A stretch of DNA of 64,000 nucleotides from Bdellovibrionales bacterium (GCA_965203275.1 OZ241865.1:864001-928000); one strand, 5' to 3'; shown: positions 1-64,000, counted from the stretch's first letter. Notes: generated from the sequence alone by a model not told the origin. Made by a program: numbers and translations.

Positions 1-413
1 AGTTGAATTTTTTGCTGTTGAATGATTCCCTGTAAAAGGTTTATTTTTTGTTGAAAGGATTGCATAATTTGATGATGCCTTTCAATCAAAACTTCCGTTT
101 GTTGATTGTTTTGCTTGACATTTTGAATTTTTTTCAGAAGCTGTTGGTTTCTTTCATTTTGATCTCTAACAACCTGCTGTAAACATTTGAATATCCATCG
201 AAAGTTAATTTCTAAATGAGTTAATCTTTCTTTTAAATGAGGCAAGAGTGTGTTGAGTTGATCTTTTTGATCAGGAGTAGCCTCTGCTGGATTTTCTGTG
301 GAATTTAATGAGGGAGTCAAATCTACAAAGGAAAAATCAGGTTCCTCATTTTGAGCAAAAATGCGAGAATCTATCTTCTTTTTTTGAGATATATATGTGT
401 TTTTTTCTTTCAT
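1..413 (-). CDS. Hypothetical coiled-coil protein, runs off the window start
   Basis: Manual translation from ATG at 413: MKEKNTYISQKKKIDSRIF...IERHHQIMQSFQQKINLLQGIIQQQK, no stop before position 1. Confidence 0.6.
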   Translation of the reverse strand, partial: MKEKNTYISQKKKIDSRIFAQNEEPDFSFVDLTPSLNSTENPAEATPDQKDQLNTLLPHLKERLTHLEINFRWIFKCLQQVVRDQNERNQQLLKKIQNVKQNNQQTEVLIERHHQIMQSFQQKINLLQGIIQQQKIQ

Positions 414-651
414 AAAGCTATTATGGCATACTTAAATCTTATAAAAAGGCTTTATTTTTAGATTTTTACACACCGCATCTTGAAATTATGCTATTTTTTG
501 AAAAAATATGAATTTTTCTTGATTTTTTAAGGACTCTAGTATATGCCTTATTTTATTATTAAGACTTTACTATGAAGTCTTGTTATTTTTTAACTAAGAA
601 ACTAAGTTTTAAAAATATACACATACACTTAGGAAAAAATAGGAGCAAATC

Positions 652-1365
652 ATGTCAAATCAATTAAAATATTTTTTAAAGACTGTAATTTTTCTATCTG
701 TTGTGAGCTTCTCTTATGGAGTGCATGCAAATATGGAAATCTCAGCTTATGGTGGTCGAAACTTTCACAAAGAACTTAAATTAAGTGAAATTAATCTTAA
801 TACAAGTAATACAGGTAATGCAGGTAATAAAGAGGACCATCAGGGCCACTCATGGCTTTTTGGCTTCGATGTTGTGTATAGAGGTTTATTAGATACCAAA
901 TGTGGCTTAGGGCTTAGATATCAGCATAATACTATACGTGGTGCTGATTATGGAAGAGACAATCAAATGCTTAATTTTAATGCCAATAGATTAGCTATTT
1001 TAGGTAGCTATCGGTTTCTTACCCCAGATGATGTGACAAATAAAGGACTCTTCTTGGGTGTTTTAGGAGCATGGGATCTTTTAAGGACTATGTCAATACA
1101 TGTGGATGCAACAGGTGGAGGCGTAGCCTTTGAGTTGAAAAGTACAAAGTATTTTGGACTGACAGGTCAGCTTGCTGTCGAAGTAGGTTATAGATGGACA
1201 CCTAGCTTTTTTATGAAGGCAGAAGCAGGTTATAGCCTGTATTCATTTAATGCTTTTGAAGCATGTGATGGTGATCGCAAGTGTGCAGCTATTTCTAATG
1301 AAGAAGACCAATTAAGTTTAAACGCTCCTTATGTCACATTAGGTATAGGTTGGTTTTTCATTTAG
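652..1365 (+). CDS. Outer-membrane beta-barrel protein
   Basis: Signal peptide, alternating beta-strand pattern, aromatic C-terminus (LGIGWFFI), AGGAG RBS. Confidence 0.7.
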   Translation: MSNQLKYFLKTVIFLSVVSFSYGVHANMEISAYGGRNFHKELKLSEINLNTSNTGNAGNKEDHQGHSWLFGFDVVYRGLLDTKCGLGLRYQHNTIRGADYGRDNQMLNFNANRLAILGSYRFLTPDDVTNKGLFLGVLGAWDLLRTMSIHVDATGGGVAFELKSTKYFGLTGQLAVEVGYRWTPSFFMKAEAGYSLYSFNAFEACDGDRKCAAISNEEDQLSLNAPYVTLGIGWFFI

Positions 1366-1473
1366 GCTAGCTTGAGATAAATTTTATTGAAATTGTGAGT
1401 TTGTGGTCATCTATAAACCAAAAACTTAAAATCAATAAATTCAAGTGAATGACAAAAGTTCTTTTTCAATTTT

Positions 1474-1962
1474 TTAATGATAAAGAGGTTGTGAAATTTT
1501 TTGAATGCGAGATTGATGTCGCAACTCTTTATTAAATGGCGTATCAAAAAACACTTTAACTATTTGATCAGCTAAAGCAAAGGGAAGCAATCGGCCCCCT
1601 AAACATAGCACATTAGCGTCATTGTGTTGCCTTGCTAGCTGGGCAGAGGGTATATCCCAACAGAGAGCTGCCCTTACTTGAGGATATTTATTTGCTCTCA
1701 TACACATGCCTTGACCAGAACCACAAATCAATATCCCCATACCTTTATTTTGATTGACTTTCTGAGCAACTAGAGAAGCATAATCAGGATAATCTACCCT
1801 AGAAACATTTCCATTAGTAAAATGAACACCCATATCAGTAACTTGTAAATTTTTGTCTTGATTGAGATATCTCAAAACTTTTTGTTTGAGTTCAAAACCT
1901 GCATGATCTGAAGCTATAAAAAGAGTTTTCATTTTTATGTCCTGTTTTGTTCTTTCTATCAT
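1474..1962 (-). CDS. rpiB: Ribose 5-phosphate isomerase B
   Basis: IASDHAG, DYPD, GILICGSGQGM, ARQHNDANVLCLGGR motifs. Confidence 0.95.
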   Translation of the reverse strand: MIERTKQDIKMKTLFIASDHAGFELKQKVLRYLNQDKNLQVTDMGVHFTNGNVSRVDYPDYASLVAQKVNQNKGMGILICGSGQGMCMRANKYPQVRAALCWDIPSAQLARQHNDANVLCLGGRLLPFALADQIVKVFFDTPFNKELRHQSRIQKISQPLYH

Positions 1963-2049
1963 ATTATTATATAAACTATTTATTTTATTATAGACAAGCT
2001 AATATGGAAAAGATATAATAGCTCAAAAAAATAATAAAGGAGGAACATA

Positions 2050-2562
2050 ATGCACTTTTTTATTTCATGGATCCAAATATTTCTTATAACAGTATTAGCA
2101 CTTATTTTATGGACAACAAATGAAAGCCAAGCTGCTAATTGTGGTAGAGAGGCAGGTTTTAGGCACCCTAACGGAGGGGGTTTTGTAGCAAATACGGCAG
2201 AGGTAAGTGCATCTGTTTTTGTATCAGCTGATTCTGTTATTTGTGGTCATGCAAAGGTAGAAGGAGATGTGAAAATCATAGCTCAATCTAGGATTTTTCA
2301 AAGGCCTCATATTTCTGGACTTTCAGGCCCAGTACTCATCATGGCAGGTTCTGAAGTTTCTGGTCATGCTCAGATTTCAGGTCCTTCTACTCTTTTTAAC
2401 TCTAGGGCTACTGACCATACTCGAGTTTTTGGAGATGTCCGTCTTGTGAACTCTCAAGTTGTTGACTATGGTCAAGCATTTGGAAAGGGTTATATTAAAG
2501 ACAAGTTCATCAGTGGTCACGTAAAATACAATGCTCAAACCTGTTCAGATGCCCTAAAATAA
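2050..2562 (+). CDS. Secreted hexapeptide-repeat (left-handed beta-helix) protein
   Basis: Signal peptide, RHPNGGGFVANTAEV followed by hexapeptide-like repeats. Confidence 0.6.
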   Translation: MHFFISWIQIFLITVLALILWTTNESQAANCGREAGFRHPNGGGFVANTAEVSASVFVSADSVICGHAKVEGDVKIIAQSRIFQRPHISGLSGPVLIMAGSEVSGHAQISGPSTLFNSRATDHTRVFGDVRLVNSQVVDYGQAFGKGYIKDKFISGHVKYNAQTCSDALK

Positions 2563-2723
2563 AAAAATACTTAGGAGTATTAAGAGTATTTTTAGAGCCA
2601 TTAAAATCAAGGGTTTTGCCTTTATCTTCTAAGGTCTAGTCCAAAATAGACTATTTATTATGTCTTGAAATAATACCAGCCTCTATTGAGGTTTTTTTCA
2701 AATAGTCATAAAATAAAAGAAGG

Positions 2724-4967
2724 ATGTCAAAGCTCTTTACTTTTCTATATATAATAATGGCTTACAGCTTAAATGCCTTTTTTGGAGGGTTATTTTTGCT
2801 ATTGATCAGCTGTGTGTCTATCTCTACCACACAGAACAAAGACCTGTCTAAACAAAATATATTCTCTTTATCTCATCAGCTTGAATTTTTAGATGATCAA
2901 AGCATTGAACAATATCTTCAAAATTTTTCCCAGCAACACAAAGATGATTCTTCTCAATGGTGGGTGAAATACCAAATGGCCCATCTGTGGAAAAAAGAGC
3001 ATAAAGCAAAATCATGTGCAACTTTAAAGGAACTAGCTCATATCAAAGCCTTTCCTTTAAATCAAGTCGCTTTTATTCAAACGAAAACTGTTTGTCCTAT
3101 AGAAGAAAAAGACCTCACAGAACTTAAAGAAATTTTACAAAATAAAAGCTATAAATGGTTACATCGACTCACTGCTCAAGTGGGGGCAGAGCAAGCAGAG
3201 AAACTTGCTCTGTGGGGTCACTTAGCTTATTTTCAATATAAGCTTTCTTATTATACCCCTATACCTTCTCATCAAATAGAATTGTTAGAGCAATCTATAG
3301 CTCATGCTCAAAAGGCTGATGATTTGCAATATGAAAAGCTATCAACTCAAAGACTCTATCAGATAGCACCTCGACTGATATCTCATAAAAAAGTTTCTCC
3401 TTTCAAACTAGCCTATGATTATAGGAAAGCAAGGCAATTTGATAAAGCTATTGCTATTTATAGATCCACTATGAAAGACCCTCAGTCCTCTCTTTATGAA
3501 GTTTATCAGTCAATTAAACATTTGAGAACCATCAGTAAACTGATGAATAATAAAAAAGATGTTTTAAAATATTCTGCTCAGTTAGAAAGAGTGACAAGGT
3601 ATACATTTTGGAGAGCCATCAATGCTCATCCATCAAAACAAAAATTCTGTCCCCAACAAAAAACAAAACTTTACCATGATGGTGCTTTAATTTATGCAAA
3701 GACGTTATGGACACAAAATCAAATATCTCAAGCTCAAGAAATTTTACAAAATGCACATAAAAATTTAATTAACTGTCAAACTTCAGGAGAAATTTACTGG
3801 GTTTTAGCTCAAATGAAAGAAGAATCTGGAAACTTTACAGAGGCTATTGTTTGGACCCAGAAAGGTATTGAAATGGCTAGCAATAAATCTTTTATTTTAG
3901 AAAAGCTCAAATGGAGGCTTGCATGGAATTTAAGAAAAACTTCTCAATTTGAGAAAGCCATCACTGCATTTAAAGACATTATAAATACAACTCAAGATAA
4001 TTTTTTACTATCAAAGTACACTTATTGGATGGCTCGTACTTATGAAGATATAAAAGCATCTGATCAAGCAGGAAAATTATTTCAAAAGTTAATTCAAACA
4101 TCACAAATGGGATATTATGGTCTTTTAGCTCATAGGAGTTTAAAAAAACCTTTGTCAGCTCTCAATAATCAAAGTAAAGAATTTTTATCATCCAAAGCAA
4201 ATCATGAAGCTTCTCAATCTCAAGTGGTGGATGAAGATCTTATTAAATGGTTAATTGCTGTTAATGAAAAAGAACTTGCTAAAAATTATCTTAAAATGCA
4301 AAAAAGAAAAATCACTCGTATAGATGAAATGGAAAATTTTATTGATTATTTTTCTATTGTAGGAGATCATATCGAAGTATTTTCTTATGTAGCACAATCA
4401 TCTTCTGATACAAGAAACTATATCCTTTCAAACTTTCCTCATTTGCTTTTTCCAACTCCTTACTTAAATCAAATCACAAAGGTATCTAATAAATACAATG
4501 TTCCCAAAGAATTTATTTATTCTATTATACGTCAGGAATCTGCATTTAATAGGTATGCCCGTAGTCCAGCAGATGCTTTTGGATTGATGCAAATTTTACC
4601 ACGTGTAGCTAAAAGGTCTGCACAGCAATCAAAAACGTCTTATCAATCTATAGATGATTTATTTAATCCAGAAATCAATCTATCTTTAGGTACTTTTTAT
4701 CTACGTCAGCTATTGGATAAATTTGATAATCAATTCATTATGGCTATAGCTTCTTATAATGCACCAGAAGAAGCTGTACGCCATTGGGTTAAGAAAAGAT
4801 ATAGGAATGAACCAGTTGAATTTATTGAAGATATTCCTTACAAAGAGACAAGACTTTATGTCAAACTTGTGATACGTAATCTTGTATTTTATCAAAGACT
4901 TTTTTCAGAAAACGAAATTCTATTTCCTGAATGGTGTTTGAATGGATTGCAAATATTTAAGTCCTAG
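2724..4967 (+). CDS. slt: Soluble lytic murein transglycosylase with TPR-like N-terminus
   Basis: IIRQESAF, AFGLMQI, ASYNA, FIEDIPYKETRLYV motifs. Confidence 0.9.
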   Translation: MSKLFTFLYIIMAYSLNAFFGGLFLLLISCVSISTTQNKDLSKQNIFSLSHQLEFLDDQSIEQYLQNFSQQHKDDSSQWWVKYQMAHLWKKEHKAKSCATLKELAHIKAFPLNQVAFIQTKTVCPIEEKDLTELKEILQNKSYKWLHRLTAQVGAEQAEKLALWGHLAYFQYKLSYYTPIPSHQIELLEQSIAHAQKADDLQYEKLSTQRLYQIAPRLISHKKVSPFKLAYDYRKARQFDKAIAIYRSTMKDPQSSLYEVYQSIKHLRTISKLMNNKKDVLKYSAQLERVTRYTFWRAINAHPSKQKFCPQQKTKLYHDGALIYAKTLWTQNQISQAQEILQNAHKNLINCQTSGEIYWVLAQMKEESGNFTEAIVWTQKGIEMASNKSFILEKLKWRLAWNLRKTSQFEKAITAFKDIINTTQDNFLLSKYTYWMARTYEDIKASDQAGKLFQKLIQTSQMGYYGLLAHRSLKKPLSALNNQSKEFLSSKANHEASQSQVVDEDLIKWLIAVNEKELAKNYLKMQKRKITRIDEMENFIDYFSIVGDHIEVFSYVAQSSSDTRNYILSNFPHLLFPTPYLNQITKVSNKYNVPKEFIYSIIRQESAFNRYARSPADAFGLMQILPRVAKRSAQQSKTSYQSIDDLFNPEINLSLGTFYLRQLLDKFDNQFIMAIASYNAPEEAVRHWVKKRYRNEPVEFIEDIPYKETRLYVKLVIRNLVFYQRLFSENEILFPEWCLNGLQIFKS

Positions 4968-4992
4968 CTAAAACCTTGTTGGCTCACTCAAT

Positions 4993-5855
4993 ACACTAAA
5001 AGTAAACCAGCCGTCATTTTCACTCAAAATGAACCACTGTTTCACTAAAAGTGGTCTGACCTCTGGTCACTTTTGGGTGATGACCACGACGGCTCACGCC
5101 GTCGATAAAATGGTCATCACCTCAAAAGCCTGACCACTTTTAGTAGGGAGGATCTCCTTGTCTCTTAACACCATGTTAAGGAAAAAGTTCTTTCTTACAC
5201 CTTTTGGCTGTCGCCGTCGATCAAAGGCTAACTGCCTAGAAAATCCATTTATTTTGAGTAGGAAGTTAGTTGTTTCACTCAAAATGAGCCACACCTCTGG
5301 CTCACTAAAAGTGGTCTGACCTCTGGTCACTTTTGGGTGATGACCACGACGGCTCACGCCGTCGATAAAATGCTCATCACCTCAAAAGCCTGACCACTTT
5401 TAGTAGGGAGGATCTCCTTGTCTCTTAACACCATGTTAAGGAAAAAGTTCTTTCTTACACCTTTTGGCTGTCGCCGTCGATCAAAGGCTAACTGCCTAGA
5501 AAATCCATTTATTTTGAGTAGGAAGTTAGTTGTTTCACTCAAAATGAGCCACACCTCTGGCTCACTAAAAGTGGTCTGACCTCTGGTCACTTTTGGGTGA
5601 TGACCACGACGGCTCACGCCGTCGATAAAATGGTCATCACCTCAAAAGCCTGACCACTTTTAGTAGGGAGGATCTCCTCGTCTCTTTACACGATGTTAAG
5701 GAAAAAGTTCTTTCTTACACCTTTTGGCTGTCGCCGTCGATCAAAGGCTAACTGCCTAGAAAATCCATTTATTTTGAGTAGGAAGTTAGTTGTTTCACTC
5801 AAAATGAGACACCTCTGGCTCACTAAAAGTGGTCTGACCTCTGGCTATTTTTGAG
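4993..5855. repeat. Cluster of ~145-nt structured repeats; 260-bp tandem unit x3 plus partial
   Basis: CACTAAAAGTGGTCTGACC recurs at 5043, 5303, 5563, 5821; units near-identical. Confidence 0.95.
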
Positions 5856-6139
5856 CATTTAATCAATAATTATAAAGGCTTGAAAGTGCTTAAAAGCTTA
5901 AAAAACATGTTTTATAGTTCTATTGCTTTGATATTTTCATAACTGCTTAACACCACAATACATTTGAAAAATATAGTAAAATCAATTATTTAATTATTGT
6001 TAAGCCCAAAAACTATGTTTTATTTAGATACATTAATGACTTCAAATCTAAAATTAGACTTTACTAATCAATAATTTTTAGATAAGATATAGATAGGCTA
6101 CAATATTATAAATAGTAATCAACTAACAGGAGGTTATTT

Positions 6140-6620
6140 GTGGATGAGATTAAATTAGTTGTCAAAAAACTTCTCAAATCTTATGCAAAAAATGACAGGG
6201 ATGGAGTAAAAATGCAATTTCAAAATTTAAAAAATATTTTGCAAAAACAAAAATTACACATTGTTGGTAGAGAAGATCAAGAAAACAGAGGTTACAATGA
6301 GCAAGAAAATAATAAAAGAATCTACAGAAAAGATGAAAACGATGGATGGACACGAACAGATGAAGGATGGACACGAAGAGATGAAGGATGGACACGAAGA
6401 GACATCTTGCCACCTGACAGGAGAAATTGGTTCATCCCAACAAGCAAAAAAGAATCTCGATGAAATTAGAGATGAAATTTTTGAATATATTTTTAATGAA
6501 AGCAAAGGACACAATCTTGAACAATTTAAGAATATATTACAGAAGCTATTAACAGTTTATGTAAAAAAACTGTGCAAAGAAAGTGCTTTAAAAAATATTA
6601 AAACTGTGTGTGTGTATTAA
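6140..6620 (+). CDS. Hypothetical protein(s): overlapping ORFs 6140-6463 and 6261-6620, possibly one frameshifted gene
   Basis: AGGAGG RBS before GTG at 6140; 21-bp repeat ~x3 at 6344-6402. Confidence 0.45.
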
Positions 6621-6623
6621 ACA

Positions 6624-7553
6624 TTAAATTGGAAGAGATAATCTGTTTGAATGAAGTGATAACTTTATAAATTCTCTCTGCAAAGTATCAGGTCTTATAG
6701 CCTCAATATAATGAGGATTTTTCTTTCCTAACTCTTTCGAAATTGTTTTCTTTTTTTTCTCCTCAAGATGATTCAATAGCATTTCAACAGTAATAGTTGC
6801 TCCGATACCAAAAACAATTGACCCACCTTTTGAAATATTAAAAAGATTCCTTGCTACATGATACCCAGCTATTCCTGCAAGTGGAGAGGCTGTTCCCCTC
6901 AACAAATCATAAGACTGTATCTTCCCATGATAAATACCATATCCAAGCCCACAAACTCCTAAAATAACCTGGAGTGGGTTAGCTGTTGCAAAACCAAGGC
7001 AAAGTGTGCTAGCTGTAACCCTCGATATAGCTTTAGGATCACCTGATCTTATTGCCGAAACAAGAAATAAAATATTAATACCTGAAGCAAGAAATTCCCC
7101 TGCATTGATACTATTCATATCCCTCATGCATTCTCGAATTTGTCCAGGAGTAATGATTCCACCTAAGGTTTCAGAAATCTCATAACTTAATCTCTCATAA
7201 CCTGGTTTGTTTAAAGTAAAAAGAGGAATACCTTCAGGAGTAACAAGCTCATTAAAGTGTGACTTGATGTATTCGAAAAAATCTACCGAACCTGTTCGGT
7301 CTTTAATAGCTTTATAGCTACCTGCTAATGTGTGAGAACCATCAAATGATCTGTGATATCCTCCTCCAATATGTGTTTTGCTGTAAGCCATGTCCATAAT
7401 TTTATCATATTGGCTTTGATTTTCTAAAAATTTAAATAAATTTTTATAAGTGTCTAAAAAAACAGCACTGGCAAATAAACTTGGATCTTTAAGACCTTGA
7501 AATGAATTCTTTTTTGCTTTATACAAGGTAAACCTCCCTATTCTACATACCAA
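6624..7553 (-). CDS. Hypothetical membrane protein
   Basis: 309-aa ORF abutting the upstream ORF; hydrophobic Gly-rich segments. Confidence 0.65.
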   Translation of the reverse strand: MVCRIGRFTLYKAKKNSFQGLKDPSLFASAVFLDTYKNLFKFLENQSQYDKIMDMAYSKTHIGGGYHRSFDGSHTLAGSYKAIKDRTGSVDFFEYIKSHFNELVTPEGIPLFTLNKPGYERLSYEISETLGGIITPGQIRECMRDMNSINAGEFLASGINILFLVSAIRSGDPKAISRVTASTLCLGFATANPLQVILGVCGLGYGIYHGKIQSYDLLRGTASPLAGIAGYHVARNLFNISKGGSIVFGIGATITVEMLLNHLEEKKKKTISKELGKKNPHYIEAIRPDTLQREFIKLSLHSNRLSLPI

Positions 7554-8612
7554 TCATAGCCAATCATAGTTTTGAGACATTTCTTTAGCTTTCTTATATA
7601 AAGAAATTGTTTTGTTTAAGCTTTCTTTATTAGAGTCAGATAATTTATTTTGCATTTCTTTACTTCTACTTTTGAGTTCTTTTAAGCTTTTATAAATTTG
7701 TCTACGGATCAAGTCAGGTATTGGAGATCTTTTGTAAAAGTGCTTCTGCACACGCCCTATAGCTAAATGTAAAGGAAGAAAAGTTGCTTGAGTTTGTTTC
7801 ATTATTTCCAAATTTTTAGTCATAGAAGTAGTCCCGCCAGCTATTGCACCAGTAGTAAAACCTAAAATTTGACCACCAAGCATTCCAAATCCGCCTGATG
7901 CCAATGAACCACCTCCTAAAAGTGCTAACCCATAACTAGTTGCCGCTACACCAGATAATCCAGCTAGACTACCAATGTAACCGGCAGCTATAGGAGTTAA
8001 AAACAAACTACTTACACCTCCTACTAAACCACCTATTACAAATCCTCCTACCTTCTTCCAAAATATACCATGCAATTTATAAGAGGCTTTTTCAATTTCT
8101 TTTGCTATATCCATCTTTTTCATTTTAGCCAGCAAGGGACGTAGTTCTTTTTTTAATGATGAAAATTTCTTTTCTGAAGATATGACTTTAATTGATTCTT
8201 CAATAAATTGTTCAAAAAGTTTTTGGTTTTCTTCGGCAAATTCTTTATTATCTGGGTTGCCTTTTTTTGTAAAAAGACAAAACATGTAATTTGTAAAAAA
8301 GACAACTTGTAAACGATATAGTAACCCATATCTTCTATCTTTGGCTTTAATCCGCCTATATTGTTTATACCACTGTAATTCCTCAATCCACCACTGTCTT
8401 ACAAAAATAGAAAATAAATCAGAATCATTCTCTGAATATTTAAGTTGCAATTTAAGAAATGATTGCAGAGCATTATTGAGTTGTTTTTTTCTCCTCACTT
8501 TATCTTTTTGACAAGATTTATTTTGAACAGTATTTTTAGCACAGTAAATGAGAAGCCATTTTATAATTTCTTTTTGATGATCTGTGATTTTTTCTAAATT
8601 TTCAAAATTCAT
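7554..8612 (-). CDS. Hypothetical protein with glycine-zipper membrane region
   Basis: AGGAGG RBS; GGLVGGV...AGLSGVAATSYGLALLGGGSLASGGFGMLGG. Confidence 0.7.
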   Translation of the reverse strand: MNFENLEKITDHQKEIIKWLLIYCAKNTVQNKSCQKDKVRRKKQLNNALQSFLKLQLKYSENDSDLFSIFVRQWWIEELQWYKQYRRIKAKDRRYGLLYRLQVVFFTNYMFCLFTKKGNPDNKEFAEENQKLFEQFIEESIKVISSEKKFSSLKKELRPLLAKMKKMDIAKEIEKASYKLHGIFWKKVGGFVIGGLVGGVSSLFLTPIAAGYIGSLAGLSGVAATSYGLALLGGGSLASGGFGMLGGQILGFTTGAIAGGTTSMTKNLEIMKQTQATFLPLHLAIGRVQKHFYKRSPIPDLIRRQIYKSLKELKSRSKEMQNKLSDSNKESLNKTISLYKKAKEMSQNYDWL

Positions 8613-8689
8613 ATAACACCTCCTATCTAATATTTTTAAATATTTAATTCTATATCGGTCACATAATTGAAAAACTTAAGGCTTTGGCT

Positions 8690-9520
8690 CCCTCAAAATG
8701 AGCCATACCTTTTTTTGCACTAAAAGTAAACTAGCCTCTGTTTCACTAAAAGTGGTCTAGCCTCTGGCTACTTTTGGACAATGACCGCAAAGGCTTTCGC
8801 CTTTGACAAAATGGTCATTGTCTCAAAAGCCTGACCACTTTTAGTAGGGAAGGATATCTTCGTTTCTTAACACCATGTTAAGGAAAACATCCCTTCTAAT
8901 GGTTAGCCCGAAGGCTACCGCCTTCTCAAAAGCTGGCAACCTCAAAAGTCCGTTTACTTTTAGTAGGAAGGATATCCTTGCTTTTTAACACGATGTTAGG
9001 GAAAAAGAGTTTCATTTGTAAGCCCGCTTGCTCCCAAAAAAGTTTTAGAAGCATATCTTGTTTCCCTAACATGGTGTAGAGGAATAAAAGGATCCTCCTC
9101 TACTCAAAATAAATGAATTTTCTAGGCAGTTAGCCTTTGATCGATGGCGATAGCCATCGGGCTAACTGCCAGAAAACATGCCAGAGGCATGATTTATTTT
9201 GAGTGAAATGTTAAGGAAAAAGAAATTCATTCGTAAATCCGCTTGCTCCCAAAAAAGTTTTAGAAGCATATCTTGTTTCCCTAACATGGTGTAGAGGAAT
9301 AAAAGGATCCTCCTCTACTCAAAATAAATGAATTTTCTAGGCAGTTAGCCTTTGATCGATGGCGATAGCCATCGGGCTAACTGCCAGAAAACATGCCAGA
9401 GGCATGATTTATTTTGAGTGAAATATTAAGGAAACAAGGCGTTCATCTGCTGGCAACCCAGTGTTGTTACATGGCAAGAGAAGCTTGCAGTCTGACCATT
9501 TAGTAGAGGAGAGTCTCTCG
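8690..9520. repeat. Cluster of structured repeats, including a 215-bp tandem duplication
   Basis: Full copies at ~8741-8885, ~9058-9208, ~9273-9423; GCTTGCTCCC at 9026 and 9241. Confidence 0.9.
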
Positions 9521-9615
9521 TTAAATTTAGGTTTAGATGTTTTGAAAAAGTAGGCTGAATTCCATACTTCAATTAACTTAAGTCTAACTCAAAATAAAGC
9601 AAGATAAAATACACG

Positions 9616-12546
9616 TTAAAAATTCACTTCATTCAATGAAGTCACCACATCAAAATCAACATGAACCTTCTTAAAATGATCTCGTCCACAATCTACCTTG
9701 TGTTTTTCTTTTAGACGTAGTTCTTCTGTTGTCGTGGTGTATTTTGTCTCTCTAATAAAATAAAGCTTTTCTTCTCTTTCAGTGACAAAAGCCCAATCTG
9801 GATTATAAGGACCAAAAGGTGTGTCCACTTTAAACCAATAAGGTAGCTTAACAAAAAGTTTGACATATTCATTGTTGTCTAAGTCTCTAGCAAATTGTTC
9901 TTCTATCCTGGAATCAAAAGCAATAGAATCATAAAGAGATTTGTCTTTATGTTTGAGTTTATAAAGATTTTTCATATAGCGAGTAATTCCTTTTTGAGCA
10001 TCCTCCTCAATTCGTTTCATCTCATAAATGCCATCTTTGATCTTCTTATATTGAAGGCCTTTTGCAATCAAGCCTTGTTGAGCATCACGAATGGCACTTA
10101 AAATATTTTCCATAAAAGGATAAGGATTTTTCATAAATTCTTCTAACCTATTTGATTGATGAAGAATATCAAACAGGGTCTTACGACTGATCTTTGTCTT
10201 CTTGTGAAGATAAGCTATCATATTTGGAATGCGAGATGGACGGATTGTTTTGTATTTAAGAGAGTGATCTGTTTGAGTTGTGTTGATACCTGCTCTTGTG
10301 ATTTCAATGTTTGCCTTTGTAGAGGCTATTTTAAGAGGATCAATGGATTTGATATTTTGGATTTCTTGCACAGCATTTTTGATTAATTTTTGTGTACTGA
10401 AAGAAATATAATAAAAAGTTTTTTGATTGATTCGCTCCCAAAGCTCTCTAAAATCCTCACGCAAATAAACTTCTTTATGAAACTGCACTGTTCTTTTTTT
10501 GTGTGCATTAATAATATGCTCTCCTCTTAAAATATATTTTCTCATTTCAGTTATAATTTGATCAGAGAAAACTTCATAAACAGGCTTGATTTTTAAAACA
10601 AAGTTTTCTTGATGTGGATTAAAAATATCTTGTATTTCTCCTACCTGATTAATATATCCATGATCTTTTAAATCTTGCCATATCTTTGCTGATTGAGCTT
10701 GTCCTATAGGCAGGTCACAACCCGCTGGAATGATCTGAGAAAAAGCATGTTTTTCAATCCTGCTAAGTATAATGCCTGTTGCGTCTTCATATTCTTTTTG
10801 TAAAGCTGTGGCGTATTCTCTATAACCTTCTGAAGCAGTAACTGTCAGACGATTCCAAGTTTCGTTACCTAGATGCATTCGCCGGCCTTTTTGATTCACA
10901 GGTAATCTCAAACCTCTACCAAGCTGTTGTCTACGCTCTATTTCAGAATAAACATCTCTTAAAGTGCAAATTTGAAAGACATTAGGATTATCCCATCCTT
11001 CTTTTAATGTGCTATGACTAAAAATAAATCGTAGAGGTTCTTTAGCATCTAATAGTTGTTCTTTATCACGCATAATTAAAGTGTATGTATCTCCGTCGTC
11101 TTTGGTGTTACCCCTTGTGTCTTTGACCATGCCTTTTTTATCTTTAGAAAAATACCCACCATGAATATCTTTTGTAGCAAAAGGGATTAAACCTTTATGT
11201 TGGATAGAAATTTCATTATAGCATTCTTCAAACCACTGACCTATTGGGCCTAATTGAGTTGTGCCATCTTCATTATAAACACGATAGTCAGCGACCTTAT
11301 CAACAAAAAACAAAGATAATACTTTTATACCTTGCTTTTGAAATATAATTTCTTTTTTGAGATGTTGTTGAATGGTTTCCCTCACCATAGCCTTCATCAA
11401 ATCTTGTTGATGAGGAGAGCCACCTATAGACTGCCCTTTGATCACTTTATACCCATTGCTTAAAGTTATTTCAGAGCGAGTATCTATATCCTTTATGATA
11501 AAACCATGGCGATAAACAAAATGTTTATTGGATTTTTTGTAAAGGTCATCATGTTGCCTGACCCATATTTGTTCTTTTTTTAAACTTTTTGCAGTTTTTT
11601 TATATATTTCAAGTTTTGCTTGAATATTATGACGACCCTTACCTGGTTTGCCTTCTAAATATCTCACATACCCTGTGACATAATCTTCGTCTTTATGGAC
11701 AGAGGCGACTTCAATTTTTTTCACTAGGTTTTGTTCAAAGGCTTCAATGGGTCCCAACTTATAAAGTAGGTTGTAAGGATTTTTGTGGGTTGCACTGTAA
11801 CGCAAAGTCAAAGCAGGGTTGAGTTGCTTTATAGCTTTTTGAGATTTAGGTGTGCTATCTACACTTTGAGGTTCATCTATAATCACAATAGGATGGGTAG
11901 ATTGGATAAACTCTATAGGACGTCCACCCATTCTATCGTTATCTACATAAATAATATTTCGAAGTTTTTTTATGTTTTCAGTTTCATTACCATCGGATAT
12001 ATCTTTTTGAAAAGCTTGAATGTTCATCACCATAATAGAAATATCATGATTATTTTGAAAAGTTCTTACTTTATGTAATTGTTTGGAATCATAAAGGTCA
12101 TATTCAAAAGGCACTTGATCATATTGACTTCTAAAATGCTCTTTTGTCATTTCAATGCTTTTGATCACACCTTCTCGAATGGCCACACTAGGGACCACAA
12201 CAATAAACTTCTTAAAACCATATTGTTTATTTAGCTCAAAGATAGTTCGTAAATAAACATAAGTTTTACCTGTACCCGTTTCCATCTCTATAGAAAAATG
12301 CCTTCCTTGAAGGGTATCAACTTGAGGGATGTTGTTTCTTTCTTGAATAAGACGAGTGTTTTTTAAAAATTGGCTATCTGTAAGAAGAACATTATTAGCC
12401 AGTCCTAACCCTTGTGAGGCAAAATCTAAATTACCTTTAACATCAAAACGTTGTTGCCCAAGAGCTTTTTGCCCATTAAAAAGATCAATGACAGCCTTTA
12501 TAGCTTTTTGTTGATGTTCCAGCTGGGGATCAAAAGTCCATTGCAT
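9616..12546 (-). CDS. res: Type III restriction-modification Res subunit
   Basis: METGTGKT, IIDEPQ, LKEGWDNPNVFQIC, QQLGRGLR, YNPDWA...FIRETK. Confidence 0.93.
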   Translation of the reverse strand: MQWTFDPQLEHQQKAIKAVIDLFNGQKALGQQRFDVKGNLDFASQGLGLANNVLLTDSQFLKNTRLIQERNNIPQVDTLQGRHFSIEMETGTGKTYVYLRTIFELNKQYGFKKFIVVVPSVAIREGVIKSIEMTKEHFRSQYDQVPFEYDLYDSKQLHKVRTFQNNHDISIMVMNIQAFQKDISDGNETENIKKLRNIIYVDNDRMGGRPIEFIQSTHPIVIIDEPQSVDSTPKSQKAIKQLNPALTLRYSATHKNPYNLLYKLGPIEAFEQNLVKKIEVASVHKDEDYVTGYVRYLEGKPGKGRHNIQAKLEIYKKTAKSLKKEQIWVRQHDDLYKKSNKHFVYRHGFIIKDIDTRSEITLSNGYKVIKGQSIGGSPHQQDLMKAMVRETIQQHLKKEIIFQKQGIKVLSLFFVDKVADYRVYNEDGTTQLGPIGQWFEECYNEISIQHKGLIPFATKDIHGGYFSKDKKGMVKDTRGNTKDDGDTYTLIMRDKEQLLDAKEPLRFIFSHSTLKEGWDNPNVFQICTLRDVYSEIERRQQLGRGLRLPVNQKGRRMHLGNETWNRLTVTASEGYREYATALQKEYEDATGIILSRIEKHAFSQIIPAGCDLPIGQAQSAKIWQDLKDHGYINQVGEIQDIFNPHQENFVLKIKPVYEVFSDQIITEMRKYILRGEHIINAHKKRTVQFHKEVYLREDFRELWERINQKTFYYISFSTQKLIKNAVQEIQNIKSIDPLKIASTKANIEITRAGINTTQTDHSLKYKTIRPSRIPNMIAYLHKKTKISRKTLFDILHQSNRLEEFMKNPYPFMENILSAIRDAQQGLIAKGLQYKKIKDGIYEMKRIEEDAQKGITRYMKNLYKLKHKDKSLYDSIAFDSRIEEQFARDLDNNEYVKLFVKLPYWFKVDTPFGPYNPDWAFVTEREEKLYFIRETKYTTTTEELRLKEKHKVDCGRDHFKKVHVDFDVVTSLNEVNF

Positions 12547-12561
12547 TGTTTAAGTTTCCCT

Positions 12562-14519
12562 TTAAATAATTTCTAACTCTATATCAATATTGTGATGGTT
12601 AGCAAAGCTTTTTAAAATCAAATGAGCATTGAGCCTTAACTCGTTATCTTCTTGAAAACAAATATGATCTAAGAAAACCATTTTATAAGATTCTTTTAAA
12701 GTATAAGCTAAATCTTCAACCCATTGCCTTGAAGGTACTTTATCTAAACAAATCAAATAAGAAGCATCCTTTAATGAGTAAAGCTTTACATCTTGAAATG
12801 TTCTTTCTTTAATAGGTTCTGTAAGAGATATACCTTCTTTGATGAGAAATTCATAGAAAAAATCCCATTTAGAAGTTGAAGATCAACATAATCAATTTGT
12901 TCTCTCATCTGATCAAGTAGAAGCTGTGTATCCTGATGTGGTGTATCATCCCACTCTTTGGTATAACATGATCTATCTAACTTAAAAACCTTAAATCCTA
13001 AATCTATTTGCTTTGTGGGATGTGTTTCTTGAATCTTTTGTGTAGCACGGCGGATGCGGTCTTTAGCTATATCGGCTATATTTTTATACCCGGCTTTAAA
13101 AGCCTCTGACTTAGTAGGACAACGTTCAGGTAACTGCACACATATATATTGACGATTAAGGCCATCTTCTGCATTAAGCTCCATGGTTGCATGGGCTGTC
13201 GTCCCTGATCCTGCAAAAAAATCCATCACAATGTCATTCTTTTTAGTTCCAATGTTATTGGCTCCAATGTTATTGGTTCCAATGTTATTGGTTCCAATTT
13301 GGATTAAGTATTTCAAAAGTGTTGTAGGCTTGGTGTATTCTATAAGTTTCTGATTATTAAATAAGCTTTTTATCTCTTTAACAGCTTCAATGTTTTGTTT
13401 GACATATTCTTTTGGTAAGAGTGTTGTAGGTCTTGTCTGTCCGTCACCTAAGTAATCCTTAACAGAAATACTCCAATTTGTTTTTTGTCCATCCACTGTT
13501 TGAAAGCAACTTTGTTTTGTTTTTTTGAATATAATGAGGTTTTGGTCTTTTTTCTTGTTGAAAGTTTCTAAGGTAAACCGATACAAATACCCTGGTTTAG
13601 GAATAATGTGTGTCCCATCTGGCATTTCAATAGGGTACTTTTGATTTTCTCCTGTGCTGGCATTTTGCCAAGCAAATTGTTGCTGGCGATATTTACCTTC
13701 TTCATCTTCCTTATTATATTGATTTTGTGCTTGTAAAGACATAGGAGCATAAAACGATGATATTTGAGAAGTATCTTTCCCATAACATAAGATATATTCA
13801 TTGTTTGAATTAAAATGCTTTTGAGGTAGACCTCCTCCTGTTGAGTTATTCCATATTAGATGAGCAATAAAATTCTCTTTGCCAAAGATTTCATCACATA
13901 AACTTCTCAAATGATGCACCTCGTTATCATCTATGCTAATAAAAATCACTCCATCCTTTCTTAAAAAACTGCGAGCTATGTAAAGCCTCACATACATCAT
14001 GTTCAACCACTTAGAGTGAAACCGCCCATTGCTCTCCACATTCGTTAAAAAGCCATTGCCATTAACATCTTTCTGCCCTGTATATTTTAAATAATGATCA
14101 AGATGGTCAGAATGCTTATCAGGATAAATAAACTCTTTACCTGTGTTATAAGGTGGGTCAATATAGATCATTTTGACTTGACCTAAATAAGACCTTTGCA
14201 AAATTTTCAAAACCTCTAAGTTCTCACCCTCAATAAAAAGATTGCCTGTTGTATCCCAATTAAGAGATTCTGCTTTGCAGGGTTTAAGTATACCTTTAGC
14301 AGGAGCTTGAATGACCTTTGCACATTCTGATTTACCTGCCCAAGTCAAACCGAACTTTTCTTTCCCTTGATCGACCCACTGACCTAACACCCTCTGGAGT
14401 TGCTCAAAGTCAATTTGGTCTTCTTTAAAAACTTCTGGAAAGATGCTTTTAAGCTGTTTTTGCTTTTCTTTAGCTACATCCATTGATTTAAAAGAGGCCT
14501 TTAAGGGGCTACCTGACAT
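12562..14519 (-). CDS. mod: Type III R-M Mod methyltransferase, frameshifted near the C-terminus (~12855-12885)
   Basis: IYIDPPYNTG and DFFAGSGTT; typical tail FYEFLIKEGISLTEPI...ICLD continues in the -1 frame to 12562. Confidence 0.9.
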
Positions 14520-14600
14520 ATTTACTCCTACCGGTCAATGTTATTATAGCCTTAACACAGAGGGCTATTGCAATAAAAGAAATTCTTACACATATTATTT

Positions 14601-15488
14601 TTAGAGTGAATTTTTAGGCCTGTTTTGCATTATTTGTGAGCATATTTGAGAAGCCATTTGAGAGAGGCGAAGTGTTAAACGACTGACTTGACTGATCTGA
14701 TCCAGAGAAAAAAACTGCACTTCTTGAAAAAAGGGGTAGGACTTCCAATAACGAATGACTTGATCTTGATTGTCTATATCATTAGCAAAATTAAGAATCT
14801 TATCTGGTTTTAAATGAGCAAGCACTTCTCTTGAGACTTTTTGATATCCTTTTTGTTTAAAGACGTTGGTTCCACCACATTTTTGAATGAGTTGATCAAG
14901 GTGTGTTTGCTGACCTGCAAGTATCAAGGGATTTTGATCCACTTGAATAATAACCTTCATGTTTTTATTAGCAGTAGGTATTTTATTCCAATTATTTTGC
15001 CATTCTTGAATTATCTCGCCACCTCTTTTCTGCACAGAGAATGTCTTTGCTAAAATTTTAATATTTTGTTCAAAGTCTAAAAGAGATTGTGTATTTAAAA
15101 CAATGAGTGGAATTTTTGCTTTATGCAAAGTAGATGAAATCGTATCAACCCCTTCCTTGACAGCAATGACAATAGTCGGTTTAAGTGCTAAGACCATCTC
15201 TAAATTGGGTCTTTGGTAATCACCAATACGTTGAATCTTTTTAGCTTCTATAGGATCATCAGAGTATCTTGTTGTTCCTACAATCAAATGACCTAAACCC
15301 AGATCAAAGAGTATCTGTGTTGTAGCTGGAGATAAACTAATTATACGGTGGATTGGCTTCTGAGGTTTTTGATAGGATGCCTTTTGCTGTTGACTTGCTA
15401 AAAGGTTTACTGTTGTCGATATGGTGCATCCGCAAAAAGATATAATAAATAATGTGCTTCTAAAATGGACTTTGACATTTCTGAACAT
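14601..15488 (-). CDS. BtuF-like helical-backbone ABC substrate-binding protein (cobalamin/iron)
   Basis: RIISLSPATTQILFDLG, IVGTTRYSDDP, PNLEMVLALKP. Confidence 0.85.
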   Translation of the reverse strand: MFRNVKVHFRSTLFIISFCGCTISTTVNLLASQQQKASYQKPQKPIHRIISLSPATTQILFDLGLGHLIVGTTRYSDDPIEAKKIQRIGDYQRPNLEMVLALKPTIVIAVKEGVDTISSTLHKAKIPLIVLNTQSLLDFEQNIKILAKTFSVQKRGGEIIQEWQNNWNKIPTANKNMKVIIQVDQNPLILAGQQTHLDQLIQKCGGTNVFKQKGYQKVSREVLAHLKPDKILNFANDIDNQDQVIRYWKSYPFFQEVQFFSLDQISQVSRLTLRLSQMASQICSQIMQNRPKNSL

Positions 15489-15657
15489 TTTACACCTTTA
15501 TTCCATTAACAACCATTCAAATATTATTGGCACATCACTGTCAATGTCAGAATCAAAATACAGTGACAAGTTAAATCTTAGAGAAAAACAGAAACATGCA
15601 GGCACTCTAACGAGTTATTGTAAAATATTTGTAGTCTTATGGACAATGACAAAATAT

Positions 15658-15740
15658 TGGTGCGGGTGGAGGGATTCGAACCCCCACGCTAAAGCATTAG
15701 ATCCTAAGTCTAACGTGTCTGCCAATTTCACCACACCCGC
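15658..15740 (-). tRNA. tRNA-Leu (anticodon TAG), CCA encoded
   Basis: Reverse complement GCGGGTGTGGTGAAATTGGCAGACACG-TTAGA CTTAGGA TCTAA-...GGGGGTTCGAATCCCTCCACCCGCACCA; long variable arm. Confidence 0.95.
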
Positions 15741-15958
15741 AAACCCCGCAAAAAAATATAAACTCTTATGTCAGTATGATATATTACTTTCCAAAAATTG
15801 TCGACCTCTAAAAAAGAATTTATTCATTTAGTAAATCACAACTATAAAGATAGGTCTCTTAAATGTTTCATATCTCTTTTTTCTCTCTAAAATGACTTTA
15901 CAATGCTGGTGATTTGTTTTAAACAAGTAGCAAAACAAACATAATAGGTTCAAATACA

Positions 15959-17386
15959 ATGGCTGTAAAGACTGTTTTTATTTGTCAAAATTGTGGTTCT
16001 CAAAGGAGTAAATGGGAAGGGCGATGCACTGATTGCGGGGAATGGAATACCTTTCAAGAAGAAACCACATCTAAAACTTCTTCTAAACAACAAGAATGGG
16101 GACTTGATCAAGGTTCTGATGAGGTGATACGCTCTAGCCATATTTTAAAAAAAGCAAATATTGCTTGTTTGCCTTCTGGTTCTACAGAGCTAGATCGTAG
16201 CTTAGGTGGAGGTGTTGTCCCTGGAAGCCTTGTCCTTTTAGGAGGCGACCCGGGTATTGGCAAATCGACTCTTTTGTTGCAAATGGCAGGGCGATACAGT
16301 GCCAATCAGCAAAAGGTTCTTTATATTTCTGCCGAAGAAAGTATTCAACAATCTGCCCTCAGGGCCCAAAGGTTAGGTATCTTTGAGGAACTTTTAGAAA
16401 TTGGCAGTCAAAGCAATCTAGATCACATTATTCAACTGGTAGACAAAACAAAACCTTTTTGCCTGATCATAGATTCTATTCAAACAGTCTTCGCCCCTCA
16501 AATTCTCTCAGCTCCTGGTACAGTTTCTCAAGTCAGAGAATGTGCTGCTCGCCTGATGGCATTGGCTAAAAATAAAAACATTGCTACTTTCTTAGTAGGG
16601 CATGTGACAAAAGAAGGTGAACTAGCTGGACCTAAAGTATTAGAACATATTGTGGACACTGTGTTATCCTTTGAAGGTGATACCCATTACCAATATCGTC
16701 TTTTAAGAACCCTTAAAAATAGATTTGGTTCCACTTATGAACTGGGTGTTTTTGAGATGACTTCCTCCGGACTCAAGGATGTCCCCAATCCCTCAGAGAT
16801 GTTTTTGCAAGGCCATGTCAATTCATCTATAGGTTCTGCTGTGACAGCTTCCCTTGAAGGTTCTCGACCTGTTTTGTGTGAGGTCCAAGCTCTTTCTGTC
16901 AGGTCTTATGCCACGCTACCTCGACGTACTTGTTTGGGGGTTGACCCGAATAGATTATTTTTAATTTTAGCTGTGTTAGATAAATTTATGCGTTATGATT
17001 TTTCTAGAAAAGATGTTTTTGTCAATGTCGTTGGGGGATTAAAAATTAAAGAAACAGCTATAGACTTAAGCATTTGTGCAGCCTTGCTCTCTTCAGAGAG
17101 AAATAAAACTTTACCTTTAAAGGCCTGTTTTTTTGGAGAGCTAGGTTTAACTGGTGAAATTCGAAGTGTTCCCTTTTTGGATATTCGTTTAAAAGAAGGG
17201 CAGAAATTAGGGTTTAAAGAATTCTTTATCCCTCAATCAAGAGAGCATTCTATAAAAAATATTGCAGATGGGGTGAATGTGCATCAGATAGGGCATCTTT
17301 CTCAACTCAAGGATTTGCTTCATGTACATACACAAGATCAACTAAAAGAAAGGAGACAAAATGGCTTTAGCACTACAGCTTCCTAA
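15959..17386 (+). CDS. radA: DNA repair protein RadA/Sms
   Basis: C4 zinc finger, GGDPGIGKST, KNRFG. Confidence 0.97.
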   Translation: MAVKTVFICQNCGSQRSKWEGRCTDCGEWNTFQEETTSKTSSKQQEWGLDQGSDEVIRSSHILKKANIACLPSGSTELDRSLGGGVVPGSLVLLGGDPGIGKSTLLLQMAGRYSANQQKVLYISAEESIQQSALRAQRLGIFEELLEIGSQSNLDHIIQLVDKTKPFCLIIDSIQTVFAPQILSAPGTVSQVRECAARLMALAKNKNIATFLVGHVTKEGELAGPKVLEHIVDTVLSFEGDTHYQYRLLRTLKNRFGSTYELGVFEMTSSGLKDVPNPSEMFLQGHVNSSIGSAVTASLEGSRPVLCEVQALSVRSYATLPRRTCLGVDPNRLFLILAVLDKFMRYDFSRKDVFVNVVGGLKIKETAIDLSICAALLSSERNKTLPLKACFFGELGLTGEIRSVPFLDIRLKEGQKLGFKEFFIPQSREHSIKNIADGVNVHQIGHLSQLKDLLHVHTQDQLKERRQNGFSTTAS

Positions 17387-18206
17387 TTTTTTAACAATTC
17401 TTCGTATGCTTTTAACTCCTGTTATTATTTTTTGCTTGTATCATGGTACAGATTTTTGGAGTAATATGGCTGTGTGTTTTTTTGCTATAGCTTCTCTAAC
17501 AGATTATTTTGATGGTTTTTTAGCTAGAAAATATCAATTAAAGTCTGCTTTCGGGCAACTCTTAGATCCTGTAGCAGATAAGATTTTGGTCAATAGCGTA
17601 CTGATCATGTTGATCGGACAGTTAGATGTTTTTATTGTGATTATATTGATCATAAGAGACATTCTTGTTCAAGGTGTACGTAGCTGTGCTGCTGCGGAGA
17701 ATTTAATTATTCCAGCTATTCATACAGGCAAATGGAAAACTGTCTTTCAAATGGCAGGACTTATGACCATTATGATAAAACTACCTTTTACACTTCCTCT
17801 TTATGAAATAGGTTATGGTCTGCTGTGTGTCAGTGTGGTGTTAAGTTTGATTTCAGGTTATCAGTATTGCCATCAATATGCTCAGTTTGTTCAAAGTAGC
17901 AAGACAAAAACAAATGAAAAGCAAACAGAACTGCACAACGAAAAACAAATAAAAATATTAGAGCTTTTAAATGGTTCGCCTTTATATCAAAAAGAGATCA
18001 GTGAAAAAATAGGCTATGATAGTAGGCATAAAGATGGTTTGGCTCATACCGATTTAAAGTATTTAGAAGGGAAAAAACTCATCAAAAAACTCAAAGACAA
18101 TGAAGTCAAAGATTTAAAAGAAAAATTTGAAGGCCTTGAAAGGCGAGCTAGTAGCTTCTATAAAATCACTGACAAAGGAAAAAGCTTTTTTAACAGATCA
18201 TCTTAA
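17361..18206 (+). CDS. pgsA: CDP-diacylglycerol--glycerol-3-phosphate phosphatidyltransferase with extra C-terminal HTH-like domain
   Basis: LPNFLTILR, TDYFDGFLAR, GQLLDPVADK; ~100-aa extension. Confidence 0.88.
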   Translation: MALALQLPNFLTILRMLLTPVIIFCLYHGTDFWSNMAVCFFAIASLTDYFDGFLARKYQLKSAFGQLLDPVADKILVNSVLIMLIGQLDVFIVIILIIRDILVQGVRSCAAAENLIIPAIHTGKWKTVFQMAGLMTIMIKLPFTLPLYEIGYGLLCVSVVLSLISGYQYCHQYAQFVQSSKTKTNEKQTELHNEKQIKILELLNGSPLYQKEISEKIGYDSRHKDGLAHTDLKYLEGKKLIKKLKDNEVKDLKEKFEGLERRASSFYKITDKGKSFFNRSS

Positions 18207-18356
18207 ATTTTAACAAATATTTTTAATGGAAGCTCTTTTCCTTACCTGTAAACTTTAAAATAAGGCCAAGATATTTTTTATGATGTCTGATGCTGAAGGG
18301 TCAAAGGCCAAGGCCAAGATATTGACATAACTCCTATAAAACCTTAACTTAAATAT

Positions 18357-19127
18357 ATGCATCCTTTTTTAATCCCTCACTCATCTTTTTTGCTACCCAC
18401 TTATGTTTTTATTATGTCCATGATTTATTGTTTTAGCTTGATTTGGGCAGTTAAACGAGCTGATGATCAAAATATTTCCCGTCATCGGGTATTAGATTAC
18501 TCTCTAGCTATTATGATTTTAGGGTGTGTTGGGGCTAGATTGTTTCATGTACTCTTTGAGTATCCTGATTATTATATTGAAAATCCTTTGGATATATTTT
18601 TACTTTATCAAGGAGGATTTGTTTTTTATGGTGGTTTTTTATTTGTTCTCTTAGGATGTTTTATCATCGTCAAATATCGTAGGGATCGCTTAACGATCTG
18701 GTTGGATTTCTTTACCCCTATTGTGGCTTTGGGTTACGCTGTGGGACGACTTGGATGTTTTTTAGCAGGATGTTGTTATGGAAAATCTTCAGATCTTATA
18801 TGGTCGGTCACCTTTCCTTTAGGGGTTGAAGCTCCAGCTAATACACACCTTCATCCCACACAGCTTTATTCTTCTTTGTTGGGTTTTATGGCTTTCATAT
18901 TTGTGTTATTTGCAGAGAGAAAAAAGATTTTTCCAACAGGTGGACTTTTTTTTGGTTGGCTTTTACTCCACAGTATCAGTCGATTCATTGTGGAACCTTT
19001 TAGAGGTGATTGGAGAGGAGAGACTTTTTTATCTTTAAGTTTGTCATCTTGGGTTAGTAGCTTATTAGCTGTCACTGCTCTTTTAGCTTTGTTTTATTGT
19101 GGTAAAGCCTCATCTAAAAGTGGATAA
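18357..19127 (+). CDS. lgt: Prolipoprotein diacylglyceryl transferase
   Basis: GARLFHV, GGFVFYGG, GRLGCFLAGCCYG, HPTQLY. Confidence 0.93.
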   Translation: MHPFLIPHSSFLLPTYVFIMSMIYCFSLIWAVKRADDQNISRHRVLDYSLAIMILGCVGARLFHVLFEYPDYYIENPLDIFLLYQGGFVFYGGFLFVLLGCFIIVKYRRDRLTIWLDFFTPIVALGYAVGRLGCFLAGCCYGKSSDLIWSVTFPLGVEAPANTHLHPTQLYSSLLGFMAFIFVLFAERKKIFPTGGLFFGWLLLHSISRFIVEPFRGDWRGETFLSLSLSSWVSSLLAVTALLALFYCGKASSKSG

Positions 19128-21157
19128 GGGGAAGATGTCCACTGGCTTATACCAGTAAGGTAAGTATGAAGTTCTTGCTCTAATTGAGATTGTAGATCAG
19201 AATCATTTACATTTATTTTTTCTTGAGTATCCTCCTTTATTTTAAATACCTGAGTCGTTTTAGTGGCATGTGCATATTCTAAAAGATAGGGACCTTTTCT
19301 TAACCAATAATGATGAGTATCTGAAAAAAGAGTTCTATTTTCTTCATCATTTAATAAGTTTCTTCCAATAAAGGGAATTTCTTTTTCATAACCTATCATA
19401 TAAAGAAGAGTCGTTGGAATATCTTGATGAGAGGCTACTTTGAGGCTTTCTCCTTTTTTGGTCAAATCCCCTCCTTCTCTGCGATCTAAAATAATTAAGG
19501 GTACTTGTGCATGTTGTAGGCTATTTGTGTTAAAAGGGATGGAATTCCATGTTCTGTGTTCTCCTGTGAGGACTATAATCAGATTATCACCTAAAAGCTC
19601 GATGATATTTTTTACAAAATTTTCTAAAACCCAGTTGGTATAGCATAATCCTTTTTGTATATTTTCAGAATAAACAGATGCTCTGTTTATTGAACAAAAT
19701 TTCTCAAAATCAAACTGCTGAAATGGAGAATCTGAAGAAGAATGAATAATATCTCCAAAATGAAGTGTATTGAGAAGGATCTTTACAAAAAGAGGATGAT
19801 CTATGTTTTTTCTCATTTCATCTAATGCTCTTTTTGTCACTTGACTGTCATCTGCTTTAACCAGTCCTGGTCCTGAGTGAGTGTAAGCAATTGATTGATC
19901 TCCAAACACTTCATCACCACCATATTCTAAGAAATAATACTCCATTTTAAAAAGATCAGTCGATCCCATAAAGAATAATGACTTATAGCCTAAAGGTTTG
20001 AGGAGGGACATAAGGGATCTTTTTTTAAGATTTAACTCAGGTTGAAAGCGATAGCCATCCACCATTGGGAAACCTAACAATAAAGATAAAAATGCATTAA
20101 AACTACACTGATAATGGAAATAAAAGTTTTTAAAAGATAAACCCTCTGAAGCTATTTGACGAAGATAAGGTAAATGTGAACTTTCATTTTGAGTATTTTC
20201 TAAGAATTTTTTAGATAAAGAATCAATATTGATCAGTACAATGTGAGGATTGGTTTGAAATTCTTTTGGAGGATTTTTAAACCTTCTAATAATATCGCTA
20301 GCATTGAGGAGTTCTGTTTGGTTGCTACTGATGATATCTTGAAAGGTTTCTCTGACAAGTGCATTGGGATTAATATTAAGACCTAAATCTATCTTTGAGT
20401 TATTGAGTGTCTGGATGGTTAAATTATAAAGGGCATTTTTAGCTGCCACTTGATAAAAAGTTTGTTGAAAGGGAGAATGGATCACATCAGTTAAACTAAT
20501 AGAAAAAAGAGGCGACAAAAAGGTAAGGCTTGTTAAGTAAAGCAAAAAAGCATGAAAATAAATAGCTATATAATACTGAGCTGGGCTTAAACTTTGAATG
20601 ATGGGTTTCTTTTTAAAATGACGACCAGATATATAATGATAGAGCTGTGCAAGAGACAAAGAGAATTGTGTGATCAGAGAAGATATTAGCAGAAGTAGAG
20701 GTACTAACAGCATTTCCAACGGATAATTTTCATAGAAAGATAAAAGAATAGGTATGATGTTAGAAAAGCTTAAAAAGTTGCCCAAGGCATGTATATGTAT
20801 ACGATCATAATAGGCTTGAAAAAAGAAAATATCTGCTAAAGATAAAAGTACAAAAATAAAAATAACAGATGTTAAATAGATGTCTTTGATTTTTTGAAAA
20901 AAATATGACCTTAAAATAAAGAACACACAAGTAGGAGCAAACAAAATAGATAGAGTGCTACCGTCGATGATCAAACCAATGAGAAAAACCTTTAGAATTT
21001 GCCAGTCAAAAACAGCAAACCCTCCATTGCAAGCTAAAAAGAGGCCTCTTAAAATCATCCCTGACAGGAGAGTCAAAGCAAAAGCAGGTAAGATATTAGA
21101 AGTTTGCAGAAACGGGGAGGAGGGGGAGGGGGACTTGCCTATTATTTGTTGATTCAT
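19094..21157 (-). CDS. LTA synthase / sulfatase-family membrane protein
   Basis: N-terminal TM helices; PHIVLINIDSL, TGEH, SHQDIPTTLL; catalytic motifs diverged. Confidence 0.75.
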   Translation of the reverse strand: MNQQIIGKSPSPSSPFLQTSNILPAFALTLLSGMILRGLFLACNGGFAVFDWQILKVFLIGLIIDGSTLSILFAPTCVFFILRSYFFQKIKDIYLTSVIFIFVLLSLADIFFFQAYYDRIHIHALGNFLSFSNIIPILLSFYENYPLEMLLVPLLLLISSLITQFSLSLAQLYHYISGRHFKKKPIIQSLSPAQYYIAIYFHAFLLYLTSLTFLSPLFSISLTDVIHSPFQQTFYQVAAKNALYNLTIQTLNNSKIDLGLNINPNALVRETFQDIISSNQTELLNASDIIRRFKNPPKEFQTNPHIVLINIDSLSKKFLENTQNESSHLPYLRQIASEGLSFKNFYFHYQCSFNAFLSLLLGFPMVDGYRFQPELNLKKRSLMSLLKPLGYKSLFFMGSTDLFKMEYYFLEYGGDEVFGDQSIAYTHSGPGLVKADDSQVTKRALDEMRKNIDHPLFVKILLNTLHFGDIIHSSSDSPFQQFDFEKFCSINRASVYSENIQKGLCYTNWVLENFVKNIIELLGDNLIIVLTGEHRTWNSIPFNTNSLQHAQVPLIILDRREGGDLTKKGESLKVASHQDIPTTLLYMIGYEKEIPFIGRNLLNDEENRTLFSDTHHYWLRKGPYLLEYAHATKTTQVFKIKEDTQEKINVNDSDLQSQLEQELHTYLTGISQWTSSPYPLLDEALPQ

Positions 21158-21225
21158 ATTTTATCAATTCCATTTTATGTTTTTGTATGTGTAGAAAGCG
21201 ACGAGGTGGACCTATACCTTTCTTT

Positions 21226-21283
21226 GAACTCTTTGAGTTGAAACTCTTTGAGTTGAAACTCCTTGAATTGAAAGTCTTTGAGT
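21226..21283. repeat. 15-bp tandem repeat x~4 (AAACTCTTTGAGTTG)
   Basis: Direct reading. Confidence 0.85.
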
Positions 21284-21471
21284 AAGATATAAGACCTTTT
21301 AGCCATCTTATATGATGAGGGTCCTTTAAAGATTATTTTCTGTCAATATTGTAGCTTAAAAAACATACTTTGACCTTGAAATTCTATTGATCAAAGATAA
21401 CTCTACTTTGTGCTTTACAAAGGTAGCCGACAGATGGTATAAAACAAAAGCAAACAAGATAAGGATTATTT

Positions 21472-22752
21472 ATGCAAAATATTTGTGTTAAGAAATTTGG
21501 TGGAACATCACTAGGGAGTCTTGAGCGTATTCGGGCTATAGCCCAAAGAATCCATGAAGACTATAAAAAAGGTCAAAAACCTGTGGTTGTAGCTTCTGCT
21601 ATGTCCGGTCAAACCAATCGATTTATTGCTATGGCAGAAGATATATTTCCTGGTTTTAGAGGGCCTGCTTATGATATGCTTTTAGCTTCAGGAGAACAAA
21701 TCTCTATTGCTCTTCTATCCATGTCTTTAAGCCGTTTAGGTGTTAAAGCCAAACCTTTTTTAGCTCATCAATTATCTATTATAACAGATTCTTTATTTTC
21801 AAAGGCTCGCATACAAAAAATAGAAACTCAAAAACTTTTAGATTTTGTCCATCAGGGCGGTATTCCTATTGTTGCAGGATTTCAAGGAGTTGACTTAGAT
21901 AATCAAATCACAACACTTGGACGAGGTGGATCAGATACATCAGCAGTGGCTTTAGCTATTGCACTAGATACTTCCCACTGTGAAATCTATACCGATGTAC
22001 CAGGGGTGTACAGTGCAGACCCTCGCCTTGTCCCTTCTGCAAGTCCTATTGCAGAGCTTAATTTTGAAGAAATGATGGAGATGGCTGCTTTAGGCTGTCG
22101 TATTTTAAATATACGTAGCGTAGAGATGGCATCAAAATTTCAAATGGCTATTCATGTTCGATCCTCCTTTGATCAAAGGGAGGGTACATGGATTCGAACC
22201 CAACCCCAAAGGAGACTTATGGAAAACCCAATTGTAACAGCTATTACACACGAGGTATCTACAGTTGTGATCAAGCTTTTTCCCTTACCATTAGGGACAG
22301 AAATTTTAGCTAGTTTATTTCAAAAGCTAGCTAAAAAAGGCATTGTTGTAGATATCATTGCACAAAGTTATATACAAGAGCAGCAAAGGGTTGCTTTTTC
22401 TATCCCTACAGAAGATAAAATAACTGCTTGTCAGTTATTGCAAAGTTTCTTAGAAGATAGCCAGATCACCGTATTAGAAAATGTCTCTAAGATCAGCATT
22501 GTAGGTGTCGGCATGCGGAATCATCCAGGTGTGGCAGCAAAGTTTTTTAAGATATTATCCGATGTGCCTATTCATCTTGTCACAACATCCGAAATTAAAA
22601 TGAGTGCTGTGATCGATCGGATACATTTACAAAAAGTAGCTAAGGCTCTCCACTCAGCTTTTCAGTTAGATCAATCTACAGAAAGCACTGCCCAGACTCG
22701 TGCCATCAGACATAACAATCTAAGTTATATGAGAGAAGATGCTTTGTTATAA
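21472..22752 (+). CDS. lysC: Aspartate kinase
   Basis: KFGGTS, TTLGRGGSDTSA, YTDVPGVYSADPR, ACT domains. Confidence 0.95.
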   Translation: MQNICVKKFGGTSLGSLERIRAIAQRIHEDYKKGQKPVVVASAMSGQTNRFIAMAEDIFPGFRGPAYDMLLASGEQISIALLSMSLSRLGVKAKPFLAHQLSIITDSLFSKARIQKIETQKLLDFVHQGGIPIVAGFQGVDLDNQITTLGRGGSDTSAVALAIALDTSHCEIYTDVPGVYSADPRLVPSASPIAELNFEEMMEMAALGCRILNIRSVEMASKFQMAIHVRSSFDQREGTWIRTQPQRRLMENPIVTAITHEVSTVVIKLFPLPLGTEILASLFQKLAKKGIVVDIIAQSYIQEQQRVAFSIPTEDKITACQLLQSFLEDSQITVLENVSKISIVGVGMRNHPGVAAKFFKILSDVPIHLVTTSEIKMSAVIDRIHLQKVAKALHSAFQLDQSTESTAQTRAIRHNNLSYMREDALL

Positions 22753-23908
22753 AGATGATGAGCTTTATTTTCAACAGATAGCTTTAAGCCATTTGGTCAA
22801 GCAACATGGAACACCTATTTATGTGTATTCCTTATCTGTCATTCAAGAAAGATTACAAAAGTTTATGCAAGCGTTCGATCATCAAATAAGCGTTCATTTT
22901 GCTATGAAATGTAACGCAAATCAAAAAATACTGCAACAAATGCAGAAAGCTCAAATAGGTGTAGATGTGGTCTCTCAAGGAGAAATTAAAGAGGCCTTTG
23001 CTGTAGGTTTTCAACCTTCAGATGTGATATTTTCTGGAGTGGCTAAAACTGTCAAAGAATTAACATTTGCTATTGAAAATAATATTAAGCAAATCAATGT
23101 GGAAAGCCCTCAAGAGTTAGAGCGTATAGGTATTTTGACAGAAAAACTTGGCCAGACAGCTTGCGTTGCTTTCCGTTATAATCCTGATGTCAATCCAGTC
23201 ACTCATCCTTATATTACAACAGGTTTAAGAGAGAATAAATTTGGTATGGATTCTTCTTTCTTGCCAGAAATAGAATCTATTTTGAAAAAATATCAAAGGC
23301 TTATTTTAAGAGGTGTGACCATTCATATAGGTTCTCAAGTTTTAGATATATCAGTCATTCAGGAAGCTATTGAAAAAACCATTCCTATTTATAAATATTT
23401 TGAATCGTTAGGGTTTCCTATAGAGAGCTTTGATGTGGGAGGAGGTCTTGGAATACCCTACCAGAAGGAGCAACAAACCCCTAATATAGATCATTATGGT
23501 CAGATGATTTTGGATTTATTAAAACCTTTATCTTGTGAAATTATTTGTGAACCAGGGCGAATCCTTATGGCTCCTGCAGGTATTTTGCTAACAGAAGTGC
23601 AGTATATTAAAAGCACTTCTTTTAAGAATTTTGCTATGGTGGATACAGGAATGCACCACCTTTTACGTCCTGCTCTATATGATGCCCACCATGAGATATG
23701 GCCTTTAAAACAAAAAAAAGGCTTAGGAAAAGTGTACGATGTTGTAGGACCTATTTGTGAATCAGCTGATGTAATTGGCAAGTCAAGGTTATTGAAAGAA
23801 TTAAAACAAGGCGATCTGTTAGCTATTTTAGATGTAGGGGCTTATGGTTATATTATGGCCAATAGATATAATGCACATCCCTTCCCTGAAGAAATTTTTA
23901 TTCCTTAA
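22739..23908 (+). CDS. lysA: Diaminopimelate decarboxylase
   Basis: FAMKCN, HIGSQ, DVGGGLG, EPGR, GPICESAD. Confidence 0.95.
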   Translation: MLCYKDDELYFQQIALSHLVKQHGTPIYVYSLSVIQERLQKFMQAFDHQISVHFAMKCNANQKILQQMQKAQIGVDVVSQGEIKEAFAVGFQPSDVIFSGVAKTVKELTFAIENNIKQINVESPQELERIGILTEKLGQTACVAFRYNPDVNPVTHPYITTGLRENKFGMDSSFLPEIESILKKYQRLILRGVTIHIGSQVLDISVIQEAIEKTIPIYKYFESLGFPIESFDVGGGLGIPYQKEQQTPNIDHYGQMILDLLKPLSCEIICEPGRILMAPAGILLTEVQYIKSTSFKNFAMVDTGMHHLLRPALYDAHHEIWPLKQKKGLGKVYDVVGPICESADVIGKSRLLKELKQGDLLAILDVGAYGYIMANRYNAHPFPEEIFIP

Positions 23909-23964
23909 GGCTGGCCTTAAAGACTATGATTTTTATTTTTATATTTTGTTTTCATAGTTTTTAT

Positions 23965-24038
23965 CCTGAGTTTGATAGCCTGCAAAAATAAAGTTGAGTA
24001 AAACCCTGAGTTTGATAGCCTGCAAAAATAAAGTTGAG
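23965..24038. repeat. 34-bp direct repeat x2 (period 40)
   Basis: CCTGAGTTTGATAGCCTGCAAAAATAAAGTTGAG at 23965 and 24005. Confidence 0.9.
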
Positions 24039-24202
24039 CAGTAGGTTATGAGTCGAAAGAGATTTTGTGCCACTAGGTTTTTGTTTTTGTGGCAGAATTT
24101 TAGAAAATCTATGTTGTTTCACTAAAAGTGGCCAGAGGTCAATTCATTTTAAGTTAAAAAAAAGGAAACCAGTTTTGTAGATTGTCCAATAAACAAGAAT
24201 GT

Positions 24203-24418
24203 TTAACCTAAGTTATTTAGTTTTTTCTGTATTTCTCGTATTTTGTTCTCTGTAGAGTCTGTGATTTTTGCAATGGTCGAAATATCCATGTTATTTTTCA
24301 ACATATTTAAGATGACACTTTGTTTTTCTTCCTGTCGCCCTTCCTGTCGCCCTTTTTGCAACCCTTTTTGCAATCCTTCCTGTAATAATCTTTCTCTTGT
24401 GATCTGTAGTGGTGGCAT
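24203..24418 (-). CDS. Small C-terminal Rpn product (Rpn_S-like), 71 aa
   Basis: AAGGAGG upstream of in-frame ATG (MPPLQITRERLLQEG...). Confidence 0.65.
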   Translation of the reverse strand: MPPLQITRERLLQEGLQKGLQKGRQEGRQEEKQSVILNMLKNNMDISTIAKITDSTENKIREIQKKLNNLG

Positions 24419-24500
24419 GGTTCTTTCCTCCTTTAATATATGTTTTTCTTCTATTTTTTGCAATACTTTCCATGTAAAACTAGGATCATAAATCCTGTCT

Positions 24501-24872
24501 GTTTCACTCAAAGTGAACTGGCCTCTGGCCACTTTTGGACAATGACCGCAAAGGCTTTCGCCTTTGACAAAATGGTCATTGTCTCAAAAGCCTGTTCACT
24601 TTGAGTAGGAAGGATCCCTTCCTCTTTTGACACGATGTTAAGGAAACAAGCTGTCTCTTAACATAATGTTAAGGGAAAAAGTTTTATTTGTAAACTCGCT
24701 TGCCCTTAAGGCAATAAAAAACTTTTTCCTTAACATGGTGTAAAGGAATAAAAAGATCCTCCTCTACTTAAAATAAATGGATTTTCTAGGTAGTTAGCCT
24801 TTGATCGACGGCGGTAGCCGTCGGGCTAACTGCCAGAAAACATGCCAGAGGCATGATTTATTTTGAGTGAAA
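24501..24872. repeat. Inverted doublet of the structured repeat
   Basis: GTTTCACTCAAA...TTTTGAGTGAAAC termini, two opposed full copies. Confidence 0.9.
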
Positions 24873-25392
24873 CAATACTTGCACCTTTGATGATGGAAAA
24901 TTCAAATATCCATGGAAACTCAACGGCATCTTCCAAGGCTCCTTACCAGAATAAACCAATACAGGAATTACCAAAGAAGGCACTTTATTGTTACCCTGTT
25001 GATCTTTACTGTCCTTCTCATAAATATTAGCTTGGTAATTGAGCATCTGGATAAAAACACTGGGATCGTTATAAGACTTATGCTCAAAAAGGAAGATAAT
25101 CTCAACCATCTGCCCTGTTTTCAGTTGAACAGAAAAAATCACATCAGCCCGACGCTCTCTAAAAGCTTTATCTATAAAAACAGTCACTCTAGATTGCAAG
25201 GTACTCCAATCAAAAAGTTCAAATTCCTCTGAATTTAAAACCAAACGCAACAAATCTAAAATATATTGTTCTTTGCTGTAAACTTCATAAAATAGATGGT
25301 CAAATAAATGTAAGACATCACGCTTAAAACCTTTTTTGTTCTTTTTACGATGTTTGAATTTTTTAGACATAATCGCTCCTTATGTGTTTTTG

Positions 25393-26050
25393 TTTCATTA
25401 AAAATAGTCTAGCCTCTGTTTCACTCAAAGTAAACTGACCTCTGGTCACTTTTGGACAATGACCGCAAAGGCTTTCGCCTTTGACAAAATAGGCAACACC
25501 TAAAAAATCCGTTCATTTCAAGTAAGAAAGGATATCCTTGCCTCTTGACATCATGTTAAGGAAAATATCCTTCTAATAACAGTTAGCCCGACGGCTGTCG
25601 CCGTCGATCAAAGGCTGATTGCCTCAAAAGTCCGTTTACTTTTAGTAGGGAGGATCTCTTCCTTTTTTAACATCATGTTAAGGAAAAAATTCCTTCATCA
25701 CTACTGGCAACCTAGAAAGCCTGACCACTTTTAGTAGAAAGGATCTCTTCGTCTCTTGACTACATGTTAGGGAAAAAGTTCTTTCTGATGCCGGGTTGCC
25801 GGATCCCAGATCCCGGATGAAGATCATGTTAGGGAAAAAAGATGTTTGTTTTTTTGGAATTTTTTCTAAAAGGTAGGGAAATTGGGTTTGAAAATTGGAA
25901 ATCAAGTGATTTCAGCTAGTTTGGTTCACTAAAAATAAACCAGCTAGAAGCTGGTTTATTTTTAGTGAGACAAATGCGGTCATTGCCCAAAAGTAGCCAG
26001 AGGCTAGACCACTTTTAGTGAAACAGAGGTCAGTTCATTTTGAGTGAAAA
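25393..26050. repeat. Cluster of structured repeats and fragments
   Basis: Repeated TTTCACT ends and ATGTTAAGG motifs; GATGCCGGGTTGCC module at ~25788. Confidence 0.9.
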
Positions 26051-26131
26051 AAGCGTGAGTCGGGTTTAAGATAAACTCCAAAAACATAACATCAATAAGC
26101 CTGATGATAATTTTGATGTAGAACGTAAAGG

Positions 26132-26896
26132 ATGAGTGAAGATACTTGTCCATTAAATCATTTTAACAATATAAGGGGGTTTAAAATGACATATTTATTT
26201 ACTAACCAAAAAAGAAATCAAAGGGGCTTTAGCTTAATCGAGCTAATGGTCGTCGTCGCTATTATTGGTCTATTGGCCGCTATTGCAATACCACAGTACG
26301 GTCGTTTTCAAAAGCGAGCAATGCAAACAGAGGCTAAAAGTGGCTTAAGTGGTTTATATGTAGCACAAAGGACTTTTATAACAGAATGGAATTTTGCGTC
26401 ATCAAGTATGGGACAGTTAGGATATGCTGTTGAAGGTGATACAAGATATGCTGTTGGATGGGTTGCACGAACAGGAGATGCAAGAGACGCTTCGACTGTT
26501 CCGGCTAGTAGGGCTGATGGTTATAGAGGGCCGGCAACACCGACTGGTCCAGACTCTAACACGGGAGCTACTTGGCCAGCTGGTCTTACTGACTTAAATG
26601 CATGGGGGACATTACCTACGTGTAGTAATACGGCAGGGACAGTTTGTACAGCTAATGAAATATCGAACGGATGTTGGACTAATACCCATGGTACTGTAGC
26701 AACTGGTGATGATACATGTGAAGTCGCCGCTTCGAATGGTCTACATATAGCCTCTGCTGGTGCTGGAATTACATACACTGCTGGTGCCGCATCTTATCTT
26801 GGAACAAAAGGAACTATAGTGCCTGCTGATGCAGATACATGGACAATAAACCATCAAAAAACTATTAGGAATACTCAAGACGGGACAGATAAATAA
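26132..26896 (+). CDS. pilA: Type IVa major pilin (true start probably ~26186, MTYLF)
   Basis: [26 protein letters not shown] prepilin motif; C-terminal WTINHQK. Confidence 0.9.
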
Positions 26897-26913
26897 TCCA
26901 TTAATTCAATTAT

Positions 26914-26945
26914 AAGGCTATGGGTTTTAAGGCCCATAGCTTTTA
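26914..26945 (+). terminator. Hairpin/terminator after pilin
   Basis: GCTATGGG...CCCATAGC followed by T-run. Confidence 0.75.
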
Positions 26946-26953
26946 TTTTATCT

Positions 26954-27469
26954 TTGGAGACTATAGTCATGTTAAAAATAAGAAAAGCCATCAAATATTT
27001 AGCAAAGCCGAGACAATTTATGTATTTATTGGCTTTATTGGTCGCTGTTTGGATAAATGCCTTTTATATGTTCGCTGAGGACAATTATCTAAGAGCTAAA
27101 TTCAAGTCTGATCAAGAGATAGCAAAGCAAGAGCAAATACATGATAAAACATTCCAAATAGATATGAACACCGGGCGTAAGTCTTACGATAGCATCTTTG
27201 ATCCGGATGAGGCTGTCAGAAATAAGAGAATAGATACGATTGAGAGGTATCTCAATATATGCAATACGGCATCTTGTCGATTGATCGGTGGGTTAGAACC
27301 CACAAAGAAAGTTTGCAATAAAGAGCTATCAACATCACGGGAGTTTCATAAGTATAGAGTGTATTCATGTAGTTTAAAAATCACAGTGGAAAATGACGAA
27401 CCTATGGATTGTACGAGGGTAAATTGGAGTGATATAAAAGGCTTTTGTGAAAAGTTAAATGATACATAA
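26954..27469 (+). CDS. Pilin-associated membrane-anchored Cys-rich hypothetical protein
   Basis: One TM helix, six Cys; paralog at 34752-35252. Confidence 0.7.
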   Translation: METIVMLKIRKAIKYLAKPRQFMYLLALLVAVWINAFYMFAEDNYLRAKFKSDQEIAKQEQIHDKTFQIDMNTGRKSYDSIFDPDEAVRNKRIDTIERYLNICNTASCRLIGGLEPTKKVCNKELSTSREFHKYRVYSCSLKITVENDEPMDCTRVNWSDIKGFCEKLNDT

Positions 27470-27511
27470 AACCTTTTTGAGAACTTAAAAGTATTTTAAC
27501 GTTTTCATTTT

Positions 27512-27545
27512 AAAGGGGGCCCCCACGACAGGCCCTCTTTTTTTT
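27512..27545 (+). terminator. Intrinsic terminator
   Basis: AAAGGGGGCC...GGCCCTCTTT plus T-run. Confidence 0.7.
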
Positions 27546-27648
27546 AAGTAAGTCCAAAGCCCTGCCGATAGAGTATTTAGATAGCAATTTAATATCTAAA
27601 GGTCGGTACAAAATTCCTAGAAAACAGAAGGCTTATTTATCGTTATTA

Positions 27649-28284
27649 TTGTTTGTTTTGTCTTGTTTGGCATTCGGGTTTAACAATTGTTATAAAGATA
27701 AGTTGGACAAGGTCGAAAGCCAGACATCTAGCTCTAAGATGACACAAACAAACCCATCACCAACTCAAAGATCAACACCGATTATAAACCCATCACCAAA
27801 TCTCGAAATGAATCAATCACTAATCAAAGACGTAAAGGAAGGCAACATCAGTAAAGTAAGAGATGCCTTAAACAATGAAACGAACATCAATCTTCAAAAC
27901 AAAGATGGACGGACGGCTTTAATGTGGGCTAGTGTTAAAGGCCATATTGAGATTGTAAAGCTATTGCTAGCAGCCGGAGCGGACGTCAATCTTCAAAGTA
28001 ATATTGGAGAGACGGCTTTAATGTGGGCAGTTATTCGAAGTCATGTAGAGATTGTAAAGTTATTGCTAGTAGCCGGAGCGGACGTCAATCTTCAAGATAT
28101 TATAGGATGGACGGCTTTAATGCTGGCAGATAGAGGAGGAGGTGATATTGTAAAGTTATTGCTAGCGGCCGGAGCGGACGTCAATCTTCAAGATAATATA
28201 GGATGGACGGCTTTAAAACATGCTAGAGGGAGAGACCATACAGAGATTGTAAGACTATTAAGAGAGGCCGGAGCTACAGAATAA
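27649..28284 (+). CDS. Ankyrin-repeat (lipo)protein
   Basis: Four G-x-TAL...IVKLLLAAGADVNLQ repeats; FNNC lipobox-like start. Confidence 0.92.
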   Translation: MFVLSCLAFGFNNCYKDKLDKVESQTSSSKMTQTNPSPTQRSTPIINPSPNLEMNQSLIKDVKEGNISKVRDALNNETNINLQNKDGRTALMWASVKGHIEIVKLLLAAGADVNLQSNIGETALMWAVIRSHVEIVKLLLVAGADVNLQDIIGWTALMLADRGGGDIVKLLLAAGADVNLQDNIGWTALKHARGRDHTEIVRLLREAGATE

Positions 28285-28491
28285 TACCAATTCTATATTT
28301 GACTTAATTTTTGTTTTTTCGTATGATGACAATATAAAAAACCTAAAAATAAGGGGAAAAACGAAATTTCAGATAAATAAATCAATGCTAGAGATAATAT
28401 TAAGCTAAAAGTTGCTATTTATGGATATTGTGTTTTGGTTTCATTTAGAGTATTTGTATTATGTTTAAAGATATAAAGGAGGTTCAAAGTT

Positions 28492-29166
28492 ATGACAGAG
28501 AGAGTTTTATTACAATTAACAATAGATGCTATTTTCAAAGCTTTTTTTGAAAAGAGAGAAGACCTTTTAATTTCACTGGTAGAGAATTTTGTACCTTTGC
28601 CTAAAGGTTCTGTGATAGAGGGTGTTTCATTATTAAACACAGAGCTTCTTCCCGATAAAGTTCCAGACGAATACAAATCCTTTACTTTAGATTTGCGTGT
28701 GAAATTAAGAAGACGGATCAGAGGCGTTCTTCAAAATACAGAGATTGTCCATGTAGAAGTTCAGACGACAAGTCAAAAGTTTTTTACAGATCGGATATTA
28801 GTTTATGCTTCTAGGGCTTATTCTGGTCAGATAAAGAAAGGCGAAGATTTTAATCAATTACTTCCTGTGTATTCACTTGTTTTTACAACAACTAATTTAA
28901 AAGAATTTGCAGGGATAAAGGATTACTATCATATCTGCAATATCCGTCGGACAAAACCACCAGAAGTGATTATGTCTCGTGGATTGTGTTTTGTCATTGT
29001 AGAATTAGGCAAGTTTCAGTCAAGTTTGCATGAATTATTTGACAAAAAGGCAGATTGGTGTTATCTTTTAAAGAACTCTGGTAATATGGATTTAAAGGAG
29101 TATACCAATTTTCAGAATAAAAGGGATCCTTCTTCTGGGATCTGGCAACCCGGCATCAGGTCCTAA
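28492..29166 (+). CDS. Rpn-family PD-(D/E)XK nuclease, N-terminal part, truncated by repeat insertion
   Basis: DAIFKAFF, LDLRV, VHVEVQ, DRILVYASRAYSGQ, VIVELGKF. Confidence 0.88.
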   Translation: MTERVLLQLTIDAIFKAFFEKREDLLISLVENFVPLPKGSVIEGVSLLNTELLPDKVPDEYKSFTLDLRVKLRRRIRGVLQNTEIVHVEVQTTSQKFFTDRILVYASRAYSGQIKKGEDFNQLLPVYSLVFTTTNLKEFAGIKDYYHICNIRRTKPPEVIMSRGLCFVIVELGKFQSSLHELFDKKADWCYLLKNSGNMDLKEYTNFQNKRDPSSGIWQPGIRS

Positions 29167-29318
29167 AACTGAACTTTTTCCTTAACATTGTGTTAAAAAA
29201 GGAAAGGATCCTTCCTACTAAAAATAAACGGATTTTTGAGGTATTGCTCTTTTTGGACAGCGTAAGCTGTCAGAGCAATGCCCAAAAACAGCCAGAGGCT
29301 GGTTTATTTTTAGTGAGA
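29122..29318 (+). repeat. Structured repeat plus GGATCTGGCAACCCGGCATC module inserted in Rpn gene
   Basis: Helix ACTAAAAATAAAC (29217-29229) / GTTTATTTTTAGT (29302-29314); flanking direct repeat AGAATAAAAGG. Confidence 0.9.
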
Positions 29319-29333
29319 ATAAAAGGAGGCGTT

Positions 29334-29654
29334 ATGGCAGAGGCAGCAAAGCATTTATGGATATTATCAAAAGATGAGACATTACAGGAACTTGCAATGG
29401 TGAAAGAGAGAGACAGAAAAGATCAAGCAGCCAGAGAAGATGATGCTTATGAGGAAGGGATGAAGAAAGGTCGTAAGGATGGGATGAAGAAAGGAATAGA
29501 AAAAGGGATGGAAAAATGGAAAAAGGAATGGAAAAAGGGATGGAAAAATGGAAAAAGGAATGGAAAAATGGAAAAAGGAATGGAGGTCGTAAAAGGGATG
29601 GAAAAAGGGATGACAGGTTTATCCAAAGATGACATTCTCAAGCTGAAAAAATAA
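29334..29654 (+). CDS. Small C-terminal Rpn product (Rpn_S-like), degenerate repeat region
   Basis: AAGGAGG RBS then MAEAAKHLW; EGMKKG repeats with internal frame slips. Confidence 0.6.
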   Translation: MAEAAKHLWILSKDETLQELAMVKERDRKDQAAREDDAYEEGMKKGRKDGMKKGIEKGMEKWKKEWKKGWKNGKRNGKMEKGMEVVKGMEKGMTGLSKDDILKLKK

Positions 29655-29823
29655 TTTGCCTTTTTTAATTATAAGATTTGCTGTTATGGATTTAAAGGAG
29701 TATACCAATTTTCAAAATAAAGGGATCTGGCAACCCGGCATCAGGTACTAAAACTGAACTTTTTCCTTAACATTGTGTTAAAAAAGGAAAGGATCCTTCC
29801 TACTAAAAATAAACGGATTTTTG

Positions 29824-30546
29824 GAGCTTGTCCCTGATATCGGTGAAAATAGACGGCTCATAAATTAGTTTTTAATTGTTTTTTCTTTTTGTCAATAATA
29901 ATTTTTTTTAAACTTTGTTCTAATTGTTCTAAATCTTTAAATCCTTTAATGCTTTTGAAATGTTTTTCTGCTTCCAATAGACTCACAGCAGACCATCTTA
30001 AAACTTGATCTGAAGAAGAACTCCAAAGTAGCACAAAATATGTTGAAAGAAAATCTCAATATTTCATTGATCTCTACAATGACAGGTTTATCCAAAGATG
30101 ACATTCTCAAGCTGAAAAAATAATTTGCCTTTTTTAATTATAAGATTTGCTGTTATGGATTTAAAGGAGTATACCAATTTTCAAAATAAAGGGATCTGGC
30201 AACCCGGCATCAGGTACTAAAACTGAACTTGACTGCTTAACACGAGGCTTCCTAACCTGCAACTTTTGACCACCTGCAAGTATGCTACCTTTATCACTAC
30301 CAGCTCTATGAAAATGGAAAGTATCCTTCCTACTAAACGACCATGAGGCAATCAGCCTTTGATCGACGGCAAATGAACTTCTTGTGAAATGAATGACTAT
30401 TTTTGGTACACTTCATAATGGCTCCTTTCTTTTTATTTTTAAAAGTTAATTGTTAATAAAATTTGGTTGGCTGAAATATGCCAACCAGGAGCCTTCTATC
30501 TTAACATCTTCTCTAAGAAAAATTCACCGAATTATAGGACATGCTC
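29824..30546 (-). mobile_element. IS256-family remnant with both IRs and 8-bp target duplication; interior deleted and scrambled
   Basis: IRs GAGCTTGTCC...CGGTGAA / TTCACCG...GGACATGCTC; TSD GATTTTTG at 29816-29823 and 30547-30554; fragments RAGSDKGSILAGGQKLQVRKPRV and QVLRWSAVSLLEAEKHFKSIKGFKDL. Confidence 0.8.
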
Positions 30547-30734
30547 GATTTTTGAGGCAATCAGCCTTTGATCGACGGCAAAGAACTTCTTGTTTCCTTA
30601 ACATCCTGTTAAGAAACGAAGAGATCCTTTCTACTAAAAGTGGTCAGGCTTTCTAGGTTGCCAGCAATTGAGAAGGCGAAAGCCTTCGGCTGGCAACCAG
30701 AAAGTGGCCAGAGGCCAGACCACTTTTAGTGAAA
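30547..30734 (+). repeat. Structured repeat; clean full copy at 30591-30734
   Basis: ACTAAAAGTGGTC (30633-30645) pairs with GACCACTTTTAGT (30718-30730). Confidence 0.92.
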
Positions 30735-30747
30735 CAAAGGAGGCGTT

Positions 30748-31062
30748 ATGGCAGAGGCAGCAAAGCACTTATGGATATTATCAAAAGATGAGACATTACA
30801 GGAACTTGCAATGGTGAAAGAGAGAGACAGGAAAGATCAAGCAGCCAGAGAAGAGGGTGCTTATGAGGAAGGAATGAAGAAAGGTCGTAAGGCAGGAATG
30901 GAAAAAGGGATAGAGAAAGGTCGTAAGGAAGGGATGGAGAAAGGGATGGAGAAAGGGATGGAAAAAGTGGCACAAAATATGTTGAAAGAAAACCTCAATA
31001 TTTCATTGATCTCTACAATGACAGGTTTGTCCAAAGACGACATTCTCAAGCTGAAAAAATAA
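30748..31062 (+). CDS. Stand-alone small Rpn C-terminal protein (Rpn_S-like)
   Basis: AAGGAGG RBS; EGMEKG repeats; VAQNMLKENLNISLISTMTGLS HTH-like tail. Confidence 0.8.
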   Translation: MAEAAKHLWILSKDETLQELAMVKERDRKDQAAREEGAYEEGMKKGRKAGMEKGIEKGRKEGMEKGMEKGMEKVAQNMLKENLNISLISTMTGLSKDDILKLKK

Positions 31063-31129
31063 TTTGCCTTTTTTAAATTATAAGATTTGCTGGTATGGAT
31101 TTAAAGGAGTATACCAATTTTCAAAATAA

Positions 31130-31880
31130 GGGATCCTTCTTCTGGGATCTGGCAACCCGGCATCAGGTCCTAAAACTGAACTTTTTCCTTAACATTTCAC
31201 TCAAAATGAACTGGCCTCTGGCCACTTTTGAGCTGGATCTTCAATTTATTTCTTAAATTTCAAAATCATTGCCCTGAGACCAGACTCTTTCCCATTCATA
31301 TCATTAGCTTGTACAAACCTTCATCTTATTTGGCTTTGAAATTCTGTGCTTGCAAATAAAAAATCTAGATGCGAATGGTAATGGACAATGACTGCAAAGG
31401 CTTTCGCCTTTGACAAAATGGTCATCGCCTCAAAAATATATGCATTTTGAGTAGGGCGAATCTCCTTGCTTCTTGACATCATGTTAGGGAAACAAGATAT
31501 GTTTCTAAAATATTTTTGGGGAGCAAGCGGGTCTGCGGAAAATCTCCAGCCTGCCCTCGCCTCCCACTCATAATATTCATTTTTTGAGAGTTACGCAGAA
31601 TCTAAAAAAATAAAAAAACAAAAAGAAAGGAACTTTTTCCTTAACATTGTGTTAAAAAAGGAAAGGATCCTTCCTACTAAAAATAAACGGATTTTTGAGG
31701 CAATCAGCCTTTGATCGACGGCAAATGAACTTCTTGTTTCCTTAACATCCTGTTAAGAAACGAAGAGATCCTTTCTACTAAAAGTGGTCAGGCTTTCTAG
31801 GTTGCCAGCATTTGAGAAGGCGAATAGCCTTCGGCTGGCAACCAGAAAGTGACCAGAGGTCAGACCACTTTTAGTGAAAT
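31130..31880. repeat. Cluster of structured repeats and second hairpin-family fragment
   Basis: Full copy ~31735-31879; fragments at 31195, 31383, 31633; 31520-31630 matches 44942-45055. Confidence 0.88.
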
Positions 31881-31882
31881 AA

Positions 31883-32794
31883 TCAAAGCGTCATCGTCCA
31901 TTTTTGGATTAATTGGACAGCTTTATAAGCAGCTTGACTGGATGCCTCTTTGGTAGCACTGCCTAAGTGCGGAGATAATATAACATTTGGAAAACTCAAC
32001 AACTGACTTTTTATAATCTTTGCCATATCAAAAACATCCAGGGCCACCATTCCAATATGATTATATCTTAAAGCCTCTTGCAATACATCTATCGATAAAA
32101 CTTGCTTACGTGCCATATTGATCAACAAACCTTCAGGGCCTAAGTCTTTTAAAAGATCTAAATGAATAAAATGATGAGTTTCTTTTGTATAAGGTACATG
32201 CAAACTTACAATATCACTACCTTTAAAAAGCTCTGGTAGAGAGACTCTTTCGGCTTTATTATCTTTGAAAACTTGATCTGTAATATAAGGATCATAAGCT
32301 AAAACATCAGCACCAAACCCTTGAGCAAGTTTTGCTACATAGCTTCCCACTCTTCCAAGACCTACAATGCCCCAAGTCTTTTGATAAATTTCACTCCCTA
32401 TAAAAACATGCCTATCCAGAGGTATTTGACCAGTAGATAAATCTATTTTATGCAAATGACGTAAAGCTTGAAGGGCAAGAGCTATGGTCAACTCCCCTGT
32501 GGATACTCTATGAGCATCAGGTGTGTGAGTCCATTGAATATTTTGCTTTTGACAAGAACTTGCATCGATATGATCAACTCCAGAAGTTAAACTGATCAAA
32601 AAACGTAAATTTAACGCTTGTTCTAAAAACTTCTGATGTATTTGAGTCTTTGAGCGGATAATCATAATTTCTGCATCAGTGATCTCTGCTTGTGTCGGTT
32701 TTGCATAAAGGGCCGATCGTTTCACTGTATGACCTAGCTCTTTGAGTTTGAACTCAGCTTCTGGTAAAAATCTCTCTGTGATTAATATTTTCAT
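31883..32794 (-). CDS. D-isomer 2-hydroxyacid dehydrogenase (SerA-like)
   Basis: GIVGLGRVG, SLHVP, LINMAR, ALDVF, SPHLGSAT. Confidence 0.88.
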   Translation of the reverse strand: MKILITERFLPEAEFKLKELGHTVKRSALYAKPTQAEITDAEIMIIRSKTQIHQKFLEQALNLRFLISLTSGVDHIDASSCQKQNIQWTHTPDAHRVSTGELTIALALQALRHLHKIDLSTGQIPLDRHVFIGSEIYQKTWGIVGLGRVGSYVAKLAQGFGADVLAYDPYITDQVFKDNKAERVSLPELFKGSDIVSLHVPYTKETHHFIHLDLLKDLGPEGLLINMARKQVLSIDVLQEALRYNHIGMVALDVFDMAKIIKSQLLSFPNVILSPHLGSATKEASSQAAYKAVQLIQKWTMTL

Positions 32795-32830
32795 TTTGAT
32801 CCATTAAATACAAAATACAAAAAACACCCA

Positions 32831-34519
32831 TTACATACGGAAAACACCTTGCGACCTATGAACCCTGTCCCACCACCGATAATTCAAACTTGCCTCAATC
32901 CCAAGTCCTAAAACATGCCGTGTATCTATAGGATCAATGATGCCATCATCCCACAACCTAGCAGTGGAATAATAAGCAGAGCCTTCTGTTTTGTACTTTT
33001 CTAAAATAGTAGATCGCATCTGATCTATCTGCTCTTGAGAAAGATGTGCTTCTTGAGAAAGATGTGCTTCTTGAGAAAGATGTACTTCTTGAGACTTTCT
33101 TTTCATTTGATTTAATTTGATCGTCATTAGCACTTCAGCTGCTTGCTCACCTCCCATCACACTTATACGAGCATTCGGCCACATCCAAAGCTGATGAGGT
33201 TGATAGGCCCTTCCACACATGCCGTAATTTCCTGCACCATAAGACCCTCCTACCACTATTGTAAATTTAGGAACATGGGCATTGCTGACAGCCATCACCA
33301 TTTTAGCTCCATCTTTGGCAATACCTTCATTTTCGTACTTTTTCCCTACCATAAAACCTGTCACATTTTGCAGGAATACAAGAGGAATATTTCTCTGACA
33401 ACACAGTAAAATAAAATGAGTTGCTTTTAAAGCACTCTCACTAAAGATCACACCATTATTGGCCACAATCCCCACAGGATAACCATAAATATGTGCAAAG
33501 CCTGTTACAATGGTCTTTGCATAATTGACTTTAAATTCATGGAAGATGCTCGCATCGACAATGCGGGCAATGATCTCCCGTATATCAAAAGTGCGACGTT
33601 CATTTCGAGGAATGACACCATACAGCTCTTGTGGATCATAAAAAGGATCTCTGGATTCTAACCGCTCTAATGGTGGAGATAATGAAAGACGATTAAAGTA
33701 AGAGACTATACGCCGGCATACATCTAAGGCTTGTCTATCATCTTCTACGTAGTGATCTGTCACTCCACTTTTTTCACAATGAACCACAGCTCCACCAAGC
33801 GATTGAGCATCTACATCTTCGCCTGTGGCTGCTTTCACAAGTGGAGGACCTCCTAAAAAAATGCAACCTTCTTTTTGAACAATGATATTTTCATCACTCA
33901 TAGCAGGCACATAAGCTCCACCAGCTGTACAACTCCCCATCACAACAGAAATTTGTGGGATACCTACTGCTGACATTTGTGCTTGATTGTAAAAGATACG
34001 ACCAAAGTGATCTCGATCAGGGAAGACCTCTGCCTGCAATGGCAAAAAAGCCCCTCCACTATCCACTAAGTAAATGCAAGGCAGGTGGTTTTGCATAGCC
34101 ACTTCTTGGGCCCTCAAATGCTTTTTAACTGTGATGGGGAAATATGTCCCGCCTTTCACTGTAGCATCATTAGCTACAATCACCACTTCTTGCCCATGCA
34201 CCAGACCTATTCCTGTGATCATCCCTGCCGACGGGGCATTCCCTTTGTACATGTTATGAGCTGCTAAAGCAGAAAATTCTAAAAACTTTGTTTTGACATC
34301 TATCAAATGAGCAATTCTTTCTCTAGCAGTTAATTTACTTTTAGCTTTGTGCTTCTTCACAGCCTTTTCACCTCCACCTAGCTTAACTTGTGTAAGATGT
34401 GTATCAAGTTCTGAGATAAGGGTTTTCATGGCTGATTGATTTTCCAAAAAGTCGGAATCTTGGGTGTTTATTTGACTTTTGATACTGTTTTGAATAGAAT
34501 GGTTGTTTAAGGTATTCAT
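32831..34519 (-). CDS. Methylcrotonyl-CoA carboxylase beta (carboxyltransferase) subunit
   Basis: [46 protein letters not shown]. Confidence 0.93.
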
Positions 34520-34751
34520 AATCTCTTACTTTAAATGACACACAACACAAATGCAATTTTTTTAATAGTGGTCTTAAAAAATCTTGGACATCAAAGCAAG
34601 GTTTAAATTAAAGTGGTTTTTGGGATTTAAAATTTTAAAAATGTCATAGTTTGCAATATTTGCTATTTCAACTTTTTGAGCAGATTTCATTTTGTTCCAA
34701 TCAAACTCATCAAGAACCAAGAACCAAGAATAGAAATTTAAAAGGCTAACT

Positions 34752-35252
34752 TTAGGCTTTGGTTTCGTTCACAATATCACAGTACTGTTTAAACACTTGC
34801 CAAGTCATAGGGACACACTCCACTGGCTGATCATTAGAAACTGTGACTTTGATTGTGCAGGAATAAACCCTATATTTATGAAACTTCCTTGATGTAGATA
34901 ATTTGTGATGACAAATATCAAATACAGGTTCTGTCCCACTCATTATTTGACAAGAGGCCTGATCACATACGTTGAGATACTTTTCTGTCTTACCAACCCG
35001 ATGATCTCGGATGACCTCATCCGGATCAAAAAGATTATCATAAGCCATCCGGCCCGTCTGCGTATCTCTTTGAACTCTCTCATCTAAAGAATACTCAAGC
35101 CGTTCTTGCTCTTTTTCAGCCTTATCTTGGGCATCAAGGTAAATATCTTCAAAAATAAAGTAGCCTGATATAAGCCAAGAGACTGCAAGCAATCCATACA
35201 AATAAAGTAGCCCTCTGGGCTTAGCTAGTTTTTTGACAACTCTTCTTGGCAT
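34752..35252 (-). CDS. Paralog of the pilin-associated Cys-rich protein
   Basis: Shares LAKPR, TGR..YD..FDPDE, LSTSR.FHKYRVYSC with 26954-27469. Confidence 0.75.
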   Translation of the reverse strand: MPRRVVKKLAKPRGLLYLYGLLAVSWLISGYFIFEDIYLDAQDKAEKEQERLEYSLDERVQRDTQTGRMAYDNLFDPDEVIRDHRVGKTEKYLNVCDQASCQIMSGTEPVFDICHHKLSTSRKFHKYRVYSCTIKVTVSNDQPVECVPMTWQVFKQYCDIVNETKA

Positions 35253-35295
35253 GTCTTAAACTCCCTCTGTGAAACACTCAAAGCACTGATTAAGA

Positions 35296-35330
35296 AAAGC
35301 TATGGGCCTTATAAACAGGCCCATAGCTTC
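35296..35330 (-). terminator. Hairpin homologous to the post-pilin hairpin
   Basis: AAGCTATGGGCCT...AGGCCCATAGCTT. Confidence 0.7.
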
Positions 35331-35695
35331 TTAAAAATAAGGACACTTTTTTATTTACTTAACTACTCAATACTGCGACTCTTGCAGAAAGGCTAAAGCA
35401 TTAAGCAACTGTAATTGTTATACTTTTTAGCCTACAAAGTTTTTGATTTTTGTCTAACACAACTCTTATTGTTTATTATGACATAAAACTTCATATTCTT
35501 GTTAAAAAAGTCAAAAAATTTTATATTTTGTATCAAAATGAATCGCTTTTTTTAGCTTTTTGTATCATTTTGAAACACTTGTCTAAAACTTAAAAACATA
35601 AAATCAAAAGTGAAACATTGGCTTTGGATATTAGATATTCTTTACTATTGATTAGATATTCTTTGCTATTGAGAAAAAGCATTTTTGACTTGTAT

Positions 35696-36340
35696 TTATC
35701 GGACAATTTTGATCTTGTTAGGATCAAACTGTGCCTTTGAAGGCAAATGAGAAGGGGGTACAAAATAATTATGACTATCCCTAACTAAAGAAAATTCAGC
35801 AATAGTCCCTAGTCTCTCTCCACTAGCTCCTAATGTATAAGCCCGAAGCACTAAATGGGGTTGCCTACCTGTGATTTGAAATGTCAAGTTATACTCTAAT
35901 GTGCAAGGGAAATCTTCACAAAACACAAGACCTTCTTGTTTTTTGATATTATCTTCTTGCTCTCTTATAGAGAGGGGCTCTGATGGTAAATGAGATGAAT
36001 CAGCTACAATTTGAACATCTTGTTGTAAAGACCAATTAAGATGTAATCCTTCTACAGGTCTGGCGAGAGTCAATATAACTTGAATATTTAAACGATTATT
36101 TAATTGCAAGCCGGCAGTGTTTTCACTTTGAATTGCAATCTGAAAATCATGGAAGTCATCATCTGGCACAGCTACAATAGGTCCTATTTGACTATTTAAG
36201 GATTGGCTTTCATTTTGAGCAAGCTCTATAGATTCAGGAATCAAATGATGATAAGATAAGCCCAATACAATTAATATCAAAAGCAATGAGCCTTTCCAAA
36301 TAAGCTGTTTAAAATAAGGCTTATGTTCACCTAAGGACAT
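35696..36340 (-). CDS. Hypothetical membrane-anchored protein
   Basis: 214-aa ORF, N-terminal TM helix, overlaps upstream gene end. Confidence 0.6.
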   Translation of the reverse strand: MSLGEHKPYFKQLIWKGSLLLILIVLGLSYHHLIPESIELAQNESQSLNSQIGPIVAVPDDDFHDFQIAIQSENTAGLQLNNRLNIQVILTLARPVEGLHLNWSLQQDVQIVADSSHLPSEPLSIREQEDNIKKQEGLVFCEDFPCTLEYNLTFQITGRQPHLVLRAYTLGASGERLGTIAEFSLVRDSHNYFVPPSHLPSKAQFDPNKIKIVR

Positions 36341-38184
36341 AATGTATCCTCGTTGATAGTTAAATTATAAGTTGATTCACTACCTAATAAAAATTTATTA
36401 TTGGATTCGCCTCTTCTTGTCCAAACCATCACATTGATCATATAAGCTCCAGCTTCTGCCGAAACTCTTATAGACTCAGTACCTTCGTCATCTCTATTTC
36501 TACTTGAAGTCAGTATATCATCATCTTTTAAATATGTATAACCATTTTTATAGACAAGAAGGTCTAGGTCTGCTTTTTTATCATCGGGTGTGTCCTGATC
36601 AGTAGGATTATAAGTTAATTCCACTGACAAGGTCCCTCCTCTATGTTCATAGAGATAAAAATCATTTGAACTATGTTGATTTGAGCTTTTAGGATAAGCG
36701 ACCAATCGATTTTGTTCTCGCTTATCTGCATCTGTAGCCCGTATTTTCTTAGGACACTCAGAAGATTGCCTATCTGTAGGAATAGGAAATGGACTAGCAA
36801 AATCTTCTCTATTTGCTTTTTGCATTTCTCTTTCCAGTAAGAGACTTATATCTGTTTTATTTTCTAGGTTATTGTGCAAAGACATAAAAAGCCCAAAATC
36901 TCGAAAATAATATTGTGTATCTTTAAACAATAAAGAAAACACACTCCAAATTTCTCCAAAACTGCCTCCATCAATGGAATCATTGTCCTGATCTTCAATA
37001 TCTTTAGATAAATGGGTGTAAGGGTCTATTATATCCCAAAGAGTTCTGGTAATAGAAAATTCTCTAAAGTTCCCTTCGCCAGTAGCTTTAGAAACATCTC
37101 TTTTAGGAGGATGGCTTTCTAAGTTTTCATTGATTTTCAAAAGTCCATTTGGAGAAATACCTACAGAATCAATATAAACAGCCCGACCAAAGACCGCATT
37201 AGCAAAAAAGGTAGCAAACCCTTCTGACCAAGCCAGACGAGGATCAATAACGTACCTTGCATTATGAGAACCTCCAGGTGTATCTGTTTTTGAAAAAGTA
37301 TCTTCTAAAAAATGTCCATATTCATGCAAAATAATAATGTTATCAAAATGATCGGTGTTGGTAGCTATGATATCGCCATTGCTACCTCCTACAATGAAAA
37401 GTTGCCGGCGTCCAGGAAGATAAAAACTAAAACTACTCGTTGCATCTTTAATAAAATGGGTAACAGGATTCAAGCCTTTTTTCCAGTAAACATAAACCTT
37501 AGGAGCTTGAGTGAACGGAATGCAGTCTGGTATAAAATTATGGCAATTTTTTGTTTGCTCCCTTAAAAAAATATTCGCTTCTAAAATTTGATCATAAATA
37601 TTAAAAGCACCTCCTTGTTCATCAGCTGATGCTGTTATTACAATGTCGGTCACATCAGACTGATCTTCAAGTGTGATTGTTTTTGATATGAAATAATGTT
37701 GAAAATTAGCAGGCTCATCTTGAACAGTAATATTGATATGTTCATTGCTTGCTCTGGCATTGACTTGAATTGTATATTCTTCTTGTTCTCTATAAGGTAC
37801 TTTTATAGAAAAAGCTCCCTGGCGATCTGTGTGGCTAGCAGTCACACAACCTTGTGATGATAAAACATCTATTGAAGCATGGCGAATATTCTTAGTGGAA
37901 TCTTCTATCGCTCCTAATCCTTGTTTTGAGGGTACTCTATATTCAAAAACAGCCTTTCCTTTGAGAGTGATGGCATTTTCACTGATTGTTTGTTCACGAC
38001 AAAGAGATCTGTTATTTGGATTAGGGGGAGATGAACTTTGATCATCAGATGATTGGGTTCTTTTTTTAGAACATCCTTCTAAAAACCATGCTGTCAACAA
38101 AAGACATATAATTAAAATTTTGGCTCGAGAAAAATAAACAAACATATTCATTCCTGCCGGATCCCGGATCCCAATTTCTGTCAT
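36331..38184 (-). CDS. Lipoprotein zinc metalloprotease (start likely ~38150)
   Basis: LEGC lipobox; IILHEYGHFLE and AWSEG; PPC-like C-terminal domain. Confidence 0.75.
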   Translation of the reverse strand: MTEIGIRDPAGMNMFVYFSRAKILIICLLLTAWFLEGCSKKRTQSSDDQSSSPPNPNNRSLCREQTISENAITLKGKAVFEYRVPSKQGLGAIEDSTKNIRHASIDVLSSQGCVTASHTDRQGAFSIKVPYREQEEYTIQVNARASNEHINITVQDEPANFQHYFISKTITLEDQSDVTDIVITASADEQGGAFNIYDQILEANIFLREQTKNCHNFIPDCIPFTQAPKVYVYWKKGLNPVTHFIKDATSSFSFYLPGRRQLFIVGGSNGDIIATNTDHFDNIIILHEYGHFLEDTFSKTDTPGGSHNARYVIDPRLAWSEGFATFFANAVFGRAVYIDSVGISPNGLLKINENLESHPPKRDVSKATGEGNFREFSITRTLWDIIDPYTHLSKDIEDQDNDSIDGGSFGEIWSVFSLLFKDTQYYFRDFGLFMSLHNNLENKTDISLLLEREMQKANREDFASPFPIPTDRQSSECPKKIRATDADKREQNRLVAYPKSSNQHSSNDFYLYEHRGGTLSVELTYNPTDQDTPDDKKADLDLLVYKNGYTYLKDDDILTSSRNRDDEGTESIRVSAEAGAYMINVMVWTRRGESNNKFLLGSESTYNLTINEDTLCP

Positions 38185-38379
38185 GCCCTTTGCCTACCTT
38201 AAAAGTCTGTGCATTATTATCTTATATACTATACTTAAATATGTTATTTATCTACAAAAACTGTTTGAAACCATGCTAAAGACATGATGAAAATGAGAAA
38301 AATGTTTTACTTTGAGACACAAAAGCATTTGAGTTAAAATAAGATAGTATGTTATGTGATATGAAATAAGGTAATAATA

Positions 38380-38652
38380 ATGGTTTATGTAAAAGGATTT
38401 AATTCTGATATTTGCCATCAAGGTTGCTCATACCATGTTCAAACAGAAGATTGGGGAGCAACCAAATCAGCTATTGTGACGAAAGTCTTTAAAAATGGAG
38501 CTGTGGTCAAAACTATTACCTCAAGTTATAAAGACTTCATTAGAGAAAATTTAGACGTTGGTCCCAATCACCATACAGGCAGTAAAACGGATCACATTCG
38601 ATCTGCTATGCAGACTCAACATAAAGAAATACTCACTCAATTATTTCAATAA
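38380..38652 (+). CDS. Conserved hypothetical protein
   Basis: VKGFNSDI...YHVQTEDWG motif. Confidence 0.7.
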   Translation: MVYVKGFNSDICHQGCSYHVQTEDWGATKSAIVTKVFKNGAVVKTITSSYKDFIRENLDVGPNHHTGSKTDHIRSAMQTQHKEILTQLFQ

Positions 38653-38675
38653 AAGCAAGATGCATATTGATATTT

Positions 38676-39365
38676 TTAAATAGAAGTGTCAAAAGAATGC
38701 AAATGAAGGATTTTTTCAACAACAGCATCTTCATCTATATCACTGGTATCAATTAAATGAGCGTCTGGAGCTATCTTAAGAGGGGCAATTGTTCTCTTTT
38801 GATCTCTTAGATCTCTTTTTTCTTGATGGCTTGATGTCAAACCTGTTTCTAAAATACGTCTTTGTTTACGGTGGGCAAGAGATGCTGTGAGATAAATTTT
38901 AAGGGGAGCCTGAGGAAAAACCACTGTTCCACAGTCTCTGCCTTCTGCTACAAGGCCTTTTTGTATTTTTTGTAGACAATCTCTCTGAGGTTTAAGTAAA
39001 AGTGTCCTGACTTTGGGCAAGCTACTGACCTGACTAGCTATATCTGCTATATCTTCACTTAAAGTTTTATCACTTATATCGCATCCTTCTAACTCAATGG
39101 CAGTGTTATGAGGTTGCATCGTGACACGTAAGCTTTGATTCTGATGAATGAGTTTGACGATGGAAGGTTCATTTAATGGATGGATTTGATGTTTTTGGAC
39201 AAGGAAAGCCACAGCTCTATAAAATGCTCCTGTTGAAATCCACTGCCAATCGAGGATTTTAGCTAATTTACGACTCACTGAAGTCTTACCAGAAGCAGCA
39301 GGACCATCAATCGTGATCATATTGTGTATGCTTTGATTTGTTTTTATGTTATTTTTATTCACCAT
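38676..39365 (-). CDS. cmk: Cytidylate kinase
   Basis: ITIDGPAASGKT, VAEGRDCGTVVFP. Confidence 0.95.
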   Translation of the reverse strand: MVNKNNIKTNQSIHNMITIDGPAASGKTSVSRKLAKILDWQWISTGAFYRAVAFLVQKHQIHPLNEPSIVKLIHQNQSLRVTMQPHNTAIELEGCDISDKTLSEDIADIASQVSSLPKVRTLLLKPQRDCLQKIQKGLVAEGRDCGTVVFPQAPLKIYLTASLAHRKQRRILETGLTSSHQEKRDLRDQKRTIAPLKIAPDAHLIDTSDIDEDAVVEKILHLHSFDTSI

Positions 39366-39368
39366 AAC

Positions 39369-39836
39369 TTAGGACTTGCCTTCAGCTTTATGAATACTTG
39401 TCTTTTTACATAATGATTTATGACTTTCTAAAAACTTTTTTATTGATCCTTGCTTTTGCTTGTAAGGGTAAACTTTTCCTTTTTTGATTAGATTTCCAAA
39501 ATCTATTTGTAAAGGTTTATCTTTTGAATACAACAATCTTGCTTCACTGGCTTTAGCCAAAGCTATAATATGCGAATCATTTGATTTTAATTTTAAGTTT
39601 TTAAGCTTCTTAATTTCAGAGTCAATTTTATTGCTTTCATCTTTTAATCGACCACTTATAAGAGCTTCAGAAGCCCATTTTTTAAAAGATTCTATACGTA
39701 ATAATTCTTTTTTAAGCTGTCCACCATAAATCACCGATCGACCTTTCATAACCCAATTTAATAAAAGCTTTTCATATAAGGTTTGCTGATTTCCAAACAT
39801 AGAAGATGCAACATTGGCATCAATAATGACACACAT
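39369..39836 (-). CDS. PIN-domain nuclease-like protein
   Basis: VIIDAN, SNDSHIIALA, LLYSKDK. Confidence 0.75.
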   Translation of the reverse strand: MCVIIDANVASSMFGNQQTLYEKLLLNWVMKGRSVIYGGQLKKELLRIESFKKWASEALISGRLKDESNKIDSEIKKLKNLKLKSNDSHIIALAKASEARLLYSKDKPLQIDFGNLIKKGKVYPYKQKQGSIKKFLESHKSLCKKTSIHKAEGKS

Positions 39837-39839
39837 AAT

Positions 39840-41129
39840 TCAAATTCCAAGAGAGCGGTTTGTTTCATTCATAAAGAATTGCCTATAACTTTCAGGTGTA
39901 TTTAAAACATTTCCATTTTGATCTATTTTGATAGAATGAATATTGACTTCCATGTTTTTACGTTCAAAAAACAAAATAGATATATCTTCTGGTTTTAATT
40001 TAGTCTTTTTATCTCGAATATCCATTCTTATGCGATCCATAAGATGATCACTATGAGTTTCAATTAACATTTGTGCCTTTTTATTAGATGCTATTTGACA
40101 AAATAGACTGCCTAAGGCAGCTTGAGCCGAAGGGTGAAGATGTACTTCTGGTTGTTGTAGTAAAGATATAGAAGGGCTATTGTCCATTAACAATAGTAAT
40201 TCTGCAATCACAGGTAAAACTTGACTAACTCCATAACCCACATCAATCAAATTTCTTTTTGGACCCTTTGTATGTTTTACTTGAATTTGAAAAGGACCAC
40301 TCCCTGTTTTTTCAAATCTTTTAATAGAAATTTCATCAAATAGACCAGCATTTTGACCGAATGCTTCAAGTTTTTTTTTAAGTGACTTCCATATTTCTGG
40401 ATCTTGCAAAGCAATCTCTGCAAGATACATAGGAATATTTGCCCCTTCAGAATCTTGTATAAGTTGTGTAGGATTATATGTTCTTTTAGGTTTAGAACGT
40501 ACAGGGGCACTAGCATAAGGATCGCTATGATGACGCTCTAAAAACTTCTGAGCAATAGATATTATAGATTTTAAATGCTTGGAATCTATATCAGAGAGTT
40601 TCTTTCGACCCCAGTTAAGGTCAGGAGGAACTATGCGTCTATGTAAAAAACCAGAGAACTCAAACAAACCACGGTTTGTTGTACTTTTCCAAGTTCTATT
40701 TGGTGTGCTAAATTTTAACTTTTTTGAACGAATATCTGATTCTATCCAAACATCTTTCACTTGATGAGATAGCTTTTCTTTTATTGAGAAAGGATGAATG
40801 CTCTTAGAATCTTCTTTGCCAAAGGTGATGTCTATATTCATGGTATCTTTATTATCAGTAAAAGCCAATCCTGCTTCAAATTCACTTAATGCTTGGTTTT
40901 TGCTGTTTTGATGGTGGATGATTTCATTTAAAGTGCCTAGGTCATAAGGCTCTTCATTAAAGTCAGGTTTTCTACCATGTACAGTATTCATAAGTATGCG
41001 GAGCATAGCCATAAGGGAGGTTTTACCAGTGCTATTCTCTCCCATAAGTAATGTAAGAGGTGCTAAACGTATGGTTTGTAAGTCTTTAAAACATCTAAAG
41101 TTTTTAAGCTTCATTTGACTGATAAACAT
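39840..41129 (-). CDS. ABC/AAA-type ATPase (DUF3696-like tail)
   Basis: LKNFRCF, GENSTGKT, VGYGVSQVLP, QQPEVHLHP, IETHS. Confidence 0.85.
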   Translation of the reverse strand: MFISQMKLKNFRCFKDLQTIRLAPLTLLMGENSTGKTSLMAMLRILMNTVHGRKPDFNEEPYDLGTLNEIIHHQNSKNQALSEFEAGLAFTDNKDTMNIDITFGKEDSKSIHPFSIKEKLSHQVKDVWIESDIRSKKLKFSTPNRTWKSTTNRGLFEFSGFLHRRIVPPDLNWGRKKLSDIDSKHLKSIISIAQKFLERHHSDPYASAPVRSKPKRTYNPTQLIQDSEGANIPMYLAEIALQDPEIWKSLKKKLEAFGQNAGLFDEISIKRFEKTGSGPFQIQVKHTKGPKRNLIDVGYGVSQVLPVIAELLLLMDNSPSISLLQQPEVHLHPSAQAALGSLFCQIASNKKAQMLIETHSDHLMDRIRMDIRDKKTKLKPEDISILFFERKNMEVNIHSIKIDQNGNVLNTPESYRQFFMNETNRSLGI

Positions 41130-41174
41130 TGCATTTGTCCCTTTTAGGTTCTGTAGAAGCTTTTAGGTCAAAAG

Positions 41175-41588
41175 TTAGAATTTAATGCCAATGAATTTTT
41201 TGGTTCTACCCTCAGGTTTAACAAAATCAATACAGCAAGTGATGATCCTGCCTTTATTTTTGACGGCAAAAGGTGATGTGGGATGTATAGCCTCAAATGT
41301 AGAATAGTCAGCAAATTTAAGCTCTTCCTTTGTTAAAATCAAAGATAAAAGCTCTTTAACTCTATCCTCACTTTGACCTATAAAACTTTGAAAAAAACGA
41401 AAAGACCTTTCATTAACATTGTTTTCTGGGTCAAGATCTTCTAGCTTTGTTTCATTCATGCCCAATAGCTCAGCAAAGCTAACTTTGTGTGACATGGTTG
41501 TCACAGCATCTTTAAAAGGAGCTTCTTTTTGATCATCTTGGTTATGTTTGGTGTTCTGAGATTTTGATTTGGTGTTTTTAAATAACAT
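41175..41588 (-). CDS. Hypothetical protein resembling a truncated Rpn N-terminal domain
   Basis: VKELLSLILTKEELKFADYSTF resembles ILDLLRLVLNSEEFELFDWSTL in 24858-25370. Confidence 0.5.
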   Translation of the reverse strand: MLFKNTKSKSQNTKHNQDDQKEAPFKDAVTTMSHKVSFAELLGMNETKLEDLDPENNVNERSFRFFQSFIGQSEDRVKELLSLILTKEELKFADYSTFEAIHPTSPFAVKNKGRIITCCIDFVKPEGRTKKFIGIKF

Positions 41589-41645
41589 TTATCCTATCCT
41601 CCTTGATTTAAAGTTTTTATAAACTCATCGCAAATTTTATCTTTT

Positions 41646-41704
41646 AATTAAATACACAATTAAATAATTAAATACACAATTAAATAATTAAATACACAAT
41701 TAAA
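41646..41704. repeat. 20-bp tandem repeat x3 (AATTAAATACACAATTAAAT)
   Basis: Direct reading. Confidence 0.9.
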
Positions 41705-41772
41705 CTAAAAAGTCACCCGTTATTTTCCTAATTCCTGATGGATGACTTTAGCTTCCTTGTTGTCAGTTAATG

Positions 41773-42396
41773 TCAAAAACCCAGATCCAGCAATAGGAGA
41801 TTCATCAGAAAATCATTATTAGTTGGATATTCAGCAGTGCCAGAATTACGTTCTTGACATCTACTTATCTCTTCTTCAAAGCCGGTAGAAAAACGCTCTA
41901 CTTCATTTCGTATCGCATTATTTCTTTGTACAACTGTCATTTCTTGTTCTTCATCAAATTCTTCATCAAAATTAAACCCTACTATTTTATTTCTTAAGAG
42001 CAATCTACGGGCATGGAGGATACAAGAAGGATCCAGACTATCTAAATTATTTTCAAAATTTTGTAAAATCATTTGATCCTCATGATTACTACCTTTACAT
42101 TCTTCCACTTGAGCCTGAAACTGTTCTCTGTGACCCTCAAACCATTCTAAACTCGGAGGGTTAGTACTATTTGATAATATTGAGTTAGCAAGATTGTCAA
42201 AATTGCATCCTCTATAAGCATATCTTAGTCGTGATATTGACCGTTTAATATATAAAATGTCATGATCACGATCTTTACCAGGAGGCAATTCTCTTTGGAT
42301 TGCTTCATTAACCCTATTAACCTGTGGGATAGACTCTTCACTATAGCCAATTAGAATCACTAATGATAAACTTAAAATACTTAAAATGTTTTTCAT
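41773..42396 (-). CDS. Secreted hypothetical protein
   Basis: AAGGAG RBS, signal peptide, paired Cys. Confidence 0.65.
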   Translation of the reverse strand: MKNILSILSLSLVILIGYSEESIPQVNRVNEAIQRELPPGKDRDHDILYIKRSISRLRYAYRGCNFDNLANSILSNSTNPPSLEWFEGHREQFQAQVEECKGSNHEDQMILQNFENNLDSLDPSCILHARRLLLRNKIVGFNFDEEFDEEQEMTVVQRNNAIRNEVERFSTGFEEEISRCQERNSGTAEYPTNNDFLMNLLLLDLGF

Positions 42397-42904
42397 GATA
42401 CTTCTCCTTTTTTAATGTTTAATAAATGATTTAATAAATAAAAACTTCTTTTACCTTCTAAAGTTCTAAAATTTTATAAATTTCTAAAATTTTATAATAT
42501 CACTATATCACTTCAGAACAAAAGTCAAGACACATTTTAAATTTTTCTAAAATTTATAAAACAACATGTAAGATTTACATGTATTTGCCGGATGGCATCC
42601 CGGGGATGGACATTTAGAAGATCGCAAGTTATATCTCTTTGGTCGTATTTATTATGGCAATATCAAAAACAAAAAAACTTAATTCAGGACAAGATAAAAA
42701 ACTGGAATTTATCCGGTCAAGTCGTAGTCTGATAAGTTATCAATCTTTAAATGTATCTAAAGACTCCCTATTTGCTAACTTCTTACTATCTAAATAAATC
42801 TTTTATAGAAAATACTTGACTATTATAATTGATGGGTTTATGAGGTTTTATGATTCATTAAGTCTATCCATTAAACCAATTATAATAAACAGGAGGATTA
42901 TATT

Positions 42905-43357
42905 ATGGCGAACAAAATTCTTTTAATAACAATAGTATGTTTTTGTTTCTTTACTAAACCCTTATTTGCTCAAGACGAGACAAACGTCAATCATCAAGAC
43001 AATGATAGCAGTAGCTCTTTAATAAGTGCCAGTTATGATATAGAGACCCGGGAGGCCCGCCGGATAGAAGACCTACTGTCTTTAATAAGTGCCAGTTATA
43101 CTGGAGATATAGAGACTGTAAAGTCATCGCTAGTGGCCGGAGCTAACGTCAATCATCAACACGAATGGGTTAGTGGATTTACGGCTTTAATAATAGCTAG
43201 TATGAGAGGCCATGTTGATATTGTAAGGTTATTGCTAGATGCCGGTGCGGATGTCAATCTTCAAGACAAATTTGGCGAGACGGCTTTATGGTATGCTAGT
43301 AAGAATCATCATATTGAAATTGAAAGACTATTAAGAGAGGCCGGAGCTACAGAATAA
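42905..43357 (+). CDS. Secreted ankyrin-repeat protein
   Basis: AGGAGG RBS, signal peptide, GFTALIIASMRGHVDIVRLLLDAGADVN. Confidence 0.9.
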   Translation: MANKILLITIVCFCFFTKPLFAQDETNVNHQDNDSSSSLISASYDIETREARRIEDLLSLISASYTGDIETVKSSLVAGANVNHQHEWVSGFTALIIASMRGHVDIVRLLLDAGADVNLQDKFGETALWYASKNHHIEIERLLREAGATE

Positions 43358-43565
43358 GACCAATTCTATATTTGTCTTAATTTTTGTTTTTTCGTATGAT
43401 GACAATATAAAAAACCTAAAAATAAGGGGAAAAACGAAATTTCAGATAAATAAATCAATGCTAGAGATAATATTAAGCTAAAAGTTGCTATTTGTGGATA
43501 TTGTGTTTTGGTTTCATTTAGGGTATTTGTATTATGTTTAAAGATATAAAGGGAGGTTCAAAGTT

Positions 43566-44240
43566 ATGACAGAGAGAATTTTATTACAATTAACAATAGA
43601 TGCTATTTTCAAAGCTTTTTTTGAAAAGAGAGAAGACCTTTTAATTTCACTGGTAGAGAATTTTGTGCCTTTGCCTAAGGGTTCTGTGATAGAGGGTGTT
43701 TCATTATTAAACACAGAGCTTCTTCCCGATAAAGTTCCAGACGAATACAAATCCTTTACTTTAGATTTGCGTGTAAAATTAAGAAGACGGATCAGAGGTG
43801 TTCTCCAAAATACAGAGATTGTCCATGTAGAAGTTCAGACGACAAGTCAAAAGTTTTTTACAGATCGGATATTAGTTTATGCTTCTAGGGCTTATTCTGG
43901 TCAGATAAAGAAAGGCGAAGATTTTAATAAATTACTTCCTGTGTATTCACTTGTTTTTACGACAGCTAATTTAAAAGAATTTGCAGGGATAAAGGATTAC
44001 TATCATATCTGCAATATCCGTCGGACAAAACCACCAGAAGTGATTATGTCTCGTGGATTGTGTTTTGTCATTGTAGAATTAGGCAAGTTTCAGTCAAGTT
44101 TGCATGAATTATTTGACAAAAAGGCAGATTGGTGTTATCTTTTAAAGAACTCTGGTAATATGGATTTAAAGGAGTATACCAATTTTCAGAATAAAAGGGA
44201 TCCTTCTTCTGGGATCTGGCAACCCGGCATCAGGTCCTAA
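43566..44240 (+). CDS. Rpn-family nuclease N-terminal part, near-identical copy of 28492-29166
   Basis: Three amino-acid differences seen; same truncating insertion. Confidence 0.88.
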   Translation: MTERILLQLTIDAIFKAFFEKREDLLISLVENFVPLPKGSVIEGVSLLNTELLPDKVPDEYKSFTLDLRVKLRRRIRGVLQNTEIVHVEVQTTSQKFFTDRILVYASRAYSGQIKKGEDFNKLLPVYSLVFTTANLKEFAGIKDYYHICNIRRTKPPEVIMSRGLCFVIVELGKFQSSLHELFDKKADWCYLLKNSGNMDLKEYTNFQNKRDPSSGIWQPGIRS

Positions 44241-44392
44241 AACTGAACTTTTTCCTTAACATTGTGTTAAAAAAGGAAAGGATCCTTCCTACTAAAAATA
44301 AACGGATTTTTGAGGTATTGCTCTTTTTGGACAGCGTAAGCTGTCAGAGCAATGCCCAAAAACAGCCAGAGGCTGGTTTATTTTTAGTGAGA
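44197..44392 (+). repeat. Structured repeat inserted in Rpn gene
   Basis: Matches 29122-29318. Confidence 0.9.
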
Positions 44393-44407
44393 ATAAAAGG
44401 AGGCGTT

Positions 44408-44806
44408 ATGGCAGAGGCAGCAAAGCATTTATGGATATTATCAAAAGATGAGACATTACAGGAACTTGCAATGGTGAAAGAGAGAGACAGAAAAGATCAA
44501 GCAGCCAGAGAAGATGATGCTTATGAGGAAGGGATGAAGAAAGGTCGTAAGGAAGGGATGGAGAAAGGTCGTAAGGAAGGGATGGAAAAAGGGATGGAAA
44601 AAGGGATGGAGAAAGGAATAGAAAAAGGGATGGAAAAAGGGATGGAGAAAGGAATGGAAAAAGGGATGGAAAAAGGGATGGAGAAAGGTCGTAAGAAAGG
44701 AATGGAAAAAGTAGCACTAAATATGTTGAAAGAAAATCTCAATATTTCATTGATCTCTACAATGACAGGTTTATCCAAAGATGACATTCTCAAGCTGAAA
44801 AAATAA
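44408..44806 (+). CDS. Small C-terminal Rpn product (Rpn_S-like) with expanded GMEK repeats
   Basis: AAGGAGG RBS, MAEAAKHLW, 12-bp repeats. Confidence 0.8.
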   Translation: MAEAAKHLWILSKDETLQELAMVKERDRKDQAAREDDAYEEGMKKGRKEGMEKGRKEGMEKGMEKGMEKGIEKGMEKGMEKGMEKGMEKGMEKGRKKGMEKVALNMLKENLNISLISTMTGLSKDDILKLKK

Positions 44807-44809
44807 ATT

Positions 44810-45527
44810 ACCCAAAAGTGGCCAGAGGATTATCCCTAACCCCACCCACCACCCTTTGATTCTGCTTTCCCATTTGTATGTTTTTCATGAGTGAAATGCG
44901 AAGGCAGGCTTCCGAAGTCCTCAACCTTCGCTTGCTTTTGGAGAGCAAGCGGGTCTGCGGAAGATCTCCAGCCTGCATCCGCATTTCACTCATAATATTT
45001 ATATTTTTTGAAAGTTACGCAGAATCTGAGAAAAAATAAAAAAACAAAAAGAAAGGAACTTTTTCCTTAACATTTCACTCAAAGTGAACTGACCTCTGGT
45101 CACTTTCTGGTTGCCAGCCGAAGGCTATCGCCTTCTCAAATGCTGACAACCTAGAAAGCTTGACCACTTTTAGTAATAAGGATCCTTTTATTCCTCTACA
45201 CCATGTTAGGGAAACAAGATATGCTTCTAACTTTTTGTGGAGCAAACGGGATGCAAGAAAGGAACTTTTTCCTTAACATGGAGTTAAGGGACGAAGAGAT
45301 CCTCCTTACTAAAAGTGGTCAGGCTTTCTAGGCAATGACCATTTTGCCAATGGCGAAATGTCAAAGTGAAATAAATATCTTGTTTCCTTAACATGGGGTT
45401 AAGAGACGAAGGGATCCTCTCTACTAAAAGTGGTCAGGCTTTCTAGGCAATGACCATTTTGCCAATGGCGAAAGCCATTGCGGTCATTGCCAGAAAGTAG
45501 CCAGAGGCTAGACCACTTTTAGTGAGA
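44810..45527. repeat. Cluster: long second-family hairpin (44858-45026) plus structured repeats
   Basis: Full copies ~45073-45215 and ~45381-45527; ATGAGTGAAATGCG/CGCATTTCACTCAT helix. Confidence 0.9.
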
Positions 45528-45564
45528 AAAAAGGCAAAGCAATTTACAGATGCTTTGCCTTTTT
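45528..45564. terminator. Bidirectional intrinsic terminator
   Basis: AAAAAGGCAAAGCA...TGCTTTGCCTTTTT. Confidence 0.8.
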
Positions 45565-45635
45565 ATTATGATACTCTTTGATGTGATTGCATGGCCTTGC
45601 TTTGTGATCTCAAGATGCTTTTTTTAATGTTGATG

Positions 45636-45839
45636 TTATTGTTGTATAAAATCCTGGATTTTGCCAACTGTACTCGTTACTAAACCTTGTATAGAACCCT
45701 CAAAATGACCTCTAAACATAGTTGCAATAGCTACGACAACTACAAGTAACAAAATGTACTCTGTAGCTCCCTGTGCTGATTCATCTTTCCAAAACCTTGT
45801 TGCAACAACCTTAAAATTATTTTTCAACTTATTAAACAT
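45636..45839 (-). CDS. flp: Flp family (Tad) pilin
   Basis: FWKDESAQG|ATEYILLLVVVVAI; GGAGG RBS. Confidence 0.88.
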   Translation of the reverse strand: MFNKLKNNFKVVATRFWKDESAQGATEYILLLVVVVAIATMFRGHFEGSIQGLVTSTVGKIQDFIQQ

Positions 45840-46271
45840 GTTAACCTCCCTTAAGATTACACGATTTTAAATACATTCATACAATACTTAAACGTAATTG
45901 CTAGAGCTTATGTAGAGCTAACGTGAAGAAAACCTAACAATTCCCCTATATGCAAAAAGACACCGATGAAACGTACTATTAAATAAGACTTTAAAGATAA
46001 CCTTAAGCTATCTTTATTTCAAAAAGGACGATACGTACCACGGGGAATAAAGATAAGATAGTACCCTTTGCTTTATATTTATAGAATAAACGACTTTTTT
46101 CTATAATGCAAGACTTTTTTAAAAAAAATATAAAAAAAGTTATTTTCTGTCTCAATATGAGACACTCTCTCATAAAACCTGCTTTTAAAAGGGAGTTTTT
46201 AAGTAAGATTTTCTTTGCTTCTTTCTTTATTTTATTGTATAGCTCTATATATAAAAGAAGGAACTTAAGCT

Positions 46272-48107
46272 ATGCTTCCAATAATCCAGGACTCCAATGT
46301 ATTTAAAGAAAGAGTACGTCAAGCAACTGACCTTGCAGATGTGGCTTCTCAGTTCACCCAAATGAAATTAATTGGAAGAACTCTTAAAGGGCTGTGTCCC
46401 TTGCCAGGCCATACAGAAAAAACCCCTAGCTTTACTATACACAGAGATATGTCTTACTATTATTGCTTTGGCTGTCAAAGAGGAGGCGATGTTTTTCAGT
46501 TTGCTCAAGATGTCATGGGCTTGTCTTTTAAAGAAGCCCTAGAGCTGTTTGCTCAAAAAGCAGGTATCCCCCAGCCCACCTATTACACAAACTACAAAAT
46601 TTCTCAAAATTCTCAAAATGAAACACTTTACGAAAAAAAAGTAGCTTTTTTAAAAGTCAATAAACTAGCTAACAATATTTTTCAAAATAATCTAAAAAAC
46701 CTGCCCCCCCATCACACAGTTTTAGCTTATCTTCGAAAAAGAAACCTCCATCCAGAAACCCTTAAAAAATTTGAAATAGGTTATAGTCTGCCAGATTGGT
46801 CTGCTCTATCAAAAAAGCTATCCCATTGCAAGGACTTAGCATATCAGCTTGGGTTTATTCGCAAGTCAGATAGAGGGGACGACTATGATGTCTACAGAAA
46901 TCGTATAATGTTCCCTATCATTACAATTAGAGATGAAATTATAGGTTTTGGAGGGCGGTCTCTTGTTGAAACCAACAGGGAAGCTAAGTATATCAATAGC
47001 CCTACCTCTGATATTTTCCAAAAAGGGCAGGTCCTCTATGGACTCAAACAAGCTGCCCCTTACATACGCTCATTGGATCAAGTGATTGTGGTCGAAGGCT
47101 ATATGGATGTTGTGACCCTTTATCAAAATGGATTTTGTAATGTGGTGGGCGTTTTAGGTACTGCCCTCACCCTTGACCATGCCCATTTGCTTAAAAAATA
47201 TACAAAAAACATCATTTTGCTCTTTGACTCTGATGCAGCAGGTCAAAAGGCAGCCGAAAAAGCCCTCCCCATCCTTTTAAACTATGGGCTTTACCCTCGG
47301 GTACTCAAAATGCCTGACGGACAGGATCCCGATAGTATTATGAAACAATGGGGCAGGGAAAAGTTTCAAAAACAGCTTTCTAATTGTTCAGATCTTTTTG
47401 ATCATATTTTAAAACATTATATTGCCCAAAAAAGACTAACTCCTACCGTCGCTTTAGATGTCTTAGATCGTATGGGACCTATTATGACTTCCATGCAAGA
47501 TAACCAGCTTAAATACATGTATATTCAAAGACTTGCAGATAGTCTTCGTATCACTCCCTCAATGGTGAGAAGCCATTTTTCACCTCAAAAAACAAAAAAA
47601 ACATATAATTTTTACGCAGAAAAAGCCGATCAAAGAAAACAAATAAAAAAAAAGGAAAAAATCACAGCACAGTTAGAAAAATCTGTCCACACAGCAGAAA
47701 TGATGGTGGCTGCTATTGTGGCTAATGAACCACAATATTTGAAGATATTAGAAGAAGAAGATATGCTAGAGAAGTTTTCCTCTGAAAAAATTTCAGGATT
47801 TTTGAAAAAAATACAGGATATGAGTAGACATCAAAAGGTGGATTTAGGTAACCTACTGTCAAGCTCCACACTCTTAAATGATAAATTTGTTGCTCATGCT
47901 AATACAAAGCTTGACACGCAACTTATTGAATATATTATGAAAGTTGCTAGTTACAAGGATATATCTCAAACGGATAAATTATTTAGAGATGCTGTGAAGC
48001 GTATAAAGGAACACTTTTTGAAAGAAGAAGGAAGGGTCCATGCGGAAAATTTAAACCAGTTTATGGAAATTCAAAAAACAAGACAAAATATTTTAAATAG
48101 CCGATAA
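46272..48107 (+). CDS. dnaG: DNA primase
   Basis: CPLPGHTEKTPSF..CFGC, KYINSP, VVEGYMDV, FDSDAAG, DPD. Confidence 0.97.
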   Translation: MLPIIQDSNVFKERVRQATDLADVASQFTQMKLIGRTLKGLCPLPGHTEKTPSFTIHRDMSYYYCFGCQRGGDVFQFAQDVMGLSFKEALELFAQKAGIPQPTYYTNYKISQNSQNETLYEKKVAFLKVNKLANNIFQNNLKNLPPHHTVLAYLRKRNLHPETLKKFEIGYSLPDWSALSKKLSHCKDLAYQLGFIRKSDRGDDYDVYRNRIMFPIITIRDEIIGFGGRSLVETNREAKYINSPTSDIFQKGQVLYGLKQAAPYIRSLDQVIVVEGYMDVVTLYQNGFCNVVGVLGTALTLDHAHLLKKYTKNIILLFDSDAAGQKAAEKALPILLNYGLYPRVLKMPDGQDPDSIMKQWGREKFQKQLSNCSDLFDHILKHYIAQKRLTPTVALDVLDRMGPIMTSMQDNQLKYMYIQRLADSLRITPSMVRSHFSPQKTKKTYNFYAEKADQRKQIKKKEKITAQLEKSVHTAEMMVAAIVANEPQYLKILEEEDMLEKFSSEKISGFLKKIQDMSRHQKVDLGNLLSSSTLLNDKFVAHANTKLDTQLIEYIMKVASYKDISQTDKLFRDAVKRIKEHFLKEEGRVHAENLNQFMEIQKTRQNILNSR

Positions 48108-48394
48108 GTAAGGAGTAGGGTTTATAAATTATGTGATGCAAGTTTTATTTAATGAAGTTAATGAAGAATTTAATATGGTTTAATAAAGTTAATGAAGAAT
48201 TTAATGAAGACATGACAAAATAAATATGAAAAAATATAATGTTAATAATATGACAAAATAATGCGACAAAAAATAATGTGACAAAATAAAAACCCAAAAA
48301 ATGAGAAATATAAATAAAAAATACATTGCAAAAAAATAAATATATTGCATAAATAAATTTGAAAGAGATATGATAAAGCAAAGAGGTTTAAAAA

Positions 48395-50356
48395 GTGAAA
48401 AAAGTATCTAAAAACTCATCTCATGTTAAAGTTTCTTCGCATCATCAGAAGACAAAAGGCACACCTGCTTTAAAAGTTGGTAGTCATAAGCATCCTTCTA
48501 CTCGCAGGATGTTAGCTCACACCAAATTAATCCACCCTAAGAAAAAAATTAAAAAGCTCTCTATTGATCAGCAAGTAGAATTATTTAAAACTGAGTTACC
48601 TATCTTATTAAAAGGCAGAAAAAATCTTACTGTAGATGAAATTGAAAAAACACTTTCTCCTGAAATCCAATCGGCTTATATTTTAGATAAGTTAATGGCA
48701 ACCCTCCATAAAAAAGGCATCCATATTATCTCTGAAGCACCTGATAAAAAGGTAGCTCCAGCCACTTCTACACACGATGAATTTGCATTAGGCTCTACAA
48801 CTGGGGAGGAGGAAGAACATTTAGAAGAAATCTCAAAAGACATGAAAATCAACGACCCTGTGCGTATGTACTTAAAAAAGATGGGAGGTGTTTCGCTCCT
48901 TACAAGAGAAGGGGAGATTCAAATTGCACAGCGGATTGAAAGAGGCGAAAGGCAAATTGTATGTTCTATGTTGCTTTCTCCTATTGGTACATCTGAAATT
49001 ATTCAGTTAGATCAAAGGTTGCAAGAAGGTCGCTTGAAAGTCAAAGCTATCTTTAGAGGTCTTGAAGATGAAGACTCTCACCATCACTATGACGAGCAAG
49101 AACATATTAAAAAAATCCACAAGTTGATTGGTCTTGTCAAAGTCTATCGCTCAAAAGCTGCTTCTCTTTTTAAAATTCTTAAGGATGATTACAGCAACAC
49201 TCATAAGAGAAGACTTGCCGAAGAGAAACTTGTTGTTTTAAACAATCAGCTAATGAAACGATTTGAAGAAATTAACTTTAACAGAAAGATCATTAACCGT
49301 ATTGTGATTAAGTTTAAGAATCTTGTGCATCGTATGTCTGAACTCCAATTGCGTAAAAGAAGAGCTATAGAAATCACACATTCTAATAACTTTCAATCTT
49401 TAATGAGGGAAGGTGAAGCCTTCTATCAAAAAGGTAAAAGACCTCCTGTCCTCAATAATGGAGCAGGTTTATCTCCAGAGGCTTATCAAAAGCATTTTCT
49501 TCAAGCTATGGATGCTCACAAAAGACTCAAACGCCTTGTGGAAGATACTCAAATGAATTATGAATGGATTAAAAGCACTTATTTGTCTATTTGGAAAGGT
49601 GAACGGGCTGCTGATACGGCTAAGGCAGAGCTTGTAGAAGCTAATCTAAGGCTTGTTGTTTCTATTGCTAAAAGATATACCAACAGAGGTTTGCAGTTTT
49701 TGGATTTGATTCAAGAGGGGAATATTGGTTTGATGAAAGCTGTTGAAAAATTTGAATACCGCAGAGGGTATAAGTTTTCTACTTATGCTACTTGGTGGAT
49801 TAGACAAGCTATTACTCGTGCTATTGCAGATCAAGCACGCACTATTCGTATTCCTGTTCACATGATTGAAACAATCAATAAGCTTATTCGCACTTCTCGA
49901 TCTTTGATTCAAGAGCTAGGTCGAGAACCCTTACCAGAAGAAATAGCAGCTAAAATGGATTTGCCAGTTGACAAAGTTAGAAAGGTCTTAAAAGTTGCTA
50001 AAGAGCCTATCAGCCTTGAGATTCCTGTAGGTGAAGAAGAAGACTCTCACTTAGGAGACTTTATTGAAGATAAAAAAGTCATCAATCCTTCCGAAGCTGT
50101 TTCTAGCATTCATTTAGCTAAACAGGTACGTAAAGTGCTTGTGACTCTAACAGAGAGAGAAGAAAAGGTCTTGCGTATGCGGTTTGGTATTGGTGAAGAA
50201 AATGACCATACTTTAGAAGAGGTTGGTCAGGATTTTAATGTGACAAGAGAAAGAATCCGACAGATTGAATCTAAAGCACTGCGGAAACTACGCCATCCAT
50301 CTCGCTTTAAAGAGTTAAGCCACTTTTTAGATGCTCTAGAAAATAGAAATGCTTAA
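48395..50356 (+). CDS. rpoD: Primary sigma factor RpoD
   Basis: [43 protein letters not shown]. Confidence 0.98.
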
Positions 50357-50388
50357 TTATTAATTTATTAATGCTTTTATTATTCATG

Positions 50389-51282
50389 TCACAACACAAT
50401 TATATCCTTATTATAAGGATGAAACAGCTCTTCCATAAGTTTTTCAAAAAAATCATCTATCATGGAATGTCTCCTTCGAGATAGGAAATTCATAAATGCC
50501 ATAACATCATAGTCCATAATGGAAATGGAATCCATACTGGAAGAAGATACTCTTTTTTCTAGTGTTCCATATAGATGTTCGCGATTGAGATCGCAGTGAC
50601 CTAGCTCATGGAATAAAAGTACCTTTCTTCTCCAGTCTCTTATTTGGATTTTTTTTATGCGTGTAAGTTCTGACTCTTCCTGTTTCATATCTTCTATTAT
50701 TTCCTTTTTGTCTTTATCAGAAAGTTTCTTGTAATCATTTATCTGTTTAGTTAAACCGGGATCAGGCTCATCACGAGGAATGTACTTGTATGAAATATCT
50801 TCATTGACATATCTATCTAAATGAGCATGGTTCATAGATTCAATTTCAGAAAGGCTTAAAGAAAACCAAACTTTTCTATTAATCAATATCAATTTAAACC
50901 CATAATCAAATATAATAAGACTAAGACAAACTCCTTGATTACTCATCCAATAATGATTAGAAGGCAGATCATCGAATACATCAGTAAAAAAAATACGAAC
51001 ATCAGAATTAATAGGTGAACCTTTGAAAAATTCATACTCTTGAGTATAATTTAAAAAGGCAGGGTCATTGTCCTGTCCTTGTAAAGAGAGTAACTGATTT
51101 TGAAATTGGACTTCATCGACTTCATATAAAATGTTGTCTTTGGAGGTTTCCGCACAACCTATAGCTCCTATAGCTATAGAAAGAGCCAATAAAATAATAG
51201 TTGATAGTTTCATAGCTTTCATAGTTATCCTCTTGTTATTGTTGGTTATTATGTCTTGGTTTTTCACTACATCTATTTTCAT
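50389..51282 (-). CDS. Putative metallopeptidase lipoprotein (start likely 51222)
   Basis: AIGC lipobox; LLFHELGHCDLNREH and SIM Met-turn. Confidence 0.7.
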   Translation of the reverse strand: MKIDVVKNQDIITNNNKRITMKAMKLSTIILLALSIAIGAIGCAETSKDNILYEVDEVQFQNQLLSLQGQDNDPAFLNYTQEYEFFKGSPINSDVRIFFTDVFDDLPSNHYWMSNQGVCLSLIIFDYGFKLILINRKVWFSLSLSEIESMNHAHLDRYVNEDISYKYIPRDEPDPGLTKQINDYKKLSDKDKKEIIEDMKQEESELTRIKKIQIRDWRRKVLLFHELGHCDLNREHLYGTLEKRVSSSSMDSISIMDYDVMAFMNFLSRRRHSMIDDFFEKLMEELFHPYNKDIIVL

Positions 51283-51386
51283 TTTTTCCTTAACTCAATA
51301 ATTTAAGCAGTTTGCAGTTTATACTACTTACATTTGCACTTAGAATGCCACTTATAACATCGCATAAGATACAAGTCAAGACGTCT

Positions 51387-52345
51387 TTTTCACTAAAAGT
51401 GGTCTAGCCTCTGGCTACTTTCTGGTTGCCAGCCGAAGGCTACCGCCTTCTTATCTTTTTCACTAAAAATAAACCAGCCTCTGGCTGTTTTTGGACATTG
51501 CTCTGACAGCTATCGCTGTCCAAAAAGAGCAATGCCGCAAAAAACTGCTCATTTTGAGTAGGGGAGGATATCTTCGTTTCTTAACACCATGTTAAGGGTT
51601 TGTTTCACTCAAAATAAATCATGCCTCTGGCATGTTTTCTGGCAGTTAGCCCGACGACTGTCGTCATCGATTAAAGGCTAACTGCCTAGAAAATTCATTT
51701 ATTTTGAGTAGGGAGGATCTCCTCGTTTTTTGACTACATGTTAAGGAAACAAGATATTCGCTTTATCCTTGCCTGTCTGCCGGATGCCGGGTTGCCAGAC
51801 CCGGATCCCGGATTAACACGATGTTAAGGAAAAAGATTTCCTTCTGATGTTTGCTCTGACAGCTATCGCTGTCCAAAAAGAGCAATGTCTCAAAAGTCCG
51901 TTTACTTTTAGTAGAAAGGATCCTCTTGCTTTTTAACACAATGTTAAGGAAAAAGAGTTTTATTCACAAACTGCTTGCTCTTGAGGTAATAAAAGAAATT
52001 TTTCCTTAACATGGTGTAGAGGAATAAAAGGATCCTCCTCTACTCAAAATGAACAAGCTTTTGAGGTAGCCAGCCTTTTACGACGGCGTGAGCCGTCGGG
52101 CTGGCTACCCAAAAGTGGCCAGAGGCCAGTTCATTTTGAGTGAAAAAAATTGAGGACTTCGGAAGGCTCCCGTTGCCCCATCCTCAAGTAAAAACAAAAT
52201 GGAAAAGCAGAATCGAAGGGCGGTGGGGGGGTTAGGGATAATCCGTTTACTTTTAGTAAGAAGGATCCATTCGTTCTCTGACATGATGTTAAGGAAACAA
52301 GATTTTCTTCTGATGCCTGACTGCCAGATCCCGGATCCCGGATAA
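51387..52345. repeat. Large cluster of structured repeats
   Basis: Full copies ~51457-51598, ~51602-51750, ~51998-52145; other modules at 51776, 52150, 52311. Confidence 0.92.
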
Positions 52346-52485
52346 ACATAATGCACTTATCAATAAGTCTTTCAAAATCAGCCATATCATCAATCTTTTC
52401 TTCAATATCATTAACCTTTTTTTCAATATGACTTATTTGTGTTTGTATAGGATCATTTAATATATCACCTGTATCTTTTTTAAAT

Positions 52486-53346
52486 TTAAAAATTAACACC
52501 CAATATGCCAAACCCTTGAAAACCATGGTTCGAACTTCTAATGTTAAATTCTTGTGCATCTATAAGAAGTACAGGAAATCTTACAAATTGATAGCGAGCT
52601 TCAAATCCAAAAAAAACTTTATTAAGTGTGAGAGGGAATTCAATGCCCAACCCTCCATGAAACCCAAAAATCCTTTTACCATCAGTAAAAGGGGCTGGAC
52701 TACCTACAAATTTTATTTTTCGACTGATGCTACTAGCACCTGCTATAAAATAAGGATTAAATGAAGCAAGTCCTTGAGTGATATTTTGTGTATTAAGGTA
52801 GTATTTAACATCCAGTCCTATCTGTGTCAGAGACATTTCATGAATATACCTTTCCATATTGACATCATTTACTTGTATGTCTAAAGCTCTAAAAGGATGA
52901 AGACCCGCGAGGTAGTGAAATTGTATGGCAATCCTCATATTAAAGAAAAAGGAAAAAAATCCTCCACCTAAAAAAGCAGGTCTCGTATGCTGGCCTAACC
53001 TGCCTGTAAACACTCTCATACCAAACAAACCACCCAATGAAAGCAAGCGTCCATGCTTGAAAAAGTAAATATCGGCTTCTTCTGAAGATGTATTTTCAAA
53101 GTCTGAGTAATCTGTGAAAGGATCATAAGTATCTGCTGAATCCTCAAGCTGTGCTAACTCAAATAAAGGCGTTGTCTCTACCTGCAATTGTTGAGTATTC
53201 TGCTTTTGTGTTGAATCTAAAGGCCACGTAAAATCAGAAGCTTTTAAAGGATGAGTCACAAACAATAACAGCAAAGCAAGAATAAAATAAAATCTGCAAT
53301 GACTTAAAAAGCAAATTCTTTGTCTATCGGTGTATACCTCTCTCAA
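52486..53346 (-). CDS. Outer-membrane beta-barrel protein
   Basis: DPFTDYSDFE...EEADIYFFKHGR, NPYFIAG, terminal Phe (LGVNF). Confidence 0.75.
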   Translation of the reverse strand: MREVYTDRQRICFLSHCRFYFILALLLLFVTHPLKASDFTWPLDSTQKQNTQQLQVETTPLFELAQLEDSADTYDPFTDYSDFENTSSEEADIYFFKHGRLLSLGGLFGMRVFTGRLGQHTRPAFLGGGFFSFFFNMRIAIQFHYLAGLHPFRALDIQVNDVNMERYIHEMSLTQIGLDVKYYLNTQNITQGLASFNPYFIAGASSISRKIKFVGSPAPFTDGKRIFGFHGGLGIEFPLTLNKVFFGFEARYQFVRFPVLLIDAQEFNIRSSNHGFQGFGILGVNF

Positions 53347-53923
53347 AATTCCCCTCCCTGAAATGATCCATCCCTTATTTTATATATTTTTTAACTTTTC
53401 TTATCCTTAAAATCTTGTCAAAATCCCTACTAATCCAACAGCAAGCTTCTCTGAAACCTGCCACATTACAACACTAAGCGATAACCAGATAACTATTTGT
53501 CAACAGCGTAAACTATTGCGGTCATTGCCTAAAGCCCTAAAACCATTGCCTAAAATCTAAAATCAAAGTCTAAAGCTAAAGACTAGTTTGCTTTAAATAC
53601 AACCATGCTTTTTATCTTTTTCGTCATTTTTGACAATTATGTTTAATTTTTAACATAAAAAGTGAAATAAGCCATAGATACTGGACATTATAGTAGATAT
53701 GACATTTCAAGAAAGTTATGGCTTGTATTGTATAAAAGGCTAAAAGGCTATTTTTTAGAAAAAAGAAACTTCAGCTACATCTTCTATTTAGAGCCTACTT
53801 AGCAATATTTCAATAAAATTTGTAGTCAATCTTTTCTTCTTCCACTTAAATGCTTAAATAATAAACTAGAAATCATTAAAGATATTGTGTTAGAATAAAT
53901 AAAGATATTAAAAAGGAGTTATT

Positions 53924-55189
53924 ATGGATAAAGAAAACCACCTTACAACACTGACAACCGAAGAGAAAGCCCTAACTATCAATCGCAATCAGCAAAATTA
54001 TGGAAGCTTTGCAGAAATTGGAGCAGGACAAGAGGCTGCTCGTTGGTTTTTTCAAGCAGGGCTTTCCTCTAATACCATAGCTAAAACCATGTCGGCTTAT
54101 GATATGACTTTTAGTGATACTATTTATGGCAAAGAGGAAACAGGAGGTTATGTTTGTGAAAGCCGTTTGATTAAAATGCTCAACCATGAATACAAGCTTA
54201 TAGAAGAACGTCTAGGTCAAGAAAGGGGTAGTACCACGCATTTCTTTGCTTTTGCCAATACAGTGGCTGCTAGAAGTCGTCTAGTGGCTAAAGGACACGG
54301 CTGGTTAGGCATTCGGTTTCAAAAGGACTCTTTAAAGCCTCCTAGTGATCTGGTGATTCATGTCAACTTATTGGATCCTCGAAACCTTCTTCAACAAGAA
54401 GCTATTGGTATTGTGAGTGTTAATCTCATTTTTGGAGCTTTGCACTTTTCTGGCAATTTAACTCAGGTCTTGCAATCCCTTACTGATAACCTCAAACAGG
54501 ATCGCATTGAAGTTGACATGGTAAGTTGTTCTGGCCCAGCTTGTGCAGGAGGAGATCACCGATTGATGAATTTATATTTAGTCAACTTTCACTTAGGTCC
54601 ATGGGTGGTGTTTGGCCCTGATAAAAAAGTGCATCAACCTTATGAGATTCTTTCCAAGAAAAATTTACTGATCCACAGAGGAAAGCCTCATTCTCAAAGC
54701 CTACCTCTACTTAAAAGTTTTGTGCAAAAATACTCTCAAAAACATAAAAATAATACCCTTGTTTTAATAGATATTGCCTTGAGCGACTTTTTAAATAGTG
54801 AGGGTTCTAATTTGTCTTCTGTTTTATCTGATATAGATGATCTCAATCAGCAAGGTTATTATGTTTTGATCAACGATGATCACACAACAGCAGATTTAAG
54901 TAAAAGATTGAAAGAACAAGCCATTCAATCACATACATTTATTGCAGATACACATACTTTAGAGCATTTATTTCACGAACCAGATCAATACAAGCACTTA
55001 AATGGTGGTATCTTAGAAGGTATGGGACATCTTTTCGATGGAAATACCCAAATTTATGTTTATCCTCATCACACAGACGATAAAAATATAAACCTTGAAA
55101 GTTTCAGTCCTCAAGCTCCTTATTTGAATATTTACAAGTATTTAATAGCTGAAGGCAAAATTAAAACTGTTGAGTCGTTTAATCTATAG
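53924..55189 (+). CDS. Conserved protein of the YGSFAEIGAGQE family (often annotated nicotinate-nucleotide adenylyltransferase-like)
   Basis: YGSFAEIGAGQE, IAKTMSAYDM, GHGWLGIRFQ. Confidence 0.65.
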   Translation: MDKENHLTTLTTEEKALTINRNQQNYGSFAEIGAGQEAARWFFQAGLSSNTIAKTMSAYDMTFSDTIYGKEETGGYVCESRLIKMLNHEYKLIEERLGQERGSTTHFFAFANTVAARSRLVAKGHGWLGIRFQKDSLKPPSDLVIHVNLLDPRNLLQQEAIGIVSVNLIFGALHFSGNLTQVLQSLTDNLKQDRIEVDMVSCSGPACAGGDHRLMNLYLVNFHLGPWVVFGPDKKVHQPYEILSKKNLLIHRGKPHSQSLPLLKSFVQKYSQKHKNNTLVLIDIALSDFLNSEGSNLSSVLSDIDDLNQQGYYVLINDDHTTADLSKRLKEQAIQSHTFIADTHTLEHLFHEPDQYKHLNGGILEGMGHLFDGNTQIYVYPHHTDDKNINLESFSPQAPYLNIYKYLIAEGKIKTVESFNL

Positions 55190-56342
55190 CTTTGTTTTGA
55201 GCAATCCGATTTAAAAATTCTGTGAAGGGGAAAACTTCAATATCAGGAGCAGGTTTTAAAAGGTTTTTACCTGTATATATCCCATAAGCTTTTGTGATGA
55301 TTTTGTTCTCTTTTAGAATTTTAAGTCCTCTGTGGTATTTGTCCTTCCATTGAGAGCTGTGTTTGATTTCAAATCCAATTTGTTTTTTCCCACAGGACCA
55401 TATCAAATCAACTTCTGTGCCGGACTCTGTCCTCCAATAAGATAACTTACCACCTAAGTTGAAGTAAGAATTAAGAAGCCTTATTTCATTGATAAAGTAT
55501 GTTTCAAATAATTTGCCTTTTTCTGATGATAAAGGATGATCTCTTATCTGATGAGCAAGTGTACGTTGCACACCACAATCAAAAAGATAGAATTTAGGAT
55601 GTGCGATTTCTTTTATTTTTGCTTTGGCTTTTAATGCAGGAAGATAAAAGCCAATCAGTGTATCTTGAAGTATATCAAAATATCCTTGGACAGTTGAGCG
55701 AGCAATGCCTACATCTCTTGCTATATTACTGATATTGAGAATTTCCCCATTGACAATAGCCATCACTTCGAGAAACCGATAAAAATGATGTAGGTGTCTT
55801 ACAAGGGCTTCTTGTTGAATCTCCTCTTCTAAATAAGTTTTAACGTAGCTTTCTAAAAAAGCGATTTTATTTTGTTTTTTTGGTTCTATGATAGACATGG
55901 GAAGCAACCCATATTTCAAGACAGATTCTAAAGAAAAGTGTGGTAGCTCTAAATAACTTAAAGGGCCAAGTTGGTAAGATAAGGCTCTACCAGCTAACAT
56001 ATTTGCTTGTATGCGTTTGAGTTTTCTAGCACTAGAGCCAGATAGAGCAAAAAAATATTGATTTTGATATGCAAAGAGCAAAGAATGCACTTCATCTAAT
56101 AGCTCTGGTACTTTTTGTATTTCATCAATGATAATCCAGCTTTTCAAAGGAAGGGCTTCGACTTGCTCCCTTAAAAGAGAGGGCTTGCGTTTATATTGTA
56201 AAAATTGTGACGATTGTAAAAGGTCTATTGTAAGAGTAGCATGGCTTAAGCTTTGATGAATAAGCCATGTTGACTTTCCAACTCCACGTGGGCCAAAAAT
56301 AAAAAAGCTTTTACAAGGTAATTTTAAAATGCGTTGATACAT
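55179..56342 (-). CDS. AAA+ ATPase with DUF4143-type C-terminal nuclease-like domain
   Basis: GPRGVGKST, IIDEIQKVP, PKFYLFDCG, YWRT..G.EVDLI...FEIK. Confidence 0.88.
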   Translation of the reverse strand: MYQRILKLPCKSFFIFGPRGVGKSTWLIHQSLSHATLTIDLLQSSQFLQYKRKPSLLREQVEALPLKSWIIIDEIQKVPELLDEVHSLLFAYQNQYFFALSGSSARKLKRIQANMLAGRALSYQLGPLSYLELPHFSLESVLKYGLLPMSIIEPKKQNKIAFLESYVKTYLEEEIQQEALVRHLHHFYRFLEVMAIVNGEILNISNIARDVGIARSTVQGYFDILQDTLIGFYLPALKAKAKIKEIAHPKFYLFDCGVQRTLAHQIRDHPLSSEKGKLFETYFINEIRLLNSYFNLGGKLSYWRTESGTEVDLIWSCGKKQIGFEIKHSSQWKDKYHRGLKILKENKIITKAYGIYTGKNLLKPAPDIEVFPFTEFLNRIAQNKAID

Positions 56343-56514
56343 GATATGTACTCCTCTTGCTTTGTGGTTTTTGTGGTCATAGTTTTAGTTATATTTTTAG
56401 TTAAGTTATGACTATAGTTATAGTTTTTTAGTTTTACAGTTTTAAATAGCCTTGTTGATAGATCCGTTAAATTTACAGTGATTTTAACAAAACTATCGGC
56501 ATTTGTCTAAGTTT

Positions 56515-57550
56515 TTTTCACTAAAAATAAACCAGCCTCTGTTTCACTCAAAGTGAACTGGCCTCTGGCCACTTTTGGACAATGACCGCAAAGGCTTTCG
56601 CCTTTGACAAAATGGTCATTGCCTCAAAAGCCTGTTCACTTTGAGTAAGGAGGATCCCTTCGTTTTTTTACACAATGTTAAGGAAAATATCCTTCTAATA
56701 ACAGTTAGCCCGACGACTTTCGTCCTCGATCAAAAGCTGGCTACCTCAAAAGCTTGTTCAATTTTAGGAAGGAGGATATCCTCATTTCTTAACACAATGT
56801 TAAGGAGTTTGTTTCACTCAAAGTGAACTGGCCTCTGGCCACTTTTGGACAATGACCGCAAAGGCTTTCGCCTTTGACAAAATGGTCATTGCCTCAAAAG
56901 CCTGTTCACTTTGAGTAAGGAGGATCCCTTCGTTTTTTTACACAATGTTAAGGAAAATATCCTTCTAATAACAGTTAGCCCGACGACTTTCGTCCTCGAT
57001 CAAAAGCTGGCTACCTCAAAAGCTTGTTCAATTTTAGGAAGGAGGATATCCTCATTTCTTAACACAATGTTAAGGAGTTTGTTTCACTCAAAGTGAACTG
57101 GCCTCTGGCCACTTTTGGACAATGACCGCAAAGGCTTTCGCCTTTGACAAAATGGTCATTGCCTCAAAAGCCTGTTCACTTTGAGTAAGGAGGATCCCTT
57201 CGTTTTTTTACACAATGTTAAGGAAAATATCCTTCTAATAACAGTTAGCCCGACGACTTTCGTCCTCGATCAAAAGCTGGCTACCTCAAAAGCTTGTTCA
57301 ATTTTAGGAAGGAGGATATCCTCATTTCTTAACACAATGTTAAGGAGTTTGTTTCACTCAAAGTGAACTGGCCTCTGGCCACTTTTGGACAATGACCGCA
57401 AAGGCTTTCGCCTTTGACAAAATGGTCATTGTCTCAAAAGCCTGTTCACTTTGAGTAGGGAGGATCCTTTCGTTTTTTAACACAATGTTAAGGAAAAAGT
57501 TCCTTCATCACTTTCACTAAAAGTAAACTGACCTCTGGTCATTTTTGAGT
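56515..57550. repeat. Structured repeat array; 270-bp tandem unit x3 plus partial fourth
   Basis: GTTTCACTCAAAGTGAAC at 56541, 56811, 57081, 57351. Confidence 0.95.
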
Positions 57551-57583
57551 TAGCAGTGTCTTTTTGTTGGATATAGTAAAAGA

Positions 57584-58003
57584 TTAAGTGGAAGGTTTAG
57601 ATAGCAACTCAAATATCTTATCAAGACGTCGATTGGTATCTTTATTTTGTGCGGTTAAGTCTTTATAGTTTTGGTCAATCTTCTGCTCAAGTGCTTTAGT
57701 ATTATTATCAACTTTCTGCTCAAGTTTATCAACTTTATGCTCAAGTGCCTTAGTATTATTATCAATTTTCTGGTCAAGTGCTTTAATATTATTATCAATT
57801 TTCTGATCAAGTGCCTTAATGTCGTCCTTCATCTCTTTAATCTGTGAGGGTATATGATTACTGACTTGTTCTTTAATATCCTTCTTAAAATCTTTGAATT
57901 GTTCCTTGAACTGTTCTTTAAAAGGTTCAATATAAAACCTCACTATGCCAATTAAGCTGACAAAGAAAACTATGAAAGTTACGATTATTTGCAAAAACTC
58001 CAT
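57584..58003 (-). CDS. Small membrane-anchored coiled-coil repeat protein
   Basis: N-terminal TM helix; KALDQKIDNN-type repeats; GAGG RBS. Confidence 0.75.
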   Translation of the reverse strand: MEFLQIIVTFIVFFVSLIGIVRFYIEPFKEQFKEQFKDFKKDIKEQVSNHIPSQIKEMKDDIKALDQKIDNNIKALDQKIDNNTKALEHKVDKLEQKVDNNTKALEQKIDQNYKDLTAQNKDTNRRLDKIFELLSKPST

Positions 58004-58159
58004 ATTTTAATACCTCTATTTTATATCATTATACCCTATTAACATTAAAAGTCAACCGCCTACATTAAACTATAACAACATGCAACATCTTAACTGACTA
58101 AAATAAACAGCTTTTTTGATACGAAACTTTGTTGGCTTGCTAACTACCTAAAGAATCTA

Positions 58160-58222
58160 TACATTTTAAGCAAGGATGTCCTCATTTCTTAACACAATGT
58201 TAAGGAAAAAGAGTTTCTTCTG
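58160..58222. repeat. Fragment of the structured repeat
   Basis: AAGGATGTCCTCATTTCTTAACACAATGTTAAGGAAAAAG. Confidence 0.8.
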
Positions 58223-58235
58223 ATAGCTTAAGCGT

Positions 58236-60248
58236 CTAAATTCGTAATGCATCAATAACTTGCAATTTTTCAGCTTTTATTGCAGGAATAAGTCCACTTA
58301 AAATCCCTATAATAAAAATAGACACAAAAGACAACAAAATAGCCAAAGGATCAAGTATCCATTCGAATTCTAAATTGTTCATTAAGAGTGATGCAATATA
58401 AATAGTGCTTTGATAAACACAAATACCTACTACGACTCCTATGATCCCTGCTAAACCACACAAAATAACAGACTCTAATAAAAAAGCTCTGCGAATACTT
58501 AAATGAGTAGCCCCTATTGATTTACGAACTCCTATATCTCTTAATCTTTCTGACACAGTAGCCAGCATCATATTAGCAATGCCTATGCCACCTACAAGTA
58601 GAGATGCCAAAGCAATAATTGTTAATAAAATAGAAAATAAGTTTAAAAACTTTTGCATTTGAGCTAATAATACACTATCAGAATTAACACTAAAATATCC
58701 TGTCTTGCCGTATTTCATTTGAAAAAAGTTTTTTACAACAAGTCCTATTTTCTCTATATCACTGTTTGGATTGACTGCTATAGATATCTCCTGTATACGT
58801 GCCGACCAATCATCGCTAAACATTTGAAAAGTAGTAAATGGAATATAAACTTGTAAGTTCGGTTTGATCCATTCTTTATTAGAAGTTCTATTTTCTAGGA
58901 TACCAATCACTTTACAGGCAATCATATTGTAATCTCCTTTAGAAAGATAAATGATTTGTCCAATCGGTGAAATATGAAGGAAAAGCCTCTGAGCTATCTC
59001 AAAGCCAATGACACAAACAGAATCTCTTCTCTCTACGTGATAATTATTGATGCCTACACCTGCAAGTAATTTCCAATCTAAAATATTAAGACCATCTTCA
59101 GAAATTCCCATCAAAACAGTTGCATCTTTTATTGATTGGCCAGAGAAAATAACAGATAAACCCCAACTTCTCATCAAGGGAGAAATTAATTTAATGTCTG
59201 AAAAAATATCTTTTAAGTAAAGAATTTCATTCTTCCAGTCAAAAGACTCAAAATATGCAGGTGTCCAATCTGTAGCTTTAAGATTCCAGTTGACATGCCC
59301 TGTGAACAAAAAAGTATTTACTCCCAAATCAGCATAACTATTTAATATTTTTTCTTCTGTAAAACGTCCTAAGGTAACCATAGAAGTCAAAGCTGCAACA
59401 CCTACTACAATTCCTAACATTGTCAAAAATGACCTGGTTTTGTTTTGAAAGGCATGCATTAAAGATAAAGGAAAGAGTTTTAAGATTTGAGAAAGCCAAG
59501 AAGCTTTTGAATATGCTTTCAAAGACTTCTCCTGTGATAACTTGTTGATTTGTTTGCTTGCTTTCTTTACTCCAAGTAATTGTCCATCTTGAAGTGTGAA
59601 AACTTTTGATGCTATCTGAGCAATGTCTCTTTCATGGGTAATTAAAACAATGCTCTTACCTTGTGCATGTAATTTTTGAAGTATTTCAAGAATCTGTTGT
59701 GTTGATTGAAAATCTAAATGACCTGTGGGTTCATCCGCTAAAATAATATCAGGATCATGGATTAAAGCCCTTGCAATAGCAACTCGTTGTTGTTGACCTC
59801 CAGAAAGCTCGTTGGGTTTATGTTGTAACCTGTTTTCTATACCCAAAGTACAAGCTAGCTTTTGAGCTTTTTTATTGAAATCTTGTGAAGGTTTTCTTTC
59901 TTCTATGGGATAAAATGTTGGTAAAAGAATATTTTCTAAAGCTGTGAGCTGAGGGATCAGGTGAAATTGTTGAAAAACAAACCCTAAGTTTTTGTTCCTC
60001 AAAAGAGATAACTCTAAATCCTTCATTTGATCTAAGGCATAACCTTTAAGGAAAATACAACCTCTTTGAAATTGTAACAATCCAGCTATTAAATAGAGGA
60101 GAGTTGACTTGCCTGAACCTGATTGCCCCTGGATAGCGACAAATTCTCCTTTTTGAATCTGCAAATCAAAAGCTTTGAAAACAGGTATTGAAAGCTTCCC
60201 TCTCTTGTATGCAAAATGCAAATCTTGAATTTCAATTAGGTTTTTCAT
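58236..60248 (-). CDS. macB: MacB-type ABC transporter (ATPase-permease fusion)
   Basis: GQSGSGKST, LSGGQQQR, ADEPTG, RSFLTMLG, VGGIGIANMM. Confidence 0.9.
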   Translation of the reverse strand: MKNLIEIQDLHFAYKRGKLSIPVFKAFDLQIQKGEFVAIQGQSGSGKSTLLYLIAGLLQFQRGCIFLKGYALDQMKDLELSLLRNKNLGFVFQQFHLIPQLTALENILLPTFYPIEERKPSQDFNKKAQKLACTLGIENRLQHKPNELSGGQQQRVAIARALIHDPDIILADEPTGHLDFQSTQQILEILQKLHAQGKSIVLITHERDIAQIASKVFTLQDGQLLGVKKASKQINKLSQEKSLKAYSKASWLSQILKLFPLSLMHAFQNKTRSFLTMLGIVVGVAALTSMVTLGRFTEEKILNSYADLGVNTFLFTGHVNWNLKATDWTPAYFESFDWKNEILYLKDIFSDIKLISPLMRSWGLSVIFSGQSIKDATVLMGISEDGLNILDWKLLAGVGINNYHVERRDSVCVIGFEIAQRLFLHISPIGQIIYLSKGDYNMIACKVIGILENRTSNKEWIKPNLQVYIPFTTFQMFSDDWSARIQEISIAVNPNSDIEKIGLVVKNFFQMKYGKTGYFSVNSDSVLLAQMQKFLNLFSILLTIIALASLLVGGIGIANMMLATVSERLRDIGVRKSIGATHLSIRRAFLLESVILCGLAGIIGVVVGICVYQSTIYIASLLMNNLEFEWILDPLAILLSFVSIFIIGILSGLIPAIKAEKLQVIDALRI

Positions 60249-60343
60249 ATTATGTACAGGTAAAGATTTAAGACAAATCCATTTGTCAACAAACAGAAAG
60301 CCTTTTAAAACAATTCTCTATTACTTCTTAACTCTAAAAGCTT

Positions 60344-61276
60344 TTACTTAATATTTAAAAGATTTGATTTTTTAATCCTCTGATCAGCAATAAGAGCCAT
60401 AGATGGATCCATTTCATATCCTAAAAAACTACGACTTTCCATCAAGGCAGCTACTCCTGTTGATCCTGAACCTGCGAAAGGATCGATCACCAATGATCCT
60501 CTTGCTGTAAATATTCTTATGAGATGCCTTAGAAGATTCACTGGCTTGGCTGTGAGGTGTCCATAACGCTCTTTTGGTTTTTGAGCTTCTATGACAGTGC
60601 CTGGAGACCTGTCAGTATGTAGCAAGGGATTACTTAAGTCAACTAGGCCTACCTTATACTTTAACCAATTATTCACATAAGTACCATCTCTAGGAGCTTG
60701 AGCTAAAATGATATTTTCCATTTGAGGTTTCAGTTGTGGAGTTTTCCTCCCTTCAAGTGCCATGATTTGTTTTTGTTTTTCTGACTCTGGTAATTTTGAT
60801 TTACGAATAAAATGCTCTTGAGAAAAGGCTTTACCTTGCCCCTCGTAACGCCATGCTAATAAGTCTCTAATTTCAAAACCAGCATCTTCAATAGCAAGAG
60901 CTACATGATGTGCTAGTCGAGCTTGTGAAAAACATAAAACAAATCCACCTGGTTTTAAAATCCTCAACCATTCTTCAGAAATAGGCAATAAAAAAGCATA
61001 AAGTCTTTTGCCTTGTTGAGGATCAAAACGCATACCTACTGGCAAGCTTCCAATCACTCCATGCTTAATGCGAGAACGAAGTTTACGGTGGTCCCATCGA
61101 TCATCCATCCCATCAATAAAATAAGGCGGATCTGTTAATACCAAGGAAGCTATATTGCTAGAAAGTGTTTTAAGAGCTTGTCGACAATCGCAACATTCAA
61201 CATATTTTGTTGTTGTAGCATTTCCGATTGTGATCTTGTGAGAATGGTTTATCTCTTGTCTTGCTTTAAAGTTCAT
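60344..61276 (-). CDS. DNA N4/N6 methyltransferase, beta class, apparently solitary
   Basis: LTDPPY, HLTAKP, DPFAGSGSTG. Confidence 0.88.
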   Translation of the reverse strand: MNFKARQEINHSHKITIGNATTTKYVECCDCRQALKTLSSNIASLVLTDPPYFIDGMDDRWDHRKLRSRIKHGVIGSLPVGMRFDPQQGKRLYAFLLPISEEWLRILKPGGFVLCFSQARLAHHVALAIEDAGFEIRDLLAWRYEGQGKAFSQEHFIRKSKLPESEKQKQIMALEGRKTPQLKPQMENIILAQAPRDGTYVNNWLKYKVGLVDLSNPLLHTDRSPGTVIEAQKPKERYGHLTAKPVNLLRHLIRIFTARGSLVIDPFAGSGSTGVAALMESRSFLGYEMDPSMALIADQRIKKSNLLNIK

Positions 61277-61585
61277 CTTTTGCCTCTATATTTAACTGCT
61301 GAAATATTTACTCTTTTGTATTTTATTAAAATTTTCTATACCATGTATTTTTCACGATTTTCTTAACTCCTGGCATGAACAGCAATGCACACTCAAAATC
61401 CTCTTGCAAGTAGTCTTAAAAGATGTCAGTCTTCTAACCTCACTACACCTTACTTTTAATCTTGATTGTACACTATTTATGCCACAGCATATTATTAATG
61501 TGTCCGGCACATTGTCTTAAATTCAGATCTCTTATGTGTCTAATTTCCATATCAAGTGTGCATGATTCTTGCATAACCCTTTTAC

Positions 61586-62896
61586 ATGATAGAAACAACA
61601 TATTTATTGGCACGCTACATACAGAAAGCTTCTGCACGGAGTTTTTATTTTATACTCTGCTGTGCAGTCTATTTTACGCCTTCTCATGTTTTTGCAAACA
61701 CTTTCACTTATATCCTCCTCCCAACAGAATCTATAGAGCTACCTATTTCTACAAACTCACCTATTAGTATTCAAGGTCAAAGCAAAATCAAGATACTCAC
61801 TGACTCTGCAAATTATTGGATCAAAGCTGTGCGGTCAGGGCATGTGTTGCTATCCTCAGGTCATCAAACTTTTTTTATTTTCATCTATAAGCCTGAAATT
61901 TATAATTTTGTCAAAGAAGTCGAAGGTTTAGTTCAAAGTATGCGAGGTCTAAAAATAAAATTTTCCAAAGAAGGTCCTATCATTCAAGGAAAGCTTTTGC
62001 ATATTTTAGACCTAATACAATTATCAGAAGTAGCTTTAAAACACTCTCAAAAGTTTGTCTTTCAAGCAAGTATGAATAAAAGCATTTTTAATAACTTTAA
62101 ACTACATTTAAGACAATTTGAACATAAAAATAATATGCCTTCCATTCAACTAATGGAGGATAAAGGATTTTATTATTTCAATATTAATAGCACACCTCAA
62201 AAAATGAATGCTTATCACAAGCAATATTTAAACTCTTTTGGAATAAAGCTTGTTTACAACACCAACAAAGTAGAGATAGAACCCATGGTTGAAATTTCAA
62301 TGCATCTTACAGAATTAAGAAGATCAGGCTTTATGAGGTTTGGAGTACAATGGCCTTCTGTTTATCAAGCCACTATTTTACCAAGATTTGTGGGTTCTCA
62401 AGTAGAAAATGCATTGACTGCTTTAGAAGAGTCAGGGAATGGTCATACACTTGCCCGACCTAAACTAATATGTAGAAGTGGAGGGGAAGCCCGATTTTTA
62501 GCAGGTGGAGAGATTCCCATTAGAACTTTTACTTATAGATCGCAAGGGATTATTTGGAAAACATACGGCATTGGTTTAAATTTTAAACCAGTTGCCAATA
62601 AAACAGGTCAGCTTAAAGTTCAACTTGAGACAGAACTCTCTTCAATCGACTCAAGTCAAACAATTGATGGTATTCCTGCTTTTTTTACAAACAGAATGGC
62701 ATCTGAGTTTAATTTAGAATCCAGCAAGACCATTGCCCTTTCTGGTTTGACGACTTATTTTCAAGGGCAGTCTACAAAAGGTATTCCCTTACTAAAGCAT
62801 ATTCCTATTTTAGGAAAGCTCTTTTCTTCTAAAGATTATCAAGATAAAAAAACAGAACTTTTAATCCTTGTCACTCCTAGGGTGATCTATGAGTAG
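61586..62896 (+). CDS. cpaC: Tad pilus secretin (CpaC/RcpA-like)
   Basis: ARFLAGGEIP, GIPLLKHIPILGKLF, TELLILVTP. Confidence 0.85.
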   Translation: MIETTYLLARYIQKASARSFYFILCCAVYFTPSHVFANTFTYILLPTESIELPISTNSPISIQGQSKIKILTDSANYWIKAVRSGHVLLSSGHQTFFIFIYKPEIYNFVKEVEGLVQSMRGLKIKFSKEGPIIQGKLLHILDLIQLSEVALKHSQKFVFQASMNKSIFNNFKLHLRQFEHKNNMPSIQLMEDKGFYYFNINSTPQKMNAYHKQYLNSFGIKLVYNTNKVEIEPMVEISMHLTELRRSGFMRFGVQWPSVYQATILPRFVGSQVENALTALEESGNGHTLARPKLICRSGGEARFLAGGEIPIRTFTYRSQGIIWKTYGIGLNFKPVANKTGQLKVQLETELSSIDSSQTIDGIPAFFTNRMASEFNLESSKTIALSGLTTYFQGQSTKGIPLLKHIPILGKLFSSKDYQDKKTELLILVTPRVIYE

Positions 62897-64000
62897 TTTA
62901 CAAACAACCACTCATCAAATCATTGAAGAACTCAAAGCTCTTCCTACATCTAGTTTGGATTTAATCCATTCTGATAAAGACGAAGAATATTTAAACATCA
63001 TTGAGATTCATAGCAAAAAATTAGATGCAAAAAATCAAGAGCGTCTTAAGAATGAATTTTTTCAATATGGTCCTTTACATACATTGCTAAACAAAAAAGA
63101 AATCACAGAAATCATTATTAATGGAATGAACTCTATATGGTTTGAAATGGACGGAAAACTTCAAAAGCTAGACGATGCGTTCATGTCTACTGTGTCTTTT
63201 AATAATTTTATCAATCGGATATGTCAAGAATGTCAAATAGACCCCAGCATAGAAACCCCTTTTGCAACAGCTTTTTGGAAAGGTTTTCGCATGCATTTAG
63301 TAAGAGGGTCGGTTCATCAATCTTCCGGCATTTCAGAGCATACACAAATGACTTTCAGACGTATTGCCAATAAAGATCATTCTTTAAAAGAACTGAAACA
63401 AAACAGTTGGACCAACGATTGTAATATGAAAATTATAACAGATATTTTTCATCAAAAAAAGAATATCCTTGTCATTGGAGAAACAGGCTCTGGTAAAACC
63501 ACAGTATTATCCTGCTTGTTAAAACTCTGTCAGCCTAATGAAAGGATTTTATTATTAGAAGATGCCTCTGAAATATCACCACCTAACAGTGTAAGTAGTA
63601 AGCTATTAACCCGTAAAAATTCTTCTTTGCCTGTTATTTCATTAAACGATCTTTTATTTGAATCTTTAAGAATGAGACCTGATAGAATTGTCTTAGGAGA
63701 GTTAAGAGGTAGTGAAGCAAAAGATTATCTTTTAGCTTTATCTACAGGACATGTAGGCTCTCTTGCCACTCTGCATGCTCGCTCAGCCAGAGAAGCTCTG
63801 ATACGTCTTGAATTTCTAGTTCAGTTGGGGGCAGAGTCTTGGGGAGTAGCTAATATTAGAAGGCTTTTATCTTTAAGCCTTGATTATATTATTGCAGTTA
63901 AGCGTACAAATACTGGCAGAAGATTAGCTTCTATAGATCAAGTTTGTTCTTATGAAGGAGACCAAGTCCTTTTAGAAAGCGTTTTTCAAGATCCAGTAAT
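62889..64000 (+). CDS. cpaF: Tad pilus ATPase CpaF/TadA, runs off the window end
   Basis: Manual translation: YGPL, ITEIIING, GETGSGKT, LRMRPDRIVLGELRG, TGH. Confidence 0.9.
   Translation, partial: MSSLQTTTHQIIEELKALPTSSLDLIHSDKDEEYLNIIEIHSKKLDAKNQERLKNEFFQYGPLHTLLNKKEITEIIINGMNSIWFEMDGKLQKLDDAFMSTVSFNNFINRICQECQIDPSIETPFATAFWKGFRMHLVRGSVHQSSGISEHTQMTFRRIANKDHSLKELKQNSWTNDCNMKIITDIFHQKKNILVIGETGSGKTTVLSCLLKLCQPNERILLLEDASEISPPNSVSSKLLTRKNSSLPVISLNDLLFESLRMRPDRIVLGELRGSEAKDYLLALSTGHVGSLATLHARSAREALIRLEFLVQLGAESWGVANIRRLLSLSLDYIIAVKRTNTGRRLASIDQVCSYEGDQVLLESVFQDPV

What the first reader, a model, noticed from the sequence alone, without database searches (positions are those of the whole stretch)
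4993..58222. Abundant ~145-nt repeat family with a conserved, covarying fold
Seen: about 20 full copies plus many fragments (hand count). On the strand reading TTTCCTTAACAT...AGTGAAA, clean copies share a 5' hairpin (TTAAC-ATnnn-GTTAA), a GGATCC-like linker and a three-way junction. P1 pairs: ACTAAAAGTGGTC/GACCACTTTTAGT (30633), ACTCAAAATGAAC/GTTCATTTTGAGT (52042), ACTCAAAATAAAT/ATTTATTTTGAGT (9102), ACTAAAAATAAAC/GTTTATTTTTAGT (29217). After a 3-purine junction, P2a is CTTTCT/AGAAAG, CTTTTG/CAAAAG or TTTTCT/AGAAAA, then a bulged A. P2b is GGTTGCCAGC, GGCAATGACC, GGCAGTTAGCC, GGTAGCCAGCC or GGTGATGACC, each with its complement. An asymmetric loop leads to P2c capped by C-GNNA-G (GAAA, GTGA, GTAA, GATA, GGTA). 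P3 is TGGCC, TGACC, TAGCC, CAGCC or CATGCC around an invariant AGA loop. Inference: selection acts on structure, as in a structured ncRNA/ribozyme or an ssDNA recombination/transposition substrate. I do not recognise it as a named family.
Basis: partly seen in the sequence, partly recalled or inferred. Interest (0 to 1): 0.92.

Follow-up and report, generated by a model that had tools for sequence, protein, structure and literature searches.

The report
Abundant three-armed hairpin DNA repeat
A roughly 145-base non-coding unit that folds into a three-armed hairpin is copied about 1,300 times in this small bacterial genome; it behaves like a selfish DNA repeat that lands in hairpin loops, including its own, and the enzyme that copies it is still unknown.

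Summary
The window has 43 pieces of the family, 22 of them full, covering 7.4% of it. The genome has 1,291 pieces, 737 full, covering 5.8%. The three-way-junction fold covaries strongly: 96.7% of cells pair against 80.9% in shuffles, and 28 of 41 pairs show compensatory change across three genomes. The 5' "hairpin" is a conserved sequence and does not covary. Rfam has no match.

The family behaves as mobile or selfish DNA. Paralogous filled and empty sites exist, two of the filled ones in this window. The 3' end is precise, the 5' leader varies, and there is no regular target duplication. About a third of 3' ends abut fixed loop sites in other copies.

This genome has no Y1/HUH transposase, reverse transcriptase or TnpB. 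My new lead was a link to Rpn-type nuclease genes: strong here (14 of 14), not replicated in the sister species (1 of 18). A link to small "23S IVS protein" genes partly replicates. A top-strand G:T excess was also not replicated.

Earlier agents of this scan already reported this family from other windows of the same genome.

The parts
5040..5183 (-). full copy (profile positions m1-141), first of an array
5205..5265 (-). fragment m34-92
5302..5443 (-). full copy
5465..5525 (-). fragment m34-92
5562..5703 (-). full copy
5725..5798 (-). fragment m15-92
5820..5857 (-). 3' fragment m102-139
8742..8885 (-). full copy
8899..9003 (-). 5' fragment m1-104
9062..9207 (+). full copy; its 3' end abuts an inverted head (GTGAA|ATGTTAAGGAAA)
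9277..9422 (+). full copy; its 3' end abuts an inverted head
24503..24645 (-). full copy, downstream of a truncated Rpn-type gene
24726..24871 (+). full copy overlapping the 3' end of the truncated Transposase_31 ORF 24858-25370(-)
25419..25563 (-). full copy, innermost of a nested stack, followed by an orphan tail that starts at the P3 loop (AGAGGC...)
25581..25685 (-). 5' fragment m1-102 (host cut in the 3' arm of P2b)
25692..25774 (-). 5' fragment m1-83 (host cut after the 5' arm of P2b); preceded by an orphan head and a GGGATC-repeat leader
25978..26022 (+). 3' fragment m96-140
29178..29317 (+). full copy. With its 53-nt GGGATC/GGCAACCCGGCATCAG leader (about 29125-29177) it interrupts a PDDEXK_2 (Rpn-type) gene: a filled site
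29763..29828 (+). 5' fragment m1-66, cut by the end of an IS256-like remnant
30594..30733 (+). full copy (seed), ending 14 nt before the ATG of a small RpnS-like ORF (30748-31062)
31196..31235 (-). 3' part m101-140 of a copy split by the 153-bp unit B
31393..31491 (-). 5' part m1-96 of the same split copy
31637..31724 (+). 5' fragment m1-86
31738..31878 (+). full copy
44252..44391 (+). full copy interrupting the second PDDEXK_2 gene copy (43566-44240 plus 44264-44806): a filled site
45074..45213 (-). full copy with a chimeric P1 (5' arm of one allele, 3' arm of another)
45269..45357 (+). 5' fragment m1-87
45384..45526 (+). full copy
51389..51452 (-). 3' fragment m77-140
51459..51597 (-). full copy joined head-to-tail to the previous one
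51604..51748 (-). full copy preceded by a GGGATC-repeat leader and an orphan head
51846..51951 (-). 5' fragment m1-105
52002..52145 (+). full copy
52239..52296 (-). 5' fragment m1-58
56543..57553 (-). tandem array with a 270-bp period. Full copies at 56543-56685, 56813-56955, 57083-57225 and 57353-57495 alternate with 5' fragments m2-102 at 56703-56806, 56973-57076 and 57243-57346. A 3' fragment lies at 57513-57553
58138..58207 (-). 5' fragment m1-73, last piece in the window
28492..29166 (+). PDDEXK_2 nuclease-domain ORF, cut short by the insertion
43566..44240 (+). second copy of the same interrupted PDDEXK_2 gene

Best explanation
The repeat is a non-autonomous, selfish DNA element of the general REP/MITE kind. 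The core is about 140 nt (TTTCCTTAACAT...AGTGAAAC), often preceded by a variable leader.

Its activity depends on folding one DNA strand, or a cruciform, into a three-way junction. Helices P1, P2a-c and P3 are free to vary as long as they pair. The unpaired letters stay fixed as contacts for a protein: the head TTTCCTTAACAT, GGATCC, CTACT, a bulged A, the AGA loop and the tail GTGAAA.

New copies are laid down with a precise 3' end and a ragged 5' side, without a regular target duplication. They often land in or beside the loop of a short hairpin, including two fixed loops of older copies. Copies then exchange segments by recombination, which gives the mix-and-match alleles.

Shown: abundance, fold, covariation, filled and empty sites, junction classes, restriction to three related genomes, and absence of the usual enzymes.

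Inferred: the single-strand intermediate, the loop targeting, and a break-and-copy or nick-primed mode of insertion.

Unknown: the enzyme.
For: Abundance and spread:
- 1,291 pieces on both strands, spread all round the genome.
- Found in only 3 of 151 genomes sampled from the order, all in one family.
- No copy lies in the 20 kb around the syntenic dnaG-rpoD genes of the sister species, whereas this window has copies on both sides of those genes.

Fold:
- Covariation in three genomes.
- The unpaired motifs are invariant across those genomes.

Mobility:
- 5 of 14 PDDEXK_2 paralogs carry the element at one site, two of them in this window, while at least 3 paralogs are uninterrupted.
- 5 of 14 IVS-protein paralogs are interrupted at one site.
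- Further filled and empty pairs were found.

Junctions:
- In those pairs the 3' junction sits at AGTGAAA(C). The 5' side carries 15-53 extra nt, and the target loses 0-17 nt.
- Of 938 intact 3' ends, 146 abut a P3-loop tail (..AGAGG), 69 an inverted head and 74 a direct head.
- Three of six independent outside targets, and both self-targets, lie in or at hairpin loops.

Not a gene-linked RNA: no orientation bias relative to flanking genes (209 against 182).

Recombination: linkage between the two arms of a helix falls with their distance (0.91 for P2c down to 0.68 for P1). There are 139 allele combinations among 548 copies.
Against: - No mobilising enzyme was found. This genome has no Y1_Tnp and no RVT_1 match, and its only PF07282 (TnpB/Cas12 Zn-ribbon) match lies in a 1,365-aa Cas12-like frame. 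It has only two tyrosine recombinases, and the third carrier genome has none. The ends of the IS256-like IS are unrelated to the element's ends.
- The excess of G:T over A:C on the top strand is 51 against 24 haplotypes here (p = 0.002). It is not seen in the sister species sample (35 against 30). The folded strand is therefore not settled, and both strands fold equally well.
- The filled and empty pairs are paralogs, not alleles. Some 'empty' sites may be deletions; one clearly is a footprint (c295/c349).
- Loop targeting rests on few independent sites.
- Nearest-neighbour distances are broad: 1-12 differences for most copies, and only 86 exact duplicates. Current activity is therefore not shown.
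- No expression data exist, so an added RNA role is not excluded.
Confidence: 0.6

Rival explanations
1. The element is the partner of the Rpn-type PD-(D/E)XK nucleases (PDDEXK_2 and Transposase_31 genes, about 30 in this genome). The nuclease would nick hairpin loops. The 3'-OH would then prime copying of a folded element strand by a host polymerase, with template switching, giving precise 3' and ragged 5' junctions and mosaic copies.
For: - In this genome 14 of 14 PDDEXK_2 genes and 11 of 16 Transposase_31 genes have an element within 150 bp after the stop. Background is 231 of 1,546 ORFs.
- Among 30 multi-copy gene families, only the Rpn-type family (61 of 80) and the IVS-protein family (22 of 23) show this. 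Families of 106, 34, 32 and 32 members, the IS256-like transposase (1 of 9) and a resolvase (0 of 7) are near background.
- All 3 carrier genomes have PDDEXK_2, against 5 of 148 non-carriers.
- Passages read in PMC5350276: RpnA leaves 3'-OH ends that prime a polymerase, and its authors propose joining by template switching.
Against: - Not replicated in the sister species. There 1 of 18 Transposase_31 genes and 0 of 3 intact PDDEXK_2 genes have an element after the stop, against a background of 5 of 131.
- In the third carrier, elements lie between ordinary genes and the PDDEXK_2 locus has none.
- A non-carrier genome (G022) has 14 PDDEXK_2 copies and no small flanking repeat.
- Passages read in PMC10327210: rpn genes lack terminal repeats and target duplications, the authors think a transposase role highly unlikely, and they show a toxin-antitoxin and anti-phage role.
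- The carrier genomes are kin, so the co-occurrence counts are not independent.
Confidence: 0.1
2. The element is a structured RNA: a small RNA gene, an mRNA-stabilising or RNase III-processed 3'/5' UTR module, or a ribozyme. Selection would act on the RNA fold, and its spread would be secondary.
For: - Elaborate fold with a three-way junction, a bulged A and a GNNA cap on P2c.
- More G:T than A:C on one strand in this genome.
- Several copies end immediately before a Shine-Dalgarno sequence and start codon, for example 30733 before the ORF at 30748.
Against: - No bias of orientation towards flanking genes.
- Only 454 of 737 caps are GNRA, while 719 are GNNA. From my own knowledge, GNNA also suits a DNA loop closed by a sheared G-A pair.
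- No conserved promoter lies upstream, since the leader varies. No T-run follows P1 (direct reading).
- No Rfam match.
- Hundreds of broken and nested copies.
- The G:T excess is absent in the sister species sample.
Confidence: 0.12
3. The element spreads through an RNA copy, like a SINE, by target-primed reverse transcription. That would explain the fixed 3' end, the variable 5' leader (read-through from upstream) and small target deletions.
For: - Precise 3' junction and ragged 5' junction.
- 3' junctions at fixed loop sites.
- 197 fragments end at the 3' terminus with varied starts.
Against: - No reverse transcriptase domain was found by six-frame search in this genome or in the third carrier (0 matches each).
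- 5' fragments (289) are as many as 3' fragments (197, plus at least 70 short tails). This fits the splitting of hosts, not 5' truncation of inserts.
Confidence: 0.07
4. The elements are attC-like sites of an integron-like cassette system, recombined as folded single strands by a tyrosine recombinase. Small genes such as the IVS-protein gene would be cassettes.
For: - Structure is conserved, not sequence, with a bulged base.
- The head CC(T/C)TAAC resembles the RYYYAAC box. That motif is recalled, not taken from a call.
- 12 of 14 IVS-protein genes are followed by an element in the same orientation within about 100 bp.
Against: - Copies are scattered on both strands over the whole chromosome, often in gene-free tandem arrays.
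- This genome has only two tyrosine recombinases, and the third carrier has none.
- Junctions fall in the loops, not at a G|TT-type crossover.
- The gene-element arrangement is tail-to-tail in several loci of the sister species.
Confidence: 0.05

Closest known systems
REP / BIME / REPIN elements with RAYT (Y1 HUH) transposases (PMC3116915, PMC3337134; I saw search listing and abstracts only)
   Same: Short, very abundant, palindromic intergenic repeats that behave as non-autonomous mobile DNA. Copies on both strands, clusters and tandem arrangements, persistence within a narrow lineage.
   Different: - Here the fold is a branched structure of about 100 nt with five covarying helices, not a single short hairpin or a hairpin pair.
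- This genome has no Y1/RAYT gene.
- The one Y1 gene of the sister species is an ordinary IS200 with unrelated ends.
- Copy number (about 1,300 pieces, 5.8% of 2.57 Mb) is high for the genome size.
IS200/IS605-derived hairpin elements (PATEs) moved as single strands. This is recalled knowledge; no paper was read.
   Same: No target duplication. Ends are defined by folded hairpins, not inverted repeats. A possible strand bias. The left flank often resembles the element's own 3' terminus: GAAC, GATC or GAAAC before the head, GAAAC at the tail.
   Different: No TnpA or TnpB. The 5' junction is ragged with target loss, unlike the exact cuts of TnpA. Insertion is into hairpin loops, not beside a fixed tetranucleotide.
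Integron attC sites (PMC2727003, PMC5027507; abstracts seen)
   Same: Recognised by structure, not sequence. Unpaired or extrahelical bases are conserved. Strand selectivity has been proposed. Often found directly behind a small gene.
   Different: No integron integrase and no array beside an attI site. Copies are dispersed genome-wide. The fold is a three-way junction. Junctions lie in loops.
Hairpin intervening sequences of 23S rRNA that carry a PF05635 'IVS protein' gene. This is recalled knowledge; the family name comes from Pfam.
   Same: A small four-helix-bundle-type gene of the same Pfam family sits next to or inside hairpin-forming inserted DNA. It has 14 copies here, 13 of them with an element within 150 bp after the stop. 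In the sister species the figure is 7 of 18, against a background of 5 of 131.
   Different: The elements here are not in rRNA as far as I looked. I did not examine the rRNA operons. PF05635 is in 58 of 151 genomes of the order, most without the element. The gene-element arrangement differs between the two species.
TIR-bearing MITEs of DDE transposons
   Same: Size, abundance, non-coding nature and intergenic location.
   Different: No regular target duplication. The only multi-copy DDE transposase found (IS256-like, 8-bp duplications) has unrelated ends. The element's two termini share only GTTTC/GAAAC plus a few letters (direct reading).

Membership tests
REP/REPIN-RAYT | A RAYT (Y1 HUH, PF01797-type) gene in the genome, usually flanked by the repeats | tested here: not met
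   0 PF01797 matches in G000 and G004. The 1 match in G001 is an IS200-like gene whose flanks do not match the element model.
REP/REPIN-RAYT | Short imperfect palindrome (about 20-40 nt), or two of them in inverted orientation | tested here: not met
   The unit is about 140 nt with a three-way junction of five helices.
IS200/IS605 PATE | TnpA (Y1) and/or TnpB present; exact insertion next to a fixed tetra- or pentanucleotide | tested here: not met
   No Y1. The only PF07282 match is a 1,365-aa Cas12-like frame. 5' junctions are ragged.
Integron attC / CALIN | Integron-type tyrosine recombinase, or cassette arrays of gene plus site in one orientation | tested here: not met
   2 PF00589 genes in G000 and none in carrier G004. 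Copies lie on both strands genome-wide, and many arrays hold no genes.
Integron attC / CALIN | Structure conserved while sequence varies, with conserved unpaired bases | tested here: met
DDE-type MITE | Terminal inverted repeats matching an IS in the genome, and a fixed-length target duplication | tested here: not met
   The IS256-like ends GAGCATGTCC.../...GGACAAGCTC are unrelated to the element's ends. No regular duplication in the filled and empty pairs.
Any Rfam 15 RNA family | Covariance-model match at the gathering score | tested here: not met
   Only a tRNA matches in the window. At E <= 10 on 30400-32000 there are only chance-level hairpin matches, far below gathering scores.
SINE-like retroposon | A reverse transcriptase in the genome | tested here: not met
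   0 PF00078 matches in G000 and G004.
Rpn-nuclease-associated element (hypothetical) | Association of the element with rpn genes in every carrier genome | tested here: not met
   G000: 14 of 14 and 11 of 16. G001: 2 of 5 and 1 of 18, against a background of 5 of 131. G004: no link.
Structured ncRNA / ribozyme | A transcript with defined ends; catalytic or regulatory activity | not testable with these tools
   No RNA run was listed for this DNA.

The most novel reading that the evidence does not exclude
The element would be a transposase-free mobile DNA that spreads by nick-primed copying. An unidentified structure-specific nuclease would open the loop of a DNA hairpin: the element's own AGA loop, its head loop, or a terminator-like hairpin. 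The Rpn-type PD-(D/E)XK nucleases, or a partner of the Avd-like four-helix 'IVS protein', are the candidates in view. The exposed 3'-OH would then be extended on a folded single-stranded copy of the element, starting exactly at its GTGAAAC tail. This is a DNA-level analogue of target-primed reverse transcription. Template switches between copies would produce the mix-and-match helices.
Probability: 0.12. Interest if true: 0.9.

Novelty: new variant of a known kind. Interest (0 to 1): 0.62.

Why it matters
Structured repeats filling about 6% of a 2.6-Mb bacterial genome are rare. This family differs from described ones in four ways:
- an unusually elaborate three-way-junction fold with heavy covariation;
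- self-targeting of hairpin loops;
- junctions that do not look like the work of any known transposase class;
- none of the usual enzymes in the genome (HUH, DDE with matching ends, RT, integron integrase).

If the copying route can be found, it may reveal a new way of moving DNA, and a structure-guided insertion activity. Even as plain selfish DNA, the family gives about 650 distinct natural variants of one fold. That is a large data set for studying how paired regions evolve under recombination.

Tried and rejected
- **Rfam.** Gathering-score search of the whole window and an E <= 10 search on 30400-32000 gave nothing relevant.
- **Sequencing runs.** No RNA holder was listed. I laid contigs of four DNA runs from four studies on 24000-33999. 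Short-read contigs break at the repeats, and the joints listed are between repeated pieces, so I could call no clean insertion polymorphism.
- **Rpn nucleases as the mobiliser.** The association is strong in this genome but was not replicated in G001 or G004. G022 has 14 PDDEXK_2 copies without the element.
- **IVS-protein gene plus element as a fixed autonomous unit.** The arrangement is regular in G000 (12 of 14 in the same orientation) but differs in G001, where it is often tail-to-tail and only 7 of 18 genes are associated. The gene family is in 58 of 151 genomes of the order.
- **Y1 transposase of G001 as the missing partner.** It is an ordinary IS200 with other hairpins.
- **IS256-like transposase as the partner.** Its ends are unrelated.
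- **Top-strand-only folding.** The G:T excess in G000 was not seen in the G001 sample.
- **Target duplication.** A 10-nt direct repeat (GAATAAAAGG) flanks the insert in the PDDEXK_2 genes. The other filled and empty pairs show none.
- **Orthologous empty sites.** The dnaG-rpoD comparison with G001 shows no element in 20 kb. The neighbouring genes are not syntenic, so exact empty sites could not be read.
- **Literature.** I searched for a prior description with these terms: intervening sequence protein / four helix bundle / repeat / mobile; Rpn / YhgA; Bdellovibrionota / sponge / symbiont / repeat; REPIN / RAYT; attC. The listings showed no description of this family. The library is limited to open-access papers and preprints.

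Full report
**Observation**

The window holds 43 non-overlapping pieces of one repeat family between 5040 and 58207. Of these, 22 are full-length (about 140-146 nt) and 21 are fragments, together 4,747 nt or 7.4% of the window.

The window lies in a single-contig genome of 2.57 Mb. A profile built from the window copies finds 1,864 raw matches in that genome. Many are opposite-strand echoes of the palindromic part. After removing overlaps, 1,291 pieces remain, 737 of them full. They cover 149,467 nt (5.8%), on both strands (380 + and 357 - among full copies) and in every 100-kb bin.

Earlier notes of this scan on other windows of the same genome describe the same family, with similar counts. 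They call the organism an uncultured Bdellovibrio-like bacterium. I did not test that taxonomy.

**Fold and covariation**

The seed copy (30594-30736) folds at -67.4 kcal/mol as RNA, with z = -8.5. Its complement folds equally well. With DNA parameters the two strands give -44.9 and -43.0 kcal/mol.

An alignment of 31 copies from three genomes gives a consensus with a long closing helix P1, a composite arm P2a-P2b-P2c and a short arm P3:
- 41 pairs, 28 of them with compensatory changes.
- 96.7% of cells paired, against 80.9% in 500 column shuffles (none reaches the observed value).
- 35-48% paired when the partner is slid by 1-3 columns.

On 651 distinct full copies of this genome, most of the 37 pairs show 2-4 Watson-Crick types with over 90% pairing. 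A sample of 57 distinct copies of the sister species gives 38 pairs, 26 of them with two or more Watson-Crick types. These controls do not correct for relatedness; I did not run R-scape.

The unpaired parts are nearly invariant, also across genomes:
- the head TTTCCTTAACAT
- GGATCC
- CTACT
- a bulged A (700 of 737 copies)
- the AGA loop of P3 (717 of 737)
- the tail AGTGAAA

The cap of P2c is GNNA in 719 of 737 copies but GNRA in only 454.

Its 5' arm never varies, and the central position of its 3' arm pairs in only 389 of 737 copies.

**Not a described RNA family, and not tied to genes as an RNA would be**

Rfam gives only a tRNA at gathering score, and only chance-level hairpin matches at E <= 10. 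In co-directional intergenic regions, 209 full copies have the orientation of the genes and 182 the opposite (p = 0.19). The sequence upstream of the head varies, so there is no conserved promoter. No RNA run was listed for this DNA.

**Distribution**

A covariance model finds the element in 3 of 151 genomes sampled from the order:
- this genome (G000);
- the only other species of the genus (G001);
- one of two species of another genus of the same family (G004, few copies).

RpoD is 75% identical between G000 and G001. The syntenic dnaG-rpoD stretch of G001 has no element in 20 kb, whereas this window has copies on both sides of those genes.

**Evidence for mobility**

*First case: PDDEXK_2 genes.* The PDDEXK_2 (Rpn-type) gene has 14 paralogs. 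Five are cut short at the same point, with an element 12 nt after the new stop. Two of these are in this window (28492-29654 and 43566-44806).

At least three paralogs are uninterrupted. They read straight through ...CCAATTTTCAAAACAAGGGAGGTATTATGGCAG.... The insert is about 196 nt: a 53-nt leader of GGGATC repeats and GGCAACCCGGCATCAG, then the core. Here it is flanked by GAATAAAAGG on both sides.

*Second case: IVS-protein genes.* Five of 14 paralogs of a small PF05635 'IVS protein' gene, all outside the window, are interrupted at one site (CTCTAA^GAGA). The insert is a 19-nt leader plus a core ending in AGTGAAAC. There is no duplication, and 2-4 target letters are lost.

*Third case: flank search.* Searching both flanks of each cluster separately found further paralogous filled and empty pairs. 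In these the 3' junction is always at AGTGAAA(C), the 5' side carries 15-20 extra letters, and the target loses 0-17 letters. One 'empty' site is clearly a deletion footprint, so not all are ancestral.

*Fourth case: self-targeting.* Of 938 pieces with an intact 3' end:
- 146 are followed at once by an orphan tail that begins in the P3 loop (..AGAGG);
- 69 by an inverted head (GTGAA|ATGTTAAGG);
- 74 by a direct head within 9 nt;
- 609 by other sequence;
- 40 lacked a recognisable AGTGA.

The window contributes 7, 3, 4 and 13 to the first four classes. With a stricter pattern, 70 of 731 full copies have such a P3-loop tail. In 17 of those 70, the matching 5' arm of the host's P1 lies 61-162 nt upstream. 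Host positions of about 103-116 are missing at these joints.

The two self-targets are hairpin loops. So are the targets of the c41/c127/c496 paralog group, the IVS-protein site and probably c229. Sites c444, c198 and c303 are not clearly in loops. The sample is small.

**Recombination among copies**

Each helix has 3-14 perfectly paired alleles. Alleles of different helices are partly linked (normalised mutual information 0.24-0.70, against 0.05-0.12 when shuffled). The two arms of one helix are more tightly linked. That linkage falls with the distance between the arms:

| Helix | Arm-to-arm linkage |
|---|---|
| P2c | 0.91 |
| P3 | 0.88 |
| P2b | 0.80 |
| P2a | 0.76 |
| P1 | 0.68 |

Among 548 copies built from major alleles there are 139 combinations. 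Chimeric copies exist in the window: 45074-45213 has the 5' arm of one P1 allele and the 3' arm of another.

Nearest-neighbour distances among full copies are mostly 1-12 differences, with 86 exact duplicates. The family is therefore diverse, not one recent burst.

**Which strand folds**

In this genome, single non-Watson-Crick pairs are G:T on the strand that reads TTTCC...GTGAAA in 51 distinct helix haplotypes. They are A:C in 24 (p = 0.002; by copies 166 against 40). In the G001 sample the counts are 35 and 30. I therefore treat strand-specific folding as possible, not shown.

**Search for the enzyme**

| Pfam family or gene | Result |
|---|---|
| PF01797 (Y1/HUH) | 0 in G000, 1 in G001, 0 in G004. 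The G001 gene is an ordinary IS200 whose hairpin ends do not resemble the element |
| PF00078 (RT) | 0 in G000, 3 in G001, 0 in G004 |
| PF07282 (TnpB/Cas12 Zn-ribbon) | One match in a 1,365-aa Cas12-like frame |
| PF00589 (tyrosine recombinase) | 2 in G000, 2 in G001, 0 in G004 |
| IS256-like Mutator-family IS | 9 ORFs; 8-bp duplications; ends unrelated to the element; at background for adjacency (1 of 9) |
| Resolvase family | 0 of 7 adjacent to an element |

**New lead from this window: Rpn-type nuclease genes**

In G000, 14 of 14 PDDEXK_2 genes and 11 of 16 Transposase_31 genes have an element within 150 bp after the stop. The background is 231 of 1,546 ORFs of at least 150 aa.

A control with all multi-copy gene families shows this is not a general property of repeated genes. 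Only the Rpn-type family (61 of 80, counting its C-terminal pieces) and the IVS-protein family (22 of 23) stand out. Families of 106, 34, 32 and 32 members have 28, 3, 2 and 3.

The link fails replication:
- In G001 the background is 5 of 131. Transposase_31 gives 1 of 18. PDDEXK_2 gives 2 of 5, and both of those are interrupted genes.
- In G004 the elements lie between ordinary genes (NifU-type, HhH-GPD glycosylase). The PDDEXK_2 locus has none.
- PDDEXK_2 occurs in 8 of 151 genomes of the order. One of them, G022, has 14 copies, each a 1.0-1.2-kb repeat unit without small flanking repeats.

Passages I read in PMC10327210 state that rpn genes lack terminal repeats and target duplications and are unlikely to be transposases. 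The same paper says they encode a toxin with an internally translated antitoxin, RpnS. Passages in PMC5350276 report a non-specific endonuclease that leaves polymerase-extendable 3'-OH ends. I keep the Rpn idea only as a minor rival.

**The IVS-protein link**

In G000, 13 of 14 genes have an element within 150 bp after the stop. In 12 of 14 it is in the same orientation and starts at its head, 4-104 nt after the stop or across it. The gene sits inside the GGGATC-repeat leader of the element.

In G001 the figure is 7 of 18, against a background of 5 of 131. Several of those loci are tail-to-tail, and four have the element across or just before the end of a shortened reading frame (71-141 aa). 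The gene family is in 58 of 151 genomes of the order, most without the element. The tie is real in two species, but its meaning is open.

**Verdict**

The best reading is a new, unusually elaborate family of selfish structured DNA repeats. It is related in kind to REP/REPIN, to hairpin-ended IS200/IS605 derivatives and, in its structure-not-sequence logic, to attC sites. It fails the defining tests of each. The copying enzyme is not identified.

The junction pattern (exact 3' end, ragged 5' side, loop targets, mosaic copies) suggests a break- or nick-primed copying route, not a classical transposase. That is inference.

Noticed in passing
window 28492-29654 and 43566-44806; also 30748-31062: In uninterrupted paralogs, the PDDEXK_2 (Rpn-type) reading frame contains an internal Shine-Dalgarno sequence plus ATG (AAGGGAGGTATTATGGCAG) ahead of a C-terminal part with Yae1_N-like four-residue repeats. 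This matches the RpnL/RpnS 'gene within a gene' described in PMC10327210. The element has inserted exactly between the nuclease domain and this internal start. The toxin-like part is cut short, while the small RpnS-like ORF keeps its own start. ORF 30748-31062 is such a small ORF on its own, directly behind an element.
   Followed up: partly
window 31232-31380 (-); G000 467088-468460: A second, unrelated 153-bp unit (CATTACCATTCGC...GATCCAGCT) sits at one fixed point of the element, between P2b and the 3' arm of P2a. It does so in at least 11 copies with different helix alleles, one of them in this window. The genome has 26 copies, including a 9-copy head-to-tail array. Its nature is unknown.
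   Followed up: partly
window 29822-30546: Both ends of an IS256-like (Mutator-family) insertion sequence lie in reverse orientation only about 725 bp apart. Intact copies carry a 411-aa (1.24-kb) transposase ORF, so this one is an internally deleted remnant. It cuts an element fragment at 29828. The genome has 9 ORFs of this transposase, and the IS makes 8-bp target duplications. Two copies sit inside elements.
   Followed up: partly
window about 25790-25830, 29712-29750, 51780-51830: A leader module precedes many copies: a variable number of GGGATC(C/T)GG repeats followed by GGCAACCCGGCATCAG. Outside the window, it encloses the small PF05635 gene with its own promoter-like and terminator-like sequences.
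   Followed up: partly
window 9616-14519 (-): A type III restriction-modification pair: a res-type helicase-endonuclease of 976 aa and an N6/N4 DNA methylase of 577 aa.
   Followed up: no
G000 genome-wide: The genome is unusually rich in multi-copy gene families. Examples: 106 members of an unannotated roughly 280-aa family; 34 with an N-terminal methylation (pilin-type) motif; two families of 32 coiled-coil, apolipoprotein-like small proteins; 8 ankyrin-repeat proteins.
   Followed up: no
G022 (another family of the order), e.g. C5:21879-22553: 14 near-identical PDDEXK_2 genes are dispersed as 1.0-1.2-kb repeat units, with no element of this family and no small flanking repeat.
   Followed up: partly
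window 30026-30385: Contigs of three runs from three studies skip 203 nt (30027-30229) and 73 nt (30312-30384) of this junk-rich stretch. The second skipped piece covers an element-like fragment. The flanks are repeated, so I could not tell strain differences from assembly effects.
   Followed up: no
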